Virus record (IMG/VR): IMGVR_UViG_3300042502_001233 | Location: 124,001 to 188,000 of that record | Length of the DNA stretch: 64,000 nucleotides | Direction: 5' to 3' (one strand) | Shown here: positions 1 to 64,000 of the stretch, one piece after another | Numbering within the stretch: position 1 is the first letter of the stretch | How the letters are laid out: each line of letters opens with the position of its first letter | Position numbers and translations under genes: made by a program | The notes under the pieces: model-generated | Seen by the model: only the letters and a program-made list of their open reading frames with translations | Told to the model about the DNA's origin: nothing | Database searches by the model: none

Positions 1-309
1 CGCTTGTAATGCAGCTCTAGCTTCGCAGAAAGGACAGTCTTCACCTTTTTCATGTTTCAAACAAGGGTAAGTTTTCCATTCACCATCTACTAATACTTTA
101 TGTGCATGCATTTCAACGAAAGGTGTTCCCCCATTGGTTGCTGGTAATATACGAATTGTTTTTGTACCAGTTTTAACTCCTTTTTCTAAAAAAGTGTTAA
201 AGTAGTTTTTCAAATCGTAAGTTTTTGCTTCTGTTTTTTCGTACTTCGGAGCATTGTTCTTTTCGTACTGTGCCAACATTTCAGCTAAGGCATTTTTTTG
301 TTCACTCAT
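1..309 (-). CDS. T4 gp32-like single-stranded DNA-binding protein (5' part; runs off the window start; not in the ORF track)
   Basis: Hand translation: MSEQKNALAEMLAQYEKNNAPKY...KTIRILP...PFVEMHAH...YPCLKHEKGEDCPFCEA. The 'IRILP' and H...C...CPFC Zn-site pattern fit gp32-type SSBs. Confidence 0.75.
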   Translation of the reverse strand, partial: MSEQKNALAEMLAQYEKNNAPKYEKTEAKTYDLKNYFNTFLEKGVKTGTKTIRILPATNGGTPFVEMHAHKVLVDGEWKTYPCLKHEKGEDCPFCEARAALQA

Positions 310-358
310 TTTTAAAATTTATATATATTTACGTTATTTTCTTTGTTTGTAAGTTATG

Positions 359-389
359 CAAATATACTAATTAAATTAACAAAAGTCAA
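359..389 (-). promoter_or_regulatory. Bacteroidota sigma70-type promoter for SSB (proximal)
   Basis: Minus strand reads TTG-N20-TATATTTG. Confidence 0.65.
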
Positions 390-445
390 TATTTAAAATA
401 GTATTTTTTTACTAATGATTTAAGTTTTTTTCAAAACTATTTTTA

Positions 446-476
446 CAAATATACGAATGTTTTTATCAAGTTGCAA
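446..476 (-). promoter_or_regulatory. Second tandem sigma70-type promoter for SSB
   Basis: Minus strand reads TTG-N20-TATATTTG. Confidence 0.55.
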
Positions 477-502
477 TATTTTTTATGAATATTTTTTAAA
501 AT

Positions 503-526
503 AAAAAAAGCCCCTATTAGGGGCTC
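503..526 (-). terminator. Intrinsic terminator after 545..1348
   Basis: AGCCCC-tatta-GGGGCT stem with a U-tract on the minus strand. Confidence 0.7.
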
Positions 527-544
527 TTATTATAATTTATTTGG

Positions 545-1348
545 TTAAATATCTTCTTCTTCATAATCGTCAGCATCAAAACTATTTCTTATTGACGAAT
601 CACTGTAGGTTGAATCTATATCATCTTTTGTCAACACATATTCTTTTGGTTTGTCATCTTTACTCATTACATCATAAGCACCTTCTTTATCACTCCAATA
701 ATCAGTTAACTTTTGAGAATATGGGTAAGAACTCAATGAACGCATTTCTAGTTTTTCAACTGGTGTTGGGTTTCTTTTGATTATTTCTTTTTCCAAACCA
801 TCTATTTTAGCTGTAACCGCATCCATTCTACCTAATTTATTTTCCAAATCAGCTAATTTCTGCATCAATACTTGCGCTACTTTGCTAGATTCTTTTTCAG
901 CGTTTTCAGCCGCTTCTTTTGCTTCTTCAGTTCCTTTTACAATTTGAGATACATCTATTTCAACAGAATCATCAGCTGGTTCTTCCATCGCTGGCTCGGC
1001 TGGTATGTCTTCAGCGCTTGGTTCTGCTGGTGCTTCATCACCACCAAAGCCAAAGTCTAAATCATCCTCAGCTGGTGTTTCATCTGCTGGCGCTTCTGCA
1101 TCTACTGGTGTTTCATCTGAAAGGCCAGTTTCCCCACCCATATCATTAACATCACCACCTTCAGCAGCATCTTGATTTGGGTCTGGAGCGTTAGGGTCTT
1201 CATCCGCTTCTTCCAAGTCAGTTCCTAGAATAAGTGGTTTTTCGTAATCAGACGTTTCTTTCTCAGTATAAAAACTATATTCATTCAACAGTCTGAATCT
1301 TTTAAGTTCTTCGTTAAGTAATTCAGGGTTTAACTTAGTTTTTTTCAT
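545..1348 (-). CDS. Highly acidic protein, possible head scaffold/internal protein
   Basis: 267 aa; D/E/P/A-rich middle, coiled-coil segment, LNEE/LLNE motifs near the N-terminus. Confidence 0.5.
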   Translation of the reverse strand: MKKTKLNPELLNEELKRFRLLNEYSFYTEKETSDYEKPLILGTDLEEADEDPNAPDPNQDAAEGGDVNDMGGETGLSDETPVDAEAPADETPAEDDLDFGFGGDEAPAEPSAEDIPAEPAMEEPADDSVEIDVSQIVKGTEEAKEAAENAEKESSKVAQVLMQKLADLENKLGRMDAVTAKIDGLEKEIIKRNPTPVEKLEMRSLSSYPYSQKLTDYWSDKEGAYDVMSKDDKPKEYVLTKDDIDSTYSDSSIRNSFDADDYEEEDI

Positions 1349-1548
1349 TAGAATAATAATTGTCTACCGTCTTCTGTTATAATTTTTTTGTTGATTCTTT
1401 CTAGAATACTTTTATCACCTTTGATTACACACACACCAGAGCTGCAATCTAAATTTGGGTCTTGGTTTTCAGTGTTAAGGAAACCTTTTAAAGCATCGTT
1501 AAGCTCATCAGATTTTTTTATTTGTTGTGTATTTTTTGATTGTTCCAT
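1348..1548 (-). CDS. Small hypothetical protein
   Basis: 66 aa; TATTTATA motif upstream; abuts the next gene; ends KIITEDGRQLLF. Confidence 0.6.
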   Translation of the reverse strand: MEQSKNTQQIKKSDELNDALKGFLNTENQDPNLDCSSGVCVIKGDKSILERINKKIITEDGRQLLF

Positions 1549-1600
1549 AATTACTATTATTAAATATATTTTATGTTTTAATATAAATATCTAAAAATCA

Positions 1601-2002
1601 TTAAAAAACTCTGTTTATATTAAAAAGACATAGTTTATTATCGTTTATTAATATGAATTTATTCTGATATTCGGACCAATCTAGTTTAACGTTCTTATTA
1701 TCCATATTTCCTATTGAATCTGGGTATTTTTCTTCAATAAGTTTGTTCAACGCATTTATGGTATATAAAGCATTGCCTTTTTTGTGTATAATTACAGCGT
1801 TAGGAAATAAATTTTTAAGGTTTAATTGTTTACCATCCTCAATGGTTAACCTAAAAGTGATAATAACCTTTGATTCATCATCAAGGTTTTCGAAACAGAA
1901 AACTTTTTCTTTTTCGATGTTAAATTTGTTTTTTAAATAGCTAAGGAACCATTCAACCCTTTCAGGAAATATGAATGACGCTAGTAATATTGTTCTGTCC
2001 AT
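1601..2002 (-). CDS. Hypothetical protein
   Basis: 133 aa ORF in operon context. Confidence 0.6.
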   Translation of the reverse strand: MDRTILLASFIFPERVEWFLSYLKNKFNIEKEKVFCFENLDDESKVIITFRLTIEDGKQLNLKNLFPNAVIIHKKGNALYTINALNKLIEEKYPDSIGNMDNKNVKLDWSEYQNKFILINDNKLCLFNINRVF

Positions 2003-2591
2003 GTTTAATAGAATATAAATAAGGTATAAATCGATACTGATTATCGAAATCCTCTATCGTATTTTTATATTCTATAAATATATCCTCATGTACCAAAAAC
2101 ACTGAGCTTAAAGAGATTATTTTAGTTTTTATTTTTTCAATGTTCATTCCAATATATTCTAACAATCTCAAATCAACTCCAAATATAAAATTATCACTGT
2201 ATATGTATATCATTTTACCATTGATATAGGTTATTTTATTTTCTAAGGAATAAATTTTTTTTAGTATTTTAACCAAAGCCCTTGGTTTATATTGTATTGG
2301 GTCTACAAACACATATGATACTTTTTCGAACAAATCTTTGTAAACCATGTATACAAAATGAAACACATCTTCTCTAAATTTATCTCGACCTTCAGTTGGT
2401 GTGCATGTCCAATACAAGTTGTCTTTGATGTGCATTTCCATAACATCAAAATCTGGGTAGTGTTTGTTTACATATGTAAAACTAATAATCAACGTTGGTA
2501 ATCCATGGATTATTTCATCCATGGATTTAACCACATTAAAGTCTTCTGAGACGTTGATTTTGTTGTTTGTTACTATATTCGCAATTTTCAT
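1962..2591 (-). CDS. Hypothetical protein (early-type promoter)
   Basis: 209 aa; TTG-N19-TATATTTG immediately upstream at 2596-2625. Confidence 0.6.
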   Translation of the reverse strand: MKIANIVTNNKINVSEDFNVVKSMDEIIHGLPTLIISFTYVNKHYPDFDVMEMHIKDNLYWTCTPTEGRDKFREDVFHFVYMVYKDLFEKVSYVFVDPIQYKPRALVKILKKIYSLENKITYINGKMIYIYSDNFIFGVDLRLLEYIGMNIEKIKTKIISLSSVFLVHEDIFIEYKNTIEDFDNQYRFIPYLYSIKHGQNNITSVIHIS

Positions 2592-2608
2592 AATGCAAAT
2601 ATACGAAA

Positions 2609-5600
2609 TTAAACTGGTTTTTCAAATATTTTTGCTTCAGTTTTTCTTCTAGTGACTAAACCTGGTAAAACACCTTGTCCTTTTCCTGTTATTGGTCCAG
2701 CTGCAATTTGACTGGCCGCTTGTTTAAAATTATTTTTAGTGATTGATTCAACTATACCCCTACTTTTTAACGTACCAGCTCCAGAATTATACGAATAAGA
2801 CATAATAGCAGCTTTTTGATTATCGTTTAATTTATCCCAATTTTTTTGACCTAATACTCCAATTATACTTTTTTTAAACCTATTGTTTATATCATAAGTT
2901 AAAGTAAGCTGGGCTTGTACTTTTGTAAATGTTGTTGAATATGTAACTTTTGATGGTTGAGTACCTTCACTGACTATAATATTATCAGTACCGTAACCAC
3001 CTCTCCATGTACCACTATCTTTTTTAGCTTTTGCCACATAACCTTCAAAACTTATAATTATAAGTTTTGACCTTTCAACCCAATCACCAGTTAAACTATT
3101 TATAATTTCTGAATTAGGAACACCACTAACACCACCATCTCCTGATGAAATGTATTTAAAATCACATTCATTTTCCAAATATACAGCTTCTTTATTATCA
3201 ACACCTTTAGGGTTTTTAACAACTGGTTTATATCCTGAATCTAATTTTGGTGTATAACCATATGTTGATGGTAATTTATTATATAAACATTTTGCTGATG
3301 TACCATGATATTCGAAATGCCAATATTCATCAACATTACTTTTATCTCTTAAAGTTGTTGGAATAATGAAACCGTACTTCCAAGAATTATCTAAGAACCA
3401 TTTTAACGATGGGTTGTACTCTAAACTAAAACCTTCTTTATTAGCATCAGTATCAATAGGTGCCCATTGGCCTACTTTAAGATAAGTTCCATTTTTTTGG
3501 GGTGCGAATAATAAATCAACAGCTATACCCCATGAATGATTTGATGTACCAGCTTCTGCTACATCACCTGGATTTCCACCATCTTTAATATTCTTATTAT
3601 ACAATTCTTGTTGATATTCATAAGACCTATATAAACTTGTAATACCCACATATTTTTTATTTATAGTTGGGTAACCCTCAGCTTTTGCAAATTTAACAAA
3701 TTCTGTTAACATTTCAGTTAAAGCTGGAACAGCTTCGGTTATCATTTTTCTTCTTTCTTTAGGCACATTTTGTGCAACATCTTTAATATCTTCAACGGTT
3801 ACCAATTTAATATTACCAACTTCTACATTACCATTAGAACCACCATTTTCGATAATTGTTCTAACGATTGGTGGGAAACTTCCAGCCACAGCACCACTAC
3901 TAGCATTACCAGCCCCAGCTACGTTCAACGTTTCAATTAGTGCCATGTATGCATCAGCAACGTCTATAATTGGTGTTTCAGCAGCTCTAATTCTAACACC
4001 AGTAAAATTTGTTGACATATTGTTAGGTTTTATACTATGTTTAACACGTGTAATCATATAAGCACCATGAAACATAGGTATATTGTCTAATTGAAAATAC
4101 ATCATAGGTTGAACCATAGCGTTACCCATCATTTCAACTTCAGCACTGTAACTTCTAACTGAATAAACGTTATACATATTTTGACCACCGACACTCATAT
4201 TAGTGTTAGACCCTTTCATTGATATGTCTTGAACTATCTTTATAGATTCTTCACTTTCTGAAAACTCACTCTGGTCTAAAGTAATATCTTTAAATAAATT
4301 TTGGTTTTGTTGACCATATCTTACAACAAAAACTGGTAGTGCGTCTTCATATGGTTTACCATTATTATTCGCTAACGGACTACTATAATCTGGTGGTATT
4401 GAACTACTTAAATTAACACCATCACATCTTATATCAAAACCATCGTTAGTATAGTTTGTTGAGGCATCTTTTAAATCTAAATTTTTAGATTTTTGACCAA
4501 CATAAACACACACAAAAGAAGGACCGCAAGATTTTATTGGTTCTTCGTACATACTTATTGGTTTAAACATAGTTTCTAAAACTTTATCGTCATGAAAATT
4601 AATAAACGTTGGTAAAGCAATAAAATCAAATTTGTTATCACCTAATAACCCTGAAATAATTTCATATGCAGATGTGTTTGGGAAATCTTGTAATTTGTCG
4701 TTTAACGGTATTGGATTTATAAATAGCTCATCACCAATATCTCTAAAGGACCTATTTACAAATCTGAAACTATCTATTAACCTAGCTTTTGTTCTTCCAA
4801 ACCTACTAGCCATGGCCAAATCAGTTTGCTTTCTGTTACCTTCGTTATTATCATTTTCACCACATTGAAAAATGATGTTATCTGGATTTGTTACACCACC
4901 TAACCATTTATCATAAATGTTTTTACAACTTCTATATAACATTAATTTTATGTCGTTTAGATTAGTTGTGTTGAAAATTTCATTTAACGCTGCATCTTTT
5001 TCTGTTGCTGTGCTATAACCTTCGGTTAATGCTGATAACTCAGTTGTCAATGTTTTAAAATACATGTCATAATTAGTGTTGCTAGCGTAAATTGGATAAC
5101 GTAAATCTTTTAAGTCACTACCACTAGTTCCAAAATTTTCTGTCTTAGGGCCACGCCAAATTCGATAACCTGTGTTTGCAATTATAACCTCTTCTTTGGT
5201 CAAAGCTGTTAATAAATTTGTGACTGCGGTCGAATCATCATTTAATTCTAAAAATAAAGTCAATGATGAAGTTTGTTTTGAAAGGTTAATTATATTATAG
5301 TTTTTATAATTTATTAAATTATTAGTAATTTGAGATGGTAATATACGCGCTTGGTTATTTTTTGGGTTTGATGTATTATACAATGAATCAACAAACGCAC
5401 AAAATTGTGTTACTGGTTTGTTTTCATCCCATATTTCTAAATTTTTACGAAGTGTATCAAAAGATGTGTATTCACTAGTACCATTTACAAAATCAAAAAA
5501 TATTTTTTTAAATTCTTCTTTTACTTGATTAGGTAAATTTACTAATACATCAGTTGATTTTATTTTATTAGCTGAACGTCCAACAGTTCTTGGTAAATAG

Positions 5601-8600
5601 TTACCGTTAAGTTCTGTAGCGTCATATTTAGGTGAAGCACTACTACCACAAGTCGTTTTCCATACAATAGGGTCTTCTTTACCTCTACCACCACCAGTAA
5701 TAAAATCACCGTCAATAATTGGGTCTTCCGTTGACATCCACCATAACATACCACCGATAAAAGCACACCAAAGTCTTGGTGTATGCACAAAACCACCTCT
5801 AACATCAAATAAGTGTCTTAATTCTTTTGGAAATAAAGGATTATTATCTAAAATTTCATCACCTAAATTAAACGGTAGTGTATTTAAAAAAATTAAAGCT
5901 TTTGTGTATTTACCACTAATATTGTTTATAAAGGTGTTATTGTTTTTTTTCATTCTAGAATTAGCTTGTAAATAGTACCATTTACTACCAAACAAACTAA
6001 GTGTATTTTTATCTGTTCCTGAACTTATTGAACCGTACACAAAACCATGTTCAATATATGGGTAACTGATTTTATATTTACCAGTATTTGGGTTTACTAA
6101 ATTATTAAATAATTCTCTATTATTTTTTCTACCAGAGTGTAGTAATAATTTATCATCTCTAGAATCAACCTTAACTTCAGACAACATACTACTATAAAAT
6201 TCATTTGAAGCTAAATACGATGAAGTATTTGGTTTAAAATCATATATACTAGTCAGTGTTTTATTGTTAGGTAATTTTTGTTGCTTTGCTGAATCTTTTC
6301 TAGTGTAACTTAAACCATAGTCTTTGTCTGGTGAATAAAACACATACATAAGTGGTAACCCATTTAAAGCTGTGTTATCACCATAATTCATATTTACAAA
6401 TTCTTGTATTCCATAACTACCACCAAAACAATTAAACCCAGCTTGTGAAATTTCACCATTTTTTAATTGTTCTAAATTAATGATAGATTCAGTTTTAATA
6501 CTAGTATCTATAAGTTGTTCTGTTGTAGTAAATTCAGATGGTGTAAACATTCTAACATAAATACCACCATCAATTAACTTTCTATTTTTAGCGCCAGTTA
6601 CAGCTACCGAGTTATAGTTAGTTAAAAAATTCTCAGTACTACTAAGTTCTTTTAAAGTATCTCTTGTATCTTCATTTTCATAAGAACCATTATCTACTAT
6701 ATATGAATAGTTAGTTGTTTTTACAGCACCAGGTGTTCCAACTGTTGGTATTGTCGTATCGGGAATATAAACTGTTTGGTCTAGATTAGCAACTGTGATT
6801 TTTTTTGTTGATGAACCACCAATTATTTTATCGTTAAAATCACCACTTATTGGTAACACTCTAATTTCTTTACTTGGGTTATTACCAACAAATAAATAAT
6901 TATAGATATAACCATTTGGTGTTGATGTAATTACTTTTCTAGGTTTATCGTTTATAACACCAGTAACATCTTTGATTGTATCAGGTTTAATATTTTTCAA
7001 CAAATTTTTTAATGCTGGTTGAGCTGCGGATGCAATTGCATTGGCTTCAATTTTAGCCATTGTTTGAATTTCTTCAGGTGTTAAATATTTCTCATCGTTG
7101 GTATAACCTAAAAATATCATAGCTCTAATTAACATAAGTCTTTTAACAGCTTCTAAAGAAATTAATTCACTTCTTTGATAAGGGTTTTTTTGATAACCAA
7201 ACAATCTAGTGTCTAATATGTTTGATGGAAACCAATTTATTTCTTCTCCAGCAGCCAATGCGTCAGCTTTATTTTCTGTTTCATTGGCAGTCAAAAATGC
7301 TTGCAACAAATCTTCAATAAATTTAATTTCATCTATTGAAAGTTTACTATCAATAACTGGGTTTGAACCTAAATATTTTTCAACATATGTGTTTGTTTTT
7401 GCATCGTATTCTGAATAATCTGGCCAAGGAAAATATTTTTTACCTTTAAGTTGAACATCTGTTATATCTGTTTTGGTTGTTTTTGATGTTTCAGAGAAAA
7501 CTTTTTCTAATTCCGCGGTTCTATCTACGTTGTTTTCAGCATTTTGAGAAACATTATATATTGTTTCAATAAATACTTCAATCAATCCAGTAAATATTTC
7601 TATAATATTTCTAACTGTTGGGTCGAAACCAAGTTCCGAGGTTATCTCATCTTTAATTTCGTTAGCTAAAGATTTATTTGAGATTTCAACATTAGAATCT
7701 AATTTAGTTTTCTCTTTTTCTAATAAATCAATAGTTTGTCTCAAATCATATATTCTAAATTTAAAACTATCATTAAATGTCATATAATCGTTAACATATA
7801 TTAATGCATCTCTTTTGAATTTTATTAATTCTTCACCTGTAATACTAGTGTCAATCCTTTCATTACTATTAGCGTTTAATAAAGGTATTGTTAAATCTGG
7901 AACATAAGTAATAGGTAAAAAATCACTTTCGTTTAATTTAAGACCAGTAATGTTTAAATCGTTATATTTTTTTATATAGGTTTTTACATTAGTGTCTAAA
8001 TCTTGGTACATTTTTCTTTGGTCTGACGTAAAGTCAGCATTTTTTGTAACAATAAACCTATAACTAGCTTCATCTTCAGATTTTTTTTCAATACCTATTG
8101 TTGAAAATGTTGTGAATTCACTTAAAATACTGTTTAATATTTCTTTACCCTCAGAAAAAGAATTTAAAATTTTTGAACTATTAGAATTTAAAGCTAATTT
8201 TTGAATAGCCGCGTCTATCTGACCAACTTTTATTTTTAAATCAACCAAATTTAAAATAGGTACGTCTCTACCGTCGTTGTAGTTTTTAAATTTTTCAGCG
8301 CCAATTTTTGTAAAAGGTATCGCTTTTAAAAACCCAACCAACATGTCAGATAACATTGCATACGTGTAACCGATAAAATTACATTTAATTTCAAAATTAC
8401 CTGTTTGTGAATTAAATTTTGATGTAAATTTAATCATATGTAAACAATACGTTACTGGTTGACCATAATATCCTTTAACCTCTAATTCAAATAAAGGGTA
8501 TGGTAATTGAAAAAAAGCAGCGTATGGGTTATTTACATCAGTATTAGAAATATCTGATTCATTTTGAAAAATAGAGCTACCTCTTACGTCAATAAAATCA

Positions 8601-8983
8601 ACTGTAATTTGTGGTGCAAAAGATGAATTAAAATCAATATCGATATTGGTAATACCCAACGTTTCAGTATTTATAGTACCTTGTTCAAAAACTGTTGTTA
8701 AATCAGTATATTTTGTTGTTAAAACTTTTTTACCGTTTATATCACTTCCTTCAATAAAATTAAGTCTGATAGTGTTTGTTGTTTGAACAGCACCTTTATC
8801 ATCTTTAGCTGAAAGAACTGTACGCCCTTTTCTGTATGTTGATAATTTTACTGAAATATTTAAATCTTCAGTTTGAACCGAACGATTCATAGATGAAGGG
8901 TACCCGTAAAAATCATTAGGGTCTATTATTTTTGTTCTATTTCCACCGCTACAACCTATTTTAGTTATGTTACTATTCTCCAT
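2609..8983 (-). CDS. Baseplate hub / tail-associated lysin with C-terminal M15 peptidase and GH24 lysozyme domains
   Basis: 2124 aa. Hub-like segments (GITNIDIDF...ITVDFIDVRG; SAEVEMMGNAMVQPMMYFQLDNIPMFHGAYMITRVKHSI). M15 motifs (SLYRS..Q, SNHSWGIAVD, EYWHFEY). GH24 motifs (FEG...TWRGGYG, LVTRRKTEA). Confidence 0.75.
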   Translation of the reverse strand: MENSNITKIGCSGGNRTKIIDPNDFYGYPSSMNRSVQTEDLNISVKLSTYRKGRTVLSAKDDKGAVQTTNTIRLNFIEGSDINGKKVLTTKYTDLTTVFEQGTINTETLGITNIDIDFNSSFAPQITVDFIDVRGSSIFQNESDISNTDVNNPYAAFFQLPYPLFELEVKGYYGQPVTYCLHMIKFTSKFNSQTGNFEIKCNFIGYTYAMLSDMLVGFLKAIPFTKIGAEKFKNYNDGRDVPILNLVDLKIKVGQIDAAIQKLALNSNSSKILNSFSEGKEILNSILSEFTTFSTIGIEKKSEDEASYRFIVTKNADFTSDQRKMYQDLDTNVKTYIKKYNDLNITGLKLNESDFLPITYVPDLTIPLLNANSNERIDTSITGEELIKFKRDALIYVNDYMTFNDSFKFRIYDLRQTIDLLEKEKTKLDSNVEISNKSLANEIKDEITSELGFDPTVRNIIEIFTGLIEVFIETIYNVSQNAENNVDRTAELEKVFSETSKTTKTDITDVQLKGKKYFPWPDYSEYDAKTNTYVEKYLGSNPVIDSKLSIDEIKFIEDLLQAFLTANETENKADALAAGEEINWFPSNILDTRLFGYQKNPYQRSELISLEAVKRLMLIRAMIFLGYTNDEKYLTPEEIQTMAKIEANAIASAAQPALKNLLKNIKPDTIKDVTGVINDKPRKVITSTPNGYIYNYLFVGNNPSKEIRVLPISGDFNDKIIGGSSTKKITVANLDQTVYIPDTTIPTVGTPGAVKTTNYSYIVDNGSYENEDTRDTLKELSSTENFLTNYNSVAVTGAKNRKLIDGGIYVRMFTPSEFTTTEQLIDTSIKTESIINLEQLKNGEISQAGFNCFGGSYGIQEFVNMNYGDNTALNGLPLMYVFYSPDKDYGLSYTRKDSAKQQKLPNNKTLTSIYDFKPNTSSYLASNEFYSSMLSEVKVDSRDDKLLLHSGRKNNRELFNNLVNPNTGKYKISYPYIEHGFVYGSISSGTDKNTLSLFGSKWYYLQANSRMKKNNNTFINNISGKYTKALIFLNTLPFNLGDEILDNNPLFPKELRHLFDVRGGFVHTPRLWCAFIGGMLWWMSTEDPIIDGDFITGGGRGKEDPIVWKTTCGSSASPKYDATELNGNYLPRTVGRSANKIKSTDVLVNLPNQVKEEFKKIFFDFVNGTSEYTSFDTLRKNLEIWDENKPVTQFCAFVDSLYNTSNPKNNQARILPSQITNNLINYKNYNIINLSKQTSSLTLFLELNDDSTAVTNLLTALTKEEVIIANTGYRIWRGPKTENFGTSGSDLKDLRYPIYASNTNYDMYFKTLTTELSALTEGYSTATEKDAALNEIFNTTNLNDIKLMLYRSCKNIYDKWLGGVTNPDNIIFQCGENDNNEGNRKQTDLAMASRFGRTKARLIDSFRFVNRSFRDIGDELFINPIPLNDKLQDFPNTSAYEIISGLLGDNKFDFIALPTFINFHDDKVLETMFKPISMYEEPIKSCGPSFVCVYVGQKSKNLDLKDASTNYTNDGFDIRCDGVNLSSSIPPDYSSPLANNNGKPYEDALPVFVVRYGQQNQNLFKDITLDQSEFSESEESIKIVQDISMKGSNTNMSVGGQNMYNVYSVRSYSAEVEMMGNAMVQPMMYFQLDNIPMFHGAYMITRVKHSIKPNNMSTNFTGVRIRAAETPIIDVADAYMALIETLNVAGAGNASSGAVAGSFPPIVRTIIENGGSNGNVEVGNIKLVTVEDIKDVAQNVPKERRKMITEAVPALTEMLTEFVKFAKAEGYPTINKKYVGITSLYRSYEYQQELYNKNIKDGGNPGDVAEAGTSNHSWGIAVDLLFAPQKNGTYLKVGQWAPIDTDANKEGFSLEYNPSLKWFLDNSWKYGFIIPTTLRDKSNVDEYWHFEYHGTSAKCLYNKLPSTYGYTPKLDSGYKPVVKNPKGVDNKEAVYLENECDFKYISSGDGGVSGVPNSEIINSLTGDWVERSKLIIISFEGYVAKAKKDSGTWRGGYGTDNIIVSEGTQPSKVTYSTTFTKVQAQLTLTYDINNRFKKSIIGVLGQKNWDKLNDNQKAAIMSYSYNSGAGTLKSRGIVESITKNNFKQAASQIAAGPITGKGQGVLPGLVTRRKTEAKIFEKPV

Positions 8984-9293
8984 ATAGTGTTTTATGTATT
9001 GAAACTTGAGTTATATATCTTGATAAAGCGTCTTCATAAGGAAATGGTATAGTAATCAATGTGTTATCTGGAATATCAAATTCTAAACCACCAAATTCTT
9101 GATTAGCTTGCATTATTAACCAACCGCTATATGGGTTATTATAATACATGTTACTGATTTTGTCAAGTCTTGTTACACCTTGTTTGTAAACAAGTGTTTT
9201 ATCTGTATTTTTTAACGGTATTGTAATACCTGGAATTGGTTTAACTTCTGAGTTAACTTTGAACCCTCTATATCTGTCGTAATATTGCGCCAT
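8973..9293 (-). CDS. LysM-like / gp53-like baseplate wedge protein
   Basis: 106 aa; RLDKISNMYYNNPYSGWLIMQAN pattern; lies between hub genes. Confidence 0.7.
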   Translation of the reverse strand: MAQYYDRYRGFKVNSEVKPIPGITIPLKNTDKTLVYKQGVTRLDKISNMYYNNPYSGWLIMQANQEFGGLEFDIPDNTLITIPFPYEDALSRYITQVSIHKTLYGE

Positions 9294-9321
9294 TTTTGTT
9301 TTATTTATTTTTTTTTGTATT

Positions 9322-12300
9322 TTATGTATTAGTTGTTCTGTTTACACTAGCTGAATAATACCCTATAGAACTTTTAGAATCTGAAACATCCCAATTAAAT
9401 GACAAACTGTAACGTTCATCACTAGTATCATTTTTAGCAGCTAACAAGAATTTTAATTCTCTATTTTTTAACGGTATTTCCAAAACCCAGTTTTTATCTG
9501 TTGGTGAAACAGTTACTTCGGATTTACCTTTGAAAATTGTTGAATTATCATCTTTCCTTTTACCAGTTACAAAAAAGTTTATATTATCAATATTTGTGGA
9601 ATTTAACCTTACTAAAGATAACCTTCCTTTGTAATTTTTATCCTCAGATAACGAAAATTTAAGGTTAGGTTTATCTTCTGGTGGGTAGAACCCTAAACCA
9701 ATTTGAAGAATATCATCACCTTCAGAAAGTTCTTGATAACTTTCTATTTTAACACATTTAATAACTTCTTCATCTGTACCAGTTACTGTTGTTGCGGTTG
9801 TTGAACTTAATGTTGGTTGCGTTGAATTTTCAACACCACTATTAACTTTTTCTTCAGCTTTAACTTGGTCAACTTCTTTATTATTTTCATTAATAATATT
9901 TTCAGATATTATTATTTCTTCTGGTGAATATATCTTAGGTGTAAAATCATTATTAATGTAAAAATCACTTAAAGGAGCTTCTACTTTTTTAGTTTCTAAA
10001 ACACCATCTTTATTTTTCTCAGTTACAGTCCATGAAGGTCTATTCTTAGATAGATAATCAGCTCTTGTGTCGTAAACATGTGTGTTTGCAAAATAGTTAA
10101 ATGATAATGCATTTTGTAATTTGTTAATTGGTCCGAATAAACTTGAACCACCTAAAAATTTAAACGAAATATCAACGTTAGCAATCATTGGTTGAACACC
10201 AATACCTTCTGGGTTTAAATCCCAAACCAATGGTTCATAATCAATGTTTACATTTTCCATAATTATTTTTGTGTTATAGAAATCACCAATTCTCAATATA
10301 CAAACTGGAGCTCTACCAAATGCTAAATTATTAGCGCCTTGTTGTTCAAGTGTTGGGCCTTGTCTAGTACATTGTAATAAAAATGTCAATCTAGAATTTA
10401 AACCTTCTGGTGTTGTTGAGTGAAACGCTGGGTGAAAATATCTAATTTTTTCTCGAATAGAATCAAATACAAATTTATTTCCAGGTATTTCTTGACCAGT
10501 AGCTGGGTCTGTATAACTTTCCATCATACGTTCAAAATAATTACATTCAGTATAAAATTTATTTAAAATTTCTTTTTTTATTTGTGTACGTTCTATTTTA
10601 GTTATTGGTTCTGGTTGTAAAGCTTTTTCTTTCTCAGCAGCAAACTCTGGGTCGTATTCAACAGTTATTTCAACAAATCTGTCCAATTTACATTCTAAAA
10701 TATCTGTTGGTGGGTCTGGGTATTGAGCTGTTTGTATTGGGCAACCTGAACTTGTTTTAGCTTCAAATGTAGCTGTTTTAAATCTTTTACCTACATCAGA
10801 AGCTTCTATACCAGCACCCCATTTTTTCTTTAATTCTTTAATAATATATTCAGCTCTTTTTTTAGCTAATGTATTATTTGAATCTTTATTACCTTGTGGA
10901 CTTGCATATCCTTTAACTCTTATAGTACAATACTTACATTCATTTTTAAGATATTCAACCATAGCAGTGTTGTAGTCTGGGTCGTAATAACCAAAATACT
11001 TTTTACCGTTAATATCGTATTCTTTGCCTTTATAACTGCTCCAATTTAAACCAAAATTATATCTGTCATCCCAATTTCTAGTAACACCATTTACATCTAC
11101 TTGTGTTATATTACTAGGGTATAACCCTATCCCATAACCAACACCATTAGCATTAGTTGTATAATCAATAGCAGTAGCTAAACCACTAGGTGTACTTCCA
11201 CTTAACCCGTTCTCATAATTTTCAAATTGGTCTAGCTCAAAATTATCATTAGGGAAATATACATTTAATTTTGCCGTTGGTGGTTTTGGCGAATCTTGTT
11301 TAGGTTGGTCAACAACAACGTTTTTATTTATAACGGCATTTATTTCTTTTACTGTTAAATTCCTAATCATACCTTCAGTCGGGTCAACACAACCAGCAAA
11401 GTACGAAGCAATATAATTATCATCAGGACCATTTTGGCCTCTAAAAGCATTGTAGTAGCTTGGGTGGTCTACAATCACTTTAAACGACAAAGTACCACTT
11501 CTTTCTGTGTTGTTGTATGTATATACTGGTTCACCTCTACCAATAAATTTGTTTGATTCCCAATCCAAAGTATTGTTTTCAGTGAATTGAATATCATATG
11601 GTGGAAACCACATAATTCTACCTTTTTTTCCAGTTGTTAAATCACCTGGTCCTTTTTCACATTGTGGTAAATCATTATAAGGGTCCCCAGCCCATGCTAA
11701 GTTTTCAATACTAAACATAAATTTTTTAGGGTCTGTCGGTACATCGTCAATATATGGTGCTATTTTAACAAAACCAGCATCACCCAAGACGCTGTTTTCA
11801 GTTTTAAATCTATAAGGTGCTTTGGTCCTATCGTATAAAGGTTTGTGTCTAATAAGTTTATTAACACTATCATATCTATCTAAAGTTGTCCAACTTCTAC
11901 AGAAGTTATTTTCAGCTTCAGCTCCAGATGAATTTACACGACCAGTTTCTAAATCGTATCTACCAGATGCTAACACAGCACTACCCTTTGATACACCATT
12001 GTTGTTGGCTGTTTGAATTTGAGTTGAATTAACACCCATCTCACCCTTAACAGTAACAAGACTTTTCATACCTACACTGTTGAATAAAGTTTGAGTTTTA
12101 ATCAACAATGATTTTTTATCACCTTGAATTAAATCAAAACTAGATACATTGTTAACAGCGCTTCCATTATCGCTAGTCCAACTAAATGGAATTGAACTAA
12201 CTACTCTATTATCATAACCATAAAAGCCGTTATTACCAGGTGAAGGATTTGTTAATGTTTCTTCAGGACTTTCAAAACCAGAATTAGAAACCATTGCTTC

Positions 12301-13599
12301 TCTATTATAACTAATTTGTGGAATTATTTCACCTTTATTCCAAAATTTATCAACATTACCAGATTTACTGTAAGCATATACTTTTGTATCGGCAGATTTA
12401 ACTGCTGGTCGACCTTTATTATCATTATAAGCTGGAACGTACCCATTTCTAAAAGGGTTAGTTGAACTATTTATAGCTCCGTTAGCCATCACATTGCTAA
12501 TCAAAGATTTTATCTGACCTTTACCTGTGTTTAAAATCATTGCGTTAGCTCTGTCTATGTTTGCTATATCACCATTTTCAGATTGAAAAATTGAGCCTGA
12601 GTCATCCAAATAACTTCTTGGTATTTGAAAACCTAATATATTAGCCGCTGTATTTAATAATCTACCACCAGTAGATTGAGCAACTGTAATCTTGTAGTTA
12701 GGTCTAAACGCTGGTGCTGAACCATCTTTAATAAGATTTAAAATATTTTCACCAATATTCAATCTACCCAACAAATCTTGTTGTACATTGAATGCTGCAT
12801 TGTTTGCTAATGCCAACGCTAATTGTTGTCCACCGATAGTTCCTAATTTTGTGTCGTTTAACAAACCAGTTGCCCCTAACACTCTACCAGCCAAAGAACT
12901 TCTAATATCAAAGTTTGGTACAACACTACCGTTGGTACCTATACCTACACCTTGACCGTTTAATACACTACCTAATATATTAACAACTGCGTTTCCACCT
13001 GTACCACCTTGATTTAAACCACCGAACACATCTAGATACCCTGGGATTTGTTGAGATATATCTAAAGGTTGATAATCAATAAAAGAAGCCATATCAATTT
13101 GTTTTGATTCATCTAAATATAAATTTTTGATTACATTGGCTTTTTTGTAATTTGCTTCTGTTGTTTTAGCTAAAATACCATATTGTTCAATTTGTGGGTT
13201 ATCACCTGTTGGATATGGTAAGTTACCACCTAGAGGCCATTCAGAGTTGATATAATCAGTGTTTAGTATATCAGGTATGTAATTGATACTTTCTACATTG
13301 TTTGCAACGCTAGGGTCATTTTGAAAGGTATTATATATAACATTCAAATCTTTAAACAACAAACCATTGGTAATTAAAGGTAAACCAATTGGAACTGTAA
13401 GAGCACCACTACCTACCATAGTATCTAATACTGGTTCACCAATACGTGGACTACCATTAATTGAAGTTGATATGAAAGGATATTGTGGTGCTAAGTTTAA
13501 ATTCAATAAAAAATCACGAATACCATAAGTAACTGCGATATCATTGATGTTGTTTTTTGTAGTTGGTGTAGGTGCACCTTGATTATAAAATATAGGCAT
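9322..13599 (-). CDS. Baseplate/tube-initiator-like protein with an internal OmpA_C-like domain
   Basis: 1425 aa. Tube-like segment (FPPYDIQFTE...FIGRGEPVYTYNNTERSGTLSF). OmpA-like motifs (VYFPND, VKGYASPQG...NNTLAKKRA, DRFVEI). Confidence 0.6.
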   Translation of the reverse strand: MPIFYNQGAPTPTTKNNINDIAVTYGIRDFLLNLNLAPQYPFISTSINGSPRIGEPVLDTMVGSGALTVPIGLPLITNGLLFKDLNVIYNTFQNDPSVANNVESINYIPDILNTDYINSEWPLGGNLPYPTGDNPQIEQYGILAKTTEANYKKANVIKNLYLDESKQIDMASFIDYQPLDISQQIPGYLDVFGGLNQGGTGGNAVVNILGSVLNGQGVGIGTNGSVVPNFDIRSSLAGRVLGATGLLNDTKLGTIGGQQLALALANNAAFNVQQDLLGRLNIGENILNLIKDGSAPAFRPNYKITVAQSTGGRLLNTAANILGFQIPRSYLDDSGSIFQSENGDIANIDRANAMILNTGKGQIKSLISNVMANGAINSSTNPFRNGYVPAYNDNKGRPAVKSADTKVYAYSKSGNVDKFWNKGEIIPQISYNREAMVSNSGFESPEETLTNPSPGNNGFYGYDNRVVSSIPFSWTSDNGSAVNNVSSFDLIQGDKKSLLIKTQTLFNSVGMKSLVTVKGEMGVNSTQIQTANNNGVSKGSAVLASGRYDLETGRVNSSGAEAENNFCRSWTTLDRYDSVNKLIRHKPLYDRTKAPYRFKTENSVLGDAGFVKIAPYIDDVPTDPKKFMFSIENLAWAGDPYNDLPQCEKGPGDLTTGKKGRIMWFPPYDIQFTENNTLDWESNKFIGRGEPVYTYNNTERSGTLSFKVIVDHPSYYNAFRGQNGPDDNYIASYFAGCVDPTEGMIRNLTVKEINAVINKNVVVDQPKQDSPKPPTAKLNVYFPNDNFELDQFENYENGLSGSTPSGLATAIDYTTNANGVGYGIGLYPSNITQVDVNGVTRNWDDRYNFGLNWSSYKGKEYDINGKKYFGYYDPDYNTAMVEYLKNECKYCTIRVKGYASPQGNKDSNNTLAKKRAEYIIKELKKKWGAGIEASDVGKRFKTATFEAKTSSGCPIQTAQYPDPPTDILECKLDRFVEITVEYDPEFAAEKEKALQPEPITKIERTQIKKEILNKFYTECNYFERMMESYTDPATGQEIPGNKFVFDSIREKIRYFHPAFHSTTPEGLNSRLTFLLQCTRQGPTLEQQGANNLAFGRAPVCILRIGDFYNTKIIMENVNIDYEPLVWDLNPEGIGVQPMIANVDISFKFLGGSSLFGPINKLQNALSFNYFANTHVYDTRADYLSKNRPSWTVTEKNKDGVLETKKVEAPLSDFYINNDFTPKIYSPEEIIISENIINENNKEVDQVKAEEKVNSGVENSTQPTLSSTTATTVTGTDEEVIKCVKIESYQELSEGDDILQIGLGFYPPEDKPNLKFSLSEDKNYKGRLSLVRLNSTNIDNINFFVTGKRKDDNSTIFKGKSEVTVSPTDKNWVLEIPLKNRELKFLLAAKNDTSDERYSLSFNWDVSDSKSSIGYYSASVNRTTNT

Positions 13600-13673
13600 A
13601 ATATTTCTTTTTATATATAAATACTATAGTACCAAAAAAGTTTAGAAAATAAATGGTTGATAAGTCTTTAAAA

Positions 13674-13696
13674 ACAAAAAAGGCGCAATTCGCGCC
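13674..13696 (-). terminator. Intrinsic terminator
   Basis: Minus strand GGCGC-gaatt-GCGCC followed by TTTTTTG. Confidence 0.7.
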
Positions 13697-13713
13697 AATT
13701 TTTAATTTATCAG

Positions 13714-13787
13714 TATAATATATAATTTATTATTATATTATATTATATTTATTATATTTTATTTATTATTATTATATTTTATATATA
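13714..13787. repeat. 74-bp pure A/T tract of degenerate TATTA/TATAT units
   Basis: No G or C between 13714 and 13787. Confidence 0.8.
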
Positions 13788-13818
13788 CAAAAATACGATT
13801 TTTTTCCCACAAAGTCAA
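13788..13818 (-). promoter_or_regulatory. Orphan sigma70-type promoter
   Basis: Minus strand reads TTG-N20-TATTTTTG; no ORF before the terminator. Confidence 0.5.
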
Positions 13819-13875
13819 GTTATCTCAACTAATTTTTTTAATTATTTTATATATAATTGATAATCAATAAATTAA

Positions 13876-16368
13876 TTATCCAGCTATTTTACCATTTTTA
13901 TTCATTTCCAATTGAGAATTAACCATACTAGCGATTTGAGTTCTAAAAGCTGTGGTTTTCATAATTTCCAGGGCTATTGCATTTGTTCCTGGTATATTTA
14001 TATTGATATTACCACTAACATTCATATCACCATGTTCAACTTCCATTTTTGAAGATTGATTACTTTGTTGATTGATTGCTCTATCAGCTGGTCCATATGG
14101 TTCCATAGATAAAAATCTTTCTTTATTAGGTATCGGTGTTATTTTACCATTTTCTAACACTCCTCTACCTTTAGAAAATTCAGCCCCTAACCCTTTTCTA
14201 GGTGCAAATACAGCATCGTTTTGTGGTTCACTAAAATATTCATTATAAGCACCGATACCACCACCAATTAAACCACCAGCCAAAGCACCCCATGGACCGA
14301 ACATCATACCAAGTGCTGCTCCTTGTAACGCAGCGCTACCAACACCCATACCTTTACCCATAGCATCATTAGGGTCATCTCTTTTACCTCTTAAATAATC
14401 AACACCCATACCAGCAGCACCTAAACCTAAACCAGCACCCATTTTAGCACCAGTACCCCATTTATTTAATTTTGTGGCTTCTCTAGCAGAAGCAAATCTA
14501 CCAGCACCCATACTTCTCATAGTTCCATAATCCTTACCAAACCCAGTACCACCTCTATTACTAGCAGCACCACCCATAGAAAACATACCAGGAGAAGCAC
14601 CACCACCAGAAAAACCTTTTGTACCTATATTAAAACCTTTAGCCAAAGCTAATCCGTTAGCAAACCATGTTGCTAATTTTAACGCCCCCCACGTAGCTAA
14701 AATACCTGTAGGTCCTAAAACATCGGCAATAGTAAATATTATTTTACCAGCAGTAACGACAAATTCACCAACTGTTTTAGCAATAGTTTCAATTTTTTCA
14801 CCCCATTTATTTTCTTCCCATTTATCAGTTAATTCATTAAATTCTGGTAATAATTTTTTATTTATTGTATCAACAAAAGGTAATAAATAAATTTTTATAC
14901 CATTAACAAAATTAGTAAAAGCTTCATCAAATGTTAGAGCTTGTTCTGCCCTTTCTTTCATATCAGCTTTTTGTTTCATATCAATTGCTAAAATTTCTTT
15001 ATCAGTTGTAGTTAAAGCGCTAATAAGTTTTGCTTGACCTTTAACCATAACAGTAGCTTTTCCATCTTTAAATTCAGCTGTGTTTGCAATAAATTCTTGT
15101 AATTCTGGACTAACACCACCAACTTGAGCTTTTATTTTACTCAACTTGAATGCTGCTTTACCAGCTTCAACCAATTTTTCATATTCTAAACCTGTTTGTT
15201 GTGCAACTATTTTTAATCTGTGCATTTCCATAGCACCCATTTCAATACTACCATCTTTTCCAAAACTCATAGATTGTTTTGCAGCGTTTGCAATCTCTTC
15301 AGTCAAACCTTCCATATCATTACGAGCCATATACATCAAATGAAACGGGTCAGCCATTTGTGCCCATGCACCACCCATAACTTGCAATTGTGCTGACATA
15401 TCAACAGCGCCTTCAATATCAAATAGTTTATCAGCCATTCCACCAGCGAATTCCATATCAACACCTAGTTTACTAGCTGTCATAGCCATTTTAGCCAAAC
15501 CTTTAACACCGTCTTTAAAACGATATTTATTTAACATTTTAATGTTTCCAGCAATGTTTTTGATTACCTTTGAAGCGTTAAGACCCATAGCGTGAGAATC
15601 ATTCAAAGTTTGATTCATAAAATCACCAGTTTTTTCAGCTGAAATACCTTGTTTGTCCATATCTGCCGCCATTCTAGCAGCACCTTCAGCACCCAAATCA
15701 GCAAACTTGGATAGTTGACCCAAAGCAACAAGACTTTTTTCATTCATTTGAACACTTCTACCTAGTTCTTCACTATAATCAGATTGTATTTTAGATAAAT
15801 CTTGAATTGTAACACCAATTTTTGATGTTTTTTTAGATGCATCAAGAATATTTTTTCTAAACCCTTCAGATTGGTTAGATAAAACACCCATAGACATTGC
15901 TGAATTTTTAATTGCTTTTTCCATTTCAAAAAGACCTAAAGATTTTACGACACCTTTTAAATTATTGAATAAATTAAAAGATGTTTTTAAAGCAGCGGCA
16001 GTGGTTAAAGAAACTTTATTAGCATCTTTAAGGGCAGAATTATATATTTGACCTTGTTTTTTTAATTTTTCATTTTGCTTATCAAGTAAAATTAATTTTT
16101 CTCTATCAATGTCTAATTGATTTTGTTGTTCTTGAGTCAAAATTAAAGTATTGGCTTTTATTTTATCATCAATATCTTTAATTTTTTGTCTTAAATCATT
16201 TGTTAATTTAATACTTTTATTATAAGTTTTTTGTAACTCAGAATATTTTTTAATATTTTCAATATAAGAATCATAGCTACTATTAATTTCTTTTCTTAAA
16301 TCAGCTTCCTTTTCTATATAATAAAGAGCATCTATTGCTTCTTGTTGTGCTTTAGTTTTTTTAGCCAT
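13876..16368 (-). CDS. Tail tape measure protein
   Basis: 830 aa; Ala/Lys/Met-rich helical body with Gly-rich hydrophobic C-terminal segments; lies downstream of the tube and chaperone genes. Confidence 0.75.
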   Translation of the reverse strand: MAKKTKAQQEAIDALYYIEKEADLRKEINSSYDSYIENIKKYSELQKTYNKSIKLTNDLRQKIKDIDDKIKANTLILTQEQQNQLDIDREKLILLDKQNEKLKKQGQIYNSALKDANKVSLTTAAALKTSFNLFNNLKGVVKSLGLFEMEKAIKNSAMSMGVLSNQSEGFRKNILDASKKTSKIGVTIQDLSKIQSDYSEELGRSVQMNEKSLVALGQLSKFADLGAEGAARMAADMDKQGISAEKTGDFMNQTLNDSHAMGLNASKVIKNIAGNIKMLNKYRFKDGVKGLAKMAMTASKLGVDMEFAGGMADKLFDIEGAVDMSAQLQVMGGAWAQMADPFHLMYMARNDMEGLTEEIANAAKQSMSFGKDGSIEMGAMEMHRLKIVAQQTGLEYEKLVEAGKAAFKLSKIKAQVGGVSPELQEFIANTAEFKDGKATVMVKGQAKLISALTTTDKEILAIDMKQKADMKERAEQALTFDEAFTNFVNGIKIYLLPFVDTINKKLLPEFNELTDKWEENKWGEKIETIAKTVGEFVVTAGKIIFTIADVLGPTGILATWGALKLATWFANGLALAKGFNIGTKGFSGGGASPGMFSMGGAASNRGGTGFGKDYGTMRSMGAGRFASAREATKLNKWGTGAKMGAGLGLGAAGMGVDYLRGKRDDPNDAMGKGMGVGSAALQGAALGMMFGPWGALAGGLIGGGIGAYNEYFSEPQNDAVFAPRKGLGAEFSKGRGVLENGKITPIPNKERFLSMEPYGPADRAINQQSNQSSKMEVEHGDMNVSGNININIPGTNAIALEIMKTTAFRTQIASMVNSQLEMNKNGKIAG

Positions 16369-16374
16369 AATCTA

Positions 16375-17349
16375 TTATTGTTGTTTAGTTTGTGTTGGTT
16401 TATACCCGTCTGAATATAAAAACTTAATATTTACATCTTTTTGTCTAGCTTCTTTTATTTTACCATTTATATCATTATAGTTTTTAGCAATATCACATAA
16501 ATAAACATCTTGTTCTGATAATTTTTCTTTAACATAAATCGTAAATCCAACTTTACCGTTAGTTAATACTTTGTATTTATAATCTTTTTCGTCAAATGAG
16601 AATTTTTTATTAACAGCTTCATAAGTTCCACCTCTTTCTAATTCGAAAGTTTTAGTTTTTCCTTGAGCATTTTCATAATATATCGTAATATCTTCAGAAA
16701 CCACACTAAATAAAGCGGTTCTACCAACAATAAATCCGTCACCCAACTCCCTATTTAATTTATTGGAATGAAAACTTGAAAAGAAATTCAATGCGTTTCT
16801 AACACCTTCACCTTCTGCTTTTTTACCCATTAATTCGGAAACAAAAGATTCCCACCATGGCGTATGTTGCATTAATTTTTTTAATTCTGGGTCATTAATT
16901 AAAGCATTATAAACCGTACCAGGTATGTATTTATTTTCTTCACCAGAAGTTTCTGGGTTTTCCCCATTAACATTAGGTTGTTGTTGTTGTTGTTGTTGAG
17001 TTTGATTAACATTACCACCCAAGTTTTCTAGTGCGTTAAGTTGAAAAGGTGTATCAACAACTTCTTGTTTTTTAGAATTATATATTTTAAAATTAATCAT
17101 TTTAGTTGTTTGATTATATGAATTTACATTGAATGTTACCTTGTCACCTTTTTCAGTCTCACCCATCACATTACCGTTTGTTGGGTCTGTGTTTACAACT
17201 TTTACTTTAAGTATTGAATTAACACCTTTAAACGATAAAATATCACCTATTTTAGCTTGTTTAATAGTATTGTTAATATCAGCAGATTCAGTTAATTGAC
17301 TTTGTAATCTAGAATATTGCTCTTCAGTTATGATTAATTTTTTTGCCAT
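16375..17349 (-). CDS. Putative virion/internal head protein
   Basis: 324 aa; leader MAKKLIITEEQY...LTES; late motif upstream; poly-Q linker. Confidence 0.55.
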   Translation of the reverse strand: MAKKLIITEEQYSRLQSQLTESADINNTIKQAKIGDILSFKGVNSILKVKVVNTDPTNGNVMGETEKGDKVTFNVNSYNQTTKMINFKIYNSKKQEVVDTPFQLNALENLGGNVNQTQQQQQQQPNVNGENPETSGEENKYIPGTVYNALINDPELKKLMQHTPWWESFVSELMGKKAEGEGVRNALNFFSSFHSNKLNRELGDGFIVGRTALFSVVSEDITIYYENAQGKTKTFELERGGTYEAVNKKFSFDEKDYKYKVLTNGKVGFTIYVKEKLSEQDVYLCDIAKNYNDINGKIKEARQKDVNIKFLYSDGYKPTQTKQQ

Positions 17350-17384
17350 AATAAAATTCTTTAATTATAAATATCTTATAAAAT

Positions 17385-17409
17385 AAAAATCCCCAAAAAA
17401 TGGGGATTT
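17385..17409 (-). terminator. Intrinsic terminator after the chaperone genes
   Basis: AATCCCCA...TGGGGATT stem with an adjacent U-tract on the minus strand. Confidence 0.6.
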
Positions 17410-17410
17410 A

Positions 17411-17689
17411 TTAATTGAGTGGTATATTACCAGATTTCATTCTTGATTTTAATGCGTCTCCAGAAATGCTTGTTTTTCTATTACCCTTGCTGTTGGTTTG
17501 GTTTTTCTGTATGTTTTCAACCTCTTCTTGTCTTTCAACGTTTTGTTTCATCAATAAACTTAAAAAGAATCTTCTTTCATAAGTCGGCATACACAGTACA
17601 TCTGTGTAAGACATTTTTAAATGTTGCATACAAATATAAACCTCTTCTAATAACGGAACTTTATAGCTTGATGTTAGGCCAAAAAAAGT
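17411..17689 (-). CDS. Tail assembly chaperone C-terminal extension (probably reached by frameshift)
   Basis: Frame overlaps the upstream gene at a T7 run. The track start at 17740 is TTG inside the upstream gene. Sequence LLEEVYICMQHLKMSYTDVLCMPTYERRFFL resembles chaperone 'T' parts. Confidence 0.55.
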   Translation of the reverse strand, partial: TFFGLTSSYKVPLLEEVYICMQHLKMSYTDVLCMPTYERRFFLSLLMKQNVERQEEVENIQKNQTNSKGNRKTSISGDALKSRMKSGNIPLN

Positions 17690-18950
17690 TGAAGTTAAGT
17701 GGAAGAAAGGTGGCCACAGACCCACCCCCAGGAGTCTCAACCTCTATATTCAAATCAATACCAGATTCAATAGAATCAACATATGCATCAAATGCTCTAG
17801 CATCAGATATTCTCATAGAATTAGCGATGTCTCTAATCATTCCTCTATCTCTACTACCGTTTACTTCAACAATCATTCTTTCTAATCTATATGTATTTGA
17901 ATTATTTACTGGGATGTTTCTTTCTTTTTCATCGGTAACAATTTTTTCGATAGCATCTACATCACCCATAGTCAACAATCTGAATTTAATTTCAGCTTTG
18001 GTCAAAGGTAATTGAAAATAAAACAATCCTTCTTCATCTGGATTTTCATTTAACTCTATTGTTTTTAACTCATTAAGGTTAATTTCAGTATCAAAAGGTT
18101 CGCTTAACTCATCCAACAAAGTAACTGGATACATTTCACCATATGCTGTAGCTCTTAACCACAACATAATAGCATTTCTATCACCAGGCAATAAATCTTT
18201 ATATCTAAGCGTCGGTTCCAATATCTTTCTGTTGATAAGAATCTCTAAAAACTCCCCGCTTTGAAGTAAGTTTGGACTTGTAAGAATGTTTTCATCCGCT
18301 GTAGTCATATACGCTAACCTTACACTCTCTTTTTTGTTTTTGTACAATTTACCTTTTGAAGGTAACGGAATAACGTCAAATGGTGCGTTGTAGTTAGGTT
18401 GACTCAATTCTAGAATATAAGGGTCAACACCAGTTTGTGAAGTCACAAAAGGTTCTATTCTAGGTTGTGTAATAGCTGGTGAAGACGGTTGTGGTGTGTT
18501 GTAACCACTTGGTTGATTTGTTTGCATATTTGTTGTTGTATTATATTGTCTATTCATTGCTTCTTCAGACATTTTTTGATAGTTTTGAGTTTGTTGTCTA
18601 TTTTTAGCTAATTGTTCATCTCTCAGTTTCATCAAATCTTCGTTTGGGTCTTTTTGAGTTACAAATCTAGTAGTCTGTCTTTCAGATAACGCTGGGTCTT
18701 TAACAACACCAACAGTGTTTTTCATTTCTAATTGAGCGGCTGTTCTAGCCATCATCATTTCAACACTATTGTTTTGGTTTAGATAATTGTATTGTTCTCC
18801 TTCAACGTTTTCAGGAACTTTTACTGATGAATAAATTTGATTTACTACTTGTGATTTTTCTGCTTCATACGCGGCCAATTTTGATTGTTCTTCTGCTGCG
18901 TTTTGTATTTGTGATTGCGAAGGAATCACGTTAGGTCTTTTTTCTGACAT
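17661..18950 (-). CDS. Tail assembly chaperone / T4 gp26-like baseplate hub assembly protein
   Basis: 429 aa; DVIPLPSKGKLY...MTTADENILTSPNL...DRNAIMLWLR motifs; lies between tube and tape measure; ends FFWP. Confidence 0.65.
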   Translation of the reverse strand: MSEKRPNVIPSQSQIQNAAEEQSKLAAYEAEKSQVVNQIYSSVKVPENVEGEQYNYLNQNNSVEMMMARTAAQLEMKNTVGVVKDPALSERQTTRFVTQKDPNEDLMKLRDEQLAKNRQQTQNYQKMSEEAMNRQYNTTTNMQTNQPSGYNTPQPSSPAITQPRIEPFVTSQTGVDPYILELSQPNYNAPFDVIPLPSKGKLYKNKKESVRLAYMTTADENILTSPNLLQSGEFLEILINRKILEPTLRYKDLLPGDRNAIMLWLRATAYGEMYPVTLLDELSEPFDTEINLNELKTIELNENPDEEGLFYFQLPLTKAEIKFRLLTMGDVDAIEKIVTDEKERNIPVNNSNTYRLERMIVEVNGSRDRGMIRDIANSMRISDARAFDAYVDSIESGIDLNIEVETPGGGSVATFLPLNFNFFWPNIKL

Positions 18951-19033
18951 ATTAAAACTTGTTTATTTTTTATTATAACATTCAAAAATAAATATATAAA
19001 AATAAATTTTTTTGTAAATAGGTATAAAATAAA

Positions 19034-19058
19034 AAAAACCATCTATATAGATGGTTTT
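19034..19058. terminator. Palindromic terminator after the tail tube gene
   Basis: AAAACCATCTAT/ATAGATGGTTTT inverted repeat. Confidence 0.65.
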
Positions 19059-19107
19059 GATATTTATGTTTGTAAAAATTTGTAACTTCTTGATAATCAA
19101 ATAGTTT

Positions 19108-19596
19108 TTAAAACAAAAGTATGGCGCGGTCAAACCTTAACGTTGCAGTAATCTCTGCGATACCGTCATCCTCGAATGATAAGTCACCAAAACCAACGTT
19201 TGTTAACATAGTACCATCCAATAACCATTTCTCGATTACAACACCTGTAGGGTCAAGCATTTCTAACTCTACTGGACGTTTGTAACCAGCAGCATAACCT
19301 TGACGGCCAGTGATTGATTCAGAGTGAAGACGAACCCACTCCATAATTGCTTGTGAAGCAGATGGACCAATTGGGTCACGGAAAGTAACGTCTATCGCCT
19401 CCCAAGTAAATCTACCGATAACCCATGTAGATGTGTTAAGGAAAGGGATTTCTACCTCATTTTGTGTGATAGAAGGTCTAGAAGCAGAAGATAACCACCA
19501 TTGTTGGATACCTAAATCTGCTGGGAATGTAATTAACCAACGATTCTTTTTCTTAGGTTCGTATGGTAAGGGCATTTTCATTAATAAATCAGCCAT
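19108..19596 (-). CDS. Tail tube protein (T4 gp19-like)
   Basis: 162 aa; YEPKKKNRW, SASRP, GRFTWEAIDVTFRDPI, EKWLL...GDL, ITATLRFD motifs. Confidence 0.85.
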   Translation of the reverse strand: MADLLMKMPLPYEPKKKNRWLITFPADLGIQQWWLSSASRPSITQNEVEIPFLNTSTWVIGRFTWEAIDVTFRDPIGPSASQAIMEWVRLHSESITGRQGYAAGYKRPVELEMLDPTGVVIEKWLLDGTMLTNVGFGDLSFEDDGIAEITATLRFDRAILLF

Positions 19597-19602
19597 ATTT
19601 TC

Positions 19603-19633
19603 TTGTTTTTTATTATATTTATTAGTATATTTG
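19603..19633 (+). promoter_or_regulatory. Sigma70-type promoter of endonuclease 1
   Basis: TTG-N20-TATATTTG. Confidence 0.6.
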
Positions 19634-19680
19634 TATACTATTATGTTATTTTATAATAAATATCTAAAACTAAAAAAAAA

Positions 19681-21111
19681 ATGAATAAAAAAGAAAAATT
19701 TATAAATAAAGCAATAATTAAATTTGGTGATAAATTTAATTATGAAGAAATTGATTATATTGATTCTACAAAAAAAATAAAAATAAAATGTAATAAACAT
19801 GACTTATTTTTCTATCAATCCCCGTCTGAACATTTAAGGGGTAAAAATTCTTGTAATGAATGTACTAGAAACCCTAAAGTTAACACAAATTATTTTGTTC
19901 AAAAATCAAAAGAAATTCATGGTGATAAATATGATTATTCATTAACTAACTATATTGATTCATCAACAAAAGTAGATGTTATATGTAAAGAACATGGTGT
20001 TTTTAGTGTATTACCAAATAACCACTACAAACAAAATTGTCCAAAATGTAAAGAAAAAGATAGATATTTAACAACTAAAGATTTTATTGATAAAGCATGT
20101 ACCTTACATAATAAATATGATTATTCTGAAACAGAATATATGAATTCAAAAACTAAAATTAATATAAATTGCAAAGAACATGGTGTTTTTAAACAAATTC
20201 CCAACGACCATTTAAATGGGAAAGGTTGTCCAAAATGTGGTTTAGCTTATAATAAAATGGAAGATGAAATAAAAGAATTTATTAAATCTTTAAACATAAA
20301 TATTATAGAAAATTCAAAACAAATAATATCACCGTTAGAATTAGATATATTTATACCATCACATAATTTAGCTATTGAGTTTGATGGTTTATATTGGCAT
20401 TCTGAAGTTTATAAAGATAAAAATTATCATTTAAAAAAAACTGAACTTTGTCAAAGTAAAAATATTAGGTTAATTCATATATTTGAAGATGAATGGTTAT
20501 CTAAAAAAGAAATAGTTAAATCTAGATTAAAAAATATGTTAGGTTTAACACCAAATAAAATATATGGTAGAAAATGTGTTATAACAAAAGTTACAGCTAA
20601 AGAAACTAAAATATTTTTAGAAAATAATCACATACAAGGTAACGTTAATTCTAAAGTTAGGTTAGGGTTATATTATAATAATGAATTGGTTAGTCTTATG
20701 ACATTTGGCGGGTTAAGAAAAAACCTAGGGAATACATCAAACGAAAATAAATATGAGCTGTTTAGATTTTGTAATTTATCTAATCATATAATAATTGGTG
20801 GTGCAGATAAGTTGCTTAAATATTTTATCAAACATTATAAACCAAAAGAAATAATTAGCTACGCTGACAGAAGATGGTCACAAGGTGATTTATATAATAA
20901 ATTAAATTTTATTTTTTCACATAACACAAAACCAAATTATTTTTATTTGGTTAACGATAAAAGGGAAAATAGATTTAATTATAGAAAAGATATATTGGTC
21001 AAAGAAGGTTTTGATAAAAACAAAACAGAACATGGTATAATGTTAGAAAGAAAATTATATAGAATATATGATTGTGGTAGTATGTGTTTTAAAATTAAAA
21101 TGACCGATTAA
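19681..21111 (+). CDS. Free-standing endonuclease 1 (Zn-ribbon repeats + Vsr/PD-(D/E)XK-like nuclease + GNAT/Mom-like C-terminal domain)
   Basis: Three C..H...H...CPKC repeats; LDIFIP...AIEFDGLYWH; ELFRFC...GGADKL...SYADRRWSQGDLY; antisense to its neighbours. Confidence 0.75.
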   Translation: MNKKEKFINKAIIKFGDKFNYEEIDYIDSTKKIKIKCNKHDLFFYQSPSEHLRGKNSCNECTRNPKVNTNYFVQKSKEIHGDKYDYSLTNYIDSSTKVDVICKEHGVFSVLPNNHYKQNCPKCKEKDRYLTTKDFIDKACTLHNKYDYSETEYMNSKTKININCKEHGVFKQIPNDHLNGKGCPKCGLAYNKMEDEIKEFIKSLNINIIENSKQIISPLELDIFIPSHNLAIEFDGLYWHSEVYKDKNYHLKKTELCQSKNIRLIHIFEDEWLSKKEIVKSRLKNMLGLTPNKIYGRKCVITKVTAKETKIFLENNHIQGNVNSKVRLGLYYNNELVSLMTFGGLRKNLGNTSNENKYELFRFCNLSNHIIIGGADKLLKYFIKHYKPKEIISYADRRWSQGDLYNKLNFIFSHNTKPNYFYLVNDKRENRFNYRKDILVKEGFDKNKTEHGIMLERKLYRIYDCGSMCFKIKMTD

Positions 21112-21123
21112 TCGGTCATTTTA
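21096..21123. terminator. Perfect 28-bp palindrome / bidirectional terminator
   Basis: TAAAATGACCGATTAATCGGTCATTTTA; contains the stop codon of endonuclease 1. Confidence 0.75.
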
Positions 21124-21124
21124 T

Positions 21125-23626
21125 TTAACTTAACATAATTTTTTTTATTCTATTTAATTCTTCCATCAATTTATAGTTCTCATTTAAATCCATACTGTAT
21201 TGACCTTTATCATTTGGTTGAGGTTCAGCACTAGTTTGAGATGGATTTTTTTGTCTAGGCGCTGCACTAACATTTCGTTTTGTTTGTTTAGTTTTACTTT
21301 GTTTACCACTAGCAGCAGCTTGTTTTCTAAGTTTAACCATGTATTGAAACAACGCTATTGAATCATCCAAAAATTGTAATAAATGTTTTTTAAATTTCTT
21401 TCTGTCTTGAGCATTTTTTTCGAATTGTGTTCTAGCAGCATTAGGGTCGGCTTCATTCATTTTACCAATACCACCTAATTTATCAATTAGACCAGATTGT
21501 TTGTATTTACCAGTGTATATTGTTTTGAATATATCATTGATAAAGTTAGCCATATTTTGATATGCTTGTTGGTTTACAGTTACTATGTTGAACATTTTAT
21601 TAAAATCAGTCTTAACTATAGGGTTTTGTCTAAATCTTTCCAAAAATTGGTCAAAAACTTTATCACCAGTTGGTTTAAGGTTTCTAATTTTATTTCTTAA
21701 CTGTTCAACTCTGTTTAATAAATTTTCAAATTCTACAACTCTAGTTGGGCTAACGTTTTTGTTCAAAAACTTAACCAAAGCTTTATCTCTAAAGTATTTT
21801 GCTTCATCCAACATCTCTTCATCCAACAATGCTTCAGCTAAAGTATTTTTAGGTCCTTTACCAAATTTTTTCTCACTGTTAACAATAAAACCAAATAAAT
21901 TACGTAAAGAGTTGTATAAATCATCATTCATTGCTCCATCAGCGCTATTATCAGTTTTTGTTGTTTTTTGTTTTCCAGTATCTACTCCAGTTCCAGTGTC
22001 TACTCCTGTATCTACACCAGTTCCAGTATCTACACCAGTATCTGTACCAGTATCTACACCAGTATCTGTACCAGTATCGTTTCCTGTTTCATCACCTGTT
22101 GGGGCTGGTATCAAACCAACACCACCATCTAACCCACGCATAGATTGATACAACGCGTTAAGTGTTGCAGCTCTTGATGATTTTTGACCTTTCATTCTAA
22201 CCAATTTAACAGCAGCACCAGTAGCTAACAACCCAATACCAACACCAGCTAACACAGGACCTAAACCTATTAACTTACCAGCTAACGCAGTACCAGCTCC
22301 TTTTACAAGCGTTTTAGTTGCTTGTTTAACAACAATAGTTGCAAAGAATTTAGCAGAACTAGATACACCAAATAGGTTTTGTCCACCACTCATACTACCA
22401 AAAGTTTGGTCAGCTTTGTTGAATAAATCACCCATACTAGCTTGAGGGTTAGAACTAATCATTTGTTGTAATTTTTGCATTTGACCCATTGAGTCGCCAC
22501 CACCATTACCATCAAACATGTGACTAACGTTTTCTGAACCAAATTTGTCAACAAATTGCTGCATATCAGCACCAGTTTTAATATCTTTACCCATTAACTT
22601 ACTAGCCCAATGAACAAAACCTTGTTTGTCATCTGGTCCACCAGTAATATCTTGAGTTATAGCTGGTGTTCTAACTATTTTATCACCACCACCTAGTACC
22701 GTTTCTAACCAAGTTTTAAACCATTCAGTTTGAGCCATCCATCCTAATGCACCTAACGCAGCACCAGTTCCAGCCAATATCAATGGTAATTTGTTAGATT
22801 TAAGGGTATCCATCCTTGTACTATCAAAATCTTCACCATCACCTCTTTTAGCTTGTAATTTAGACCTAATATCACCAGAATCTAAAGGGTCTTCGTCAGG
22901 GGCTACGTCTTCATAATCAACATCTTCAATATCGTTATTTGATTTATAGTTACCAGCACTACCTTGTCCACTAACTTTTGGCCCAGTAGTACCCATTTGT
23001 GAATTACCAGTTCTAGCTGGAAGAGCTTCATCTATACCAAAATATTCATCAATTTGACACATTTGTTCTTCATCAAGGTCATATTCTTCATTCATCAAAT
23101 CATCTTCACCTAGTTTGTCTTCACTCTCATCAAAACCAGAATAAACAGCAGCTAAGTCAGTATCTAAGAATTTTTTTGTGTAGTCTCTTAAATCAGTAAT
23201 AATACCATTAGCAGCGTCAATCGGCATATAACCTTCTTCCTGTGGTGCTTTTTTAGTTGCAGCAACAACTGAATCATATATTGCAGCGATTTCCATAACA
23301 GTTTTTAAGAATTGTTGTGGGTCTTTATTATTAGGGAAATCAGGATTTTCTTCTCTAATTTTAGAATCAAGATTTTTAATTAACTCATTACCTTCTTTAT
23401 CAATAATTTGTTGGATTTTTCTTGCAGCTTCTTGGTCAATTTTACCTTTTCCGAAAATTTTACCGTTGGCTTTGTATCTACCTAATTTAGATAATCCGTA
23501 TTTTACAGAATCCCAAAAACCTTCATCTAACCTTTCGTTACCTTCTATCTTTTCTAGTGTTTCTTTAAGGATTTCATTGATGATAACTGTATGTTGTTGT
23601 TCTGTAAGTATTAATTTTTTAGCCAT
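21125..23626 (-). CDS. Putative internal head/ejection protein with hydrophobic helices and DTG repeats
   Basis: 833 aa; leader MAKKLILTEQQ; many (L/I/M)xE motifs; two Gly/Ala-rich hydrophobic stretches. Confidence 0.55.
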   Translation of the reverse strand: MAKKLILTEQQHTVIINEILKETLEKIEGNERLDEGFWDSVKYGLSKLGRYKANGKIFGKGKIDQEAARKIQQIIDKEGNELIKNLDSKIREENPDFPNNKDPQQFLKTVMEIAAIYDSVVAATKKAPQEEGYMPIDAANGIITDLRDYTKKFLDTDLAAVYSGFDESEDKLGEDDLMNEEYDLDEEQMCQIDEYFGIDEALPARTGNSQMGTTGPKVSGQGSAGNYKSNNDIEDVDYEDVAPDEDPLDSGDIRSKLQAKRGDGEDFDSTRMDTLKSNKLPLILAGTGAALGALGWMAQTEWFKTWLETVLGGGDKIVRTPAITQDITGGPDDKQGFVHWASKLMGKDIKTGADMQQFVDKFGSENVSHMFDGNGGGDSMGQMQKLQQMISSNPQASMGDLFNKADQTFGSMSGGQNLFGVSSSAKFFATIVVKQATKTLVKGAGTALAGKLIGLGPVLAGVGIGLLATGAAVKLVRMKGQKSSRAATLNALYQSMRGLDGGVGLIPAPTGDETGNDTGTDTGVDTGTDTGVDTGTGVDTGVDTGTGVDTGKQKTTKTDNSADGAMNDDLYNSLRNLFGFIVNSEKKFGKGPKNTLAEALLDEEMLDEAKYFRDKALVKFLNKNVSPTRVVEFENLLNRVEQLRNKIRNLKPTGDKVFDQFLERFRQNPIVKTDFNKMFNIVTVNQQAYQNMANFINDIFKTIYTGKYKQSGLIDKLGGIGKMNEADPNAARTQFEKNAQDRKKFKKHLLQFLDDSIALFQYMVKLRKQAAASGKQSKTKQTKRNVSAAPRQKNPSQTSAEPQPNDKGQYSMDLNENYKLMEELNRIKKIMLS
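21978..22082 (-). repeat. In-frame DTG(T/V) tandem repeat
   Basis: Encodes DTGTDTGVDTGTDTGVDTGTGVDTGVDTGTGVDTG. Confidence 0.85.
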
Positions 23627-23696
23627 ATTAAACTTTTAATTATAAATATTTGATATTAATTAAAAAGTTCGTATCTTTGTAGATAAAACCATTATT

Positions 23697-23972
23697 ATGA
23701 TTACAAAAGACCAATTATTTGAACAATACGATAAAAAAGTTGACGCTATATTAGATGTGTGTGATTGGAAAACAAATTTTACCAGTGAAGAAGTTTGTGG
23801 TATTGTTTATAAAATCCTAGAACAGAATAAAATAAACACTTCAATACCAGTTGAAGAGTTCCATAATCTTTATTCGGAAGCTGTGGATAAAATATGGACT
23901 AGTGATATAACAATGCGACAAATAACCGACATTGTTTACGATACATTACTTTCTAAGAATATTGTTGAGTAA
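23697..23972 (+). CDS. Hypothetical early protein
   Basis: 91 aa; TTG-N19-TATCTTTG at 23650-23679. Confidence 0.6.
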   Translation: MITKDQLFEQYDKKVDAILDVCDWKTNFTSEEVCGIVYKILEQNKINTSIPVEEFHNLYSEAVDKIWTSDITMRQITDIVYDTLLSKNIVE

Positions 23973-24356
23973 CCCAGATTCAGTCAACTCATCTTCCATA
24001 CCCAAAGCTTTTGCGTATTGATTAAAATTGCTAACTATTTTTTGGTAGTTTTTAATCATTTTTTTGTGTGGTTCAATCATTCCTTTGGTTTCCAAGTCTT
24101 GAATCAATTCTTCGCGCTTTTTAGGGTCTGAAATAATAGTTTTGATGTTAGACATCGCTTTAGTACTGTTAGTGGCTTTATCAGCGTCTATTTTGTTCTG
24201 TTTGGTTAAATTAATACCTAATATCTTTGCAAAACCCATAAGAGTTAACTTATCATGATTAAATGATATTTCTTTGTCTTCCACAAGCATTCTTTCTTTT
24301 TGTTCGTGGATTAAAATTCTTTGATATTGTTCTTTGGTAATCTTTAACTTTGTCAT
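23946..24356 (-). CDS. Putative internal head protein (true start probably MTKLKITKEQY at 24356)
   Basis: Late motif at 24368-24375 lies just upstream of this ATG; same leader as 16375 and 21125. Confidence 0.6.
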   Translation of the reverse strand: MTKLKITKEQYQRILIHEQKERMLVEDKEISFNHDKLTLMGFAKILGINLTKQNKIDADKATNSTKAMSNIKTIISDPKKREELIQDLETKGMIEPHKKMIKNYQKIVSNFNQYAKALGMEDELTESGLLNNILRK

Positions 24357-24432
24357 AATCTTTTTACTATAAATATCATATAAAACAAAAAAGCTCCCAT
24401 ATTTGGAAGCTTTGATGTTTTGTTTATTTTTA

Positions 24433-24474
24433 TTAGATATTATCAAAAGAAGCACCAGTATTCATGATAACAAA
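24433..24474 (-). pseudogene. Orphan duplicate of the sheath 3' end (FVIMNTGASFDNI*)
   Basis: 42 bp matching 26362-26403 with one synonymous mismatch; 38 bp identical. Confidence 0.9.
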
Positions 24475-24524
24475 ATTTTATTTTTTTTATTGACTTATGT
24501 TATATTTATTAGTATATTTGTATT

Positions 24525-26333
24525 ATGAAAAAAATAAATAAATTTTTAGAAAAATGTAATAATGTACATGGTAATGTATATGATTATTCTTTAGTTAATT
24601 ATATTAATAATAAAACTAAAGTTAAAATAATTTGTTCGATTCATGGTGAATTTGAACAGACACCAGACAAGCATATAAACTCAAAACAAGGATGTCCAAA
24701 ATGTTCGTCAAACTATAAATTAACAAATGAAAATTTTATAACTATATCAAATAAAATCCACAAGAATACTTATAATTATACCAACACAGTTTACTTAAAT
24801 GCAAATTCTGATGTTGATATAATTTGTGAACATCATGGTCTTTTTAAACAAAGACCTAGTGCACATATGTCAGGTCAAGGGTGTCCAAAATGTGCTGGTA
24901 AAAATAAAACCAACAGTGAGGTAGTTAATGAATTTGTTACTGTTCATAAAGATAAATACGATTATTCTTTAGTTAATTATGTTAACCAAAAAACACCATT
25001 AAAAATACTATGTAAAGAACATGGTATTTTTGAACAAACCTATAACACACATAAAAACGGTCACGGGTGTCCAAAATGTGTTGGTAGGAATAAAACAAAC
25101 GAACAATTTATTAAACAAGCAAAAAAAATACACAATAATAAATACAATTATTCGTTGGTTGATTATAATAAATCCAACGATAAAATAAAAATTATATGTC
25201 CAATTCATGGTGAATTTGAACAAAATTCAAACAACCACTTAAATGGAAATGGTTGTCCAAAATGTAAGGGGTTATCAATAATAGAAAAAAAGACAAAGAC
25301 AACTGAACAGTTTATAAGTGAAGCTAAACTTGTTCATGGTGATAAATATGATTATTCTTTAGTTGAATATAAAAATTGTAAAGATTGTATTAAAATTAAA
25401 TGTGTAGAACATGGTGAGTTTGAACAAACACCAGAAATACATTTATCTGGTTGTGGTTGTCAAAAATGTGGTTTTAAATACAATTATAACGAAATCATGA
25501 TAAGCGATTTTATTAAAAGTTTAAATATAAAGACAATTAATAATTCTAGAAAAATAATATCACCACTAGAATTAGATATATTTATACCATCACATAATGT
25601 AGCAATTGAATACAACGGTTTATATTGGCATAGTGAAATAAATAAACCATCTAACTATCATTTAAATAAAACTGAAATGTGTGAAAAACAAGGTATTCAG
25701 TTAATCCATATTTTTGAAGATGAATGGTTATACAAACAAGATATTGTAAAATCTAGACTAAAAAATATATTAGGGTTAACACCCAATAAAATATATGCTA
25801 GAAAATGTGTTATAAAAGAAATAGATATTGAAACATCAAAAAAATTTTTAAATGAAAACCATATTCAAGGTAATGTAAATAGTAGTATTAAAATCGGATT
25901 GTTTTATAATAATGTGTTAGTCAGTTTAATGACATTTGGTAAGGGTAGGATAGCCCTAGGTGGTAATTCAAATCAATTTGAATTGCTTAGATTTTGTAAT
26001 AAATTAGAATCTATCGTTATTGGTGGTGCAGATAAATTACTTAAATATTTTATAAAAACCTATAACCCAAAAGAAATAATTAGTTATGCTGATAGAAGAT
26101 GGAGTCAAGGTGGTTTATACGATAAATTAAACTTTATTAAAACTCATAACTCACAACCAAATTATTGGTATATTAACAATAATCGAAGAGAATATAGATT
26201 TGGTTATAGAAAATCAATACTAGTTAAAAAAGGTTTTAACCCAAATAAAACCGAACACCAAATTATGTTAGATAGAAAAATATACCGAATTTATGATTGC
26301 GGTAATATAGCATACAAAAAAACCCTCTATTAA
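24525..26333 (+). CDS. Free-standing endonuclease 2, paralogue of 19681..21111
   Basis: 602 aa; five Zn-ribbon repeats; the same IISPLELDIFIPSHN and IHIFEDEWL nuclease region and GNAT-like tail. Confidence 0.75.
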   Translation: MKKINKFLEKCNNVHGNVYDYSLVNYINNKTKVKIICSIHGEFEQTPDKHINSKQGCPKCSSNYKLTNENFITISNKIHKNTYNYTNTVYLNANSDVDIICEHHGLFKQRPSAHMSGQGCPKCAGKNKTNSEVVNEFVTVHKDKYDYSLVNYVNQKTPLKILCKEHGIFEQTYNTHKNGHGCPKCVGRNKTNEQFIKQAKKIHNNKYNYSLVDYNKSNDKIKIICPIHGEFEQNSNNHLNGNGCPKCKGLSIIEKKTKTTEQFISEAKLVHGDKYDYSLVEYKNCKDCIKIKCVEHGEFEQTPEIHLSGCGCQKCGFKYNYNEIMISDFIKSLNIKTINNSRKIISPLELDIFIPSHNVAIEYNGLYWHSEINKPSNYHLNKTEMCEKQGIQLIHIFEDEWLYKQDIVKSRLKNILGLTPNKIYARKCVIKEIDIETSKKFLNENHIQGNVNSSIKIGLFYNNVLVSLMTFGKGRIALGGNSNQFELLRFCNKLESIVIGGADKLLKYFIKTYNPKEIISYADRRWSQGGLYDKLNFIKTHNSQPNYWYINNNRREYRFGYRKSILVKKGFNPNKTEHQIMLDRKIYRIYDCGNIAYKKTLY

Positions 26334-26344
26334 GAGGGTTTTTT
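26317..26344. terminator. Bidirectional terminator containing the endonuclease 2 stop codon
   Basis: AAAAAACCCTCT-atta-AGAGGGTTTTTT. Confidence 0.75.
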
Positions 26345-26361
26345 ATTTATTATTTTAATAA

Positions 26362-29202
26362 TTATATATTATCAAAAGAAGCACCAGTATTCATGATAAC
26401 AAACTCAAGTTGAATAAACTCTAAAGCTCTAGTTGGCTTCAAGAAAATTTGACCTGTAAGTTGATTTCTGTCGATATCTTCTGGGTCGTTTGAAAGAACC
26501 ACTCTAAAGTCTGTAAGACCTCTTTCACTTCTAATGTTATCTAAGATTGGGTTAACCAACGCTAAGAATTGATTTCTAACCACGTTATCATTTTGTTCAA
26601 ACAACAATCTGATAGAAACAGCAGAGATAAGTTTTCTTGCTTGTAACAACAATCTTCTTACGTTAATTCTGTCAAGAGCAGACTCTTTAACTTGCATTGT
26701 TTTATTACCCCAGATTTTAATACCATCTGTTGTAAACGTAGCGATTGGGTTGATTCTAGCTTCGTACAACGTATCTCTTTCAGCAAGAGTAAGTTTTTTA
26801 CGAGCTTGGATTGCATCAACATCACCTCTGTTAATACCAGCAACCGCGAACCAAGGGAAAGCAATGTTGTCAGTAAGAGCGATGTTTCTAACTACATCTC
26901 TTGTTGGCGGCATCCAAATGTAAACGTTGTTTTCTGTATCGTTTACTTGAATCCATGGCCAATAAGTACAAGAGTAGTTACTATCATACATACCATCTAA
27001 ACGGTCAGAAACTTCTTCAGCGCTTATTACATCACCAGATAAATCAGTATCTGGTGTTGTCATAATGTACAACGAGTCAGCTCTATCTTGTTCAACCATA
27101 TCGATTGTAGCTTCAATTAAGTTGCTGTTGTAATCGTTGTCGATACCTGGGGTTGCGAATACGTTAATATTAACAGCTTCTGGGTTTCTAAATGTCCAAA
27201 TAGCTTCTAGGTAAGCATAGTAATCAGAGTTGATACCAATATCACCGTTAGTAAGAGTTCTATATTTGAATATTTCACTTTGTAAACCAGCTTGTCCGTT
27301 AGTACCATTTACGACGAAACTATCTAAATTACTTCTTCTAGTTCTGTAAATATCCCAACCATCAAAACCACCGTAAGGTACAAATGTAAATTTACGTGCA
27401 AATATTTTTTCATAGTCAGTTCCTAACACACCAGCTTCAGTTCTAAACTCAGCATTACCAGTATCAAATAGGAATACTGGAGAATATGTGTCACCACTTG
27501 AGTTAATAACAATTTTAACATTGTCAATTGTAGCACCAGTAGCGTCAATATCCATGTGGAAACCATGTGTCATACCAGTCCACATATTTGAATCACCAAC
27601 TGTTGGAATACCTTTATAGTCAAAGAAATCAGAATCAATACCTAAAGTCTCAGAAAGACCTAAGAAAACTTTACGTTTATTTTCAAAAGCGCTATACGCT
27701 CTTTTATACGTTAACGTTGGGTCAACAACTGATTGTCCGTTTGAATCGTAATCTCTAATAGGGAAACCAATAAAACCAGCTGGGAAAGTTGTGCTAGTAT
27801 CACTAGTGTCATCCATTTCAATAAGAACGTAAGATGATTTTGAAGGGTATTCACCATTATAAGTACCAATTCTTCTAGCTATATAGTTGTTAGATGTTGG
27901 GTCAAGAGTACAACGACTAAAGCTTTCCAAGATTGTTGGTTGAGCGTCAGTATCGAAATAACTTCTTATAATAACATCAAACTCTTTAGTGTCTAATTTA
28001 ATATTTCTAATAGATATTTTGAATTGTTCGTTAGCAGCGTTACCATCAGAAATAGTCCAAAATCTGAATAATCTCAATACTTTAGTACCACGTAATTCTG
28101 ATACAACATATGGAGTTACAGCTGGGCTGTATTCTTGTAAGTAATCATCAAAACTTCTGTCATAATCAACAAGAGCTTGTTTTAAACCTCTGATTTTACC
28201 AGCTGCTCTGTCATCTTTAAACATTTCTCTATAGAATTCTTCAACAAACAAAGCTGTATTACCATCATCGTTAGTTCTACCTAATACTCTAGGTAAATAA
28301 TTTTGTTTTGTATTATCCATAGATAGTTGGTAACTAAACGCACCTTGTGTTGTTGATGTACCAGTCAATACAAAATCACCAACAGGGTTTGTAGTAGAAG
28401 TTGTAATACTTGTACTGAAATTTACGTTAGTTGAAGCTGTTATTTCAAATGCTGGAGATTGTAAAGTTGGGTCAACAGAACCTCTAGAACGTAACAACGC
28501 AACCAATTTATCTTCAATACCGCTATAAACAGTACCTGAATAAGTTACTGTAACACCAGTTGTAGAACCTGTTACAAAACCACCTGAAGTACCTACTGAA
28601 GTTACTTTTAAATCAAAAGAAATACCGTTAAAATTAGCACCCACTTTTTCATAATAAGGACCAACACTAACAACATCATTTACAGATGAAGTAGCCAAGA
28701 ATGCTAATTCAGAAGTCAATGTACCATCATTGATAAGTGTTTGAATCAAAGGAACTGAAGAAACAACTGTTACGTTAGTACCACCAGTTGTTGCTGTAAA
28801 TGTTATGAAATTTGAAGTTACTGAAGTTCCAGTGTTTGTTGTTACAACCGAAGCTGGGTCCAAAGCAGCATCCAAAGTGATACCCCATGCAAAACCAGCA
28901 TCATATCCAGAAAACCCTAATACTCTAGTTACGAATAATTGGTTTGATTGTGTTAAATATGATTTAGCGATGTATGGTAATTCATATTTAGGTGCCCCTG
29001 TGTCTTTAACTCTAGTCGCATTTTGCCCACCAAAGAAAGATTGGAACTCGCCATAGTTACCAACAAATATAGGTTGGAATGCTGGACCAATTGTAGTCTC
29101 ACCAACTAAACCTAATGTTGTTACACCTATCTGACGTGTGATAAAAGATAAGTCTTTTTCTGAAGTATATACACCAGGACTTACGAATACTTTTGTTGCC
29201 AT
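26362..29202 (-). CDS. Tail sheath protein
   Basis: 946 aa; VFVSPGVYTSEKD, GLVGETTIGPAF, YWPWI, PWFAVAG..RG, WGNKT, LDRINVRRLL, KPTRALEFI. Confidence 0.92.
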   Translation of the reverse strand: MATKVFVSPGVYTSEKDLSFITRQIGVTTLGLVGETTIGPAFQPIFVGNYGEFQSFFGGQNATRVKDTGAPKYELPYIAKSYLTQSNQLFVTRVLGFSGYDAGFAWGITLDAALDPASVVTTNTGTSVTSNFITFTATTGGTNVTVVSSVPLIQTLINDGTLTSELAFLATSSVNDVVSVGPYYEKVGANFNGISFDLKVTSVGTSGGFVTGSTTGVTVTYSGTVYSGIEDKLVALLRSRGSVDPTLQSPAFEITASTNVNFSTSITTSTTNPVGDFVLTGTSTTQGAFSYQLSMDNTKQNYLPRVLGRTNDDGNTALFVEEFYREMFKDDRAAGKIRGLKQALVDYDRSFDDYLQEYSPAVTPYVVSELRGTKVLRLFRFWTISDGNAANEQFKISIRNIKLDTKEFDVIIRSYFDTDAQPTILESFSRCTLDPTSNNYIARRIGTYNGEYPSKSSYVLIEMDDTSDTSTTFPAGFIGFPIRDYDSNGQSVVDPTLTYKRAYSAFENKRKVFLGLSETLGIDSDFFDYKGIPTVGDSNMWTGMTHGFHMDIDATGATIDNVKIVINSSGDTYSPVFLFDTGNAEFRTEAGVLGTDYEKIFARKFTFVPYGGFDGWDIYRTRRSNLDSFVVNGTNGQAGLQSEIFKYRTLTNGDIGINSDYYAYLEAIWTFRNPEAVNINVFATPGIDNDYNSNLIEATIDMVEQDRADSLYIMTTPDTDLSGDVISAEEVSDRLDGMYDSNYSCTYWPWIQVNDTENNVYIWMPPTRDVVRNIALTDNIAFPWFAVAGINRGDVDAIQARKKLTLAERDTLYEARINPIATFTTDGIKIWGNKTMQVKESALDRINVRRLLLQARKLISAVSIRLLFEQNDNVVRNQFLALVNPILDNIRSERGLTDFRVVLSNDPEDIDRNQLTGQIFLKPTRALEFIQLEFVIMNTGASFDNI

Positions 29203-29352
29203 ATTTTTGTCTTTTTTATATGTTATTATTTACTTTATAGTTTTGTTTATTATAAATATTCATTTTTTTTCAAAAGTAGAGTAGACATAGAATATAAATC
29301 AGAATTAGTATGATTTTTTTCATACTTTTGTATACTTATTAGTAAAAACACT

Positions 29353-29514
29353 ATGAAAAGGGATAAAAACATAAAAATTACACCAATAACCCATGAGCTT
29401 CTTAAAAAGTATTGTGAAGAACATGGATTAAAGATGTTTCAATTCGTAGAGTCACTAATTAAAAAAAATTGTATAATACCTAAAACTTTTAAAGATATTT
29501 ATAATGAAGATTAA
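29353..29514 (+). CDS. Ribbon-helix-helix-like DNA-binding protein (not in the ORF track)
   Basis: Hand translation, 53 aa: MKRDKNIKITPITHELLKKYCEEHGLKMFQFVESLIKKNC...; divergent from the sheath gene. Confidence 0.6.
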   Translation: MKRDKNIKITPITHELLKKYCEEHGLKMFQFVESLIKKNCIIPKTFKDIYNED

Positions 29515-29529
29515 ATTTTTATAATAATT

Positions 29530-30114
29530 TTAATTCCTTTGGTTTATCGAATATATTATTTCACTTGGTGTTATATATGAAGCAAAAATATAATTTATTC
29601 CCCCAATAGAATAATTTCCACTCCCAGTTAATTTTTTAAATTCACTACTAAAAGTAGGTAAAGTACTACCACTATGTATAAGAATATTTGTAACACCTAA
29701 CAAACCATTTGCTGTGTTTGCTGTTATTGTTGTACCTGTTTCAGGTAATGTAAGAGTTCCATATACTGTATCAGTAACAAAAGATAAAACGACACCATTA
29801 CTACTTTCCGCTTCTGTTGATAAGGGAATATAACCATTATATGTTGTTGCTGATATTGTGTTTGACATTAAACCACTTGTAAAGTTAGTAAAACCTGTTA
29901 CTGTCCCACCACTTAAAGGTAAATAATCTCCTGTAATAGGGTAGTTATCATCTAATATTTGTGACCACATTGAAATACCGTCTTTATTTACGTATAATAT
30001 ACCTGTTTCAATATCAATATACGTACAACCTCTAGTGGAAATATGTGTTGGATACCCTTTACCACTTTGATAAAAGATTGAACCGATTTTAAACGAACTA
30101 ATTTTTTCTGACAT
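29530..30114 (-). CDS. Small fibre-module protein
   Basis: 194 aa; YLPLSGGTVTG fibre motif; C-terminal module shared with 32378..32860. Confidence 0.6.
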   Translation of the reverse strand: MSEKISSFKIGSIFYQSGKGYPTHISTRGCTYIDIETGILYVNKDGISMWSQILDDNYPITGDYLPLSGGTVTGFTNFTSGLMSNTISATTYNGYIPLSTEAESSNGVVLSFVTDTVYGTLTLPETGTTITANTANGLLGVTNILIHSGSTLPTFSSEFKKLTGSGNYSIGGINYIFASYITPSEIIYSINQRN

Positions 30115-30131
30115 TTTTATTTATTTTTTTT

Positions 30132-30419
30132 TTAATACCCAGCAAACGTATGTCTAGGGTTATTTACTTCAATTTTAGCATTACCAAAATCAATATCCTG
30201 TTCACTCATTACATCATAATGATAACCATCTGCATAAATTGGTTCTGTTGTTACATTACCTTCATTATCATAAGTTCCATCAGTTAATGTGATTTCACCT
30301 ATTTCAACAACTGCTTGAATACCTTGTTGGTAATTACCTTCTACATCAATTACATTCTTTGTAATTAAGTCAGTTAGTGCTGTTTCTTTGTCTGTGTATT
30401 TTAGTTTTGATATGTTCAT
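30132..30419 (-). CDS. Small partner protein of the lectin-like fibre
   Basis: 95 aa; coupled to the upstream lectin gene. Confidence 0.55.
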   Translation of the reverse strand: MNISKLKYTDKETALTDLITKNVIDVEGNYQQGIQAVVEIGEITLTDGTYDNEGNVTTEPIYADGYHYDVMSEQDIDFGNAKIEVNNPRHTFAGY

Positions 30420-30420
30420 A

Positions 30421-32376
30421 TTATAAAGTTGTTAAGTTTTGTAATTGTGTATTGGTCAACCTTGTCTTAAATAGTGCAACATTGTTTATAAAATCATTAA
30501 AAAAGTTACCATTACTTCTATTTTGTCCTAACCCAACTCTATTTTGACCTGTTATATTATAAGTATTAGTTATAACAGTTGTTTCTTGATTACCATTTAT
30601 AAACATAACAGTATCTCCTGACTTGTATGCTAATGCAATTTTTAACCTAACATTATTAGTAAATGTTGATGTACTAGCAACACCTGCTAAAGAACCTGTG
30701 TTTCCGACTATATCAAAATATATTTTTCCATTTGTAAATTTGTAAAGTTCAATTCTGACTGTTGTTTCATTTATAGCAGTTGACAAAAATACTCCCGTAT
30801 TAGAGAAAGATGTAATATAAACATCTGCAAATAGAGTTCCTTCACTTTGTCCAATCAATGTACTTGCATTTGTATTTCTAATCACATCAGCATTTCTTGT
30901 AACAGCAGCAGTTGTTGTTGGTATATAAGAAGTTGCATTTGTACCTACTTCTAATTGAGCACCCCACAAAAATACTGAAGTTGTAAGTGTATTGTTTTGG
31001 GTTCTTGTGGCATTTGCAGAATTTACTATAAAAATTGAAAAATTAGTGCTATTAGTTGTAGTTGATACAAATACCATTTCACAACGATACCAACCATTCC
31101 CTACATTAGTAATTTTAGATGTTGGTAAATTACCAGTTAAAGTACCTAAAGTACCTGTTACTCCATTGTTTAAATCAAAATTAGCAAACATACCACCTAT
31201 TGCACCATTTACCCATAACTGTATAAAATTATTAGTGTCTTTTTTTGCAAAAACAGTATAAGTATATGTTGTACCAATTGTAAAAGATATGTTAGAATGA
31301 AAAATATAATGAAAACCTGAAGTACCATCAGCAGTTAGTTTATTGGTATTCTCTAATCCACTTGGTGATAGTTCTACTGTAGCAGTTACATTTGAATTAA
31401 TAATTGTCCAATTTGTTGCTAAGAAGTTCTCACTTTGTAATACTAAATTAGTTCTTTGTGGTTCAACCAATATACTTGGACAACTTGCATTTGAATAATC
31501 TATTCTTGGTATATTAAATCCTGTTGAAACTGGTAAATATTCTTTTGCTAAATCACCATCGACTAACTGAGCACCCCATACATAAACACCATCAACACCA
31601 TCAGCAATTGTTTTTACAGTATCACCTAACCCAACACCAAATCTGTTATTTGTTGCTGAAACACCCATATTTGACGTAAATCCAACACTATACCAACCAT
31701 CACCAACATCTTCAATAAAAGGATTTGTAATATTTACTCCTGTATCAGTTATTATACCTAATTGTAAATCAACTTCAACATATCTACCACCACTCATACT
31801 TGTTGCACCACCATACATAACTCTAATTCTATTTAACCCATTATATTTTAAGTAAAAGAATACTGTACATTCATTTCTTGCAACAAATGAGGTAGAAACT
31901 ACATTCACACCTAAAGTACCAGTAAAAGCATAAGTATTACCACTCACTCCTACTAAACTATCAGCACTCATTGTACCATTTGGAGCCATAATAGCATTTG
32001 GTGTAATAGAAGTTCTTTGCTTAGTCCAATAAGTATTTTCAAACTCTTCACTTCTATTAAATAAATTATAAGGTACATTTTCAATCAATCCATCTGAATT
32101 AACCCTTGTTGCTCTGGTTGCTCTTGTAACACTCATATCACCAGTTGCATCACTTGGTACTACACTATACAACAAAGTTTCTTTATAAGCATTTGGTGTT
32201 ACTATTAAAGAAGCATTGTCTAATAAACTTTGATTATCTAATTGAGTTAGTTGTGCTTCTAAACAACTTTCTGCTTCAAATTGACCAAAGTCTGTTAAAA
32301 CTCTTGCTTTAAATGCTTGTATTAAATTCTTTATTTTTGCCCCTAATGTAAAGAACATCATTCTTCTTATACTCAT
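30421..32376 (-). CDS. ConA/LamG-like lectin fibre or head-spike protein with two carbohydrate-binding-like modules
   Basis: 651 aa; ATRVNSDG, PRIDY, LVEPQRTNL, two 'WGAQL' modules, SYIPTT..AVTRNAD. Confidence 0.65.
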   Translation of the reverse strand: MSIRRMMFFTLGAKIKNLIQAFKARVLTDFGQFEAESCLEAQLTQLDNQSLLDNASLIVTPNAYKETLLYSVVPSDATGDMSVTRATRATRVNSDGLIENVPYNLFNRSEEFENTYWTKQRTSITPNAIMAPNGTMSADSLVGVSGNTYAFTGTLGVNVVSTSFVARNECTVFFYLKYNGLNRIRVMYGGATSMSGGRYVEVDLQLGIITDTGVNITNPFIEDVGDGWYSVGFTSNMGVSATNNRFGVGLGDTVKTIADGVDGVYVWGAQLVDGDLAKEYLPVSTGFNIPRIDYSNASCPSILVEPQRTNLVLQSENFLATNWTIINSNVTATVELSPSGLENTNKLTADGTSGFHYIFHSNISFTIGTTYTYTVFAKKDTNNFIQLWVNGAIGGMFANFDLNNGVTGTLGTLTGNLPTSKITNVGNGWYRCEMVFVSTTTNSTNFSIFIVNSANATRTQNNTLTTSVFLWGAQLEVGTNATSYIPTTTAAVTRNADVIRNTNASTLIGQSEGTLFADVYITSFSNTGVFLSTAINETTVRIELYKFTNGKIYFDIVGNTGSLAGVASTSTFTNNVRLKIALAYKSGDTVMFINGNQETTVITNTYNITGQNRVGLGQNRSNGNFFNDFINNVALFKTRLTNTQLQNLTTL

Positions 32377-32377
32377 A

Positions 32378-32860
32378 TTACGTTCTTTGATTTATTGAAT
32401 AAATTATTTCTGTTGGTTCAATATATGTTGCAAATACGTAATTTACCTGACCAGTAGTATAATTACCACTACCACTTAGTTTTTTATATTCAGAACTAAA
32501 CGTAGGTGTTGTAACACCACTATGTATTAATATATTTGTAACACCTAACAAACCACCTGTAACATTAGCCGTGATACCTGTGGCTGTTTCTGGTGAAGTA
32601 AGTGTACCATACACTCTATCAGTTGTAAAAGACAAAGTAACACCTGTAGTAATTGATGCAGCTGTTGGTAAAGGTGTATAACCTAAAACAGTTGGAATTG
32701 TCTTATTCTCCCATAATTGTGTTGATGGTGTATATGCAAGAACTTGACCAGCTGTTGCACACTTATTATTAACTTCCTCATTTAACCTTATTCCACGTGC
32801 AGCAGCTTCTTTAACAGCTTCTGGGTAATCACTATATGATTTTAATTTAATATCTATCAT
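32378..32860 (-). CDS. Chimeric fibre-module ORF
   Basis: 160 aa; contains the 84-bp copy of the 33005..35770 segment and the C-terminal module of 29530..30114. Confidence 0.55.
   Translation of the reverse strand: MIDIKLKSYSDYPEAVKEAAARGIRLNEEVNNKCATAGQVLAYTPSTQLWENKTIPTVLGYTPLPTAASITTGVTLSFTTDRVYGTLTSPETATGITANVTGGLLGVTNILIHSGVTTPTFSSEYKKLSGSGNYTTGQVNYVFATYIEPTEIIYSINQRT
32677..32760. repeat. 84-bp direct repeat, copy 1 (copy 2 at 33478-33561)
   Basis: Identical by eye; encodes ATAGQVLAYTPSTQLWENKTIPTVLGY. Confidence 0.9.
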
Positions 32861-33000
32861 AAGTTATTATCTTTTACAAACTGCTCAGTGTTTTCAACCG
32901 TATATAATATTACTTGACCATCTATTTCTACACTAATTTGTGTATCATTGTGAATGATGTATCCGTGTTCTAATAATTCTTTTGTTATATTCATAATCAT
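32857..33000 (-). CDS. Small fibre-associated protein (start probably at 33000)
   Basis: MIMNITKELLEHGY... begins right after the fibre stop codon. Confidence 0.45.
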   Translation of the reverse strand: MIMNITKELLEHGYIIHNDTQISVEIDGQVILYTVENTEQFVKDNNL

Positions 33001-33004
33001 ATTT

Positions 33005-35770
33005 TTAATTTTTTGTAATTCTATAAAAATCTCCAAATGTTGCAGGTTGGTCATTTGTTGAATGTGAAATAGCAAAAATTATAAATTGGTCCACATTCCA
33101 GTTTATAGATACATTATTTGATGTTGGTAATGAACCTATATCTGATGCTGATGAAACAGTTGAATTTATAACTCTAGTATTTGCTCCTTTGATTGCCAAA
33201 TTTCTTGATATTTGAAAACTTCTAGTTGATGTACCAGAGTTACCTATAGCTACTTGTATAGGACTTCCCGTTGATAAATTATTTGTTGTATTAGCATAAA
33301 TTATTGAACTTGTAATACTTGTTTTTGCTAGCAAAGCAACCCATCTAAAAAATATTTCAACAACATCACCAGCAGCAAATGTTCCAGCTGGAATAAGTTG
33401 CACATAAGTAGGTGTAATAATAAGAGTGTTAGCAACACTTGTTCCATCTAATGCTGATGACCAAGTTTGTGATGGTATATAACCTAAAACAGTTGGAATT
33501 GTCTTATTCTCCCATAATTGTGTTGATGGTGTATATGCAAGAACTTGACCAGCTGTTGCACCACTTATACTTACATCAGACAATGTTTCTAATGAAAATG
33601 GTAAATTACTTGCAGGTACAGGAAATGTTGTTCTTACAGGACTTGTCCCACCAAATTGAAATTCATAACTTGGGTTTGAACCACTACCTATTCTGTCAGC
33701 ATAATACTTAACAACTATTCTATCTGTTACTAAAAATGTTCCGTTATTCAATAAAGCAGCTGCTAAAAACTCTGTATAAACATTTGTGTTCACAGGTGCT
33801 GTTTTATTAGAAGTAGAAATAAGTGTTTCAGTACCAACTGAATTTCTATGATAAACTTCATAGTAGAACTCAGCAGTACCACTACCACTCACTCTTCTTA
33901 CATTACCTATTGTTAAAAGATTGATAATCCCTGGGTTACCAATAAGTACACCAGCTTCACTTGATAAAGCAGCAATGAATTGTCCTGTTGTTGTAATTGC
34001 ACCTGTTGGTATATCAACTGGTGTTGTATTATAATCAGGGTCATCAATAGAAGTTACTAATTTAAAGTAAGTTGCAATATCGCTTGAAACATTAGTTGCA
34101 AATAAGTTTAAGTTGGAAGGTAATTGGTCTGCTGTTACAAAAGGACTAGTTCCATCATCACCATCATTTATTAGTTGAGAAGTGTTGGTAGGAATATCAT
34201 TTAAAAGTGCAATAGTACCACCAGCATTTGGTAATTTATAAGCACGGCTATCAGTAAGTAATCCAGTTGAAATACGAGCCATAATAGTACCATCTTTAGA
34301 TAATACTGTCTGTCCATCTTCATCTGCACTAGCATTTGTACCGAATAGATTTACATTGTTAAAAGTGTTTTCAAAACCTGATTCTCTACCAAAAGCATTT
34401 ACATCATTACCACTATTACCAATACCAGCACCTTCCCCAATAGCATTTTGATTTTGACCACTATTGTTTTGACCAGCCTTTATACCTAAAGCATTTTGAT
34501 TATCACCTGTATTTACAGAACCTGCTCCAGGTCCTAGAGCATTCTGATTTTGACCTGTATTGTCTGTACCAGCACTTGAACCCAATGCATTTTGATTTCC
34601 AGCTTGGTTGTTTTGACCAGCACCTGAACCCAATGCATTTTGACTATCAGCTTGGTTGTTTGCTCCAGCACCTTCCCCAATAGCATTTTGATTTTGACCA
34701 CTATTGTTTTGACCAGCATATTGACCAAAGGCATTCTGATAATCACCTTGATTATCAAGACCAGCAGATTCACCAAATGCATTTTGATTACTACCATTGT
34801 TATTTTGGCCAGCACTAAAACCTAAAGCATTTTGATTAATCCCAGTGTTGTCTGTACCAGCATAAAAACCTAAAGCATTTTGATTAATCCCAGTGTTGTT
34901 TCTACCAGCATAAAAACCTAAAGCATTCTGATAATCACCTTGATTATCAACACCAGCAGATTCACCAAATGCATTTTGTTTATCACCAAAATTATTAACA
35001 CCAGCAGCATAACCAAATGCATTTTGATTATCAGCTTGATTTTGAAAACCAGCTAACCCACCCAATGCATTTTGATTACTACCATTGTTATTCTTACCAG
35101 CATTAAAACCTAATGCATTTTGATTTACTATTCCAGTATTATTATCACCAGCACCAGTTCCAGCATTGAAAACACCATTATTTAAATCGTGATTATTATC
35201 TTGGATTTGTTGAAGTGTTGGGATTGGTAAACCTAAATATGTTGTTGCTGATATTGTTGTTGCAGATAAACCATTAGTGAAAATAGTTGACCCAGAAACT
35301 GTACCACCAGTAAACGGAGTTGTTGTGTTAAACCCACTTACGCTAAATGTACCACCAGTATTGTTTGTAAACAAAGCAGTTCCGTTATTATAAGTACCAC
35401 CAGTAACAAACACGTCAAAAGGTGTTGTCGACCCAGTATAAAACCCAGAAACGGTAAACGTACCACCTGTATTGTTTCTAAATACAGCTGTTCCGTTTGA
35501 ATATGTCCCACCAGTAACAAACGTATCTTGTGTTGAAACACCTGTAAGATTCGAACCATCACCATAATACGTTGTTGCGCTAATAATCGTTGCCAAGGTA
35601 TTTCCGTTAAACACAATTAGGTTTTCACCTAAGTTTATTGTTGTGTTACCACTACATGATATTATGTTGTTGCTATATAATGCAGTACACGCACTAAATA
35701 TATCATTCCCATCTGCTGAATCGATAATATAAGTTTCGTTGATACTTAAAGATTTGTTTATATTGTTCAT
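33005..35770 (-). CDS. Tail fibre / adhesin-like protein with 14-aa NQNA(L/F/I)G repeats
   Basis: 921 aa; about 16 repeats of YadA-head-like period; GGTY modules. Confidence 0.7.
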   Translation of the reverse strand: MNNINKSLSINETYIIDSADGNDIFSACTALYSNNIISCSGNTTINLGENLIVFNGNTLATIISATTYYGDGSNLTGVSTQDTFVTGGTYSNGTAVFRNNTGGTFTVSGFYTGSTTPFDVFVTGGTYNNGTALFTNNTGGTFSVSGFNTTTPFTGGTVSGSTIFTNGLSATTISATTYLGLPIPTLQQIQDNNHDLNNGVFNAGTGAGDNNTGIVNQNALGFNAGKNNNGSNQNALGGLAGFQNQADNQNAFGYAAGVNNFGDKQNAFGESAGVDNQGDYQNALGFYAGRNNTGINQNALGFYAGTDNTGINQNALGFSAGQNNNGSNQNAFGESAGLDNQGDYQNAFGQYAGQNNSGQNQNAIGEGAGANNQADSQNALGSGAGQNNQAGNQNALGSSAGTDNTGQNQNALGPGAGSVNTGDNQNALGIKAGQNNSGQNQNAIGEGAGIGNSGNDVNAFGRESGFENTFNNVNLFGTNASADEDGQTVLSKDGTIMARISTGLLTDSRAYKLPNAGGTIALLNDIPTNTSQLINDGDDGTSPFVTADQLPSNLNLFATNVSSDIATYFKLVTSIDDPDYNTTPVDIPTGAITTTGQFIAALSSEAGVLIGNPGIINLLTIGNVRRVSGSGTAEFYYEVYHRNSVGTETLISTSNKTAPVNTNVYTEFLAAALLNNGTFLVTDRIVVKYYADRIGSGSNPSYEFQFGGTSPVRTTFPVPASNLPFSLETLSDVSISGATAGQVLAYTPSTQLWENKTIPTVLGYIPSQTWSSALDGTSVANTLIITPTYVQLIPAGTFAAGDVVEIFFRWVALLAKTSITSSIIYANTTNNLSTGSPIQVAIGNSGTSTRSFQISRNLAIKGANTRVINSTVSSASDIGSLPTSNNVSINWNVDQFIIFAISHSTNDQPATFGDFYRITKN

Positions 35771-36834
35771 TATGTTGTTGTTGTTGTACCTAATAATTTA
35801 AAAGAACCTTGTGTAAGGTTATTTTTATATACTCTAATTTTTATCACATCGTTAGCGCTTAATATCAAAGGTGATGACAATACTGTTCCATCAAAAATAC
35901 CCACACCATTAGCGCTAACAACTATTCTACTTATATTTAATATTTCTGTTAATATTGTAAAATTAACATCATATTTAAGAATGAATTCAAATTCATTTTT
36001 TGCTCTAGGTTTAAATAAAAAACTAAAATTAGCTTCGTTATTTTTGTTGCTACTATCAAAAATTATATCGTTATATAGTTTAGCTTCATCAATCTCCATA
36101 GCAATTAGGGTTCTATTTATTGACGGAACCACTTCATACTCTTCTTCATCTAACAAATAACCCAATAATTTTAGTTCAAATAGTTGGACGTAAAATCTTT
36201 TATTTTCAAAATCATCAATATTACTTTCATCACCTATATTTTCTAAATGCAACGGCATTGGATGACCTTTAACATCAATATAACATTGTTTAGATTGAAA
36301 AGCTCTTTGCATTAACCTATTAAATTTGTTTAACTGTCTTAGTTTGGTTGCAAATATTCTAACTTCGTAAGTTAAATCTACACTGGTAGGTTGCGGTATC
36401 TTGTACATATCTACACCTTTTCTTGCCCCATCCCATGTTGGAACTTTTACCATTGTGTAGGTACGATTTCCTGGTATGTTCCATAATCCAGCTTGGTTTT
36501 GACCTTGTTGAATATCTGGGTTTCTTACAACAGTTATAAATGGCATTCTTATGTTTTTATATTCATCAGTAAACTCCCAAGTTTTTGTAAACTCAGTCCA
36601 TCTTTGAATCGTTAAAAAAATAACTGGGATTCTTTCTCCTTCTAGACTCATATAAAATCTTTCGTCATTTTTTAACGTTTCAATAACCGCTTCATCCATG
36701 TCTTCTTCTAAAACACCTCTCGGTAAAAAAGTACCTTTGTCGGTAATACCATCTAGAATTTCTTGTCTTCTTTCTGGCCCAATTTTACTTGGTGTGATAT
36801 CTATGTTGGTCATATAACCTTTGGGCATTCCCAT
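35770..36834 (-). CDS. Tail terminator / sheath stabiliser (T4 gp15-like)
   Basis: 354 aa; RMPFITVVR, PTSVDLTYEVRIFA motifs; lies next to the neck gene. Confidence 0.55.
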   Translation of the reverse strand: MGMPKGYMTNIDITPSKIGPERRQEILDGITDKGTFLPRGVLEEDMDEAVIETLKNDERFYMSLEGERIPVIFLTIQRWTEFTKTWEFTDEYKNIRMPFITVVRNPDIQQGQNQAGLWNIPGNRTYTMVKVPTWDGARKGVDMYKIPQPTSVDLTYEVRIFATKLRQLNKFNRLMQRAFQSKQCYIDVKGHPMPLHLENIGDESNIDDFENKRFYVQLFELKLLGYLLDEEEYEVVPSINRTLIAMEIDEAKLYNDIIFDSSNKNNEANFSFLFKPRAKNEFEFILKYDVNFTILTEILNISRIVVSANGVGIFDGTVLSSPLILSANDVIKIRVYKNNLTQGSFKLLGTTTTT

Positions 36835-36852
36835 ATCTTATCTGTTTTTAAA

Positions 36853-37374
36853 TTACATACCTTGGAATTCTAAGTCTTCAATTGTAGTACAAATAATTGT
36901 TCTAAATGCACCTTTGTAACCCATAATAGTGTGTTTATTATTATAATTTTTAACTCCATCATTAACAACGCTGAAATATCTGATTTCTGTTTCAGTAACT
37001 GGATAACCTATATAATCACCGTAGCTAATCTCAGTATCTAGTTCTTTTAATTGAGCATCATAAATCCCAAAAGTTAATTGTCCATCTTGTAAATATCTTA
37101 AACCACCGTTGGAATTGTATGATTTATTCTCAGCTTCATCCATTATTGGAATCACTTTTAACTCAATTGGTGGGAAATATCTGATACTATTAGCTGATGC
37201 TTCACCATATAAATCGTCAGATTCAGTTAGTTGTCTATCAACTCTGTATAGAATTAAAGTAAAATTACCATCACCTTCGATAGCTTCTCTACCCATTTCA
37301 ATTTCAAGGTTAAAATCGTCTTCAGAAAACCATTTATTAACTCTAGTTATCGGTGTTACTTTTTTGTTATCCAT
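36853..37374 (-). CDS. Head closure / neck protein (T4 gp14-like)
   Basis: 173 aa; DDLYGEA...YFPPIEL, ISYGDYIGY motifs. Confidence 0.6.
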   Translation of the reverse strand: MDNKKVTPITRVNKWFSEDDFNLEIEMGREAIEGDGNFTLILYRVDRQLTESDDLYGEASANSIRYFPPIELKVIPIMDEAENKSYNSNGGLRYLQDGQLTFGIYDAQLKELDTEISYGDYIGYPVTETEIRYFSVVNDGVKNYNNKHTIMGYKGAFRTIICTTIEDLEFQGM

Positions 37375-37423
37375 AGGTTTTATTTTATAAATATTTATGT
37401 TTTAATAATTCTTCCACAAACCC

Positions 37424-37454
37424 TTGATTTTTATTTTTATTTTCCTTATATTTG
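37424..37454 (+). promoter_or_regulatory. Sigma70-type promoter of the helicase gene
   Basis: TTG-N20-TATATTTG. Confidence 0.65.
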
Positions 37455-37486
37455 TATATAATAACCAGGATTAAACCACTAATTAT

Positions 37487-39322
37487 TTGATAAATTTAGA
37501 CGACATAAAAGGACGCTCAGCAATATCTCTATTAGAGAATTACGACGGCATTAACCCTTACATTAAAGGGTTACAAAATCAGTACCTTAAAAACAACAAA
37601 TTGGCCCTTACGGATAACCAATCCAAATATATTATAGATAACATTGATAGAGAACCGCTATATATAAATAGAGTGGTAAACATAACTAGTTACTTGGGTG
37701 AAGAACTACAAAAAAAACATGAATTATCGTTTACACCAGAAAGAGTTCTTATTGAATTTATTTTGGGTGAAACAGATAAATCATACCACATTTATGGAAA
37801 GTTTTCAACAAAACAACAATCCAAAATGTATTTCATCCCAAAAACACAAGTAATTGATGACCCATATTTCGAACCAATCAAAATAGATGTTGATTTTACC
37901 AAATACAACGATGTATTGGCTAATACGGGTAAAAAACTATATCAACACCAAGAAGAAGGTATTAAATTTTTGTTGTCTAGAAACGGCTGTATTCTAGCTG
38001 ACGACATGGGTTTGGGTAAATCGATGCAATCAATCATTGCTGCGTTGGAAAGTGGTGCTAAAAAGATATTGATTGTGTGCCCATCAGCCACCAAAATTAA
38101 TTGGCAACGTGAAATAAACGTATTTTGTGATGAAACAACAATTATTGATGGCAAAAAATTCAAAGATGCAAAATTTACGATAATAAATTTTGACATTCTT
38201 AAAAACTTTCATAGTCTTAAACCAACCAAAAGATTAAAAGAAGGTGAGGTTGAGCCAGAACCAATCAGAAACTTAGCCAACGCTGGGTATGATTTATGTA
38301 TTGTTGACGAAGCTCACTATTTGAAAAATAACGATAGTATTCGCGGTAAAATAATTGTAGAGTTATCCACAAAGTTTAATATTCAAAAAGTTTGGTTATT
38401 GACTGGAACACCAGTTGCAAACAGACCAATGGATTTCTTTAATTTATTAAAGATTATAAAGTCTCCTATTGCAGAAAATTGGAAACACTATGCTACGAGA
38501 TACTGTGAAGGTAGAAAGTTCTTTAGAACGCTTAAAAATGGTCAGAAAAGACAAATATGGTTAACTGATGGTGCCAGCAATCTAGAAGAGTTGGCTACTA
38601 AAACAAAAAATATACTTTTAAGAAGACTTAAAACTGAAGTGTTGGATATGCCAGACAAAGTCATCACACCCATGCATCATGTGTTAGATTCTAAACAATT
38701 ATCACAATACGAATATTTATGGGATGAGTACATGTTAGCCAAGATAGAAGCTGGTAAAAAAGTTAGAGAAGAACAAAAAGACTTGGTTGAACTTATTTTG
38801 CTTAGGCAATTTATAGCACAGCAAGCTATTCCGTATACAATTGAAATGGCCGAGAACGCGATAGAGATGGGTCGTAAAGTAATTATATTTACTAGCTTTA
38901 CTGAAGAACTTGAAACAATAACAAATCATTTTGGTAAAGCCGCTGTAAAACACAACGGACCAATGAGTACCGCTAACAAACAAAAGTCAGTTGATGCGTT
39001 TCAAAACAATGACAAAATTAAAGTTTTTGTTGGGAATATTAAATCGGCTGGTGTTGGAATTACCCTTACTGAAGGTACTGTGGTTATTTTTAACTCATTC
39101 GATTGGGTTCCAGGTTCAAACGAACAAGCTGAAGATAGAGCGTTTCGTATCGGACAAAAAAATGATGTTAACGTTTACTATCAATTATTTGATGGTACTA
39201 TTTCTTCTAGAATGTGGGAGATGTTAAAAAATAAAAAAAATGTCATATCAACCATTATGGGTGAAAAAGTGATGACAGAAGATGAAATAACAGAATTATT
39301 AATAGAACAATTATTAGATTAA
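37487..39322 (+). CDS. SNF2-family (HARP/SMARCAL1-like) helicase
   Basis: LADDMGLGKS, IVDEAH, LLTGTP, LLRRLK, GITLT, QAEDRAFRIGQ. Confidence 0.9.
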   Translation: MINLDDIKGRSAISLLENYDGINPYIKGLQNQYLKNNKLALTDNQSKYIIDNIDREPLYINRVVNITSYLGEELQKKHELSFTPERVLIEFILGETDKSYHIYGKFSTKQQSKMYFIPKTQVIDDPYFEPIKIDVDFTKYNDVLANTGKKLYQHQEEGIKFLLSRNGCILADDMGLGKSMQSIIAALESGAKKILIVCPSATKINWQREINVFCDETTIIDGKKFKDAKFTIINFDILKNFHSLKPTKRLKEGEVEPEPIRNLANAGYDLCIVDEAHYLKNNDSIRGKIIVELSTKFNIQKVWLLTGTPVANRPMDFFNLLKIIKSPIAENWKHYATRYCEGRKFFRTLKNGQKRQIWLTDGASNLEELATKTKNILLRRLKTEVLDMPDKVITPMHHVLDSKQLSQYEYLWDEYMLAKIEAGKKVREEQKDLVELILLRQFIAQQAIPYTIEMAENAIEMGRKVIIFTSFTEELETITNHFGKAAVKHNGPMSTANKQKSVDAFQNNDKIKVFVGNIKSAGVGITLTEGTVVIFNSFDWVPGSNEQAEDRAFRIGQKNDVNVYYQLFDGTISSRMWEMLKNKKNVISTIMGEKVMTEDEITELLIEQLLD

Positions 39323-39324
39323 TT

Positions 39325-39597
39325 ATGGTAACAATTTACACAATGCAAAACTGCCCATATTGTGCAGAATTAAAAGAACTTCTAACTACTGAAAATATCG
39401 AATTTAACGATATAGATATTTTTGACAAAAAACATGAAAAAGAAGTTGGAGAAATAATGGAAGCGTCAAAAGCTGAAGAAGTTCCAATAGTTAGGATTGA
39501 AAAACAATTATTCATCCCTAACGTTTCTTTTAAAAGTATTACAGAAGCTTGCTATTTGGTTAAAAAAATATTAAGTGATTCCGATATAACTTCATAA
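39325..39597 (+). CDS. Glutaredoxin (NrdH-like)
   Basis: YTMQNCPYC active site, VP motif. Confidence 0.85.
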   Translation: MVTIYTMQNCPYCAELKELLTTENIEFNDIDIFDKKHEKEVGEIMEASKAEEVPIVRIEKQLFIPNVSFKSITEACYLVKKILSDSDITS

Positions 39598-40640
39598 TAA
39601 GGTATTCTAATTAATCTAATATTATTATCAAGACAAAATTTTGTCTTGATAGAATCGTTATGTTTTATTTTTAAAAAACCTAGTTCACCGCCAAATTTGT
39701 TTATAGGTTTATAATGTTGGATTCCGTCGTATTCAATACATATATTATGGTTTGGTAAATAAAAATCAAACGGTAGTACTTGAATGTTTTTGCAATTTAC
39801 AAACGTGTGTTGTTGCTTAAATAAAATATTATTTTCAACTAGATATTCCCTAATCTTTTTTTCACCTTTTGATTCTTTACAAATAGGGCAACCATTGCCC
39901 CTCAAGTGCATATTAGGGGTCTGGTTAAACATACCATGAACAGGGCAAATTATTTTAACTTTAGTTTTTGATTTTAAATAATCAACCATAGAGTAGTCAT
40001 ATTTATTACCATGTATTTTTTTAGCTTCTAAAATAAAATCATTATTAGTCTTATCCCTACCAACACATTTTGGACATCCTTGTTTTAATTTAATGTGAGC
40101 ACTTGGTAATTGTTCAAACACACCATGAACAGGGCAAATTATTTTCATTTTAGTTTTAACGTTTTTAAACTGTATTGATGAATAATCATATTTATCACCA
40201 TGTGTTTTTTTAGCTTCTAAAAGAATATCTTTAGTTGTTTTAAACAACCCATTACACTTACCACATGTTTGACCTTTTAAATGATTATCTGGTGTTTGTT
40301 CAAACATACCATGAATAGGGCAAATTATTTTAACTTTAGTTTTAGCATTTTTATAATTAACTAAAGAATAATCATATTTATTATTGTGTATTAAAATAGC
40401 CTCATTAATAAATATATTATCCTTTTTCCTAGTATTTTCACTAATTTTATCATAACCACATTTATTACAACCTTGTCCCCTAGAAATATGGTGATGTGGC
40501 GTTTGTTCAAACATACCGTGAATAGGGCAAATTATTTTTACTTTGGTCCTAACATCTTTATAATCAACTAATGAATAATCATACTTATTTTCATGTATTT
40601 TTTTAGCTTTTTCGATAAATTTTAAATTTTTATTTTCCAT
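39552..40640 (-). CDS. Free-standing endonuclease 3 (Zn-ribbon repeats + PD-(D/E)XK/DUF559-like nuclease)
   Basis: Four CPxHG...H...C..C repeats; LPFDFYLP...IEYDGIQH; RLIRIPY; late motif upstream. Confidence 0.75.
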   Translation of the reverse strand: MENKNLKFIEKAKKIHENKYDYSLVDYKDVRTKVKIICPIHGMFEQTPHHHISRGQGCNKCGYDKISENTRKKDNIFINEAILIHNNKYDYSLVNYKNAKTKVKIICPIHGMFEQTPDNHLKGQTCGKCNGLFKTTKDILLEAKKTHGDKYDYSSIQFKNVKTKMKIICPVHGVFEQLPSAHIKLKQGCPKCVGRDKTNNDFILEAKKIHGNKYDYSMVDYLKSKTKVKIICPVHGMFNQTPNMHLRGNGCPICKESKGEKKIREYLVENNILFKQQHTFVNCKNIQVLPFDFYLPNHNICIEYDGIQHYKPINKFGGELGFLKIKHNDSIKTKFCLDNNIRLIRIPYYEVISESLNIFLTK

Positions 40641-40765
40641 AATGTGTTTTTATATAAATATCTAATATATAATAAAAAGACAACTTAAGTATATTTTTTT
40701 TTTATTAACTAAAAAATTTATTGGTTAATTTAAAAAATTCTTATATTTATAAGAAAAGATAAAAA

Positions 40766-41905
40766 ATGTCAGTAAGTACAGAAGAAAGAGAAAAACTATT
40801 TAGACAATTTAGACATTCAGTTGGTGCGCCTATTCGTAAGATTGAATTAGAAGATGAACAACTTTGTACTCTTCTAGAAATATCAATTGAAGACTACGCA
40901 CAGTATGTACAAGAATGGCTTATCGAACATCAATGGCAATCATTGTTAGGTCAAAGTATTGATACTACTGATATGGCTTTTGCTTTGAGTGTTAGAAGTT
41001 TAGATTTAGCAACACAATATACATACGCATATTCAAAACAAGTAGGTTTACAAACTAGAGGTCCATGGGAACTTAAAAAAGACTACGTTTTAATAGAATC
41101 TGGGAGACAAGTTTATCAAATTCCAGCTGGTCGTGAAATCAATGAAGTTCTTTGGATAACACCACCAGCAACCAGCCAAGCTTTATTGGCTAACTATGGT
41201 GGTATTGATTATGGTTTTGGTGGTGGATTTTCACAAGTAGGTGGTGGCGTAGGTACTGGTGGTCCTAATGGTAGAATGGGTTATTATGTAGCACCAGCAT
41301 TTGACATATTGTTAACAGCTGCTGATATGAATCTTAAAAATCGTATAATTAGGAGTGAGTTGGTTTATAAGATTACTGCTGGTCCAGCTGGAACTAAGCT
41401 GTTGCATTTGATGAGTACGCCTGGTTCTAAATTATCATTTGGACAAGGTATTGGTGGTGTCGGTAGTTCAATCAACATGACTGGTTGTCAAGTTTGGTAC
41501 CACTATTATGATACAACACCTGAAAATATTGACCAATGTCTTCAAGATAACCCAGACATCATTAAAATGCCAAACCAAGTTCCGTTGTCAAAATTAGATT
41601 ATGCTGATTTTAACGAACCAACAAAAACCCTTATACGTCAGTTATTTATCGCTGAAGCTAAAAGAGCTTTAGGAAGAACAAGAGGTAAATTTGGTGGTAT
41701 AGTAGGTCCACCTGAAGCTGAAAGAACAATGGATTACGAAACCCTTATTAGTGAAGGTAATGAAGAAAGAAAAGCTGTTTTGGAAAGACTTGATGCTAGA
41801 TTACTTAGATTATCATCAACATCACAATTAGAAAGAGGTGCCAAAGAAGCTACAGATTTAAATACTTCAATGAAATACAGACCATTAGGGTTCTGGGTAT
41901 ATTAA
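40766..41905 (+). CDS. Neck/adaptor protein (T4 gp13-like)
   Basis: 379 aa; VGAPIRKIELEDEQL, LGRTRGKFGG, LISEG..E motifs. Confidence 0.7.
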   Translation: MSVSTEEREKLFRQFRHSVGAPIRKIELEDEQLCTLLEISIEDYAQYVQEWLIEHQWQSLLGQSIDTTDMAFALSVRSLDLATQYTYAYSKQVGLQTRGPWELKKDYVLIESGRQVYQIPAGREINEVLWITPPATSQALLANYGGIDYGFGGGFSQVGGGVGTGGPNGRMGYYVAPAFDILLTAADMNLKNRIIRSELVYKITAGPAGTKLLHLMSTPGSKLSFGQGIGGVGSSINMTGCQVWYHYYDTTPENIDQCLQDNPDIIKMPNQVPLSKLDYADFNEPTKTLIRQLFIAEAKRALGRTRGKFGGIVGPPEAERTMDYETLISEGNEERKAVLERLDARLLRLSSTSQLERGAKEATDLNTSMKYRPLGFWVY

Positions 41906-41935
41906 AATAAAAAGGGGCTAATGCCCCTTATTTAT
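41906..41935. terminator. Bidirectional terminator between convergent genes
   Basis: AAGGGGC-taat-GCCCCTT with flanking A/T tracts. Confidence 0.7.
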
Positions 41936-41937
41936 TT

Positions 41938-44900
41938 CTAGAAACCCCAATCTTCTTCTGGTTCTTTTTTTTGTGAATCAGCTTCTTTATCCATACCATT
42001 TACAATAGCTAATTCGTCAGCGTTAACCTTTATTGGGTCACTAATTACATAACCATCTGGCATTTCACCATATGTATCGTCATATTCATCATCCAACAAT
42101 AAATCTTCATCAGTTCTGATTATGTTACCATCTCCATCCTCTTCCAATTCTTCATCATCGTCTTCATTTTCAGAATAAACACGTTTCTTTTTAACCTCTT
42201 TCACTTCAACCAAAAACTCTTTAGCTTTTTCGTTAAATTTCTCAGCCATATCTTTAATATCAGGTGTAGTGTTTTCTACACCATAATTAAATGTATCACC
42301 ACTAAGATGTTTATGTTCAGCTAAATAATCTAACCATAATTCATATCTATCATCATCATTTTCCAAAGATTTTTCTTTGTAGAATAAATCTCTTTCGATG
42401 GCTTGTTTTCTATAATCCATGATATCTTTAACTGGTCGTAAAGGTTCATCCCATTTTCTAGAATAAAACATTTCGGTTTCTTCATCAATATTACAAATAA
42501 CCAAAACATCTATAGGTATCAAACCATCTTTAAGTAGTTTTTCATAATCATCAGCTTCTAAGTGTTTAAAAACATGTTCTAACCTTTCTTTTTCATCTTT
42601 TAAACCTTCTTCCTTTGCAACACGCATTCTCTCGTGGTAATCACTTCTAAGTACGTCCCATTCTTCTTGTGTCATGTTGTTTGGTAATTTATCAACTCTT
42701 TCCCAGAATTTAATTTCTTTGTCTTCCATAATCATAAGGTCTTTGTAAGAGTCTTGGTCAGTATCTTTAAATGGTTTACCAGAAACTAAACTGCATTGAG
42801 ATTTTGTAAACACCATTCTGTCTTTTAATTTCTCGTATGTTTTTTTAGTTTCTTTATCTTTAACCTTAACAATATCCAAAAGAATGTTGTATCGAATCTC
42901 AGGGTCAAAACAAACCAACAATGGTCTAACCTTTTTATTAAACGCCTCCAAATATCTAGCAACGTTATATTCATCAGTAAATAACTCTTCTTCAATTTGA
43001 GATATTCTTTCTTCCATATCAGCAATATTTGAATCACCTTTCTCTAATGAAGCTATGGCTTTTTTAAGCATCTCTAATTCTTTAACAGCTTCAAAATCAC
43101 GCTCAACAGTTGCTGGGTCTATAAGTTTACAGTTTAACTGAACTTCTTTAGTTACCTCTGGTGGATGATTTTCAAAACCATTAGCACTATACCATTTTTC
43201 AAGTTGTTTATTTGTCATTTTATTATGGTAAACAGTTTTCAAATCACCTTGAGATTTAGAAGTACCAGTGTTTATGTAATACAATACATCACCTAAATTC
43301 AAATCTAACCCTTCTCTCATCGCTAATTCCATATGCGCTTGTTTTGGCATAGGGTTACCAGCTTTGTTCTTCATGGTAGCTTTTTTCTTGTACTCTGGCA
43401 TAGATAATTTAACTTTAGCTTTTGATGCAATTTTAACCAATGGAATTTGATAATTATAAATCTTATCAACATATTCATAGTAATAATTAATAAATGAATA
43501 ACCATCACCATCCAATAACATACGAATCGCTTTACCCAAAAAATCTTCGATATAAACGGACATCTTTTTAGATTTAACTGAGTTACCCACAAGTTTAATT
43601 TTACCACCTATATCGTTCGCGTAGTTCTTTCTAGCGAAGTTTATTGTAGAGCTACAAACATCATCTAGGTCTAACCCCATACGACCTTCCATGTAAGTTT
43701 CGTTAAACTCAGCCAGAACAGCATCAATACCAATAAGTTCTTTACCACCATCATCACTAGTTTTCCAGTGACTACCTTTAGCAACATACTTGATATCGTT
43801 TAGGTTTTCTGGTGCTGCGAAGTTGAAACCATCGGTATTATGAGCTATAATACCGTTTATCCCACAAATAAAAGTACCATCTTCTGTTGAAATATCATAA
43901 ACGAAATCATTTTTATCTTTATTCAAAATAATTTCGTTTTTCCAAACTTCATTAGTTTTCTTTTTTGTTTTATCTGTAAATGAAGAGTTATTTCTATTTC
44001 TATTTTTTAATGAAAATGAAATAAAATTTTGTTTATCAGACCTTGTTTTAATCTTATATTCAATATTTAATTCTTTAAGTAATAAAGCAATACCAGCCAT
44101 AGCTATTTGTGACTTCATACCAATATCCGAACAATCCTCTATAGTATCACCATAACCATCTGAAGCAAAAACACCTTCAATAAACGCTTTTTTAGTTTCT
44201 TCAGACGCGTTTAATATCATATATGGTATTTTCTTTTCTCTATATGATGTGTAAAAATGTTCACAAAAATTATTAGCAAAATCAACATTATGGACGATTA
44301 AATTATAAACACCACTTGATTTCATATTATTTTTTATCACCCCATCAATAGCGTATTCATCTTTAAGTATAGTCTGTAATTTTTCCAATAAATCAATTCT
44401 TGAATTAGAGATTTTCCAATCACTTCTTTTACCTTTATTTATATGTACTTCACCAGTTTTTATAGATTTATATTTTTGTGTTCTACCTGAACAATTAGCT
44501 GAACCATCACCTAAGAAAAAACCACACAAATAAGCTTTATTAACATTTAAACCAGTAGCAACATTGTTTTTCGGTATTTCGTATGTGTCTATACTATCAA
44601 ATCTTTTAAGTTCTGATGGTTTAACTTCTTTACCATTTTGAAATAACGAATGGTCTTCAGTAACATTTATTAACCTATCTTTAGTTGTTATTCTATGAAT
44701 GTTTTTATCTGTTCCATGTCTATAGACATACTTTATATCCTTCCAACCATTACGTGTTAAAACTTCAAATGGTTTTTCTTCAAAATCTCTAAATTTATCT
44801 GCATCTAAAAATTCTGAATTTTCATTAAACAAATCACATATAGGTAAAACATCGATATAATTTTTTTGTGATTTATATCTGACATAAACAGGTGTATCAA

Positions 44901-46773
44901 ATGTTACTGAATCACCTACTAGCGCGCGGAAACCATGTTTTTCAGTAAAGTGTCTAACCATAAGACGTAAGTATTGACGGCCACGACATGTTGTTTCTTC
45001 GGCCGAATCAGTATCACCCCAGTTAAAAATGTATGGCGCACCATACGAACCAAACCATGAGTTAGCAAGTATTTTAAGTGGTAATTGTTTTTTATCGTAT
45101 AAACTAGCCAAAGCTTTGTGCTCCGATATTTGTTTTTTAAGAGCTTCTATTTCAGCTGTAGACATGTTGTCTTTATTAGCATCTAATTGCTCTTGTAACT
45201 TTTTAGCTTTTTTCTTTTCAATACCAGTTTTGAATTTGAATTCATCACGACTATCAACAACGTAGGTAAGCATTCCAGCCATTACACCGCTAATATCCAA
45301 ATCTGGGAATATTCCGTGTGTTAACTGTGTTTTAGGGTACAAAGCTGCGTAATCTAATTTGTAAACATTTTTGGCAAACCCTACTTCTAATAAACGTGAC
45401 AAACCACCTGTAAAATCTCTTTTGGTTTGTGTTTCTGGAATAGCCAAACCGTTTTCGTAAGACCATGCCGCCATGATAAGTTTCCATTGACCAGCGGTAC
45501 CCATCGTGGATGAACGTTGAAATGTAGTTGGTAACATTTTTGCAATAAGGAAACTAGCTTGGTTATAGATATAATCAATTTGCTCAGTTTCCCAAAGGTC
45601 ATCACATAAATAACGTTGAACAATATATGCACCACTTTTAATTGTGTAACCTTCTTTCAACGGATTTTTAGTTGTTATTTTATACCAATCACCATTATCG
45701 TTGTTAAATGCGTATTTGTTTTTTTTGTCAGACCATGTTGTGTTAATTTTATCACCTGGTACGTATACACGGTTAGGTTTTGCAATTTCAGAATATTGTG
45801 TAATATATTTCAAACCCCAAGATTTAATTTCAGAGTTAATCGCCATAGCTCTACGAACAGCGTGTGAGATATCGATAATGCTATAACCATACATACTTGT
45901 TTGTAAGTAATGTTCTGTTTCACCACCTAACTTAAGTGTAGCTGGTTTTCTTTTGATTTTAGAAATTCTATTAAGCGTTATCGCTAATTCAGTTATTGGC
46001 ACACCTAAACGTTCAGCGCGCTCAAATAAATAAGGCCAGTCAAAGTTTTCAGAGTTATAACCAGTAATTATATCTGGTTTAACCATATCAATAATCTTAA
46101 AAAATTTTGATATATTTTCTCTTTCGCTTTTTCTTCTTTCTTGTGCAGTTTCACCAAGAGTTTCCATAACACCTTCTAATCCTTTGTTGTCACGAACACC
46201 GATTTGGAAAATTGCATTCTTACTAGCGAATAAACCTTCCGTCTCCAAGTCAAATTGAAATCTATGGACATCATCGTAATCGTCCATACCTCTAAATAAT
46301 CGTTTACCACTTTGTATTAGGAATTGTTCAGTTGGACTGAACATAACAAAACTTTTCATGTAGTCTTTATGGAATACATCGATACCACCTTCTTTGAAGA
46401 ATTGAATAAGTGAATTATAGGACCTATCACACGTTGCCATGTATTTGTATCCATAAGCTAAACGGTCAGGTGAAACACCTTCGTCGTTCCAAGTTCTAAG
46501 AGTTTTGATTTTTACACCGTATTGTCTTCCAGCTTCAATACGTTTTAGTTTTTTACCACCATAAAGTTCTTTGGTGATATCTTCTTTAAACCACAAGAAT
46601 GGTTTATAAGGGCAATCCTCTAATCTTTTTTCACAATTTGGTTCGTTAATAACCAATGTTACCATGGGTTTATCATAACTAGATTCTACCGCTACTATGT
46701 ATTCTTGAGGGTCACTACCTTGCAAAAACGATTCAATTATTTCGTTACTTACTTTTGTTTTTGTTTGACTCAT
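41938..46773 (-). CDS. Family B DNA polymerase containing an intein
   Basis: Exonuclease motifs FDLETEG, GYNSENFD, YLCDD; polymerase motifs DYAALYP, KILANSWFG, VGD|TDG. Confidence 0.92.
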   Translation of the reverse strand: MSQTKTKVSNEIIESFLQGSDPQEYIVAVESSYDKPMVTLVINEPNCEKRLEDCPYKPFLWFKEDITKELYGGKKLKRIEAGRQYGVKIKTLRTWNDEGVSPDRLAYGYKYMATCDRSYNSLIQFFKEGGIDVFHKDYMKSFVMFSPTEQFLIQSGKRLFRGMDDYDDVHRFQFDLETEGLFASKNAIFQIGVRDNKGLEGVMETLGETAQERRKSERENISKFFKIIDMVKPDIITGYNSENFDWPYLFERAERLGVPITELAITLNRISKIKRKPATLKLGGETEHYLQTSMYGYSIIDISHAVRRAMAINSEIKSWGLKYITQYSEIAKPNRVYVPGDKINTTWSDKKNKYAFNNDNGDWYKITTKNPLKEGYTIKSGAYIVQRYLCDDLWETEQIDYIYNQASFLIAKMLPTTFQRSSTMGTAGQWKLIMAAWSYENGLAIPETQTKRDFTGGLSRLLEVGFAKNVYKLDYAALYPKTQLTHGIFPDLDISGVMAGMLTYVVDSRDEFKFKTGIEKKKAKKLQEQLDANKDNMSTAEIEALKKQISEHKALASLYDKKQLPLKILANSWFGSYGAPYIFNWGDTDSAEETTCRGRQYLRLMVRHFTEKHGFRALVGDSVTFDTPVYVRYKSQKNYIDVLPICDLFNENSEFLDADKFRDFEEKPFEVLTRNGWKDIKYVYRHGTDKNIHRITTKDRLINVTEDHSLFQNGKEVKPSELKRFDSIDTYEIPKNNVATGLNVNKAYLCGFFLGDGSANCSGRTQKYKSIKTGEVHINKGKRSDWKISNSRIDLLEKLQTILKDEYAIDGVIKNNMKSSGVYNLIVHNVDFANNFCEHFYTSYREKKIPYMILNASEETKKAFIEGVFASDGYGDTIEDCSDIGMKSQIAMAGIALLLKELNIEYKIKTRSDKQNFISFSLKNRNRNNSSFTDKTKKKTNEVWKNEIILNKDKNDFVYDISTEDGTFICGINGIIAHNTDGFNFAAPENLNDIKYVAKGSHWKTSDDGGKELIGIDAVLAEFNETYMEGRMGLDLDDVCSSTINFARKNYANDIGGKIKLVGNSVKSKKMSVYIEDFLGKAIRMLLDGDGYSFINYYYEYVDKIYNYQIPLVKIASKAKVKLSMPEYKKKATMKNKAGNPMPKQAHMELAMREGLDLNLGDVLYYINTGTSKSQGDLKTVYHNKMTNKQLEKWYSANGFENHPPEVTKEVQLNCKLIDPATVERDFEAVKELEMLKKAIASLEKGDSNIADMEERISQIEEELFTDEYNVARYLEAFNKKVRPLLVCFDPEIRYNILLDIVKVKDKETKKTYEKLKDRMVFTKSQCSLVSGKPFKDTDQDSYKDLMIMEDKEIKFWERVDKLPNNMTQEEWDVLRSDYHERMRVAKEEGLKDEKERLEHVFKHLEADDYEKLLKDGLIPIDVLVICNIDEETEMFYSRKWDEPLRPVKDIMDYRKQAIERDLFYKEKSLENDDDRYELWLDYLAEHKHLSGDTFNYGVENTTPDIKDMAEKFNEKAKEFLVEVKEVKKKRVYSENEDDDEELEEDGDGNIIRTDEDLLLDDEYDDTYGEMPDGYVISDPIKVNADELAIVNGMDKEADSQKKEPEEDWGF
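43837..44910 (-). mobile_element. LAGLIDADG intein in polymerase motif C (358 aa)
   Basis: Starts SVTFDTP, ends IAHN, +1 residue Thr; CGFFLGDG and EGVFASDG motifs. Confidence 0.92.
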
Positions 46774-46790
46774 GTTAAATATATTTTATG

Positions 46791-46821
46791 CAAATATACT
46801 AAACAATTTTGGTTTTTACAA
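46791..46821 (-). promoter_or_regulatory. Sigma70-type promoter of the DNA polymerase gene
   Basis: TTG-N20-TATATTTG; a second match lies at 46859-46889. Confidence 0.65.
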
Positions 46822-46899
46822 GGTTTTGACCTATAAATATTTTTAACTTTGTAATATACAAAGTTACTATTTTTTTTCTAATAATGCAATATTTAAGAA

Positions 46900-47271
46900 T
46901 TATTTTTTTATAGTTCCTTCCAACACATTTATAAATAGTTCTTCTCTGATTGGTATTATAAGTGTTCCACTACCATCCAAAAATATGATTTCAAATTGAC
47001 CTACAAACCTACCAGCAACGCTAGTTTCTCTTTCACTAAATTGATATACCAAATAGAATTCTGGTCCAACACAATCCTCTGGTTCTACCTGTTCTATCCC
47101 AGCCTTTTTTTTCGCTATTTTTTTCACACCAGTAATCACATCCGACATAGTAAAAAATATGTCAGCATTTTGAACTTGTTCATGAAAACGGTTGAAATCG
47201 TTTCTACCGTCCTGAATCAATTCAAGTTTTAGTTTTGGTAATGTTGAATTTTTGTTAATAAAGAATTCCAT
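46900..47271 (-). CDS. BppU-like Ig-fold baseplate/fibre attachment protein
   Basis: 123 aa; FFINKNSTLP.LKL, GRFVGQFEI, LIIP pattern. Confidence 0.5.
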   Translation of the reverse strand: MEFFINKNSTLPKLKLELIQDGRNDFNRFHEQVQNADIFFTMSDVITGVKKIAKKKAGIEQVEPEDCVGPEFYLVYQFSERETSVAGRFVGQFEIIFLDGSGTLIIPIREELFINVLEGTIKK

Positions 47272-47293
47272 TTATATTTTAATTTAGTTTATG

Positions 47294-48841
47294 TTATGGT
47301 TTTATATAAGCGGTTCTGTTTTCATTCAACCTATAAATACCACCTTTAGGCATAGTAGTGTCAGAATCAGCATCATCATGAGTAGAATAAGGTCCATAAG
47401 TTTTAAGGCTTAATCTATCAACATAAGTTACGTTGTTTGTTGTACCAGTTATATTAGCACCCAATACTATTGTGTTATCACCACCAGCGATAGAATTATA
47501 ACCATGAACAAATGATGTTTCTCCACTAGCTATTGTTATTTGACCACCAGCGTGACTATATAAACCACTAGCTATTGTGGAAATACCTTCAGCGTGACTA
47601 TAATCACCACTTGCTATAGTGGCACCACCTTCAGAGTGACTAAAATCTCCACTTGCTGTTGTACTACCACCTTCAGCGTGACTAGCATTACCACTTGCTG
47701 TTGTAATCCCACCTTCAGCGTGAGAACCAAGACCAGATGCTAATGTACCATAACCTTCAGCATGACTATAATCACCACTAGCTATTGTATTATTACCTTC
47801 AGCGTGACTAGAATAACCACTAGCTATTGTGTCACCACCTTCAGCGTGAGAAGCAAAACCTGATGCTAATGTGTTATAACCTTCAGCATGTGCTGAATCA
47901 CCCATAGCCCTAGTATTCCAACCTTCAGCATGTGCACCTCTAATACCACCAGCAGTTGTTAAATAACCCTCAGCAAATGATGTGGTACCAGTAGCCTTGG
48001 TTTGTAAACCACTAGCGAAGCTCCAATTACCACTAGCCAATGTATCGTAACCACTAGCCACAGCATAATTACCCGTCGCGTCAACACTACTACCGTTTTT
48101 AGCTCTAATTGAATTGGTACCTGTAGAACCAGTTGTCCAAAGACTGTTAGCTAAAATATTTGTGATTCCAGAACCATCACCAACTAAAGTAGTTGCTGAC
48201 AATGTTCCGTTAACTGTTAGACCAGACACTGCGTTAAAACTTACGTTAAACACTTCTCCAGATGAATCTTGTATTGTAAATGTGTTTGAGTTGTTGTATG
48301 TAAATGCGGTAATAACTGTATCGGTATAACCAGTTAAAAATCCAGTTACGTTAAACGTACCACCACTATTGTTTGTAAAAGTACCAATACCAGTAGACGG
48401 ATTATATGTACCACCAGTAACTCTAAGGTCACCAGCAAGTACCCCAAGACTTTGTGTGAAATTAACACCGTCATTTCTATTAACAGTTAAATCATAAGTT
48501 CCTTGATTAAAAGTTAAACCACTAACATAAACATCATCAGATGATGTAAAAAACCCAGTAATACTAACAGTATCACCATTAACATTATCTAACGTTACAA
48601 CACCTGTAGATGGGTTATAAGTACCACCAGTTACCCCAGCACCAACACCGTTAAGTGAAACATCTATGGTTTCACCGTTTATTTTGGTTAGTGTCAATAA
48701 ACTATCAAGTGTAGATGCTGTATATATTAATTCACCCTTTAATTGGATAAAGTTGTTGTCAACTTCTTGATGTGATAAAACACTACCTTTGGTTGTGTCT
48801 GAATATGGACTGATAAGATTTCTAAGTATTAGATTAATCAT
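47294..48841 (-). CDS. Fibre protein with YadA/Hep-Hag-like 14-aa AEG..T.ASG..SH repeats
   Basis: 515 aa; about 14 repeats; N-terminal LSHQEVDNNF motif; GGTY modules. Confidence 0.7.
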   Translation of the reverse strand: MINLILRNLISPYSDTTKGSVLSHQEVDNNFIQLKGELIYTASTLDSLLTLTKINGETIDVSLNGVGAGVTGGTYNPSTGVVTLDNVNGDTVSITGFFTSSDDVYVSGLTFNQGTYDLTVNRNDGVNFTQSLGVLAGDLRVTGGTYNPSTGIGTFTNNSGGTFNVTGFLTGYTDTVITAFTYNNSNTFTIQDSSGEVFNVSFNAVSGLTVNGTLSATTLVGDGSGITNILANSLWTTGSTGTNSIRAKNGSSVDATGNYAVASGYDTLASGNWSFASGLQTKATGTTSFAEGYLTTAGGIRGAHAEGWNTRAMGDSAHAEGYNTLASGFASHAEGGDTIASGYSSHAEGNNTIASGDYSHAEGYGTLASGLGSHAEGGITTASGNASHAEGGSTTASGDFSHSEGGATIASGDYSHAEGISTIASGLYSHAGGQITIASGETSFVHGYNSIAGGDNTIVLGANITGTTNNVTYVDRLSLKTYGPYSTHDDADSDTTMPKGGIYRLNENRTAYIKP

Positions 48842-48878
48842 ACGTGTATTGTGTTGCTGTTATTTATTTTTATGTTTT

Positions 48879-49643
48879 TTAATTATACACTCTAATTTCT
48901 ATTGGGGTTTTGAACAAAAGTTCATCAAGAGTTACCATCGCACTACTATTAAAATCAATAATAGCTGTACTTATAATAATATATAAACCTTGAAAATATG
49001 AAGCAATAATAGCACCATTACCTCCTCCATCATAAGAATCTCCAATTATGACAAAAGTTTTATCATCTACAAATAAGCCATCAGAATTAATAAGATAACC
49101 ACCTACACCATCATAAGTAAACCAAATATTCCCAATGGTGTTTTCTAACACTGTTACTACTGGAGCTCCTGTATTAAATTTTAATTCAGAAGTTCCATAA
49201 CTGTTAGGTATTTCATCATTAATTGCTACAAAAAATGTACTCTCGTTGTTATTAGGTGCACCTACATTTGAAAAATTTCCATCAATCCCAGATATTTGAT
49301 ATGTAACTCCTTTTGTAACAGCTCCTGAACTTAAACTTTGAACGTCATCTCCACCACTCTGTGTTAATAAAGCTGTATACACCTTATATTGACTCATATT
49401 TGTTGTAAAACCAGTAACCTCAAAACTGGTACCGTTTGAATAGTTAAATGTAATAATACCTGTGTTATCATTATAAGTACCACCAGTTAACATTGGATTT
49501 ACACTGTCAATATACGGTCCAATAAATTCTGTTAAACCAGTTAAACTTAACTGTTTAGTAATACCATTATTAACAACAGGAAATACATCCAAAAGAGTTG
49601 GATTATTGTTTATAACTAATTGTGTTATTTTTTTATTAGACAT
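48879..49643 (-). CDS. Fibre-module structural protein
   Basis: 254 aa; KKITQL N-terminus, GGTY module, YKVYTALLTQSG...APVVTVLENTIG. Confidence 0.55.
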   Translation of the reverse strand: MSNKKITQLVINNNPTLLDVFPVVNNGITKQLSLTGLTEFIGPYIDSVNPMLTGGTYNDNTGIITFNYSNGTSFEVTGFTTNMSQYKVYTALLTQSGGDDVQSLSSGAVTKGVTYQISGIDGNFSNVGAPNNNESTFFVAINDEIPNSYGTSELKFNTGAPVVTVLENTIGNIWFTYDGVGGYLINSDGLFVDDKTFVIIGDSYDGGGNGAIIASYFQGLYIIISTAIIDFNSSAMVTLDELLFKTPIEIRVYN

Positions 49644-49703
49644 TTTGTTTTTATTTTATTATAAATATTATATTTAAAGTTAAAAAATGGTTTAATCTAA
49701 TAA

Positions 49704-51572
49704 TTAATTCCATAACAAACCATATCCATCTTCTTGTAACAATAAATCACCATCTTCTTGTAATAATAAATTAGTGTCTAAAGGTCTATACGTTGGGATT
49801 CCATCGTTAAAATTCTGTATGATATTGCAATATTTTAATTCGCAAATATTAAACTTAAATTGTGATATTGAACCAATAAAACTACCCGCAAAATTTGTTT
49901 CTATTGGTAGATTTCTATCGTTAGGGTCTAACCCATCAAAAGTCTGGCTTTCTAACAAACCTTGAGTACCACCACCTAAACTAAAGTTAAACGGTACACC
50001 CACTTGTTTTGATTTGTGTTCATCAAGTCTTCTAGCTATAAATTCACTAAAGTTATCAAAAACTTTTTTAAGTTTACCATTGACATAAACCATAAGTTTG
50101 CCTTTTCTTTGATGAGCAGTAGTTAAATCACATTCTGATTTATAATCAGTTACAAATTTAAGAACCACATAAGACCATACATCCGTATCAACAACTCCTG
50201 AAAGTGAATATCTTTCTTCTATAGTAACACCAGTAATGTTGATTCTTTCATTGTTAATAGTTTCACATTTGCCAGTTACTGTCAATAATCTATAACCTAT
50301 ACTACCATCATCTTTTATTCTAAACCCTAGCGCGTTGTCAATTATATCAATGTTATAATCTAGATTATTAGCACCTAATGGACTAGTAAAACCAGAAAAA
50401 GAACTTACCGTTTCCCTGCCGTAACCGTCATTAGGACCACAACAACGACCACCGTCATCTGCACGACCGTAAATTAAAAATGGGTTGGTCGTATTAGTTA
50501 CAACTTCTTTAGGTCTAACAACTAAAATTCCACCGCCATCATAATCACAAACCATCTTAGAGCCTAATCCATCCATAGGTCCGCTACAACGAGAACAACT
50601 ACAATTAGCATTACTATCATCGTGTTGTGTGTTTCCAGTAACAATTAAAATAGTATCAGTTTCACCTGTAACTCTAACCATGTTAGTTCTACCAGAACCC
50701 CTACCATAAATTAAAAAATTATTAGTTATCAAATCAAATTCAACTTCTTCACCAGTTAACGGTATTTCATAACCATCCTCACCAATTATATAAACATCAC
50801 TTTCTTTTGGTATTGTACACCACTCACTAACAGTTTCACCACTAGTACAAGCTGTTGTTGTACATGCGCTTGTACAACCAGTATCAGCACCAGCAAATTG
50901 GTTCCAAAACTTGTTTTCGGCTCTAGTACCCATATAAAAGAAAAACCCTTTGTTATTTGGATACAAATCATTAAGTGTTGTACCTGTTGTCAATATGTCT
51001 TCTGGTTTAATCCAAAATTCAGCACTCCATGAATCATTTACTCTAGTTGGTAACACTTGGTAACTATAACCGTCTAATTTATAAAATCCTTGATAAAAAC
51101 CACCTAAAAACTGCATAAAATTACCTTCTGTGGTACCAGAACTTGAACTTATCTGATATGTTAAACCAGATGTTGTACCAGTCACGGCATGCATCATCAA
51201 CCCAGTATTACCAGATTGAATAACATAAAGACTTTGCGTCAAGGCCGATAATAATGCTTGGTTGGTAGTATCGCCACTAGATTTATCAAAAGTAATTAAA
51301 CCATTGTCAATACCAGTAAGACCAATTGTGTTTAATGTGTATCCAGAATTTGTTGCACCAGTCCAGCTAACAAGACTATGTAATGAATTTGTATTACCAC
51401 TTAAAAAAGTATCTGGATTGTTAAAATCGTACCAAACAACAAAACAAGAACCTGACAACAAAGAATCACACCCACCAGATGTTTCATCCGTAGCCAAATA
51501 AAAGTCCCAATAATCACTGTTTGAAACTTGTAGTTTTAATTTGTCAAAGTTAAAGTTTTTAATATTACCCAT
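49704..51572 (-). CDS. ConA/LamG-like structural protein
   Basis: 622 aa; WSAEFWIKP, LMVYVNG, FSLGGG, FIGSISQF; ends LLLQEDGDLLLQEDG. Confidence 0.55.
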   Translation of the reverse strand: MGNIKNFNFDKLKLQVSNSDYWDFYLATDETSGGCDSLLSGSCFVVWYDFNNPDTFLSGNTNSLHSLVSWTGATNSGYTLNTIGLTGIDNGLITFDKSSGDTTNQALLSALTQSLYVIQSGNTGLMMHAVTGTTSGLTYQISSSSGTTEGNFMQFLGGFYQGFYKLDGYSYQVLPTRVNDSWSAEFWIKPEDILTTGTTLNDLYPNNKGFFFYMGTRAENKFWNQFAGADTGCTSACTTTACTSGETVSEWCTIPKESDVYIIGEDGYEIPLTGEEVEFDLITNNFLIYGRGSGRTNMVRVTGETDTILIVTGNTQHDDSNANCSCSRCSGPMDGLGSKMVCDYDGGGILVVRPKEVVTNTTNPFLIYGRADDGGRCCGPNDGYGRETVSSFSGFTSPLGANNLDYNIDIIDNALGFRIKDDGSIGYRLLTVTGKCETINNERINITGVTIEERYSLSGVVDTDVWSYVVLKFVTDYKSECDLTTAHQRKGKLMVYVNGKLKKVFDNFSEFIARRLDEHKSKQVGVPFNFSLGGGTQGLLESQTFDGLDPNDRNLPIETNFAGSFIGSISQFKFNICELKYCNIIQNFNDGIPTYRPLDTNLLLQEDGDLLLQEDGYGLLWN

Positions 51573-51574
51573 TT

Positions 51575-54013
51575 TTATTGTGCTGTTGAAACTGTTACAG
51601 CACTAAACGTTAAACCAGATGTTATTACATTATAAACCAATCTCTTATCTTGTGTATCATTATAAACTGATTTATCGTTAAAACTTTGATTAAAATCATA
51701 GATATAACCAAAATCAGTTTTAGACGGTAACCTGTCTGAGAATGTTTTTAAATTATAAGACACACCATATGTATCACCACTGTTTTTAACCCTAGTTAAA
51801 AACATACTACCAGACATACTAGATACACCCATTAACCTATGTATAATTAAACTACTGTTTATCATTAAACCATTTAATAATACACTATCTAATCTGTTTG
51901 CACCAAATACCGAATTAACGATTATTGAGTCATCAGAAACTGTATAATCAAATTGTTCATTAACACCTGGCCCACTATACCCTAAACCAAACGAACAGTT
52001 TCTTAAGATACCGTTGTTTTTAATATTTCCGTTGGCTAACAAGTTAAGTTGGTACATTTGATTCCTATTATCTAACCCAACACCGTCAAGAGCCACAACA
52101 TTATCAATTGAAGCTGTGTTAGTTATTATAAATAAGCTCATAAATGTTGAATTAGTGATACTACCATTAACCGAACTAATATTTAAATTGAATGTATCAC
52201 CATATCTTTGTGAGTATGGTAAAAATACTGAATTATAAAGATTGTTTACAACAAAACCATCAACATTTGTATCTGGTTCGTAATCGACAATAGGGAATAT
52301 GTTGAAATCTTTTATTAATGATGTACCACTAAATCCAGATAAAGGTAACGTTACATCAACAGAATACGGTGTTTCATTTAGGGCAATTGGTAAACGAACA
52401 CCATTCCCTAACGATGGTACTGTACCTGTGGTTACACCAGATATAAATGGGTCTGCTACTGTTTTTGCGAAATCTATGTATAAATTATCGTAATACGGTT
52501 CATACATAACATATCTATGGTTTGTAGTTATAGTAGGGTTATTATTAGTACAATAATTTACCGTTCCTCTATTATAAATCGTAGAGGCTGTTGTAGCACT
52601 TGTCCCACCAGATAACTTATTGTATAAATAATTAAACCAATTTGTGTTATCCATTTGAAATCTTCTGTATCTCTGCACTCTCCAATCCACATTTGCAGAA
52701 ATAGACCCGTCAGCGTTTTCTCTTTTTATGATAAGACCTTTTCTAGTACCAATTAAATTAGCTGGTATGTTGTCATCATAAATGTCTGTATCTGTAAAAT
52801 CGTATTCTAATTTATCACCAGCAAAAGTTAAACTTTCTGCAAATATTGAGAAACTAGAATTATCCAGAGCGGTTAACACCAATGATTCTACAATTGGTGA
52901 AGGGTTTTCAGCACCAGTCATAGACATATATGGTCCATCATCATGTACTTCAGTGTTTAACACACCACCAGATTTAAAGACTGGTTTTCCATTTATATCA
53001 TTTATGGTAGAACCAGACGGTACATTAGAATATCTTTGTTTTTCAAATTTCATCTTAACACCAATATTATTAGCGCCAGTTATTGATGGAGAAAAACGGA
53101 TATAAGCTGAGTTAAAATAATCAATAATGGTAAATGTAGAACCAGTTGTTACAGATGCACCTGAAGGTGCAAAAACACATACCACCGTATCACCGTTAGC
53201 CGCAATGTTGCTAGGTACATTATTGAATTGGCTATAAAGACCTGAAGAACCTATAATTTCATGTTCTTGAATTCTATTTCTAGAATCAGAACCATTTATT
53301 TGGTAAACTGTTTGATAGTCGGTTAATATGTATTTATTACCTGGAACTAATTGATTGTTTGTTACCAGCGTATTTAATGTTGCGTAATCACCACTAAAAC
53401 GACCCTCAGGCGCTTGCCATTCAGCCATACCCTCAGCATCAACACATGTTAATACACTACCTATTTGTGGTTCATTTGTAACTATAAGCCTTTCGGTTCT
53501 AGTAATCCCAGAAACATCAACCCAAATTGTTCTACCAGTGTAACCTAAACTAGTAGCTGAATAAGTTGTCAAATCCAAAGTTTCAACAGTACCACTATAA
53601 TTACCACCACCTAAATCATAGAAAGCTATAGGTGTTATATCAAAAGTAACACCAGTATAAAACAATGCAACGGTGTTTCCGTCAATAACAGTGGTTGTTT
53701 CAGCCGAAAAAACTGGTTCTTCAATAAGTTGAGTGGTTGCGGATAAAGATGGTGTTATCGCTGAAAGATAAGGTTCACCAATTACCATAATAGGGTCATA
53801 CCAATTATAAATAGTCGTCGTACCGTTACCTGAAAATGTACTAGCTAGCATTGTGTATGTTTCTGTATCTCCGCTAGTTTCCAAATTTGGACCACTAGTC
53901 AATGCACTGAATGTTAATCCAAATGAAGTACCACCAGATAAAACTGTGTGAGTTTTCTCAAATTGCTTTATTTGTCTATTGTCTGAATAATCTAATTTTG
54001 TCCTAAAAGCCAT
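51575..54013 (-). CDS. Structural/fibre protein
   Basis: 812 aa; LVPGNKYILTDYQT fibre-like motif; beta-helix-like C-terminus; late motif upstream. Confidence 0.55.
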   Translation of the reverse strand: MAFRTKLDYSDNRQIKQFEKTHTVLSGGTSFGLTFSALTSGPNLETSGDTETYTMLASTFSGNGTTTIYNWYDPIMVIGEPYLSAITPSLSATTQLIEEPVFSAETTTVIDGNTVALFYTGVTFDITPIAFYDLGGGNYSGTVETLDLTTYSATSLGYTGRTIWVDVSGITRTERLIVTNEPQIGSVLTCVDAEGMAEWQAPEGRFSGDYATLNTLVTNNQLVPGNKYILTDYQTVYQINGSDSRNRIQEHEIIGSSGLYSQFNNVPSNIAANGDTVVCVFAPSGASVTTGSTFTIIDYFNSAYIRFSPSITGANNIGVKMKFEKQRYSNVPSGSTINDINGKPVFKSGGVLNTEVHDDGPYMSMTGAENPSPIVESLVLTALDNSSFSIFAESLTFAGDKLEYDFTDTDIYDDNIPANLIGTRKGLIIKRENADGSISANVDWRVQRYRRFQMDNTNWFNYLYNKLSGGTSATTASTIYNRGTVNYCTNNNPTITTNHRYVMYEPYYDNLYIDFAKTVADPFISGVTTGTVPSLGNGVRLPIALNETPYSVDVTLPLSGFSGTSLIKDFNIFPIVDYEPDTNVDGFVVNNLYNSVFLPYSQRYGDTFNLNISSVNGSITNSTFMSLFIITNTASIDNVVALDGVGLDNRNQMYQLNLLANGNIKNNGILRNCSFGLGYSGPGVNEQFDYTVSDDSIIVNSVFGANRLDSVLLNGLMINSSLIIHRLMGVSSMSGSMFLTRVKNSGDTYGVSYNLKTFSDRLPSKTDFGYIYDFNQSFNDKSVYNDTQDKRLVYNVITSGLTFSAVTVSTAQ

Positions 54014-54074
54014 ATTTTATTGTTTTATTATAAATATTCTAGGTTTTGAATATATTTATAATAAAACATAATTT

Positions 54075-54584
54075 ATGAGTAGATTTATATCAAAAGAACG
54101 TTTACAGGAATTAGTTGGTGGAGATATCACTTCAATTGGTGGTGATTTTATCGCAACAAATGATAGTCAAATACAAACAGGACCAGTTAAAAAACCGTAC
54201 AATGATGATTCTGAATACGAAAAAGGTATGTCAACAACAACCGATAAAGTGTTTGGTCGTTATAGACAAGACATACCATGGTTTGCTGTTTATAGCTTTG
54301 GCGGTTCAAACACTGGTGGTCTTGCACTTAACTATGGTTCAATCAGTAAAATAGGTTTTAATGAAAATACTACGGTTATCAAAAAGAAAACTGTTGAAGA
54401 AAAGATAGATGATTTGGTAAAAAGAAGCAAAACTTCAGATGTTACCGATAAAAATTACAACCCAAAAGTTGCTAAATTAATTGACACTATTAGTGATGTT
54501 GATTTAACTGATGCTCAATTAGAAGAATTATCAAAAGCAATATTAGATAAAAAGAACAACATCAAACCAATTAAAAACCTATAA
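54075..54584 (+). CDS. Hypothetical late protein
   Basis: 169 aa; TATTTATA at 54053-54060. Confidence 0.6.
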   Translation: MSRFISKERLQELVGGDITSIGGDFIATNDSQIQTGPVKKPYNDDSEYEKGMSTTTDKVFGRYRQDIPWFAVYSFGGSNTGGLALNYGSISKIGFNENTTVIKKKTVEEKIDDLVKRSKTSDVTDKNYNPKVAKLIDTISDVDLTDAQLEELSKAILDKKNNIKPIKNL

Positions 54585-54585
54585 T

Positions 54586-55014
54586 ATGAATAGTAACATC
54601 AATGATAAACAAATTAAAAGCACCGATGGTCAAGTTAAAAACCATCAAGCTTTTGCTATGGAACTATCTAGGATTGGTGAAGCTAAAAAAATGTGTGAAG
54701 AAACTAAAAATTGTTTTGAATACAACAGACTAGGTGGTCAAAAAAGAAAAATAGAACTTGAATCAATAGTTCAAAGTGAAAGAAAAAGGGATGAAATGAG
54801 AAGAAAAACTCAAATGGATACAAACCCTGAAAACATGCACCAAGATGAAAAAAAACCAACTGACGTTGGTGTTACTAAAGTGACAAAATCAGCGGACCAT
54901 AGCGGTGGTGAAGTTAAAAAAATTCTTTCTAACTCACAAGCATTATCTGAAGAAATTTCTAATATGAAATATTTAATAGAATACATGAATAATAACAAAA
55001 AACAAAAACTATAA
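54586..55014 (+). CDS. Hypothetical late protein
   Basis: 142 aa; C-terminal LSEEISNMKYLI motif. Confidence 0.6.
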   Translation: MNSNINDKQIKSTDGQVKNHQAFAMELSRIGEAKKMCEETKNCFEYNRLGGQKRKIELESIVQSERKRDEMRRKTQMDTNPENMHQDEKKPTDVGVTKVTKSADHSGGEVKKILSNSQALSEEISNMKYLIEYMNNNKKQKL

Positions 55015-55017
55015 AAC

Positions 55018-55476
55018 ATGCCTACAGTTTACAACGGTGGTCAATCACCATTAGAAAATTATGCAATTAACGGTAACCCAATATATCCTGGGACTGGTAG
55101 ATTAGCTATTATACAACAAACTAGAATTGGTACTGGTAAATATAATTTCCAAGGTCCATATAAAAATCCACAAATTACAGGTAACTTAAACGATGTTTAC
55201 GGAGCTACCAATACAAACGCATTGGCTGATAACTTATCACCATACAACGGTAGAGGTACTGGTGACGGTGTAACTAACGGTGTATATGCAGCAATTACTA
55301 ACTATGCTGGTGGTAACATCGAAGACATAAACGGTGTTGCTTCTTATGCGGGTTCTGGTAGAAATCAAGAAGTCACACTTAATGCTGCAACTTGGGGTTA
55401 CGGACCATCAGCTATTGCTGGTAGTAACTATGTAATACCTAACACAGCTAGTAACATTGGTCAAGTAATAATCTAA
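55018..55476 (+). CDS. Gly/Asn-rich small virion protein
   Basis: 152 aa; composition and late-operon context. Confidence 0.5.
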   Translation: MPTVYNGGQSPLENYAINGNPIYPGTGRLAIIQQTRIGTGKYNFQGPYKNPQITGNLNDVYGATNTNALADNLSPYNGRGTGDGVTNGVYAAITNYAGGNIEDINGVASYAGSGRNQEVTLNAATWGYGPSAIAGSNYVIPNTASNIGQVII

Positions 55477-55490
55477 AAAAAAAATATTTT

Positions 55491-55988
55491 ATGAAGCTTT
55501 ACAATATCTTTGAAGAAGTTATATTAGAAGAAATCAAGAAAAATTCTCAGTTAATTTCTGAGGGTGTTTCTTCTGATGCGGTTAAAGCTGTTATCAGGGA
55601 TAAAGTAAATGTAAACATACTTTATCAAGATTATGTTGACCAACCACCTAGTAAACGATATATACAAGTATATAATTACGCATCAACTAAAGTAAACAAC
55701 GACTCAATTAGAGCGTATCAAATTAGTGGTGGTTCAAAAACTAAAAAACCAAATAGTTGGAAAATATTTTTGTTAGATAAAATAGTTGGTTGGTATCCAA
55801 CAAACATGAAATGGCAAAACCCTGTATCTGATTATGACGCTAGTATTCCAGCTTATAATCAGTTAGGTGATAGAACAATGAGTCAAGTTTATGATAAAGT
55901 CAACCCAGATACGTTCACAAGACAAAGAAGTGATATCTATCAAAACCCTAACTTAACACAAGATAACGAAGAAGACGAAGAATTTTAA
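55491..55988 (+). CDS. Stand-alone WYL-like domain protein
   Basis: KRYIQVY...SIRAYQ..G.S...WKIFLLDKI pattern. Confidence 0.5.
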   Translation: MKLYNIFEEVILEEIKKNSQLISEGVSSDAVKAVIRDKVNVNILYQDYVDQPPSKRYIQVYNYASTKVNNDSIRAYQISGGSKTKKPNSWKIFLLDKIVGWYPTNMKWQNPVSDYDASIPAYNQLGDRTMSQVYDKVNPDTFTRQRSDIYQNPNLTQDNEEDEEF

Positions 55989-55992
55989 AATT

Positions 55993-56604
55993 ATGGATGT
56001 ACCAAAACCAGTAGACATAGGTGCTTTAAGTGCTTTATTAGGTAAAGCAAAACAAGTAATGAATGTGGTAGAATCTAGAGCTCCAGAAAAAAAACAAGAA
56101 AGAGGTCGAGATTTCGACCCTAGAGACTCATACAATCAATCAATGTTTGATAACGCTCCAATATATAACGAATCTGACGAAAGAGAACCTATTTATGAAA
56201 ATTATCAACAATCAGCACCACAAGGTATTGTTCAAAACCATGACTACACACCAGAACAAATTATGGCGTCAAATTTACCTCCAATAGTAAAAGAAGCGAT
56301 GTTAAAAAACCCAATCCCTAGATTGAGTGGACCACCTTCAAAAGTTAGCGCTGAAGAGATTGCTAGAATAACTGGAGCTAAAATTAGAACACCACAAAAA
56401 CAACAAAGACAAGTTATTTCTGAAGGTATAGTGAGTGATGATATGATAACAATTAGCAAAACTCAATTACAAGATATGATTAATGAATCAATTAACACTT
56501 TTTTTAAACAAACGTACAATAAAACTGTTACAGAAGAAACAATAAAAAAGACAATTAATCTACTAATAAAAGAAGGTAAAATACAAACTAAAAGAAAAAT
56601 ATAA
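55993..56604 (+). CDS. Hypothetical protein
   Basis: 203 aa; LPPIVKEAMLKNPIP; ISE/INE motifs. Confidence 0.6.
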   Translation: MDVPKPVDIGALSALLGKAKQVMNVVESRAPEKKQERGRDFDPRDSYNQSMFDNAPIYNESDEREPIYENYQQSAPQGIVQNHDYTPEQIMASNLPPIVKEAMLKNPIPRLSGPPSKVSAEEIARITGAKIRTPQKQQRQVISEGIVSDDMITISKTQLQDMINESINTFFKQTYNKTVTEETIKKTINLLIKEGKIQTKRKI

Positions 56605-56633
56605 AAAAAAGGGGTTTAATAACCCCTTTTTTA
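56604..56633. terminator. Intrinsic terminator
   Basis: AAAAAAGGGGTT-taat-AACCCCTTTTTT. Confidence 0.75.
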
Positions 56634-56696
56634 TTTACTATTTGTTTTTAAAACGATATATTTAAAAATCAATAAAATGTTTTAAAACAAATTTTC

Positions 56697-56753
56697 ATGA
56701 AAAAATTAAAAGTATTGGTAGTGCCTTCAGACCGTACAGGTGTAAGCTACTTT
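56697..56753 (+). pseudogene. Orphan 5' end of the glycosyltransferase (MKKLKVLVVPSDRTGVSYF)
   Basis: Hand translation; the frame runs on into the cassette and stops at 56819. Confidence 0.85.
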
Positions 56754-56796
56754 GACTTTTTTTATGTTTTTCTATATATTTATAATAAAATAACTT

Positions 56797-57693
56797 ATGG
56801 AAAAAGAAACAGAAAATAAAATTATTAACCTTTATTTAAGTGGGGTAGGTTCGACAACAATAATAAAGTTAATCCCAAACATAACAAAAAAAAATGTTTT
56901 GAAATTATTAAAAGAAAAAAACATATTAAGAAATCGATTATTAGGTGACGAATTTTATAAAGATTATTGGTTTGATGGTGAATATTGGTGTGGGTTATGG
57001 GTTTGTGAATCATGTAATAATAAAATTAATTTTTCAGTTAAAGAAAAAAGTTTATTAAATAGAAATTTAAAAAGAAAAAAAATATGTAAAAAATGTTCAC
57101 TAGAAAATCAAATAGGTGAAAATAACCCATTTTTTAATAAAAAACATTCAATTGAATCAATAATTAAAATATCAAAAAGTAAAATTGGTATAACAACTAG
57201 CGACCATATGAGTAAATCTGAATATAGAAAAATGTTTAGTGACATGGCTAAAGAACGTTGGGGTAATGGTAGTATGGAAGAAACAAGAATTAAATTAAGT
57301 AATCTAATGAAAGAAAGAATTTCATCAGGTTTATTAAAAAGTTATAATAGGTCTAAAGCAGAAGATGAATTAATATTAACATTAGAAACTAAAAATATTT
57401 TAGTCGAACCAAATTATCTATTAGAAGGTAAAATATTTGATTTATATATACCTAAATTTAATTTATTAATTGAATATAATGGAGATTATTGGCATTGTAA
57501 CCCACAAAAATACGAATCTAATTATTTAAACACTAAAAAAAATAAAACAGCTAAAGAAATTTGGGAGTATGATGCTAAAAAACTTTACTTAGCCAAAAAA
57601 AATCACTATAATTGTGAAGTAATTTGGGAAACAGATTACAAAAAAAATAAAAACATAATATTAAACATATTAAAAAAATATGAAACAAACTAA
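56797..57693 (+). CDS. Free-standing endonuclease 4 (HTH + Zn finger + NUMOD3 + Vsr/DUF559-like nuclease)
   Basis: CESC...CKKC; GENNPFFNKKHS; RSKAE...FDLYIP...IEYNGDYWH; VIWE. Confidence 0.8.
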   Translation: MEKETENKIINLYLSGVGSTTIIKLIPNITKKNVLKLLKEKNILRNRLLGDEFYKDYWFDGEYWCGLWVCESCNNKINFSVKEKSLLNRNLKRKKICKKCSLENQIGENNPFFNKKHSIESIIKISKSKIGITTSDHMSKSEYRKMFSDMAKERWGNGSMEETRIKLSNLMKERISSGLLKSYNRSKAEDELILTLETKNILVEPNYLLEGKIFDLYIPKFNLLIEYNGDYWHCNPQKYESNYLNTKKNKTAKEIWEYDAKKLYLAKKNHYNCEVIWETDYKKNKNIILNILKKYETN

Positions 57694-60077
57694 TTTAAAC
57701 ATCACCCCAGTTAGTCGAAAAATCAAGGTATTAGTAGTACCTAGCGACAGGACTGGGGTGAGCTGAAAGCTACTTCCGTTCAACAAACCCACACATCGCA
57801 TTAGAAAACAATTACCCAGATGAGTTTTCAGTAGATATTGATTATGAACCACAATTAAATAACGATGAGTGGTTAAAACAATATGATATCATTCATTACC
57901 ATAGAACACTTGGTAGTTACGAACAAATGCCACAATTATTACAACATCTAGATAATTTAGGTATAATCACCATTATGGATTTAGATGACCATTGGGCTCC
58001 AGGCCCACACCACCCAGCATATCACATTATTAAATCTTCTGGGTTAGATAAAAAGATATTAGACAACATTAAGTGCGCTAGAAACGTAACAACAACAACA
58101 CGTTTATTTGCAGAAGAAATAGCTAAACACAATAAAAATGTTTTTGTTCTTCCAAACGCAGTTGAACCAACTGAGAAACAATTTACTCCAAACTTAGAAA
58201 AATCTGATAGAATTAGAATTGGATGGTTAGGTGGTTCGTGTATGACACCAGATACTGAAATTCTAACCGATGAAGGTTGGAAACGATTTGATGAATTGGA
58301 CCAAACAGAATTGGTTGCAACGTTAAACCCAAAAACAAATCAAATGGAATATCATAAACCAGTTGGGTATATATGTGAACCGTTTGATGGTGAATTGAAT
58401 TGTGCTAAAAATGGTTTAATTGAATATGAAGTTACACCAAACCATAATATGTATGCTTCTGTTGCTAAATCATTGACACATAAAAAATTAAATCTAGAAT
58501 TAATTCAATCTGAAAAAATACATGGTAAAAATTTTCATGTTAAAAAAGATGCTATTTGGATGGGTGAAGAAAAAGAGTTCTTTATTTTACCAATGTTAAA
58601 CGAATATCATGAAATTGAGGAAAATGAAAATTTTATTGATAGGTTAATATCTAAAAAACGCTATAATGGGTTATCTGGAAAATATAGTTCAGATAAATTT
58701 ATAGATATGGATAAGTGGTTAGAATTTTTCGGTTTTTGGTTAGCTGAAGGTTGGACTAGTAAAACAAAAGGATTACATCAAGTTGGTATTGCTCAATCAA
58801 AAGATAATAATTATTTATCACATATGTATGATTTATTAATTGAAATTGGGTTCAAACCAACATATACTAAAGATAAAAAACAAATTAGAGTTTTTGATAA
58901 ACAACTATGGGAATATTTATCAAATTTTGGAGATGCTTACGATAAATTTGTACCAAAAGAAGTTTTAGAGTTATCTAGAAGACAATTAACTATTTTTTTA
59001 GAATGGTTTATTAAAGGTGATGGTCATATTGAAAAAAATAAATATAATAGAACTAGAGCGTTTACATGCTCACCTTCATTAGCTAATAATTTACAAGAAA
59101 TTGCATTAAAAATAGGTATATCAGCAACTATAACAAATAGGGGTAAACGAACATCAGAAATTAAAGGTAGAGCTATTAATAATCAATATGATTCGTTAGT
59201 TGTTAATTTTACTAAACACCCTAGCGTTAGTAAACATAATAAAAACACGCCATTAGTTAAAAGTGAAGACCAATATAATAGATACTATAAAGGTAACGTG
59301 TATTGTGTTGAAGTTAAAAACCATATCATTTATGTAAGGAGAAATGGTAAAGCGATGTGGATTGGTAACTCACACTTGAAAGATTTGGAGATTCTTAATG
59401 GCGTTGTCACTAAATTAAGAACTGATGGATTGATTGACAAAGTTCAATTTGTTTTGTGTGGTTTTGATACAAGAGGTACACACACAGAAATTGACCAAGC
59501 AACTGGTGAGCAAAAAGTAAGACAAATTACACCTATGGAAAGTGTTTGGTTTAGATATGAAAAAATATTTACAGACAACTATCAAATCGTTAGTCCAGAG
59601 TATAAATCTCATCTTATGAAATTTACGTTGGATGAATTCCCAAATGTTGCTAACGAACCGTATCGCAGAGTTTGGACAAAACCAATATCAACCTACGCGT
59701 CAAACTATAATTTATTTGACATCTCTTTGGCACCGTTAGAAGAAAATATATTTAACAAAGTTAAAAGTCAGTTAAAAGTTATCGAAGCTGGTTTCCACCA
59801 TAAAGCTATCATTGCTCAAGACTTTGGACCATATAAAATTGATTTAAAGAACGCGATTCAATATGGTGGTGGTTTTGATGAAACAGCTAACGGTATCCTT
59901 ATTGATTCTAAAAAGAATCACAAAGATTGGTATACTTCGTTGAAAAAATTAATAACAAACCCTAATATGATTCCAATCCTTCAAGAAAATCTTTATAACA
60001 CTGTTAAAGACACATATTCAATGAACAAAGTAACTGAGGATAGAAAAGAATTATATTTAAAATTAACACAAAAATAA
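57680..60077 (+). CDS. GT-B (GT4-like) glycosyltransferase with intein; 5' part interrupted by a 7-nt out-of-frame insert with TGA at 57764
   Basis: KVLVVPSDRTGVS*|SYFRSTNPH...DLDDHW...NVTTTT...VLPNA...RIGWLGGS|SHLKDL...DISLAPL...FNKVKSQLKVIEAG; frame open from 57762. Confidence 0.75.
57702..57761 (+). other. GC-rich stem-loop within the recoded gene start
   Basis: TCACCCCAGT/ACTGGGGTGA outer stem; GTCG/CGAC and AGGTA/TACCT inner stems. Confidence 0.7.
58239..59369 (+). mobile_element. LAGLIDADG intein in the glycosyltransferase (377 aa)
   Basis: Starts CMTPDTEILTDEGWK, ends WIGN, +1 residue Ser; FFGFWLAEG and WFIKGDG motifs. Confidence 0.9.
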
Positions 60078-60078
60078 A

Positions 60079-60486
60079 ATGGGGAAGAAAAAAGATTTAA
60101 AGAAAGTGTTAGCGTTTTTAGCTGATTACCTTAAAGAAGGTAAAACTAAAAAAACTAAAAAAACTAAAAAAATTAAAAACACAAAAACTTTATTGGTTGA
60201 AGAAAAAGAAGATGTAATATCTAAACTTACAACACCAATAGATAATTTAAGTGTAACGGCAGAACACATCAAAGACCTTATGGATAGAATTGATGAAAAA
60301 AGAATAGAAGAAGCTAAAACTAAAAGCTTATTAACCAATCAAAGAAAAGAATTCCAAGAGGAAATTAAAAAAGTAAAAGAAATCGCCATTGAAAAAATCT
60401 TAGAATCTAAAAAAGAAGAAGAAGTGTCATTAAGTGGTGTGACTTTATCTGTTTTGAATAATGATTTTTCTAATTTACATAAATAA
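60079..60486 (+). CDS. Hypothetical charged coiled-coil protein
   Basis: 135 aa; K/E-rich. Confidence 0.5.
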   Translation: MGKKKDLKKVLAFLADYLKEGKTKKTKKTKKIKNTKTLLVEEKEDVISKLTTPIDNLSVTAEHIKDLMDRIDEKRIEEAKTKSLLTNQRKEFQEEIKKVKEIAIEKILESKKEEEVSLSGVTLSVLNNDFSNLHK

Positions 60487-60502
60487 AAATTAGTCAAAAA
60501 CA

Positions 60503-60533
60503 TTGATTTTTTGTATTTTTATGCGTATATTTG
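60503..60533 (+). promoter_or_regulatory. Sigma70-type promoter of the HD/dUTPase operon
   Basis: TTG-N20-TATATTTG. Confidence 0.65.
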
Positions 60534-60565
60534 TAAAAAATAACAGATACTAATATATAAAAACA

Positions 60566-61117
60566 ATGTCTTTAACACAAGAAAAAATCCTTGCTAACAC
60601 AAAAAAATATTTTGAGACAGCAAAAAATAATGATTTCATGACTGACGAACTTATGACTTTCTTAGGTGAAAGTTTTATAAAAGCTCCAGCATCAACAATG
60701 GATTCTTTACATAACGCTTTTGAAGGTGGTCTAATTGACCATTTATTAAGAGTTGCGTTTTACGCTGTAAGATTCAATAACTCATTACCAGACGATAAAA
60801 AAGTAGACCAAAAAAGTCTTCTTAAAGTTTGTCTGTTGCACCAAATAGGTAAAGCTAATCTCTATGTTGACGGTCCAGAGTGGGCTAAGAAAAACGGTAA
60901 ACATTACGACTTTAACAACGCGTTGGTTTCAATGAGAGTTAGTGAAAGAAGTATTTACTACGCAACATCTAACGGAGTTACTTTCACAGAAGAAGAGTTT
61001 GGTGCTATTCTTATGTCAGATAAATCAGATGACAAACAAGCGGAATACCACAATTCAGTATTGGGTGATTTGTTAAAAATAGCTAACTTATTTGCAATTA
61101 AACACGAGAAAAACTAA
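60566..61117 (+). CDS. HD-superfamily protein with variant HQ motif
   Basis: APAS...HNAFEGGLIDH...CLLHQIGK. Confidence 0.7.
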   Translation: MSLTQEKILANTKKYFETAKNNDFMTDELMTFLGESFIKAPASTMDSLHNAFEGGLIDHLLRVAFYAVRFNNSLPDDKKVDQKSLLKVCLLHQIGKANLYVDGPEWAKKNGKHYDFNNALVSMRVSERSIYYATSNGVTFTEEEFGAILMSDKSDDKQAEYHNSVLGDLLKIANLFAIKHEKN

Positions 61118-61698
61118 TGAATTACAACGTTGAAGAAATGAGAAAGAAGTTATTAGAAACTTTTGATTCTAATAGCGGTTATACCATGGATGATTTTAAC
61201 AAAGAATTCGGCGGTCAAGCACCTTTAACTATTGCTGAGCAATTCAAATTCAAGGTTAATTTTAAAAACGAATCAACAAACCCAGACCCAGAGTATGCAA
61301 CTGCTGGGTCTTCTGGTTTTGATTTAAGAGCTAATCTAGTAGACGGTCCTATGAAATTATATACTGGTGAAAGAGCTATGGTCCCAACTGGTTTATTTTT
61401 TGAATTACCAGAAAACTTTGAGATTCAAGTTAGACCTAGAAGTGGATTGGCTGCTAAGAATGGTGTTACGGTTTTGAATACACCTGGAACGGTTGATGCT
61501 GATTATCGCGGTGAAATTAAAGTTATCTTAATTAATTTAGGTGAACAACCATTTGAAATATTTCATGGTGATAGAATCGCCCAAGCAGTTGTTGCTAGTG
61601 TAACAGCTAAAAACATTATTAACTTAAATAGAGTTACTGAAATATCAGAAAACACTGAACGTGGTTCTGGTGGGTTTGGTAGTTCGGGGGTTAAATAA
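61117..61698 (+). CDS. dut: Trimeric dUTPase
   Basis: GSSGFDL, RPRSGLA, GTVDADYRGEI, DRIAQ, RGSGGFGSSG. Confidence 0.95.
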   Translation: MNYNVEEMRKKLLETFDSNSGYTMDDFNKEFGGQAPLTIAEQFKFKVNFKNESTNPDPEYATAGSSGFDLRANLVDGPMKLYTGERAMVPTGLFFELPENFEIQVRPRSGLAAKNGVTVLNTPGTVDADYRGEIKVILINLGEQPFEIFHGDRIAQAVVASVTAKNIINLNRVTEISENTERGSGGFGSSGVK

Positions 61699-61804
61699 AT
61701 TAAACCTTTTAGTTTTTATGCTATATTTAGTGTGCTAAAATTTTAAATAAAAAATTAAGTTCGGTTTATAATAAAATAAGAACATTGAAAAAACAAAATA
61801 AATT

Positions 61805-63457
61805 ATGATTACAATAGGTTATTGTACTAGAATTAGTAACCCAAATTTTGGTAAACATTTAATAAAAACGTGTGGTTTAGGTAATAAAAAAGTTGAAATT
61901 ATTGAAATAGTTAATACTGGTAATAGGTCATTAACTGAATGTTATAATGAAATTTTAAATAAGGCGAAATATAATTATGTAGTGTTTACACATTCTGATT
62001 TAACTATTGACACAAAACAATGGGGTAATAAATTGGTTAAACTATTCGAAAAAAATCCTGAATATGGTATCATCGGTGTTGCTGGTAGCAAAAACATGCC
62101 AGAGTCTGGTCAATGGTGGGAAAATAGAAGTAAAATGTATGGTCGCGTTCAACACACGCACGAAGGCAAAACTTGGTTATCAAGTTATTCTGAGGACTTA
62201 GGTCAAGAACTTGAAGAAATTGTTGTTTGTGATGGTGTTTGGTTTTCTGTTGATAAAAGAAGATTGAAAAAAGAATTTAACGAAGAAGTTGAAGGGTTTC
62301 ATTTTTATGATGTAACCTTTGCTTTTGAAAATTACCTACAAGGTGTTAAAGTTGGTGTAACAACTGCTATTAGAATCAATCACCAATCTATCGGTATGAC
62401 CAACGAAGCGTGGGAAAAAAACAGAGCCGATTTCGCTGAAGCTTTTCAAGCATTCTTACCAGCAAACGTAAAGAAAACACTTCGAAAAGGGCAAAAACTT
62501 AAAGTACTTATTGGTTGTTTAAGTTTTTCAAATTATACTGGTTCTGAGTTATATGTTTTTGAATTGGCAAAACAATTAATCAAACAAGGTTGTGAGGTTT
62601 CTGTGTGTTCTAGTATCGGAGAACCTTTGTTATCTGCGGCAAATAAACTAGGGGTTAAAATGTATAGTATACAAGAACCACCTGGGTTTAAGTTAGGTGA
62701 TGGTAAATGGATGTTAAAATCACCACAAGGTGATGTAGTCTCACAACCAAACACATTGTACAAAGTACAAGATGTTAATTTTGATGTGATTCACTTAAAC
62801 CACAAACCAGTTACGGAACATTTATTGAGATTCTATCCAGAAACACCAGTAATTTGTTCTATACATTCAGAAGTAATATCTTTGGAGGAGCCAGTTATTT
62901 CACCTCAAATAAAACAATACATCGCCATTAGACCAGAGATTAAAAAACACATTGTGGATACTTTTGGTGTTGATAAAGATTTGGTTAGTGTTATTTATAA
63001 CCCAATTGATGCTGATAAATTTAAAGTAGTTAACACAACTGAAAAACGAAATAAAAAAAGAATACTTTTTGTTGGTACCATTGATTATCTTAGAAGAAAC
63101 ACAATTCAAGATTTGATAAATGTTACTCGAGAAAACAACCAAGAACTTTGGATTCTTGGGAAGAAAAACGATACGTATTTAGATGAGATAATAACCAACG
63201 AACCACATGTAACATATCATGAACCTACATCTAATGTTGAAAAATTCATTCACCAATGTGATGAAACCGCTGGGATACTTTTAGGTAGAACAACTATTGA
63301 AGGTTGGATGTGTGGAAAATCTGGTTGGATTTACAATGTTGATTCTACTGGGGTTATATTGTCAAAAGCATTACATGAAGTACCTACAGACGTCGATAAA
63401 TTCAACAGCAAAAACATAACAACCCAAATAATTGAAGAATATAAAAAAATATTATAA
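61805..63457 (+). CDS. Two-domain glycosyltransferase (GT2-like + GT4-like)
   Basis: YVVFTHSD, GIIGVAG, FHFYDVTF in the N-terminal part; TGSELYV..L, YNPID, GRTTIEG in the C-terminal part. Confidence 0.75.
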   Translation: MITIGYCTRISNPNFGKHLIKTCGLGNKKVEIIEIVNTGNRSLTECYNEILNKAKYNYVVFTHSDLTIDTKQWGNKLVKLFEKNPEYGIIGVAGSKNMPESGQWWENRSKMYGRVQHTHEGKTWLSSYSEDLGQELEEIVVCDGVWFSVDKRRLKKEFNEEVEGFHFYDVTFAFENYLQGVKVGVTTAIRINHQSIGMTNEAWEKNRADFAEAFQAFLPANVKKTLRKGQKLKVLIGCLSFSNYTGSELYVFELAKQLIKQGCEVSVCSSIGEPLLSAANKLGVKMYSIQEPPGFKLGDGKWMLKSPQGDVVSQPNTLYKVQDVNFDVIHLNHKPVTEHLLRFYPETPVICSIHSEVISLEEPVISPQIKQYIAIRPEIKKHIVDTFGVDKDLVSVIYNPIDADKFKVVNTTEKRNKKRILFVGTIDYLRRNTIQDLINVTRENNQELWILGKKNDTYLDEIITNEPHVTYHEPTSNVEKFIHQCDETAGILLGRTTIEGWMCGKSGWIYNVDSTGVILSKALHEVPTDVDKFNSKNITTQIIEEYKKIL

Positions 63458-64000
63458 TGAATGTAATAGAATGGTTTAGAAGAAAAGTTGCTGTAGTGTC
63501 ATTAGCTTTAAGCAACGTTGAAAAAGGTGCGTTGACGCAGACTGGTGAAGGTTTATCTAGCGATGTAACACATAGTCAAAGACTTAGTCAAGGTCAAGTT
63601 GCTGATTCGTTGATAAATGGCGAGGTGACGCAAGAGGTCTTAAACCTAAAATGGAGAACATACAAAGTTTTAAAAGCTACTGAAGGTCTTACAGCTGAAA
63701 TAGTTGGTTATGATGAAGACGGTATGCCTATTGTTAAAACTCAAAAAAAAAGTAAGAAAAAAGGTCTTAAAAAAGTAAAACTAGATACTGTTGATGATTA
63801 TGTGTTAGAGATGGTTGTCGACAATAGTGAGATTGTATTATCTGGAAGTCAAGCGATGGATAACGAACATATTAGCTTGTTAGATGAGGTTATGTTAAAC
63901 GATGGAGAGATGGGTCAAACAGCTACTCATGGTAGTATTGATTCTGACAAATATTTTATAACGAGTAAAACTGAACGACCTATAAAAATTGGTAGAGACA
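63457..64000 (+). CDS. Hypothetical protein (runs off the window end)
   Basis: Hand translation MNVIEWFRRKVAVVSLALSNVEKGALTQ...; ATG overlaps the upstream stop codon. Confidence 0.6.
   Translation, partial: MNVIEWFRRKVAVVSLALSNVEKGALTQTGEGLSSDVTHSQRLSQGQVADSLINGEVTQEVLNLKWRTYKVLKATEGLTAEIVGYDEDGMPIVKTQKKSKKKGLKKVKLDTVDDYVLEMVVDNSEIVLSGSQAMDNEHISLLDEVMLNDGEMGQTATHGSIDSDKYFITSKTERPIKIGRD

Follow-up and report, generated by a model that had tools for sequence, protein, structure and literature searches.

In a 362-kb lake-water phage, selfish nuclease genes have inserted into the ends of useful genes and brought a replacement gene end with them, and one of these replacements is joined to its gene across a 4-nt gap that begins with a stop codon, suggesting that ribosomes probably have to hop over it. 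The window analysed here is a stretch of 64,000 nt (positions 124,001 to 188,000 of IMG/VR record IMGVR_UViG_3300042502_001233); related sequences are given L numbers. An earlier note, made from the sequence alone, had described two of four free-standing nucleases with Vsr-like domains that restore a 3' end and a 5' end in mirror image, each cassette with its own promoter, and the observation that two of the four are flanked by duplicated gene ends is confirmed. The relevant features are as follows.

19681..21111 (+), free-standing nuclease of the same family as 24525-26333; a plain intergenic insertion with no gene-end duplication.
24390..24413 (-), hairpin terminator that directly follows the sheath stop in the empty-site relative L003; here it follows the orphan copy.
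24432..24474 (-), orphan duplicate of the last 13 codons plus stop of the tail-sheath gene; donor-type sequence except for its last codon.
24490..24518 (+), promoter-like TTGACT-17-TATATT directly upstream of the nuclease ORF, overlapping a 21-nt motif also found upstream of the 19681 nuclease.
24525..26333 (+), free-standing homing-endonuclease gene (602 aa), antisense to the sheath gene, with repeated DUF723/DUF4379 zinc-finger modules, a weak MTES_1575 (Vsr-like) nuclease match and a Mom-like C-terminus.
26317..26344 (+), two-way hairpin terminator between the nuclease stop and the sheath stop, part of the cassette.
26361..26403 (-), working copy of the sheath 3' end (the second repeat copy), in a ~65-nt tract of foreign-type sequence.
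39552..40640 (-), fourth free-standing nuclease (DUF723/CapR/DUF4379); no flanking duplication was found.
56697..56753 (+), orphan native 5' end of a glycosyltransferase (GT) gene (19 codons, MKKLKVLVVPSDRTGVSYF), running into cassette sequence to a stop at 56819.
56752..56780 (+), left end of the cassette, promoter-like TTGACT-17-TATATT.
56797..57693 (+), free-standing homing-endonuclease gene (298 aa) with a NUMOD3 motif and a C-terminal Vsr / I-Bth0305I-like catalytic domain.
57680..57763 (+), cassette-borne replacement 5' end of the GT gene, 28 codons made of a new ATG, an 11-codon extension and GT codons 3-17; it overlaps the nuclease stop.
57703..57760 (+), conserved hairpin (-30 kcal/mol), with its 5' arm in the N-terminal extension and its 3' arm in the codons for DRTGV, ending at the take-off codon.
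57761..57770 (+), proposed bypass site: take-off AGC (57761-57763), gap TGAA (57764-57767), landing AGC (57768-57770).
57768..60077 (+), body of the GT gene (GT-B fold, GT4-like), open from 57762 with its first ATG only at 57927, and interrupted by an intein at 58239-59369.

In the sheath case, the direct repeat of 43 nt is 42/43 identical, the one difference being a synonymous Ile codon; the right copy is the working 3' end of the tail-sheath gene (26362-29202, minus strand), whereas the left copy is an orphan followed by the old sheath terminator. The nuclease is absent in the close relative L003, which has 97% sheath identity and an uninterrupted site; homologues sit at the same site in L009 and remnants in L010, L011 and L073. 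The last ~65 nt of the sheath gene are 83% identical to L003, against 97.7% just upstream, indicating that this tract is of foreign type. In the GT case, a translated repeat KVLVVPSDRTGVS occurs at 56697-56753 and at 57680-57763. The close relative L085, with 97% GT identity, carries the uninterrupted site; the window flanks are 96-97% identical to L085 and the last 180 nt before the insertion are identical. The orphan is identical to the L085 allele, while the replacement copy differs at many synonymous sites.

These duplications are more than chance. In a scan of 371 ORFs of the whole genome, the two cases rank at the top for nucleotide score (40; median 11) and at about the 97th percentile for translated score (71; median 41). 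The absence of any enrichment of flanking gene-end duplications had been named beforehand as the outcome that would overturn the idea, but they occur at 6/25 nuclease genes against 6/346 other ORFs in this genome (Fisher p=3.6e-5). Three GIY-YIG cases elsewhere in the genome show the layout orphan 5' end, then nuclease, then full gene. The GT cassette recurs in at least 71 distinct phage sequences, and 10 of 63 related GT cassettes keep an orphan, each cut 1-3 codons after the same Ser/Gly codon and followed by the cassette's TTGACT-like motif.

The Vsr-like domain of the 56797-57693 protein is confirmed by structure, its top PDB matches being I-Bth0305I (3R3P; target-normalised TM-score 0.77) and Vsr (1CW0, 1VSR); D215, E226 and H233 are invariant in the alignment, and nearly all relatives lie directly upstream of a GT gene. 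For 24525-26333 the support is weaker, consisting of a sub-threshold Pfam MTES_1575 match plus strong PHROG homing-endonuclease matches. The claim that each cassette carries its own promoter rests only on consensus matches just upstream of each nuclease ORF, in an AT-rich genome where such matches are not enriched.

The note's interpretation, a recurrent mobility strategy in this phage group, is partly supported. Both cassettes do carry a replacement gene end, but this is not a property of one nuclease family: nine other insertions of the 24525-type family in related phages have no gene-end duplication, and neither do the 19681 and 39552 nucleases, whereas the three GIY-YIG nucleases do. The many GT cases share one insertion site and one cassette, so they represent spread of one element and not independent inventions, and the logic is already known from fungal mitochondrial mobile ORFs that carry a foreign gene C-terminus (PMC3630166).

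The most unusual part, the coding gap, was missed in the note. The rebuilt GT 5' end is not continuous with the gene body but reads AGC TGA A AGC TAC, with a stop codon and a +1 frame change at 57764-57767. The gap is real: contigs of two independent DNA runs match it with 0 differences, and no insertion or deletion at the gap is listed for contigs from two RNA libraries, although the latter may be carried-over DNA. In 71 distinct junctions a stop follows the take-off codon in 71/71; the same or a same-tRNA codon recurs 2-8 nt later in 61/71, and take-off and landing codons share their first two bases in 65/71. Ten junctions have imperfectly matched codons (AGY to GGC, AGC to AGA, GGT to GGA), and the repeated codon could partly be a scar of how the cassette joins its target. 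Shifts run from +5 to +11 (and +13 in L121), and 28 are out of frame, so readthrough cannot explain them; a hop restores the exact length seen in homologues. The N-terminal piece is under protein-level selection: the invariant Ser is encoded by AGC, AGT, TCA, TCG and TCT, and the family-invariant P, S, D and G are kept. It also forms strand 1 and the Gly loop of the first Rossmann domain, so the body alone should not fold, and the body frame has no start codon before 57927. L090 and L091 have lost the nuclease but keep the gap, the hairpin and an intact GT frame.

A stable hairpin ending at the take-off codon, with compensatory changes, accompanies every gapped allele and is lacking in unbroken alleles. 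In its alignment 91% of cells are paired, and 16 double-change cells are seen against 5.8+-2.2 in shuffles (0/500), whereas slid controls give 29-45% paired; the sequences are related, so the shuffle statistics overstate independence. The 72 nt ending at the take-off codon fold at -30.5+-3.1 kcal/mol with z = -5.7 in 71/71 gapped alleles, while in 29 unbroken alleles the values are -7.4 kcal/mol and z about 0. The hairpin lies just after the nuclease stop, so it could instead serve the nuclease transcript.

Among the closest known systems is T4 mobA with the 50-nt translational bypass of gene 60 (reported by Bonocora et al. 2011; Manning & Atkins, bioRxiv 10.1101/2022.08.31.505936). There too a free-standing endonuclease gene lies directly upstream of a coding gap near the 5' end of the downstream frame, take-off and landing codons match, a stop follows the take-off codon and a 5' stem-loop is present; the gene 60 bypass travels with a homing endonuclease and survives its loss, and Vsr-type nucleases occur in some gene 60 cassettes. 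However, the host gene differs (a GT4-like GT, not topoisomerase) with no sequence relation, and the gap here, whose bypass is inferred, is 2-10 nt instead of ~50, so there is usually no take-off stem-loop inside it and no Shine-Dalgarno site within it; the dominant signal is a long hairpin 5' of the take-off codon, and the cassette rebuilds a 5' end rather than splitting a gene in two. In the fungal mitochondrial mobile ORFs that create hybrid genes (Allomyces atp6, Paquin et al. 1994; Glomus atp6/atp9/cox2/nad3, PMC3630166), an endonuclease ORF inserts near a gene terminus together with a foreign, diverged copy of it, and the native terminus remains beyond as an orphan that matches close relatives. 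The sheath case follows the same 3'-end logic, of which the GT and GIY-YIG cases are the mirror image. Those ORFs are usually fused in frame to the host gene and only C-termini are known, whereas here the nucleases have their own start and promoter-like site, one is antisense, 5' ends are rebuilt as well, and the sheath orphan is donor-type. Free-standing seg/mob genes of T4-type phages, which move by intronless homing (PMC2988022), likewise lie between or beside conserved genes, show presence/absence polymorphism among close relatives and co-convert flanking sequence, as in the sheath tract, with different nuclease families in similar niches; classical seg/mob genes sit in intergenic DNA and leave neighbouring genes collinear, whereas here the insertion point is inside the coding sequence and is compensated by a carried gene end. 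I-Bth0305I (EDxHD, Vsr-like) is intron-encoded, whereas the 56797-57693 protein, a nuclease by fold and homology, is free-standing and has a NUMOD3 motif and an N-terminal helix-turn-helix-like region.

Among alternative readings, it is about as likely as not that the duplications are incidental scars of sloppy, one-sided break repair or replication slippage, not a strategy, and persist only until recombination deletes them. Only 10 of 63 GT cassettes keep the orphan, the nine other insertions of the sheath-type family have none, L009 has at the sheath site only a ~30-nt repeat of a terminator half (3 of 1000 shuffles reach its score), and orphans show decay. This view concerns the orphan only, since the replacement end is needed in every case because the insertion point lies inside the coding sequence; it is compatible with the explanation below and partly adopted in it.

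It is unlikely that the junctions are decoded by other recoding routes, namely stop-codon readthrough for the in-frame (+6, +9) forms and +1/-1 frameshifting for the others, stimulated as in prfB by the G-rich, Shine-Dalgarno-like tract 2-3 nt before the P-site codon together with the stop in the A site, with 1-3 extra residues in the product. In favour of this, 43 of 71 junctions are in frame, GGGG or GGAG always lies just 5' of the take-off codon, the Gly codon is GGR in 21/21 gapped alleles against 12/27 unbroken ones, and a stop in the A site is the classical prfB arrangement. However, three different mechanisms would be needed for one conserved element, AGC and GGY P-site codons offer no re-pairing in the +1 or -1 frame, shifts of +5, +7, +8, +10 and +11 all restore the exact homologue length only if the gap is skipped, and the repeated same-tRNA codon has no role in this model.

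Similarly unlikely is that the GT gene is simply broken, with the short N-terminal ORF and the hairpin, which begins 10 nt after the nuclease stop, serving the nuclease gene, for example as a transcript 3' end, a stability element or a translational control, and their conservation reflecting recent spread of the one cassette that all cases share. Against this, the GT body frame is intact in all 71 cases, at 40-79% identity; the N-terminal piece never carries an internal stop or frameshift and keeps the GT-invariant residues through many synonymous changes, including Ser codon-family switches; the stop is always exactly at the junction; the element and an intact GT persist after nuclease loss; and an intein is maintained in the window's GT. 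Removal of the interruption at the RNA level (a small intron, editing or cut-and-ligate repair) or an assembly error is very improbable, since T4-like phages encode RNA ligases but nothing specific here supports it, no Rfam family including group I/II introns matches the region, no group I boundary fits because a U before the 5' site and a G at the intron end cannot both be met within the 8-nt repeat, the non-ORF sequence is only about 120 nt, two independent DNA runs match the gap exactly and no insertion or deletion at it is listed for contigs from two RNA libraries, and the same design appears in 71 independent assemblies.

We therefore favour, with moderate confidence, homing-endonuclease cassettes that have entered the terminal codons of host genes and carry a substitute copy of the severed terminus, so that the host gene stays whole. 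The anatomy, the empty sites, the comparative regularities and the nuclease and GT folds are established by the analysis, whereas cleavage specificity, the repair pathway and the bypass are inferred, the last from comparison only. The likely origin is repair of a nuclease-made break in which one side recombines in the gene body and the other joins at the cassette edge, leaving the recipient's own terminus behind as an orphan. The sheath cassette, made of a terminator, an antisense nuclease gene and a promoter-like site, arrived with a foreign gene end, but its orphan is donor-type and not recipient-type, so that duplication came with the cassette and its origin is not explained by this scheme. 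The GT cassette, made of a promoter-like site, a Vsr-like nuclease gene and the new 5' end, sits exactly where the native 5' end is cut off. We propose that the ribosome, holding peptidyl-tRNA-Ser on AGC with UGA in the A site, slides 7 nt and re-pairs on the next AGC, which would yield a GT of exactly normal sequence (..TGVS-YFRS..). The strong hairpin, possibly with its G-rich 3' arm, would drive or bias this forward movement as it re-forms behind the ribosome; pairing of mRNA leaving the ribosome has been proposed as the driver of forward bypassing (bioRxiv 10.1101/2024.12.09.627546). In this view, the gap exists because it breaks the nuclease's own target site in the restored gene, as proposed for T4 mobA and the gene 60 gap.

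The 362,018-bp virus record from which the window (bases 124001-188000) is taken was recovered from lake-water metagenomes; the window is about 30% G+C and encodes T4-like tail genes, including a 946-aa tail sheath at 26362-29202 on the minus strand. Many relatives at 70-97% identity occur in IMG/VR, but a nucleotide search of cultured phage records with the sheath gene gave no match, protein searches of cultured phages found only distant relatives, and no cultured phage was found with the nuclease-glycosyltransferase (GT) arrangement described below. ORF and family scans of the window give four free-standing nuclease genes:

19681-21111, a 476-aa nuclease
24525-26333, a 602-aa nuclease, antisense to the sheath gene
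39552-40640, minus strand, a 362-aa nuclease
56797-57693, a 298-aa nuclease

The first three share repeated DUF723/DUF4379 zinc-finger modules and match PHROG homing-endonuclease families strongly (E 1e-115 to 1e-164 for 24525-26333), and two of them, including 24525-26333, have a weak MTES_1575 nuclease match. The fourth has a NUMOD3 motif. A PDB sequence search with this 298-aa protein returned only a NUMOD3-type hit to I-TevI, so its fold had to be assigned by structure prediction; a model built on 16 relatives (pLDDT 82) has a C-terminal domain whose best PDB matches in a Foldseek search are the I-Bth0305I catalytic domain and Vsr. The Vsr-like assignment that the earlier note made for two of the nucleases is therefore confirmed for this one and plausible for the others. 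No flanking repeat was found at 19681-21111, which was considered as a possible 3'-end case but is a plain replacement of the intergenic region relative to the close relative L003, and none was found at 39552-40640, which lies between an SNF2-type helicase gene plus a 90-aa ORF and a 379-aa ORF with no family match (window 37487-41905). An identical 21-nt motif, TATTTATTAGTATATTTGTAT, lies upstream of two of the nuclease genes, at 19616-19636 and 24503-24523 (0.09 matches expected by chance), and may be a shared promoter or control site of this cassette family. In the 833-aa gene at 21125-23626 (minus strand), 12-nt periodic repeats at 21963-22106 encode a run of (T/V)G(V/T)D units.

At the 3' end of the sheath gene, a 43-nt direct repeat (24432-24474 and 26361-26403, 42/43 identical) brackets the 602-aa nuclease. 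The right copy is the real end of the sheath gene (..FVIMNTGASFDNI stop), whereas the left copy is an orphan followed by the hairpin terminator and the next gene. In L003 (97% sheath identity) the sheath stop is followed directly by that same terminator and gene, with no nuclease. The window and L003 are 97.7% identical over the 300 nt before the last 84 nt of the gene but only 83% identical in those 84 nt, with a sharp foreign tract of ~65 nt, which suggests that the 3' end was replaced together with the cassette. The orphan carries the same foreign variants except for its last codon, so that the duplication came with the cassette rather than being the leftover of the recipient. The cassette also has a two-way terminator (26317-26344) and a TTGACT-17-TATATT match right before the ATG. 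A homologous nuclease sits at the same site in the relative L009 without a coding duplication; only a weak ~30-nt repeat of a terminator half is seen there, and 3 of 1000 shuffles reach its score. Decayed remnants sit at the site in the relatives L010, L011 and L073. The sheath-end duplication is not typical of this nuclease family, since nine other insertions of the family in relatives score at background for flank duplication.

At the 5' end of the GT gene, a 19-codon ORF start, MKKLKVLVVPSDRTGVSYF (56697-56753), lies upstream of the 298-aa nuclease and then runs into the promoter-like TTGACT motif of the cassette. Overlapping the nuclease stop, a second start (57680) encodes MKQTNLNITPVSRKIKVLVVPSDRTGVS followed by a stop. 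In the close relative L085 (97% identity, from the same metagenome as L003), an empty site (GGTGTAAGCTACTTCCGT), the first sequence continues directly into ..SYFRSTNPHIAL.., the gene body that in the window resumes at 57768. The window therefore equals the L085 allele plus an insert of about 1 kb; the 180 nt before the insert are identical, the orphan is identical to L085 while the carried copy is diverged, and the sequence after the insert is 97% identical with no conversion tract downstream of the gap. The gene is a GT-B, GT4-like glycosyltransferase. In the window it is also split by a 377-aa intein with a LAGLIDADG domain (58239-59369, between GGS and SHLKDL), which is absent from the 97% identical allele in L085, so that the same gene hosts two different selfish elements.

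The replacement 5' end does not run into the gene body, a point that the earlier note missed. The sequence reads GTG AGC TGA A AGC TAC TTC, and the body frame opens only at 57762. No start codon lies in the body frame before 57927, and reinitiation after the stop was rejected on this ground. Relatives of the nuclease were collected from IMG/VR and from metagenomes, and almost all lie directly upstream of a GT homologue. They fall into two classes. Class B has the nuclease upstream of an unbroken GT with a normal short N-terminus. Class A comprises 71 distinct junction sequences with the design seen in the window: an 8-13-codon N-terminal extension, the conserved GT codons up to ..G-V-(S/G), a stop codon immediately afterwards in 71/71 (TGA 45, TAA 22, TAG 4) and, after a 2-8-nt gap, the same or a same-tRNA codon (61/71; the first two bases are equal in 65/71), followed by the body. 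The implied shifts are +5 (4), +6 (38), +7 (6), +8 (12), +9 (5), +10 (1) and +11 (5), plus +13 in L121, a related locus; 28 are out of frame. Skipping the gap always restores the exact length and sequence pattern of unbroken homologues. The longest gap variant (L121:3885-3985, also in the related loci L122 and L124) reads GGC, then TGAATTTAAA, then GGA, and has a second predicted 8-bp hairpin that contains the stop codon, closer to the gene 60 take-off stem-loop. An aragorn scan of the whole genome gave 45 tRNA genes, including Ser(GCU), Gly(GCC) and Gly(UCC), the tRNAs for the take-off codons seen, and a tRNA with anticodon CUA at 44350-44423. The idea that TAG is avoided as the gap stop because of this last tRNA was dropped, as TAG occurs in 4 of the 71 junctions.

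Several features suggest that the N-terminal piece is translated as part of the enzyme. The family-invariant residues P10, S11, D12 and G15 lie before the gap and R20 after it, and in gapped alleles these residues are kept through extensive synonymous change, with Ser encoded by AGC, AGT, TCA, TCG and TCT. In the predicted structure, residues 4-9 are the first strand of the N-terminal Rossmann domain, 10-15 the loop, and helix 1 starts at 16, so that a body lacking them should not fold. Two relatives, L090 (nuclease reduced to about 25 codons) and L091 (no nuclease), still have the extension, the gap and an intact GT frame.

The N-terminal extension is predicted to pair with the codons for (D)RTGV in a long hairpin 5' of the take-off codon, with arms at 57703-57712 and 57751-57760 in the window. 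On 13 sequences, 91% of cells pair and five pairs show changes on both sides (CCCCAGT/ACTGGGG, CCCCTGT/ACAGGGG, CTCCGG/CCGGAG); there are 16 double-change cells against 5.8+-2.2 in shuffles (0/500), and slid controls give 29-45% paired. One covarying pair includes the first base of the take-off codon. Over all 71 gapped alleles, the 72 nt ending at the take-off codon fold at -30.5+-3.1 kcal/mol (z = -5.7; all below -2), with the last paired base 1-4 nt from the end of the codon, whereas 29 unbroken alleles give -7.4 kcal/mol and z about 0. Gap and hairpin thus co-occur without exception.

Contigs from two independent lake DNA runs match 57476-57855 and 57610-57816 with no differences, and on this together with the 71 assemblies an assembly error was rejected. 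Contigs of 3.1-3.6 kb from two metatranscriptome libraries, belonging to a ~94% identical strain, span the orphan, the nuclease and the junction, and no insertion or deletion is listed at the gap, although DNA carry-over cannot be excluded. A group I or group II intron around 56754-57775 was likewise rejected, since no Rfam family, intron or otherwise, matches the region, there is too little non-ORF RNA, the boundaries cannot satisfy the U/G rule, and the contigs from the RNA libraries list no insertion or deletion at the gap.

The simplest account is a homing-endonuclease cassette that replaces the 5' end of its target gene. We propose that its junction must be bypassed by the ribosome: peptidyl-tRNA would leave the take-off codon when a stop occupies the A site, and re-pair a few bases on. 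The closest precedent is T4 mobA with the gene 60 gap, where the gap also sits beside a free-standing endonuclease gene, outlives it, uses matched codons and a stop, and has a 5' stem-loop. Re-folding of mRNA behind the ribosome has been proposed to drive forward movement. In the GT element the matched codons (AGC/AGC in the window), the stop and the 5' structure are all found, but with gaps of 2-10 nt, far shorter than that of gene 60, a stem-loop formed by the take-off codon and the start of the gap is lacking; only a 4-bp AGCU/AGCU pairing is predicted in the window, and a real 3' hairpin only in L121. The 5' hairpin is the dominant signal. There is no homology to the gene 60/topoisomerase cassette, the host gene being a GT-B glycosyltransferase, and the published survey found bypass homologues only in topoisomerase genes. 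The G-rich 3' arm of the hairpin lies 2-3 nt before the P-site codon and also resembles the prfB stimulator, so a mixture of frameshifting and readthrough remains a rival. Ten of 63 class A loci keep an orphan, each cut 1-3 codons after the take-off-equivalent codon and followed by the TTGACT motif of the cassette, which places the insertion point, and presumably the cleavage site, at the gap. The gene-end duplications, the empty and occupied sites and the conserved gap and hairpin are observed directly, while site-specific cleavage of the nuclease-less allele, immunity of the cassette's own allele and the production of one polypeptide from the two frames are inferred; that the gap protects the restored target from the nuclease of its own cassette is an inference by analogy.

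To ask whether the pattern is general, as the earlier note had suggested in proposing a recurrent mobility strategy, we scanned 371 ORFs of the whole genome for similarity between left and right flanks. Six of 25 nuclease genes reach the threshold against 6 of 346 others (odds ratio about 18, p=3.6e-5), and one of the others itself matches a homing-endonuclease PHROG family. Flanking repeats were found at these genome positions:

12137-12946, 17198-17965 and 29531-30169 (loci L181, L182 and L183), three GIY-YIG/NUMOD endonuclease genes each flanked by an orphan and a full copy of a neighbor's 5' coding end (37, 88 and 26 residues), the copies being 55-65% identical in two of the cases
55200-57000 (locus L184:900-2700, minus strand), a release-factor-like gene with a GGQ motif and an in-frame TGA (..GMITI TGA ISGYN..) at a position where RF2 has a normal residue; a diverged 5' copy of the gene lies on the other side of a 263-aa zinc-finger protein of unknown function (translated flank repeat score 154)
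285076-285849 (locus L185), a 257-aa ORF with no family match, flanked by an 89-nt direct repeat (284724-284812 and 285842-285930) with the highest nucleotide flank score in the genome (77)
292169-293137 (locus L186), a nuclease-like gene matching PHROG homing-endonuclease family phrog_3339, flanked by duplicated 5' ends MNIFVLD..KKCA.YH (28 aa)
331454-332359 (locus L187), a nuclease-like gene of the DUF723/DUF4379 type, flanked by duplicated 5' ends KF..LTDE...SERTVRKWFK (~50 aa)

The three GIY-YIG genes show the layout orphan 5' end, then nuclease, then full gene; the flanked genes are a MUG113/T5orf172 gene, a 241-aa gene and a NUDIX-like gene, the last with the nuclease antisense, and none has a gap. 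The pattern is therefore recurrent in this genome and across nuclease families, but it is not a fixed trait of one family. The same logic, for C-termini, is established for fungal mitochondrial mobile ORFs (PMC3630166), in which a foreign copy of the gene terminus lies next to the nuclease ORF and the native terminus is left as an orphan. The GT case follows this arrangement, whereas in the sheath case the duplication is present but the orphan is donor-type; moreover, the phage nuclease ORFs are not fused in frame to the host gene but are separate with their own ATG. Our literature searches, of an incomplete library, found no description of such gene-end rebuilding in phages and none of a bypass-like element in GT genes. 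Taken together, the observation made in the earlier note is confirmed, as two of the four nucleases are indeed flanked by duplicated gene ends, but its reading of them as a general system holds only in part. The conserved gap-plus-hairpin element is a strong candidate for a new family of translational bypass sites, pending a direct test.

We consider it somewhat more likely than not that a second, independent and widespread family of programmed translational bypass elements exists in uncultured freshwater phages, with 2-10-nt coding gaps hopped from a Ser/Gly codon over a stop, driven by a long hairpin immediately 5' of the take-off site, and traveling with a Vsr-like homing endonuclease as a portable new 5' end whose gap protects the restored gene from its own nuclease. 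Efficient programmed bypassing has rested essentially on one natural example, T4 gene 60 and its homologues in topoisomerase genes. A separate family with at least 71 natural variants, in which the gaps are short and of varied length and the 5' hairpin is very strong, would give a compact system to test what drives ribosome sliding, in particular the idea that mRNA re-folding behind the ribosome drives the movement, and would also support the view that bypass gaps arise as self-protection for homing endonucleases. Independently of the bypass, the data show that phage homing endonucleases of several families can enter coding sequence by carrying a substitute gene end, which matters for phage genome annotation, where orphan mini-ORFs and 'frameshifted' genes will be misread, for recombination-boundary analysis, and for understanding how such elements reach new genomic contexts.

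What the first reader, a model, noticed from the sequence alone, without database searches (positions are those of the whole stretch)
24433..26403. Sheath gene 3' end duplicated across endonuclease 2
The last 13 codons plus stop of the sheath gene (FVIMNTGASFDNI*) occur at both 26362-26403 and 24433-24474, with one synonymous difference. The orphan copy is followed by a terminator-like hairpin near 24390-24415, which suggests it is the ancestral end. The cassette would then have inserted inside an essential structural gene and brought a new 3' end plus its own terminator. Near-identity implies a recent event or a long target-site duplication.
Basis: partly seen in the sequence, partly recalled or inferred. 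Interest (0 to 1): 0.8.

Follow-up and report, generated by a model that had tools for sequence, protein, structure and literature searches.

The report
Homing endonuclease cassette replacing sheath-gene end
A selfish DNA-cutting gene has moved into the last 42 bases of a giant phage's tail-sheath gene, bringing a spare copy of the gene's end so the sheath protein stays whole; this trick is known from fungal mitochondria, and I found no phage example in the papers I could search.

Summary
The last 13 codons plus stop of the 946-aa tail-sheath gene occur at 26362-26403 and at 24433-24474, with one synonymous difference and no chance matches.

Between the copies lies a 1.9-kb cassette:
- an intact 602-aa Hef-like (Vsr/EDxHD-fold) free-standing homing endonuclease gene on the opposite strand;
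- its promoter-like region;
- a bidirectional terminator.

- A collinear relative (L003, about 95% nt identity across the sheath region) lacks the cassette and has one copy. Its sheath 3'UTR and terminator match the sequence after the orphan copy.
- A distant phage (L083, sheath 69% aa) carries the same cassette (endonuclease 91% aa) at the same junctions. Its orphan copy has decayed (6 of 42 differences, two non-synonymous) and the native terminator is lost.
- The last 60-80 nt of the sheath gene travel with the cassette. Window vs L083 is 98% identical there, window vs L003 only 80%, and all differences are synonymous.
- Three independent metagenome assemblies give the same structure.

One refinement: the duplication was founded before the cassette reached this genome, so it is not a fresh target-site duplication.

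It is a phage counterpart of the fungal mitochondrial "mobile ORF gene hybrids". The cleavage site and self-immunity are inferred, not shown.

The parts
26362..29202 (-). Tail-sheath gene (946 aa). It is complete and uninterrupted because the cassette supplies its last 14 codons.
   Evidence: ORF. Pfam sheath domains. tblastn to annotated tail sheaths. 80 homologous loci.
26362..26403 (-). Attached copy: the replacement 3' end of the sheath gene (13 codons plus stop) carried by the cassette.
   Evidence: It differs from L083's attached copy at 1 of 42 bases but from cassette-free L003 at 7 of 42.
26362..26446 (-). Cassette-type (co-converted) tract of the sheath gene. There are 14 differences from L003 in 26362-26440, the leftmost at 26437, and one more at 26446. 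All are synonymous. The next 200 nt upstream differ by about 1%.
   Evidence: profile. (13 codons differ, 0 non-synonymous; binomial P = 6e-6). (last 60 nt: window-L083 98%, window-L003 80%).
26317..26344 (.). Cassette's own hairpin terminator, with an A-run before and a T-run after, so it can serve both the endonuclease gene (+) and the sheath gene (-).
   Evidence: The homologous element is present in L083 and L009.
24525..26333 (+). HEG2: intact 602-aa Hef-like free-standing homing endonuclease gene. It has five CapR/DUF723-type zinc modules, a Vsr/EDxHD-fold nuclease (about aa 318-417) and a Mom-like GNAT-fold C-terminal domain.
24475..24524 (+). Promoter-side end of the cassette. It includes a promoter-like site (TTGACT-17-TATATT, 24490-24518) and a block 87% identical to the region upstream of the paralogue HEG1.
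   Evidence: (D17). Identity to L083 drops sharply at 24474.
24433..24474 (-). Orphan copy of the sheath 3' end (13 codons plus stop). It sits at the ancestral position and is no longer joined to the gene.
24390..24413 (-). Native sheath terminator, still intact after the orphan copy. Stems vary with compensatory changes among relatives.
   Evidence: Sequences of L003, L008, L012, L015, L021, L047 and L063.
23946..24350 (-). Conserved downstream neighbour (134 aa, function unknown). In cassette-free relatives it starts about 85-90 nt after the sheath stop.

Best explanation
This is a free-standing Hef-like homing endonuclease cassette lodged 42 nt before the ancestral stop codon of the tail-sheath gene of an uncultured jumbo phage. 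Read in the sheath's sense, the mobile unit has four parts: (1) a synonymously recoded replacement end of the sheath gene (about 60-80 nt, including the last 13 codons and stop); (2) a bidirectional terminator; (3) the endonuclease gene on the opposite strand; (4) its promoter region. The displaced native end stays downstream as an untranslated orphan, followed by the native 3'UTR and terminator.

Shown:
- the anatomy;
- a collinear relative without the cassette and with a single copy;
- the same cassette and junctions in a distant phage, with a decayed orphan;
- a short tract of the sheath gene that follows the cassette's phylogeny rather than the genome's;
- an intact endonuclease with conserved catalytic residues.

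Inferred:
- During co-infection the endonuclease cuts cassette-free sheath alleles within about the last 75 nt of the gene.
- The break is repaired from the cassette-bearing genome. The sheath coding sequence serves as the left homology arm. The orphan copy plus 3'UTR serves as the right arm.
- The synonymous recoding of the attached copy protects the carrier from its own enzyme.
- The founding duplication arose once, by an illegitimate (ectopic) repair or insertion event in a donor lineage. It reached this genome ready-made.
For: - Two copies, far beyond chance.
- L003 is collinear (91-95% nt identity in the three aligned blocks), lacks both endonuclease cassettes and has one copy. L003 6372-6437 aligns to both sides of the insertion.
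- The sequence after the orphan's stop matches L003's sheath 3'UTR and terminator.
- Window vs L003: 14 mismatches in the last 79 nt of the sheath gene against 1 per 100 nt just upstream. All are synonymous; P = 6e-6.
- L083 has sheath 69% aa and downstream gene 40% aa identity to the window, yet HEG2 at 91% aa at the same junctions with both copies. Its orphan reads FVIMNAGASFDKI (6 of 42 differences) and the native terminator is gone.
- Window-L083 identity is 93-98% across the cassette and drops sharply at the promoter/orphan junction.
- In the last 60 nt of the sheath gene: window-L083 98%, window-L003 80%, L083-L063 78%, L003-L063 97%.
- Endonuclease: AlphaFold mean pLDDT 94.7. Foldseek matches the I-Bth0305I catalytic domain 3r3p (TM 0.79, rmsd 2.4 A) and phage Mu Mom. 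D351, E362, H369 and K382 are invariant, and E323, E349 and N364 conserved, in 34 homologues. Relatives in cultured phages are annotated 'Hef-like homing endonuclease'.
- Hef is placed in the Vsr-like EDxHD family in PMC3239194.
- Co-conversion and intronless homing of free-standing endonucleases in T-even phages are reviewed in PMC2988022.
- No intron family in Rfam.
- Three independent assemblies agree.
Against: - No cleavage, homing or expression data exist; the phage is uncultured.
- The direction of the exchange is not proven by sequence alone. L003's lineage could have lost the cassette by recombination with a cassette-free phage.
- The fungal criterion 'native end resembles the close relative, inserted end does not' fails in this genome. 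The orphan differs from L003 at 6 of 42 sites and the attached copy at 7 of 42. The orphan here is therefore either donor-derived or homogenised by gene conversion.
- The synonymous differences are equally explained by plain co-conversion from a diverged donor, without any selection for immunity.
- Related cassettes at the same spot (L009; remnants in L010 and L011) have no significant orphan copy, so the orphan is not required for residence there.
- Only two independent carriers of the duplicated form were found.
Confidence: 0.8

Rival explanations
1. The cassette inserted de novo in this genome by a transposition-like mechanism that generated a 42-nt target-site duplication.
For: Direct repeats flank the insert exactly, and formally R-X-R cannot tell which copy is new. 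HEG 'transposition-like' ectopic insertions are described for T4-type phages (PMC2988022). An AT-rich 21-nt inverted repeat exists at 24522-24542 / 26342-26362 (I9).
Against: - No transposase or integrase lies in or next to the cassette.
- The left inverted-repeat arm lies 47 nt inside the cassette and covers the start codon, so it is not terminal.
- The same junction is present in the distant phage L083, so the duplication predates arrival here.
- A further roughly 35-nt cassette-type tract lies upstream of the repeat. A target-site duplication does not explain it.
- Both copies differ from the L003-type native sequence.
Confidence: 0.07
2. The window lineage inherited the cassette vertically. 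L003 lost it, either by deletion between the 42-nt repeats or by recombination with a cassette-free phage. There was no recent gain here.
For: 42-nt direct repeats could support precise deletion. The recombination-tract pattern between the window and L003 is symmetrical with respect to direction. Decay and loss stages exist in relatives L010 and L011.
Against: - Repeat-mediated deletion would leave a cassette-type end in L003. Instead L003 has the common cassette-free allele, 97% identical to L063 in the last 60 nt.
- The cassette is 93-98% identical between phages whose sheath bodies are about 75% identical. This demands horizontal transfer in at least one direction.
- The intact orphan and intact native terminator in the window, against the decayed ones in L083, argue for recency here.
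Confidence: 0.1
3. The repeat is an assembly artefact or a chimera of two phage variants.
For: The source is a metagenome assembly, and short repeats can mis-join contigs.
Against: - The identical structure appears in contigs from three different metagenomes, and one contig spans both copies.
- A diverged phage shows the same architecture with non-identical copies.
- 42 nt is shorter than ordinary reads (general knowledge).
- Flanks on both sides are collinear with L003.
Confidence: 0.02
4. The endonuclease sits in a self-splicing intron, and the orphan copy is a real second exon.
For: Many phage homing endonucleases are intron-encoded, including I-Bth0305I of the same nuclease family (PMC3239194).
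Against: - The sheath ORF is complete without splicing.
- The endonuclease gene is on the opposite strand.
- No group I or II intron family was found at E <= 1 in 23900-26700.
- Terminators lie between the supposed 'exons'.
Confidence: 0.01

Closest known systems
Mobile-ORF 'gene hybrids' of fungal mitochondria (Allomyces macrogynus atp6; Glomus atp6, atp9, cox2, nad3), as described in PMC3630166
   Same: An endonuclease ORF sits in the 3' part of an essential gene and brings a foreign in-frame C-terminus. The native C-terminus is left downstream as a duplicate. The differences between the two ends are mostly synonymous. Spread is horizontal.
   Different: The host is a phage, not an organelle. 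The enzyme is a Vsr/EDxHD-fold Hef-like endonuclease, not LAGLIDADG or GIY-YIG. The gene is on the opposite strand with its own promoter and a bidirectional terminator, not in phase with the host gene. In this genome the orphan copy is not closer to the cassette-free relative than the inserted copy.
Hef of T4-like phage U5 and 'Hef-like' free-standing endonucleases (PMC2988022, PMC3239194; annotations)
   Same: Free-standing, Vsr-like nuclease fold, and located between genes of otherwise collinear phages. Full-length similarity of 37-47% to genes annotated Hef-like in Tenacibaculum and Pseudomonas jumbo phages.
   Different: Hef replaces mobE next to nrd genes, and I know of no reported duplication of the target gene's end. 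No direct comparison with the U5 Hef sequence was possible here.
Intronless homing by T4 SegF/SegG (marker exclusion with co-conversion; PMC2988022)
   Same: A free-standing endonuclease gene next to its target gene. It is inherited together with a short flanking tract of donor sequence. The carrier is presumably protected by sequence differences.
   Different: Seg genes lie between intact genes. Here the insertion point is inside the coding sequence, and integrity is kept by a carried replacement end.
mobE in nrdA of Aeromonas phage Aeh1 and mobA in T4 gene 60 (PMC2988022)
   Same: A free-standing endonuclease gene inserted inside an essential phage gene.
   Different: Those insertions split the gene into two polypeptides that must reassemble. 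Here the protein stays in one piece.
I-Bth0305I (PDB 3r3p; PMC3239194)
   Same: Nuclease-domain fold (Foldseek TM 0.79, rmsd 2.4 A, 22% identity) and conserved acidic and histidine residues.
   Different: I-Bth0305I is intron-encoded and uses NUMOD-type DNA-binding motifs. HEG2 is free-standing, uses five CapR/DUF723 zinc modules and has an extra Mom-like domain.

Membership tests
Free-standing homing endonuclease gene (intronless homing) | ORF with a recognised homing-endonuclease catalytic fold and intact catalytic residues | tested here: met
   pLDDT 94.7 model. Foldseek hit to the I-Bth0305I catalytic domain. D351, E362, H369 and K382 are invariant in 34 homologues.
Free-standing homing endonuclease gene (intronless homing) | Presence/absence polymorphism at one locus among collinear relatives | tested here: met
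   L003 is collinear and lacks the cassette. Most of the 80 sheath loci lack it.
Free-standing homing endonuclease gene (intronless homing) | Horizontal spread: the element is more similar between genomes than its flanks are | tested here: met
   Window vs L083: cassette 93-98% nt, sheath body about 75% nt, downstream gene 40% aa.
Free-standing homing endonuclease gene (intronless homing) | Co-conversion tract of flanking target sequence | tested here: met
Free-standing homing endonuclease gene (intronless homing) | Site-specific cleavage of the element-free allele and resistance of the carrier allele | not testable with these tools
   Needs protein and a cleavage assay. Only an inferred interval (26362-26446 equivalent in L003) can be offered.
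Free-standing homing endonuclease gene (intronless homing) | Not inside an intron or intein | tested here: met
   Opposite strand, continuous host ORF, no intron family.
EDxHD / Vsr-like (Hef-type) endonuclease family | Vsr-like nuclease fold | tested here: met
   3r3p_B: TM 0.79, rmsd 2.4 A over 96 columns. Weak TIGR00632 (Vsr) and REase_MTES_1575 hits.
EDxHD / Vsr-like (Hef-type) endonuclease family | Conserved E, D, N/H, H, D catalytic set (PMC3239194) | tested here: inconclusive
   E323/E349, D351, N364 and H369 are conserved. The last acidic residue is assigned to E398-E400 only by spacing relative to Vsr, which I recalled from memory; it was not checked by superposition.
Mobile-ORF gene hybrid with C-terminal duplication (fungal mitochondria) | Endonuclease ORF inside the 3' part of a gene, with an inserted in-frame replacement C-terminus and the native C-terminus kept downstream | tested here: met
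Mobile-ORF gene hybrid with C-terminal duplication (fungal mitochondria) | The native (downstream) C-terminus is closer to the element-free relative than the inserted one is | tested here: not met
   Window: the orphan differs from L003 at 6 of 42 sites and the attached copy at 7 of 42. The L083 orphan is a mosaic of both types.
Mobile-ORF gene hybrid with C-terminal duplication (fungal mitochondria) | LAGLIDADG or GIY-YIG ORF in the same orientation as, often in phase with, the host gene | tested here: not met
   Vsr-fold enzyme on the opposite strand.
Transposable element with target-site duplication | Transposase or integrase and terminal inverted repeats | tested here: not met
   No such gene. 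The only inverted repeat is AT-rich and not terminal (I9).
Group I/II intron with encoded endonuclease | Ribozyme structure, and exons that need splicing | tested here: not met
   One search found no intron family. The sheath ORF is complete.

The most novel reading that the evidence does not exclude
The orphan copy and the recoded attached copy are working parts of a composite mobile element, not scars. The synonymously recoded replacement end is the immunity determinant. The orphan is a built-in right-hand homology arm that abuts the break. Together they let a free-standing endonuclease gene home into the coding sequence of an essential virion gene without an intron, an intein or gene splitting. 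This would be a third route for invading phage genes. The 42-nt repeats would also allow precise excision that leaves an immune, endonuclease-free allele.
Probability: 0.35. Interest if true: 0.65.

Novelty: new variant of a known kind. Interest (0 to 1): 0.5.

Why it matters
Free-standing homing endonuclease genes are thought to be confined to intergenic gaps, or else to split the genes they enter. This locus shows another outcome in a phage: the element carries a spare, recoded end of the essential gene it invades.

It also gives a naturally delimited guess at the enzyme's target, the last roughly 75 nt of the cassette-free sheath gene. A matched pair of alleles is available for a direct test: L003-type (presumed cuttable) and window-type (presumed immune).

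It links phage biology to the 'gene hybrid' mobile ORFs of fungal mitochondria. It also illustrates how such elements move short pieces of structural genes between distantly related jumbo phages.

For annotation, orphan gene ends next to endonuclease genes should be read as footprints of this process, not as assembly errors or pseudogenes of unknown origin.

Tried and rejected
- A possible decayed orphan copy beside the related cassette in L009 sits at the right place, but its local alignment is not significant (64 of 300 shuffles reach the score). It is not claimed. L085, a distant sheath-plus-endonuclease locus, gave nothing.
- Searches for more carriers of the duplicated form failed. An exact junction pattern in IMG/VR found only the window phage and L083. 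A protein-seeded scan of metagenome contigs found nothing closer than 61% identity. Megablast against GenBank phages gave one weak hit to the endonuclease only.
- A PDB sequence search with HEG2 gave nothing useful. The fold search was needed. NCBIfam gave only sub-threshold hits.
- The other endonuclease genes in the window (HEG1; 39552-40640; 56797-57693) have no flanking duplications of gene ends.
- The intron hypothesis was rejected.
- An association between endonuclease presence and particular synonymous codons (for example CTT/CTG rather than TTA for the Leu two codons before the insertion point) is visible. It rests on two or three independent lineages, and some endonuclease-free distant loci share several states, so it is reported only as suggestive.
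- Five literature searches found no phage example of a duplicated gene end beside an endonuclease gene. The Sandegren et al. 2005 Hef paper is not held.
- No such tool was on hand.
Full report
**1. Observation**

On the minus strand, 26403->26362 is the end of a 946-aa ORF (26362..29202). 24474->24433 repeats its last 13 codons and stop (FVIMNTGASFDNI*). The only difference is ATA versus ATC in the last sense codon.

The repeat finder reports the pair as 43 nt at 98% identity, 1929 nt apart (D16). A 38-nt core allowing 3 mismatches occurs only at these two places, and never in 100 shuffles.

The ORF is a tail sheath. Pfam Phage_sheath_1 and Phage_sheath_1C match just under the cut-offs. tblastn matches annotated sheath genes of Flavobacterium, Bacillus, Listeria and T4-like phages at E 1e-46 to 1e-52.

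**2. What lies between the copies**

Window 24525..26333 (+) is an intact 602-aa gene, here called HEG2.

- Its N-terminal half holds five repeats of a zinc module (Pfam DUF723, DUF4379, CapR). PMC10448857 describes this module as the DNA-binding unit of many phage homing endonucleases.
- PHROGs place the protein in families named 'HNH endonuclease' and 'homing endonuclease' at E 1e-164 and 1e-115.
- A model of residues 318-602, built on 34 homologues, has mean pLDDT 94.7.
- Its first about 100 residues superpose on the catalytic domain of I-Bth0305I (3r3p; TM 0.79, rmsd 2.4 A).
- The rest superposes on phage Mu Mom, a GNAT-like fold (8bv8; E 5e-8).
- D351, E362, H369 and K382 are invariant, and E323, E349 and N364 nearly so.
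- Full-length relatives in cultured phages are annotated 'Hef-like homing endonuclease'.
- PMC3239194 places Hef in the Vsr-like EDxHD family.

The gene is preceded by a promoter-like site (24490-24518). It is followed by a hairpin terminator (26317-26344) with an A-run on one side and a T-run on the other. The orphan copy is followed by a second terminator on the minus strand (24413->24390).

A paralogue, HEG1 (19681..21111, 57% identity), lies 3.4 kb away and shares an 87% identical upstream block.

**3. Relatives without the cassette**

The sheath protein recovered 80 IMG/VR loci.

- L003 aligns to the window in three collinear blocks of 95%, 91% and 91% nt identity (sheath 97% aa) and lacks both HEG1 and HEG2.
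- L003 has one copy of the 42-mer.
- After its stop codon comes a 3'UTR and terminator almost identical to the sequence after the window's orphan copy.
- L003 6372-6437 aligns to both sides of the insertion.
- In most other loci the downstream 134-aa gene starts about 85-90 nt after the sheath stop, behind a hairpin whose stem varies with compensatory changes.

The orphan therefore sits where the gene used to end.

**4. The same cassette in a distant phage**

L083 (IMGVR_UViG_3300001605_000415) has a sheath only 69% aa identical and a downstream gene 40% identical to the window. Yet it carries HEG2 at 91% aa, at the same position, with both copies.

- The promoter/orphan junction is at the same base.
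- L083's attached copy differs from the window's at one base.
- Its orphan copy has six differences from its own attached copy, two of them non-synonymous (T->A, N->K).
- The native terminator behind the orphan is gone.
- Window-L083 identity is 93-98% across the cassette. It falls to 72% and then 50-60% exactly at 24474. On the other side it stays at 95% to about 26510.

**5. A short piece of the sheath gene travels with the cassette**

Window vs L003 shows 0-13 mismatches per 100 nt along the sheath region, and 1 per 100 nt in the 200 nt before 26441. In the last 79 nt there are 14 mismatches. Thirteen codons differ and none changes the protein; binomial P = 6e-6.

A four-way comparison makes the incongruence plain:

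| Region of sheath gene | Window-L083 | Window-L003 | L083-L063 | L003-L063 |
|---|---|---|---|---|
| Last 60 nt | 98% | 80% | 78% | 97% |
| More than 120 nt from the end | 55-93% | 88-100% | 72-97% | not summarised |

L063 is L083's nearest cassette-free relative. Further upstream each genome is closest to its own relative. The two carriers share one allele of the gene's end, and the two non-carriers share another.

**6. Which copy is 'native' here**

By position the orphan is the old end. By sequence it is not. It has the cassette-type base at six of the seven positions where the attached copy differs from L003. Only the last codon (ATC) and everything after it are L003-like. L083's orphan is a mosaic of cassette-type and L063/L047-type bases.

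The junction is shared between the two carriers. The simplest history has three steps:
- The duplication was founded once, in some donor, by an ectopic insertion or an illegitimate repair event at position -42.
- Afterwards the whole unit (recoded end, terminator, gene, promoter, orphan) moved by homologous recombination.
- The right-hand exchange point fell at different places inside or after the orphan.

In the window lineage the exchange points lie near 26437-26446 and near 24436. In recipient coordinates this brackets the last roughly 75-85 nt of the sheath gene. A double-strand break that started the event should lie inside that interval. This is an inference from the double-strand-break repair model and from co-conversion in T-even phages (PMC2988022).

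**7. How it most likely works**

- During mixed infection HEG2 would cut cassette-free sheath alleles close to the 3' end.
- Resection and repair from a carrier genome copies the cassette.
- The sheath coding sequence is the left arm. The orphan plus 3'UTR is the right arm, starting right at the insertion point.
- The sheath gene in the carrier is uninterrupted, so the carrier cannot be protected by disruption of the site. It must be protected by sequence differences. The dense synonymous recoding of the attached end is the obvious candidate.
- The last 13 residues are nearly invariant across the 80 loci and lie in or just after the Pfam C-terminal sheath domain (match to aa 839-936). From general knowledge of contractile sheaths, the C-terminal strand takes part in the inter-subunit mesh. 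A truncation at -42 nt would therefore probably be lethal, which explains why a replacement end is needed.

All of this paragraph is inference.

**8. Rivals**

- Assembly artefact is excluded by three independent assemblies and by L083.
- A transposon-style target-site duplication made here is unlikely. There is no transposase, the junction is shared with L083, extra recoded sequence lies outside the repeat, and both copies are unlike L003.
- Loss in L003 by deletion between the repeats is contradicted by L003's allele.
- Loss by recombination with a cassette-free phage cannot be excluded from sequence alone.
- An intron is excluded by the complete ORF, the opposite strand and Rfam.

**9. Comparison with what is known**

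The closest described architecture is the mobile-ORF 'gene hybrid' of fungal mitochondria (Allomyces atp6; Glomus atp6, atp9, cox2, nad3). There an endonuclease ORF brings a foreign C-terminus and leaves the native one downstream (PMC3630166). Partial C-terminal duplications beside endonuclease ORFs are also noted in PMC6279837.

The differences are:
- the host is a phage;
- the enzyme family is Vsr/EDxHD (Hef-like);
- the gene is on the opposite strand and has a bidirectional terminator;
- in this genome the orphan is not the more native-like copy.

In phages, free-standing endonuclease genes are known to sit between genes and drive co-conversion (SegF, SegG, Hef). When inside genes, they split them (mobE in Aeh1 nrdA, mobA in T4 gene 60) (PMC2988022). 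I found no phage report of a carried replacement end in five searches of the held literature. That is not proof that none exists.

**10. Verdict**

It is a new variant of a known kind, of moderate interest. Its main value is a clean, testable natural example with matched carrier and non-carrier alleles.

Noticed in passing
window 19651-21118 (HEG1 gene 19681-21111, +): The paralogous Hef-like cassette is a clean intergenic insertion relative to L003, with no duplicated gene end. Copies 91-92% aa identical sit at the same spot in the divergent phages L063 and L083, whose neighbouring 833-aa protein is only 48-53% identical over most of its length. This points to recent horizontal spread.
   Followed up: partly
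window 25800-26330 (HEG2 aa ~420-602); HEG1 aa 300-427: The C-terminal domain of these Hef-like endonucleases has the fold of phage Mu Mom, a GNAT-like DNA-modification enzyme (Foldseek 8bv8, E 5e-8). Pfam Mom scores 28.3 bits against a cut-off of 27.1 in HEG1. Its role in a homing endonuclease is unexplained.
   Followed up: partly
window 39552-40640 (-) and 56797-57693 (+): Two further Vsr-like endonuclease candidates. The first has four zinc modules plus a nuclease part but no Mom-like end. The second has a NUMOD3 motif and the IEYNG.YWH nuclease motif. That makes four such genes in 64 kb. Neither has a flanking duplication.
   Followed up: partly
window 24654-24953: Inside the zinc-module repeats, HEG2 of the window and of L083 are only 70-88% identical, against 93-100% elsewhere in the gene. 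This suggests exchange or reshuffling of DNA-binding modules.
   Followed up: no
L009:8847-10830; L010:8841-9180; L011:4106-4445: A related endonuclease (67% aa) occupies the same sheath-downstream spot without a significant orphan copy. In L009 a 16-nt repeat of the terminator's descending arm flanks the cassette. L010 and L011 keep only the last 97 codons of the gene, which is a decay stage.
   Followed up: partly
L080:6751-7311 (-): A different opposite-strand gene (186 aa; by eye ClpP-protease-like, not tested) sits between the sheath and the downstream gene. The spot therefore seems to be a general insertion hotspot.
   Followed up: no
L003:6302-6421 vs L063:2831-2950: The last 120 nt of the sheath gene are 97-100% identical between these two endonuclease-free phages, although they are 57-93% identical further upstream. 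This is unusual nucleotide-level conservation of the presumed target site.
   Followed up: no
window 21963-22106 (within gene 21125-23626, -): A 12-nt-period repeat array encodes a Thr/Gly/Val/Asp-rich stretch in the 833-aa protein. It is the most divergent segment against L003 (32 mismatches per 100 nt).
   Followed up: no
window 24340-24360, 24505-24527 and other gene starts: Gene starts lack Shine-Dalgarno sequences. TAnnTTTG-like motifs sit just upstream, and the best cultured-phage relatives of HEG2 are from Tenacibaculum phages. From general knowledge this suggests a Bacteroidota host. Not tested.
   Followed up: no

Follow-up and report, generated by a model that had tools for sequence, protein, structure and literature searches.

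The locus lies in a window of 64,000 nucleotides (the whole stretch of lake-phage DNA that was analysed) and consists of a glycosyltransferase gene that is interrupted at its start by an inserted cassette and further on by an intein, a separate element outside the cassette (Table 1). The order within the cassette is left-end leader, endonuclease gene, new start, N-terminal extension, recoded codons, stop and spacer. Upstream of the cassette, the native remnant reaches from the ATG through codon 18 to the second base of codon 19; translation from its start at 56697 gives MKKLKVLVVPSDRTGVSYF, and past 56752 the remnant is out of frame in cassette DNA and meets a stop at 56817-19.

Table 1. Features of the interrupted glycosyltransferase gene, in positions of the window.
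Feature	Position	Strand	Basis or remark
Native 5' end remnant of the glycosyltransferase gene	56697..56752	+	Codons same as in the uninterrupted L002 gene
8-bp direct repeat AGCTACTT, left copy	56745..56752	+	Right copy at 57768-57775
Promoter-like site at the left junction	56752..56780	+	TTGACT, 17 nt, TATATT; tentative
Inserted cassette	56753..57767	+	Not in L002
Free-standing homing endonuclease, 298 aa	56797..57693	+	Pfam, profile, AF2/Foldseek
Replacement 5' ORF	57680..57766	+	ATG, 15-residue extension MKQTNLNITPVSRKI, recoded KVLVVPSDRTGVS, TGA
RNA hairpin	57702..57761	+	60 nt; reaches into the take-off codon
Proposed take-off codon AGC (Ser)	57761..57763	+	Sequence
In-frame stop TGA and 1-nt spacer (57767)	57764..57767	+	7-nt coding gap together with the landing codon
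Proposed landing codon, second AGC	57768..57770	+	Decoding would resume at TAC, 57771
Glycosyltransferase N-extein (GT-B, GT4-like)	57771..58238	+	Open; +1 with respect to the ATG at 57680
Intein, 377 aa, LAGLIDADG domain	58239..59369	+	Pfam LAGLIDADG_3, E 2e-8; not in L002
Glycosyltransferase C-extein and stop	59370..60077	+	ORF, L002 alignment

In the relative L002 the gene was uninterrupted and lacked both the 1023-bp insert and the intein; its flanks were 95.1% and 97.9% identical to the window, and the left-flank alignment (95.1% overall) ended at 56752. The codons at the start of the L002 gene were exactly those of the upstream copy. The 1023-bp insert sits between the two copies of the 8-bp repeat. 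Equivalent remnants were found upstream of the endonuclease in seven other loci (L147, L151, L158, L161, L052, L056 and L059), and in other remnant-bearing loci a Ser/Gly codon, the next codon and TT were likewise duplicated. Presence or absence of the cassette at one precise site was observed between the window and L002 and in the sister pairs L042/L154 and L019/L151. On the gene tree, cassette state was scattered and changed at least 13 times, with at least six changes forced by strongly supported branches, and three sister pairs were of opposite state. These findings bear out the proposal of the sequence-only reading that an intron-free unit of endonuclease and recoded replacement 5' end inserted itself into a coding sequence; the cassette-free relative, 95-98% identical, has a continuous gene with the codons of the upstream copy.

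At the left end, the junction (T/A)GA(C/T)TTTTT was kept in five lineages. The promoter-like site there scored 10/12, such sites in the region being not above shuffled expectation, and the TT of its first hexamer are bases of the native gene. By eye, similar hexamers were seen at the same place in other lineages.

The endonuclease has an N-terminal helix-turn-helix, an I-TevI-type zinc finger plus NUMOD3, and a C-terminal Vsr-like (EDxHD) nuclease domain. Pfam gave NUMOD3 with an E value of 6e-6, and a profile of 21 homologues matched the I-TevI DNA-binding domain (1i3j, E 1e-5). The AF2 model (pLDDT 83.5) matched the catalytic domain of I-Bth0305I in Foldseek (3r3p, E 8.5e-4, target TM 0.75-0.78), followed by Vsr (1cw0, 1vsr), and the conserved residues were E, D, E-Y-x-G-D and H. 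The protein thus combines a recognised homing-endonuclease nuclease domain with DNA-binding modules.

The endonuclease ORF (56797-57693) shares its last 14 nt with the ORF that begins at the second ATG, 57680; that this ATG overlaps the nuclease stop had been noted from the sequence alone. The downstream peptide KVLVVPSDRTGVS is identical in protein to the native copy, with 8 of 13 codons changed, including TCA>AGC and CGT>AGG; the two copies differ in 11 of 39 bases and in no amino acid. The recoded codons are codons 5-17 of the gene. That an identical 13-residue peptide should occur twice within 1 kb is far outside what chance would give; the duplication on both sides of the endonuclease is real. 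The sequence-only reading described it as a 15-residue match with 9 of 15 codons changed, a count that silently skipped 7 nt containing a stop; only 13 residues are continuous downstream. Nor is the replacement 5' end continuous with the gene, as had been supposed: it ends in TGA, and a skip of 7 nt is needed to reach TAC TTC (Y F; YFRS...), which begins at 57771 and is in frame +1 to the ATG at 57680. The gap is not an assembly error, because contigs from two independent lake-water DNA runs (covering 57476-57855 and 57610-57816) carried it with zero differences and the stop-plus-gap design recurs in 34 distinct sequences.

These 34 cassette versions of the gene start were found in lake and marine phage contigs, and all had the new ATG, the N-terminal extension, recoded codons, a stop and then a skip to the gene. 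In contrast, the native alleles (L002 and 26 others) were continuous at the codon where the 34 cassette alleles had a stop plus a gap of 5-10 nt. The skip was 5 nt in one cassette, 6 in 15, 7 in six, 8 in ten, 9 in one and 10 in one, and all three landing frames occurred; the lineages are related, and counts among them are of non-independent events. Among the 34 sequences, 12 lineages were found by a search without a stop requirement, and the stop was present in 12 of 12. Across relatives the amino acids of the recoded segment were kept while the codons varied (Arg AGG/AGA/CGT; Leu TTA/CTT). The N-terminal extension was also conserved across cassettes, a conservation that is confounded with hairpin pairing.

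The stop followed directly after the take-off codon in 34 of 34 cassettes and was TGA in 27 and TAA in seven, so that a slow-to-decode codon would occupy the A site at take-off. TGA accounted for 79% of cassette stops (27/34) compared to 7% (3/42) of those of the long ORFs in the window. Judged with the usual GCU and GCC anticodons, which may not be those of the host's tRNAs, take-off and landing codons were related as follows: a GGY take-off led to a GGN landing in 17 of 17 cases, and an AGY take-off to AGY (8), AGA (3) or GGC (6). Both codons belonged to the same first-two-base box with Y-to-Y wobble in 24 of 34 pairs, plus one GGT to GGA; the remaining nine (AGY to GGC in six, AGY to AGA in three) were non-cognate and matched at two of three positions or via G.U. 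GGC can pair with a GCU anticodon via a first-position G.U. No landing codon was TCN (0/34), compared to TCN at that position in 9 of 27 native alleles by our own tally, and three upstream remnants had TCN while the landing codons of the same loci were AGC or GGC. The AGA (Arg) codons stand at a position that otherwise holds Ser or Gly without exception, which is what an untranslated landing codon would predict.

A hairpin of 60 nt extends as far as the take-off codon. The 5' arm of its 11-bp basal stem, TCACCCCAGTT, codes ITPV of the extension, and the 3' arm, GACTGGGGTGA, runs from the end of the Arg codon through Thr-Gly-Val to the first base of the take-off codon; middle and apical stems lie between them. 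At -29.3 kcal/mol its minimum free energy was below that of every other 63-nt window among 3045 across the 64 kb (mean -6.6, sd 3.5), the second lowest being -21.3. In the covariation analysis 96.7% of cells were paired, with four double-change pairs and a score reached by 0 of 500 shuffles, and RNAalifold of 21 cassettes recovered this fold, with compensation at 7 of 20 pairs. Because part of the 3' arm was a fixed element of the metagenome search, that arm looks more invariant than it is. The covarying sites include the third bases of the Val and Arg codons and an R/H residue against Ser AGC/AGT. In L134 a V>L plus P>A pair covaries, and in L069 the G-run itself was replaced, with a compensating change in the 5' arm that kept the pairing. 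A conserved mRNA structure, a candidate stimulator, is thus predicted at the take-off codon.

The host gene matched glycosyltransferase in PHROG (E 5e-18). The AF2 model of the L002 protein (pLDDT 80.5) showed a two-Rossmann-domain fold with an N-terminal strand beta1 plus loop, and Foldseek returned GlgM (6tvp, E 7e-12), then BshA, MshA and PimA. In this model, of GT4-like fold, strand beta1 comprises residues 4-9 and SDRTG makes up the loop that leads into helix 1; L7-G15 were invariant, except position 14, which was nearly invariant. Sequence conservation and the model thus indicate that the N-terminus is indispensable. Downstream ORFs were full length in complete contigs except for early stops in L146, L164 and L069, with sizes of 387-409 aa plus one of 378, and 764-782 aa with an intein-sized insert. 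In a clade with the gap in every member (six members have the same gap sequence), dN/dS downstream of the gap was 0.05-0.12 at dS of 0.7-1.7, and the downstream gene was also intact in lineages without the nuclease gene. These findings show that the gene downstream of the gap is under purifying selection.

The reading that we favour, at a probability of about 0.7 and on comparative sequence evidence, is that a Vsr-like homing-endonuclease cassette sits in codon 19 of a phage GT-B gene and that a short programmed translational hop joins its replacement 5' end to the rest of the gene. A ribosome starting at 57680 would pause with peptidyl-tRNA-Ser on AGC and a poorly decoded TGA in the A site. 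The just-unwound hairpin would re-form behind it, the apical and middle stems closing before the base, whose 3' arm would still be inside the ribosome, and this closure would pull the mRNA forward. The tRNA would then un-pair and re-pair on the next AGC and decoding would restart at TAC, so that the product would carry GVS-YFRS, exactly as at the native junction. If T4 mobA/gene 60 is a guide, cassette-bearing genomes have probably also lost the nuclease target through the gap and the recoding.

It is unlikely that each lineage instead recodes in its own way, by readthrough, +1 or -1 frameshifting or a short slide without re-pairing that leaves one to three extra residues at the junction. Such recoding would suit the 15 gaps that are in frame, which could be decoded by stop-codon readthrough with two residues added, the enrichment of TGA, the leakiest stop, and the nine landing codons non-cognate for the take-off tRNA; a 7-nt hop with re-pairing and a 4-nt slide that decodes the second AGC as an extra Ser share the same sequence signature. 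The predicted place of the junction, in the first turn of helix 1, might also accommodate an insertion. However, six gap lengths in three frames would require at least three mechanisms within one homologous element, +1 re-pairing of the Ser tRNA is impossible on AGC-U, the 17 of 17 GGY to GGN matches and the avoidance of TCN are left unexplained, and the Arg codon at an otherwise Ser/Gly-only position argues against its translation. Still less probable is the synthesis of two products, in which a 28-residue ORF ends at the TGA and the rest of the enzyme either arises by re-initiation or receives strand beta1 in trans, or else the truncated enzyme has a different function. The stop is universal in cassettes, and the G-rich GGGGTGA a few bases before the resumption point looks like a ribosome-binding sequence. 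Against this, no ATG, GTG or TTG was present near the gap in the resumed frame, the first ATG being at 57927; a Shine-Dalgarno-like motif was present in 0 of 42 long ORFs of the window, so that the host probably uses no Shine-Dalgarno pairing; the replaced G-run of L069 kept its pairing; the matched codons and hairpin covariation are given no role; and a core beta-strand as a free 28-mer is unlikely. That the cassette disrupted a dispensable glycosyltransferase, leaving a decaying pseudogene, would account for an in-frame stop and frame change 28 codons in, and is strongly disfavoured by the dN/dS values at dS of about 1 in the gap-bearing clade. The full-length downstream ORFs in nearly all complete loci, the persistence of an intein in the gene and the recoded segment's constant amino acids also speak against it, making it very improbable.

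Two further explanations are the least credible. If the insert were an intron, splicing would join the native remnant to the resumption point and regenerate the ORF, leaving the recoded copy as incidental; the 8-bp direct repeat that flanks the insert would allow exact excision to restore the gene. An Rfam search of 56500-58000, however, gave no intron or other significant family up to E = 10, and by eye the U...G boundary of group I introns fitted no register of the repeat. The upstream remnant was absent in at least six endonuclease-bearing loci with a conserved gene (L134, L148, L149, L153, L157 and L165) and in all endonuclease-free loci, which leaves nothing to splice. An RNA-library contig, which may contain DNA, ran from 56696 to 58237 without a break and had nothing deleted at the gap, and splicing leaves the protein-level conservation of the recoded copy unexplained. 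The other is the original proposal of a continuous recoded 5' end whose synonymous changes were selected only for nuclease resistance. Homing endonucleases must spare their own allele, and the base changes between the copies leave the protein unaltered; recoding as nuclease resistance is plausible. However, the ORF is discontinuous, changes at the recoded positions go together with changes in the hairpin's 5' arm, and in T4 MobA was blocked by the bypass insert and not by polymorphisms alone (Manning & Atkins, 10.1101/2022.08.31.505936, citing Bonocora 2011). Resistance is not needed to explain the recoding, since the recoded bases form the 3' arm of a conserved hairpin with compensatory synonymous changes. 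The recoding and gap also outlast the nuclease: relatives with the new 5' end and without the nuclease gene, which had been proposed as evidence against the idea, were found, and they fit nuclease loss after invasion, L030 retaining a vestige of that gene, its 3' end.

In fungal mitochondria, free-standing homing endonuclease genes are known to duplicate gene ends. This was put forward as the precedent from the sequence alone; it is not the only one, and the nearest is the phage T4 mobA/gene 60 cassette, the gene 60 bypass having reportedly been described by Huang in 1988. Both cassettes have a free-standing homing endonuclease in a conserved coding sequence, a new start with an N-terminal extension, a coding gap near the insertion, a patchy spread with repeated insertion at one site, and loss of the nuclease with the gap kept. 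T4 gene 60 has matched codons, a stop after take-off and pairing of the exiting mRNA as proposed driver, and its bypass is tied to a homing endonuclease and retained after its loss (10.1101/2022.08.31.505936, 10.1101/2024.12.09.627546). In contrast, the target here is a GT-B glycosyltransferase, not a topoisomerase II (Toprim domain, large subunit); the nuclease is Vsr-like with I-TevI-type DNA-binding modules, not the HNH MobA; the gap is 5-10 nt, not about 50 nt at Gly46/Asp45, with no take-off stem-loop evident inside it; and the gene is not split into two subunits, 17-19 N-terminal codons being duplicated and recoded and the putative stimulatory hairpin being made of recoded codons and extension. 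Membership in the T4 gene 60/MobA family by homology was rejected on host fold, gap size and nuclease class. No sequence homology to the T4 cassette was seen, and the present one therefore appears analogous and of independent origin.

Other systems share single features. In E. coli constructs, short stop-hops in which 9 nt specify one amino acid are reviewed in PMC5009743 (from Weiss 1987 and O'Connor 1989); there, as proposed here, the peptidyl-tRNA leaves a codon beside a stop and re-pairs a few bases downstream, independently of frame. Those hops are synthetic or adventitious and inefficient, whereas the arrangement here is conserved, has a hairpin and lies in a gene under selection. According to that review, no natural in-frame stop hop is known, and shorter counterparts of bypassing are called 'long presumed' (PMC5009743). 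The prfB (RF2) +1 frameshift likewise has a G-rich element 2-3 nt upstream of the P-site codon and UGA in the A site, but there the shift is of one base, with overlapping re-pairing and with Shine-Dalgarno pairing as its driver, while here 5-10 nt would be skipped, the G-run pairs within the mRNA and the genome shows no Shine-Dalgarno use. The mitochondrial byps of Magnusiomyces capitatus are also mobile coding inserts neutralised by bypass, with imperfect take-off and landing tolerated; they differ in being 27-55 nt long, without endonuclease, with an unused sense codon in the A site and in relaxed mitochondrial translation (10.1101/2022.08.31.505936, PMC5009743). Split genes with added tails comprise MobE in Aeh1 nrdA and a Vsr-like nuclease in an SbcD-like gene (PMC2677866; 10.1101/2022.08.31.505936). 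In these and the fungal cases, as here, an endonuclease invades without intron or intein and supplies coding sequence, and the gene works; there, however, the 3' end is replaced in frame or two interacting polypeptides are made with no ribosomal recoding, whereas here the 5' end is replaced and the proposed stop-hop would be required. The nuclease shares with I-Bth0305I (3r3p) and the 'fractured genes' Vsr-like (EDxHD) family the catalytic fold and key acidic and His residues, the free-standing occurrence in phage genes from aquatic metagenomes and NUMOD-type DNA-binding modules; known members lie in group I introns or between the halves of split inteins or split genes (PMC2677866). The one reported link between a Vsr-like nuclease and a coding gap is its substitution for MobA in some gene 60 cassettes, and a 2022 survey called the gene 60 cassette 'unique' (10.1101/2022.08.31.505936).

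It is fairly probable that the glycosyltransferase cassettes are a second, evolutionarily independent natural bypass family, in which a hairpin-driven stop-hop of 5-10 nt leads into any frame and is associated with a Vsr-like homing endonuclease. The cases of programmed bypassing known so far are T4 gene 60 with its homologues, all in a single topoisomerase gene, and one yeast mitochondrial lineage. If the family is independent, the pairing of homing endonuclease and coding gap would be a repeatable evolutionary solution and no one-off. A hop of 5-10 nt with one hairpin would be a minimal system for exiting-mRNA pairing as a forward driver, and the 34 natural variants are a ready-made mutational series in a host apparently without Shine-Dalgarno pairing. 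Such glycosyltransferases will be called pseudogenes or truncated ORFs in annotation. The locus is also a clear case in which RNA structure sets synonymous sites and even amino-acid choices in the added extension. A nuclease would thereby be able to invade the very start of a conserved gene, with the replacement codons, the RNA driver and probably the immunity to the nuclease all within the same 90 nt.

The window had a G+C content of 31%, and its sequence matched a 362-kb viral contig from lake water. Two gene starts were found for its glycosyltransferase gene, one upstream of an endonuclease gene and one within the end of that gene. Over the part common to both starts all 13 residues were identical, and 8 of the 13 codons were different (28 of 39 bases the same), with changes from the native to the downstream copy that included TCA>AGC and CGT>AGG. 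A sequence-only reading had described a recoded repeat of 15 residues. The 13 residues stood, but because AGC-TGA-A-AGC comes before YFRSTNPH, a length of 15 is reached only if 7 nt including a stop, which that reading had overlooked, are skipped. YFRSTNPH is the conserved continuation of the gene and lies in the +1 frame, in which the first start codon occurs at 57927. We propose, with a probability of roughly 0.7, that the gene carries a hop cassette, in which an endonuclease gene is followed by a replacement 5' end, a stop and a short coding gap that ribosomes would cross from a take-off to a landing codon; all that concerns translation is inferred.

Features of the interrupted glycosyltransferase gene, in window numbering
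Feature	Position	Description
Terminator of preceding gene	56605-56632	
Promoter-like site	56634-56662	Upstream of the X23 contig start, as is the terminator
Native ATG	56697	Opens MKKLKVLVVPSDRTGVSYF; reading then degenerates, stop at 56817
Endonuclease ORF	56797-57693	298 codons
Second ATG	57680	14 nt inside the endonuclease ORF end; opens MKQTNLNITPVSRKI-KVLVVPSDRTGVS
Three-part RNA hairpin	57702-57761	-29.3 kcal/mol
Proposed take-off codon AGC	57761-57763	
Stop TGA	57764-57766	
Spacer A	57767	
Proposed landing codon AGC	57768-57770	Followed by TAC TTC CGT
Intein	58239-59369	377 codons, LAGLIDADG domain; between GGS and SHLKDLE

The earlier claim that the cassette supplies a new 5' end was borne out by a cassette-free homologue on another contig (L002), whose flanks were 95.1% (left) and 97.9% (right) identical to those of the window. 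Its gene was intact and uninterrupted (408 codons), and the first 19 codons were those of the window's upstream copy. Compared to L002, the window contained an extra 1023 bp between two copies of AGCTACTT, at 56745-52 and 57768-75. These findings show that the upstream copy is the stranded native 5' end, or remnant, and that the downstream copy belongs to the insert. No clear signal of a co-conversion tract was seen in the identities to L002 (95.1% left, 97.9% in the N-extein, 92.9% beyond).

No close relatives were found among GenBank phages by megablast, and tblastn of GenBank returned only glycosyltransferases less than 45% identical, from phi92-like and other phages. Relatives were drawn from IMG/VR and JGI metagenomes, which were searched by protein, by endonuclease and by DNA patterns. 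A total of 34 distinct replacement 5' ends was obtained; they come from related lineages, so that the counts are not independent events. All 34 contained a new ATG, an extension with a TP or NP motif, the segment (V/I/L)L(V/I)x(P/A)SDxxG(V)(S/G) and a terminal stop. The stop was followed by 0-4 spacer bases (except in L056, where stop and landing codon have one base in common), then a single codon for Ser, Gly or Arg and the native continuation. The number of nucleotides skipped was 5, 6, 7, 8, 9 or 10, covering all three frames. The stop was also present in 12 of 12 lineages found by searches that did not require it. It was TGA in 27 cassettes and TAA in seven, compared to TAA in 37, TGA in three and TAG in two of the 42 window ORFs of at least 120 codons. 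Matches to a hairpin-arm pattern in six viral contigs (L140-L145) were GC-rich chance matches and were discarded.

The host gene encodes a GT-B, GT4-like glycosyltransferase. A sequence search against the PDB was uninformative and a fold search was needed; with the AF2 model of the L002 protein (pLDDT 80.5), Foldseek returned GlgM (E 7e-12), then BshA, MshA and PimA, and there was a PHROG glycosyltransferase match at E 5e-18. In this model strand beta1 spans residues 4-9, SDRTG makes up the next loop, and residue 15 begins helix 1. Across 15 native homologues L7-G15 were invariant, position 14 nearly so. An enzyme without the segment duplicated by the cassette could not plausibly work. The frame after the gap was full length in nearly all complete loci (387-409 codons, a single locus of 378, or 764-782 where an intein-sized insert is present), with early stops in three (L146, L164 and L069). 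Within one clade whose members all have the gap, pairwise dN/dS was 0.05-0.12 at dS 0.7-1.7, and the gap AGT TGA C GGC was the same in six members (L149, L150, L159, L160, L163 and L167). In the recoded segment before the gap, amino acids were kept across cassettes while codons varied (Arg AGG/AGA/CGT; Leu TTA/CTT; Ser AGC/AGT/TCG). Both halves are thus under protein-level selection, which by this sequence evidence would make sense only if they are joined.

The intein is absent from L002 and from a related strain in RNA libraries. Two unrelated mobile elements have thus entered this gene. ORFs of 764-804 codons in several other alleles suggest an intein at the same position. In L022 (IMGVR_UViG_3300002307_002134) the glycosyltransferase ORF, starting near 3950, has 1153 codons, with room for two intein-sized inserts.

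Among 3045 windows of 63 nt across the 64 kb, the hairpin ranked first for stability (mean -6.6, sd 3.5, next lowest -21.3). The ITPV part of the extension forms the 5' arm; the 3' arm is made up of the recoded Arg-Thr-Gly-Val and one further base, the first of the take-off codon. The metagenome search pattern fixed part of the 3' arm and left the 5' arm free, and for the most divergent cassettes the endonuclease was the only route of discovery. In 17 cassettes, 96.7% of cells were paired and four pairs were changed on both sides; the covariation score was reached by none of 500 shuffles, and slid controls paired at 30-51%. RNAalifold gave the same fold for 21 cassettes, with 7 of 20 pairs compensated. 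The third base of Val covaried with that of Arg (C-G, U-A, A-U), the extension R/H with Ser AGC/AGT (G-C, A-U, G.U), and the pair adjoining the C-run was CG, UA, AU or GC. In the L063 group, the base after CCCC (A/G/U, for Met/Val/Leu) covaried with the third base of a Ser codon. V>L together with P>A turned G-C into C-G in L134, and in L069 the G-run itself was replaced, ACUCCGG pairing with CCGGAGU. These findings indicate that much of the apparently synonymous recoding serves RNA pairing.

Codons on the two sides of the gap were compared in the 34 cassettes. GGY before the stop was accompanied by GGT (14), GGC (2) or GGA (1) before resumption, that is, GGN in 17 of 17, and AGY by AGC (7), AGT (1), AGA (3) or GGC (6). 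The combination of GGY with a following AGY was not seen. If the host tRNAs have the usual anticodons, a first-position G.U would allow Ser-AGY tRNA (GCU) to pair with GGC, and Gly tRNA (GCC) would be unable to pair with AGY. TCN occupied this position in 9 of 27 native alleles in a tally of their listing and never in cassette alleles; in L151, L158 and L056 the remnant has TCA or TCT compared to GGC or AGC at the landing position. AGA (Arg) was found where the position is otherwise Ser or Gly only, the pattern expected if this codon takes part in re-pairing without being decoded.

Several other explanations of the gap were considered. An assembly error was ruled out by independent runs and independent contigs. 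For RNA splicing, remnants with a conserved left junction do lie upstream of the endonuclease in the window and in seven other loci (L147, L151, L158, L161, L052, L056 and L059). In L007 and others the remnant is missing and the endonuclease lies between the terminator of the preceding gene and the new start, so that there is nothing to splice to. An Rfam search with E values up to 10 found no group I intron and no other known RNA apart from sRNA matches at chance level on the upstream terminator. A poly(A) metatranscriptome contig (run X23) from a strain about 92% identical had its 5' end (56696) roughly 5 nt ahead of the native ATG. Without a break it spanned remnant, endonuclease, new start and gap as far as 58237 and went on into the C-extein, the strain being intein-free. 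This argues against splicing and for co-transcription, with the qualification that contigs hide rare forms and the library may hold DNA. The contig starts past the terminator and the promoter-like site, and library depth upstream of its start was about 0, so that the native promoter may still drive transcription of remnant, endonuclease and glycosyltransferase as one unit. As a side observation, the L147 remnant, about 1030 nt before the gap, reads ...FGRKLKVLVV..., and the few codons inspected just before KLKVLVV include no ATG, consistent with remnant decay.

At the level of translation, GGGGTGA could be taken for a Shine-Dalgarno-like element acting as in prfB or in re-initiation. Such a role is unlikely because no Shine-Dalgarno-like motif was found upstream of any of the 42 long ORFs, and L069 keeps the pairing though its G-run is replaced. 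The leaders of these ORFs were A-rich (50-70% A at positions -14 to -3, one position 40%), which, together with the lack of motifs, suggests that the host makes no use of Shine-Dalgarno pairing, as might be so for e.g. one of the Bacteroidota. In-frame gaps could be decoded by stop readthrough. An alternative genetic code or a suppressor tRNA was rejected, since the frame is shifted by some gaps, the stop can be TAA and no tRNA gene lies in the window. A slide in which the landing codon is decoded may take the place of a hop, the two being alike in sequence.

For the hop we propose the following course. A ribosome starting at 57680 would melt the hairpin and then stall, its Ser-tRNA paired to AGC while TGA, a weak stop, occupies the A site. 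By then the apical and middle stems would have re-formed behind it, with the 5' arm opposite a complement that has not yet left the ribosome. As the basal stem zips up, the mRNA would be pulled forward until the tRNA re-pairs on the next compatible codon, where decoding would resume. The idea that forward bypass is driven by pairing of the mRNA as it leaves the ribosome was taken from a study of gene 60 (10.1101/2024.12.09.627546); we infer its application to the window.

The endonuclease has an N-terminal helix-turn-helix, an I-TevI-type zinc finger and NUMOD3 (Pfam E 6e-6; profile against 1i3j E 1e-5). In its model (pLDDT 83.5 overall, >90 in the C-terminal domain), the C-terminal domain best matched the I-Bth0305I catalytic domain (3r3p, E 8.5e-4, target TM 0.75-0.78), then Vsr. 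The gene was intact in many lineages (37-68% identical to that of the window), partial in L151 and L146, and absent from L130, L131, L026 and most of the L150 group. In L030/L139 (about 1260-1330) only a 17-codon vestige was found, the last ~17 codons (KLYLAKKNGYNCEVVW...) lying directly 5' of the new ATG. These partial and vestigial forms show stages in the decay of the gene. Elsewhere in the window, two regions with weak tblastn similarity to the Vsr-like domain, 20251-20400 and 25572-25667 (E 4e-4 and 1e-4; 32-50 residues at 36-47% identity), may represent additional endonuclease genes or what is left of them. One contig from each of two independent DNA runs joined 56790 to 57115, skipping 324 nt of the endonuclease 5' part, with only 24 nt on the shorter side; cross-mapping from a relative is the probable cause, and it could be a deletion variant.

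In a tree built from 55 alleles over the 157-residue N-extein, cassette state changed at least 13 times, at least six of them forced by strongly supported branches. Sister pairs of opposite state were window/L002, L042/L154 and L019/L151. The scatter of states on the tree and the identical insertion point fit a history in which the cassette homed repeatedly into one conserved site and the nuclease gene and the useless remnant decayed afterwards.

A literature search of incomplete coverage found no report of such a hop cassette. The closest known system is T4 mobA/gene 60, with close parallels in logic. In contrast, nuclease family, host gene, gap length and hairpin position are all different, and no sequence homology between the two was seen. 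As the logic is alike and the parts differ without homology, we call the cassette an independent second family. If MobA is a guide, the gap together with the recoding probably makes the cassette allele resistant to its own nuclease as well.
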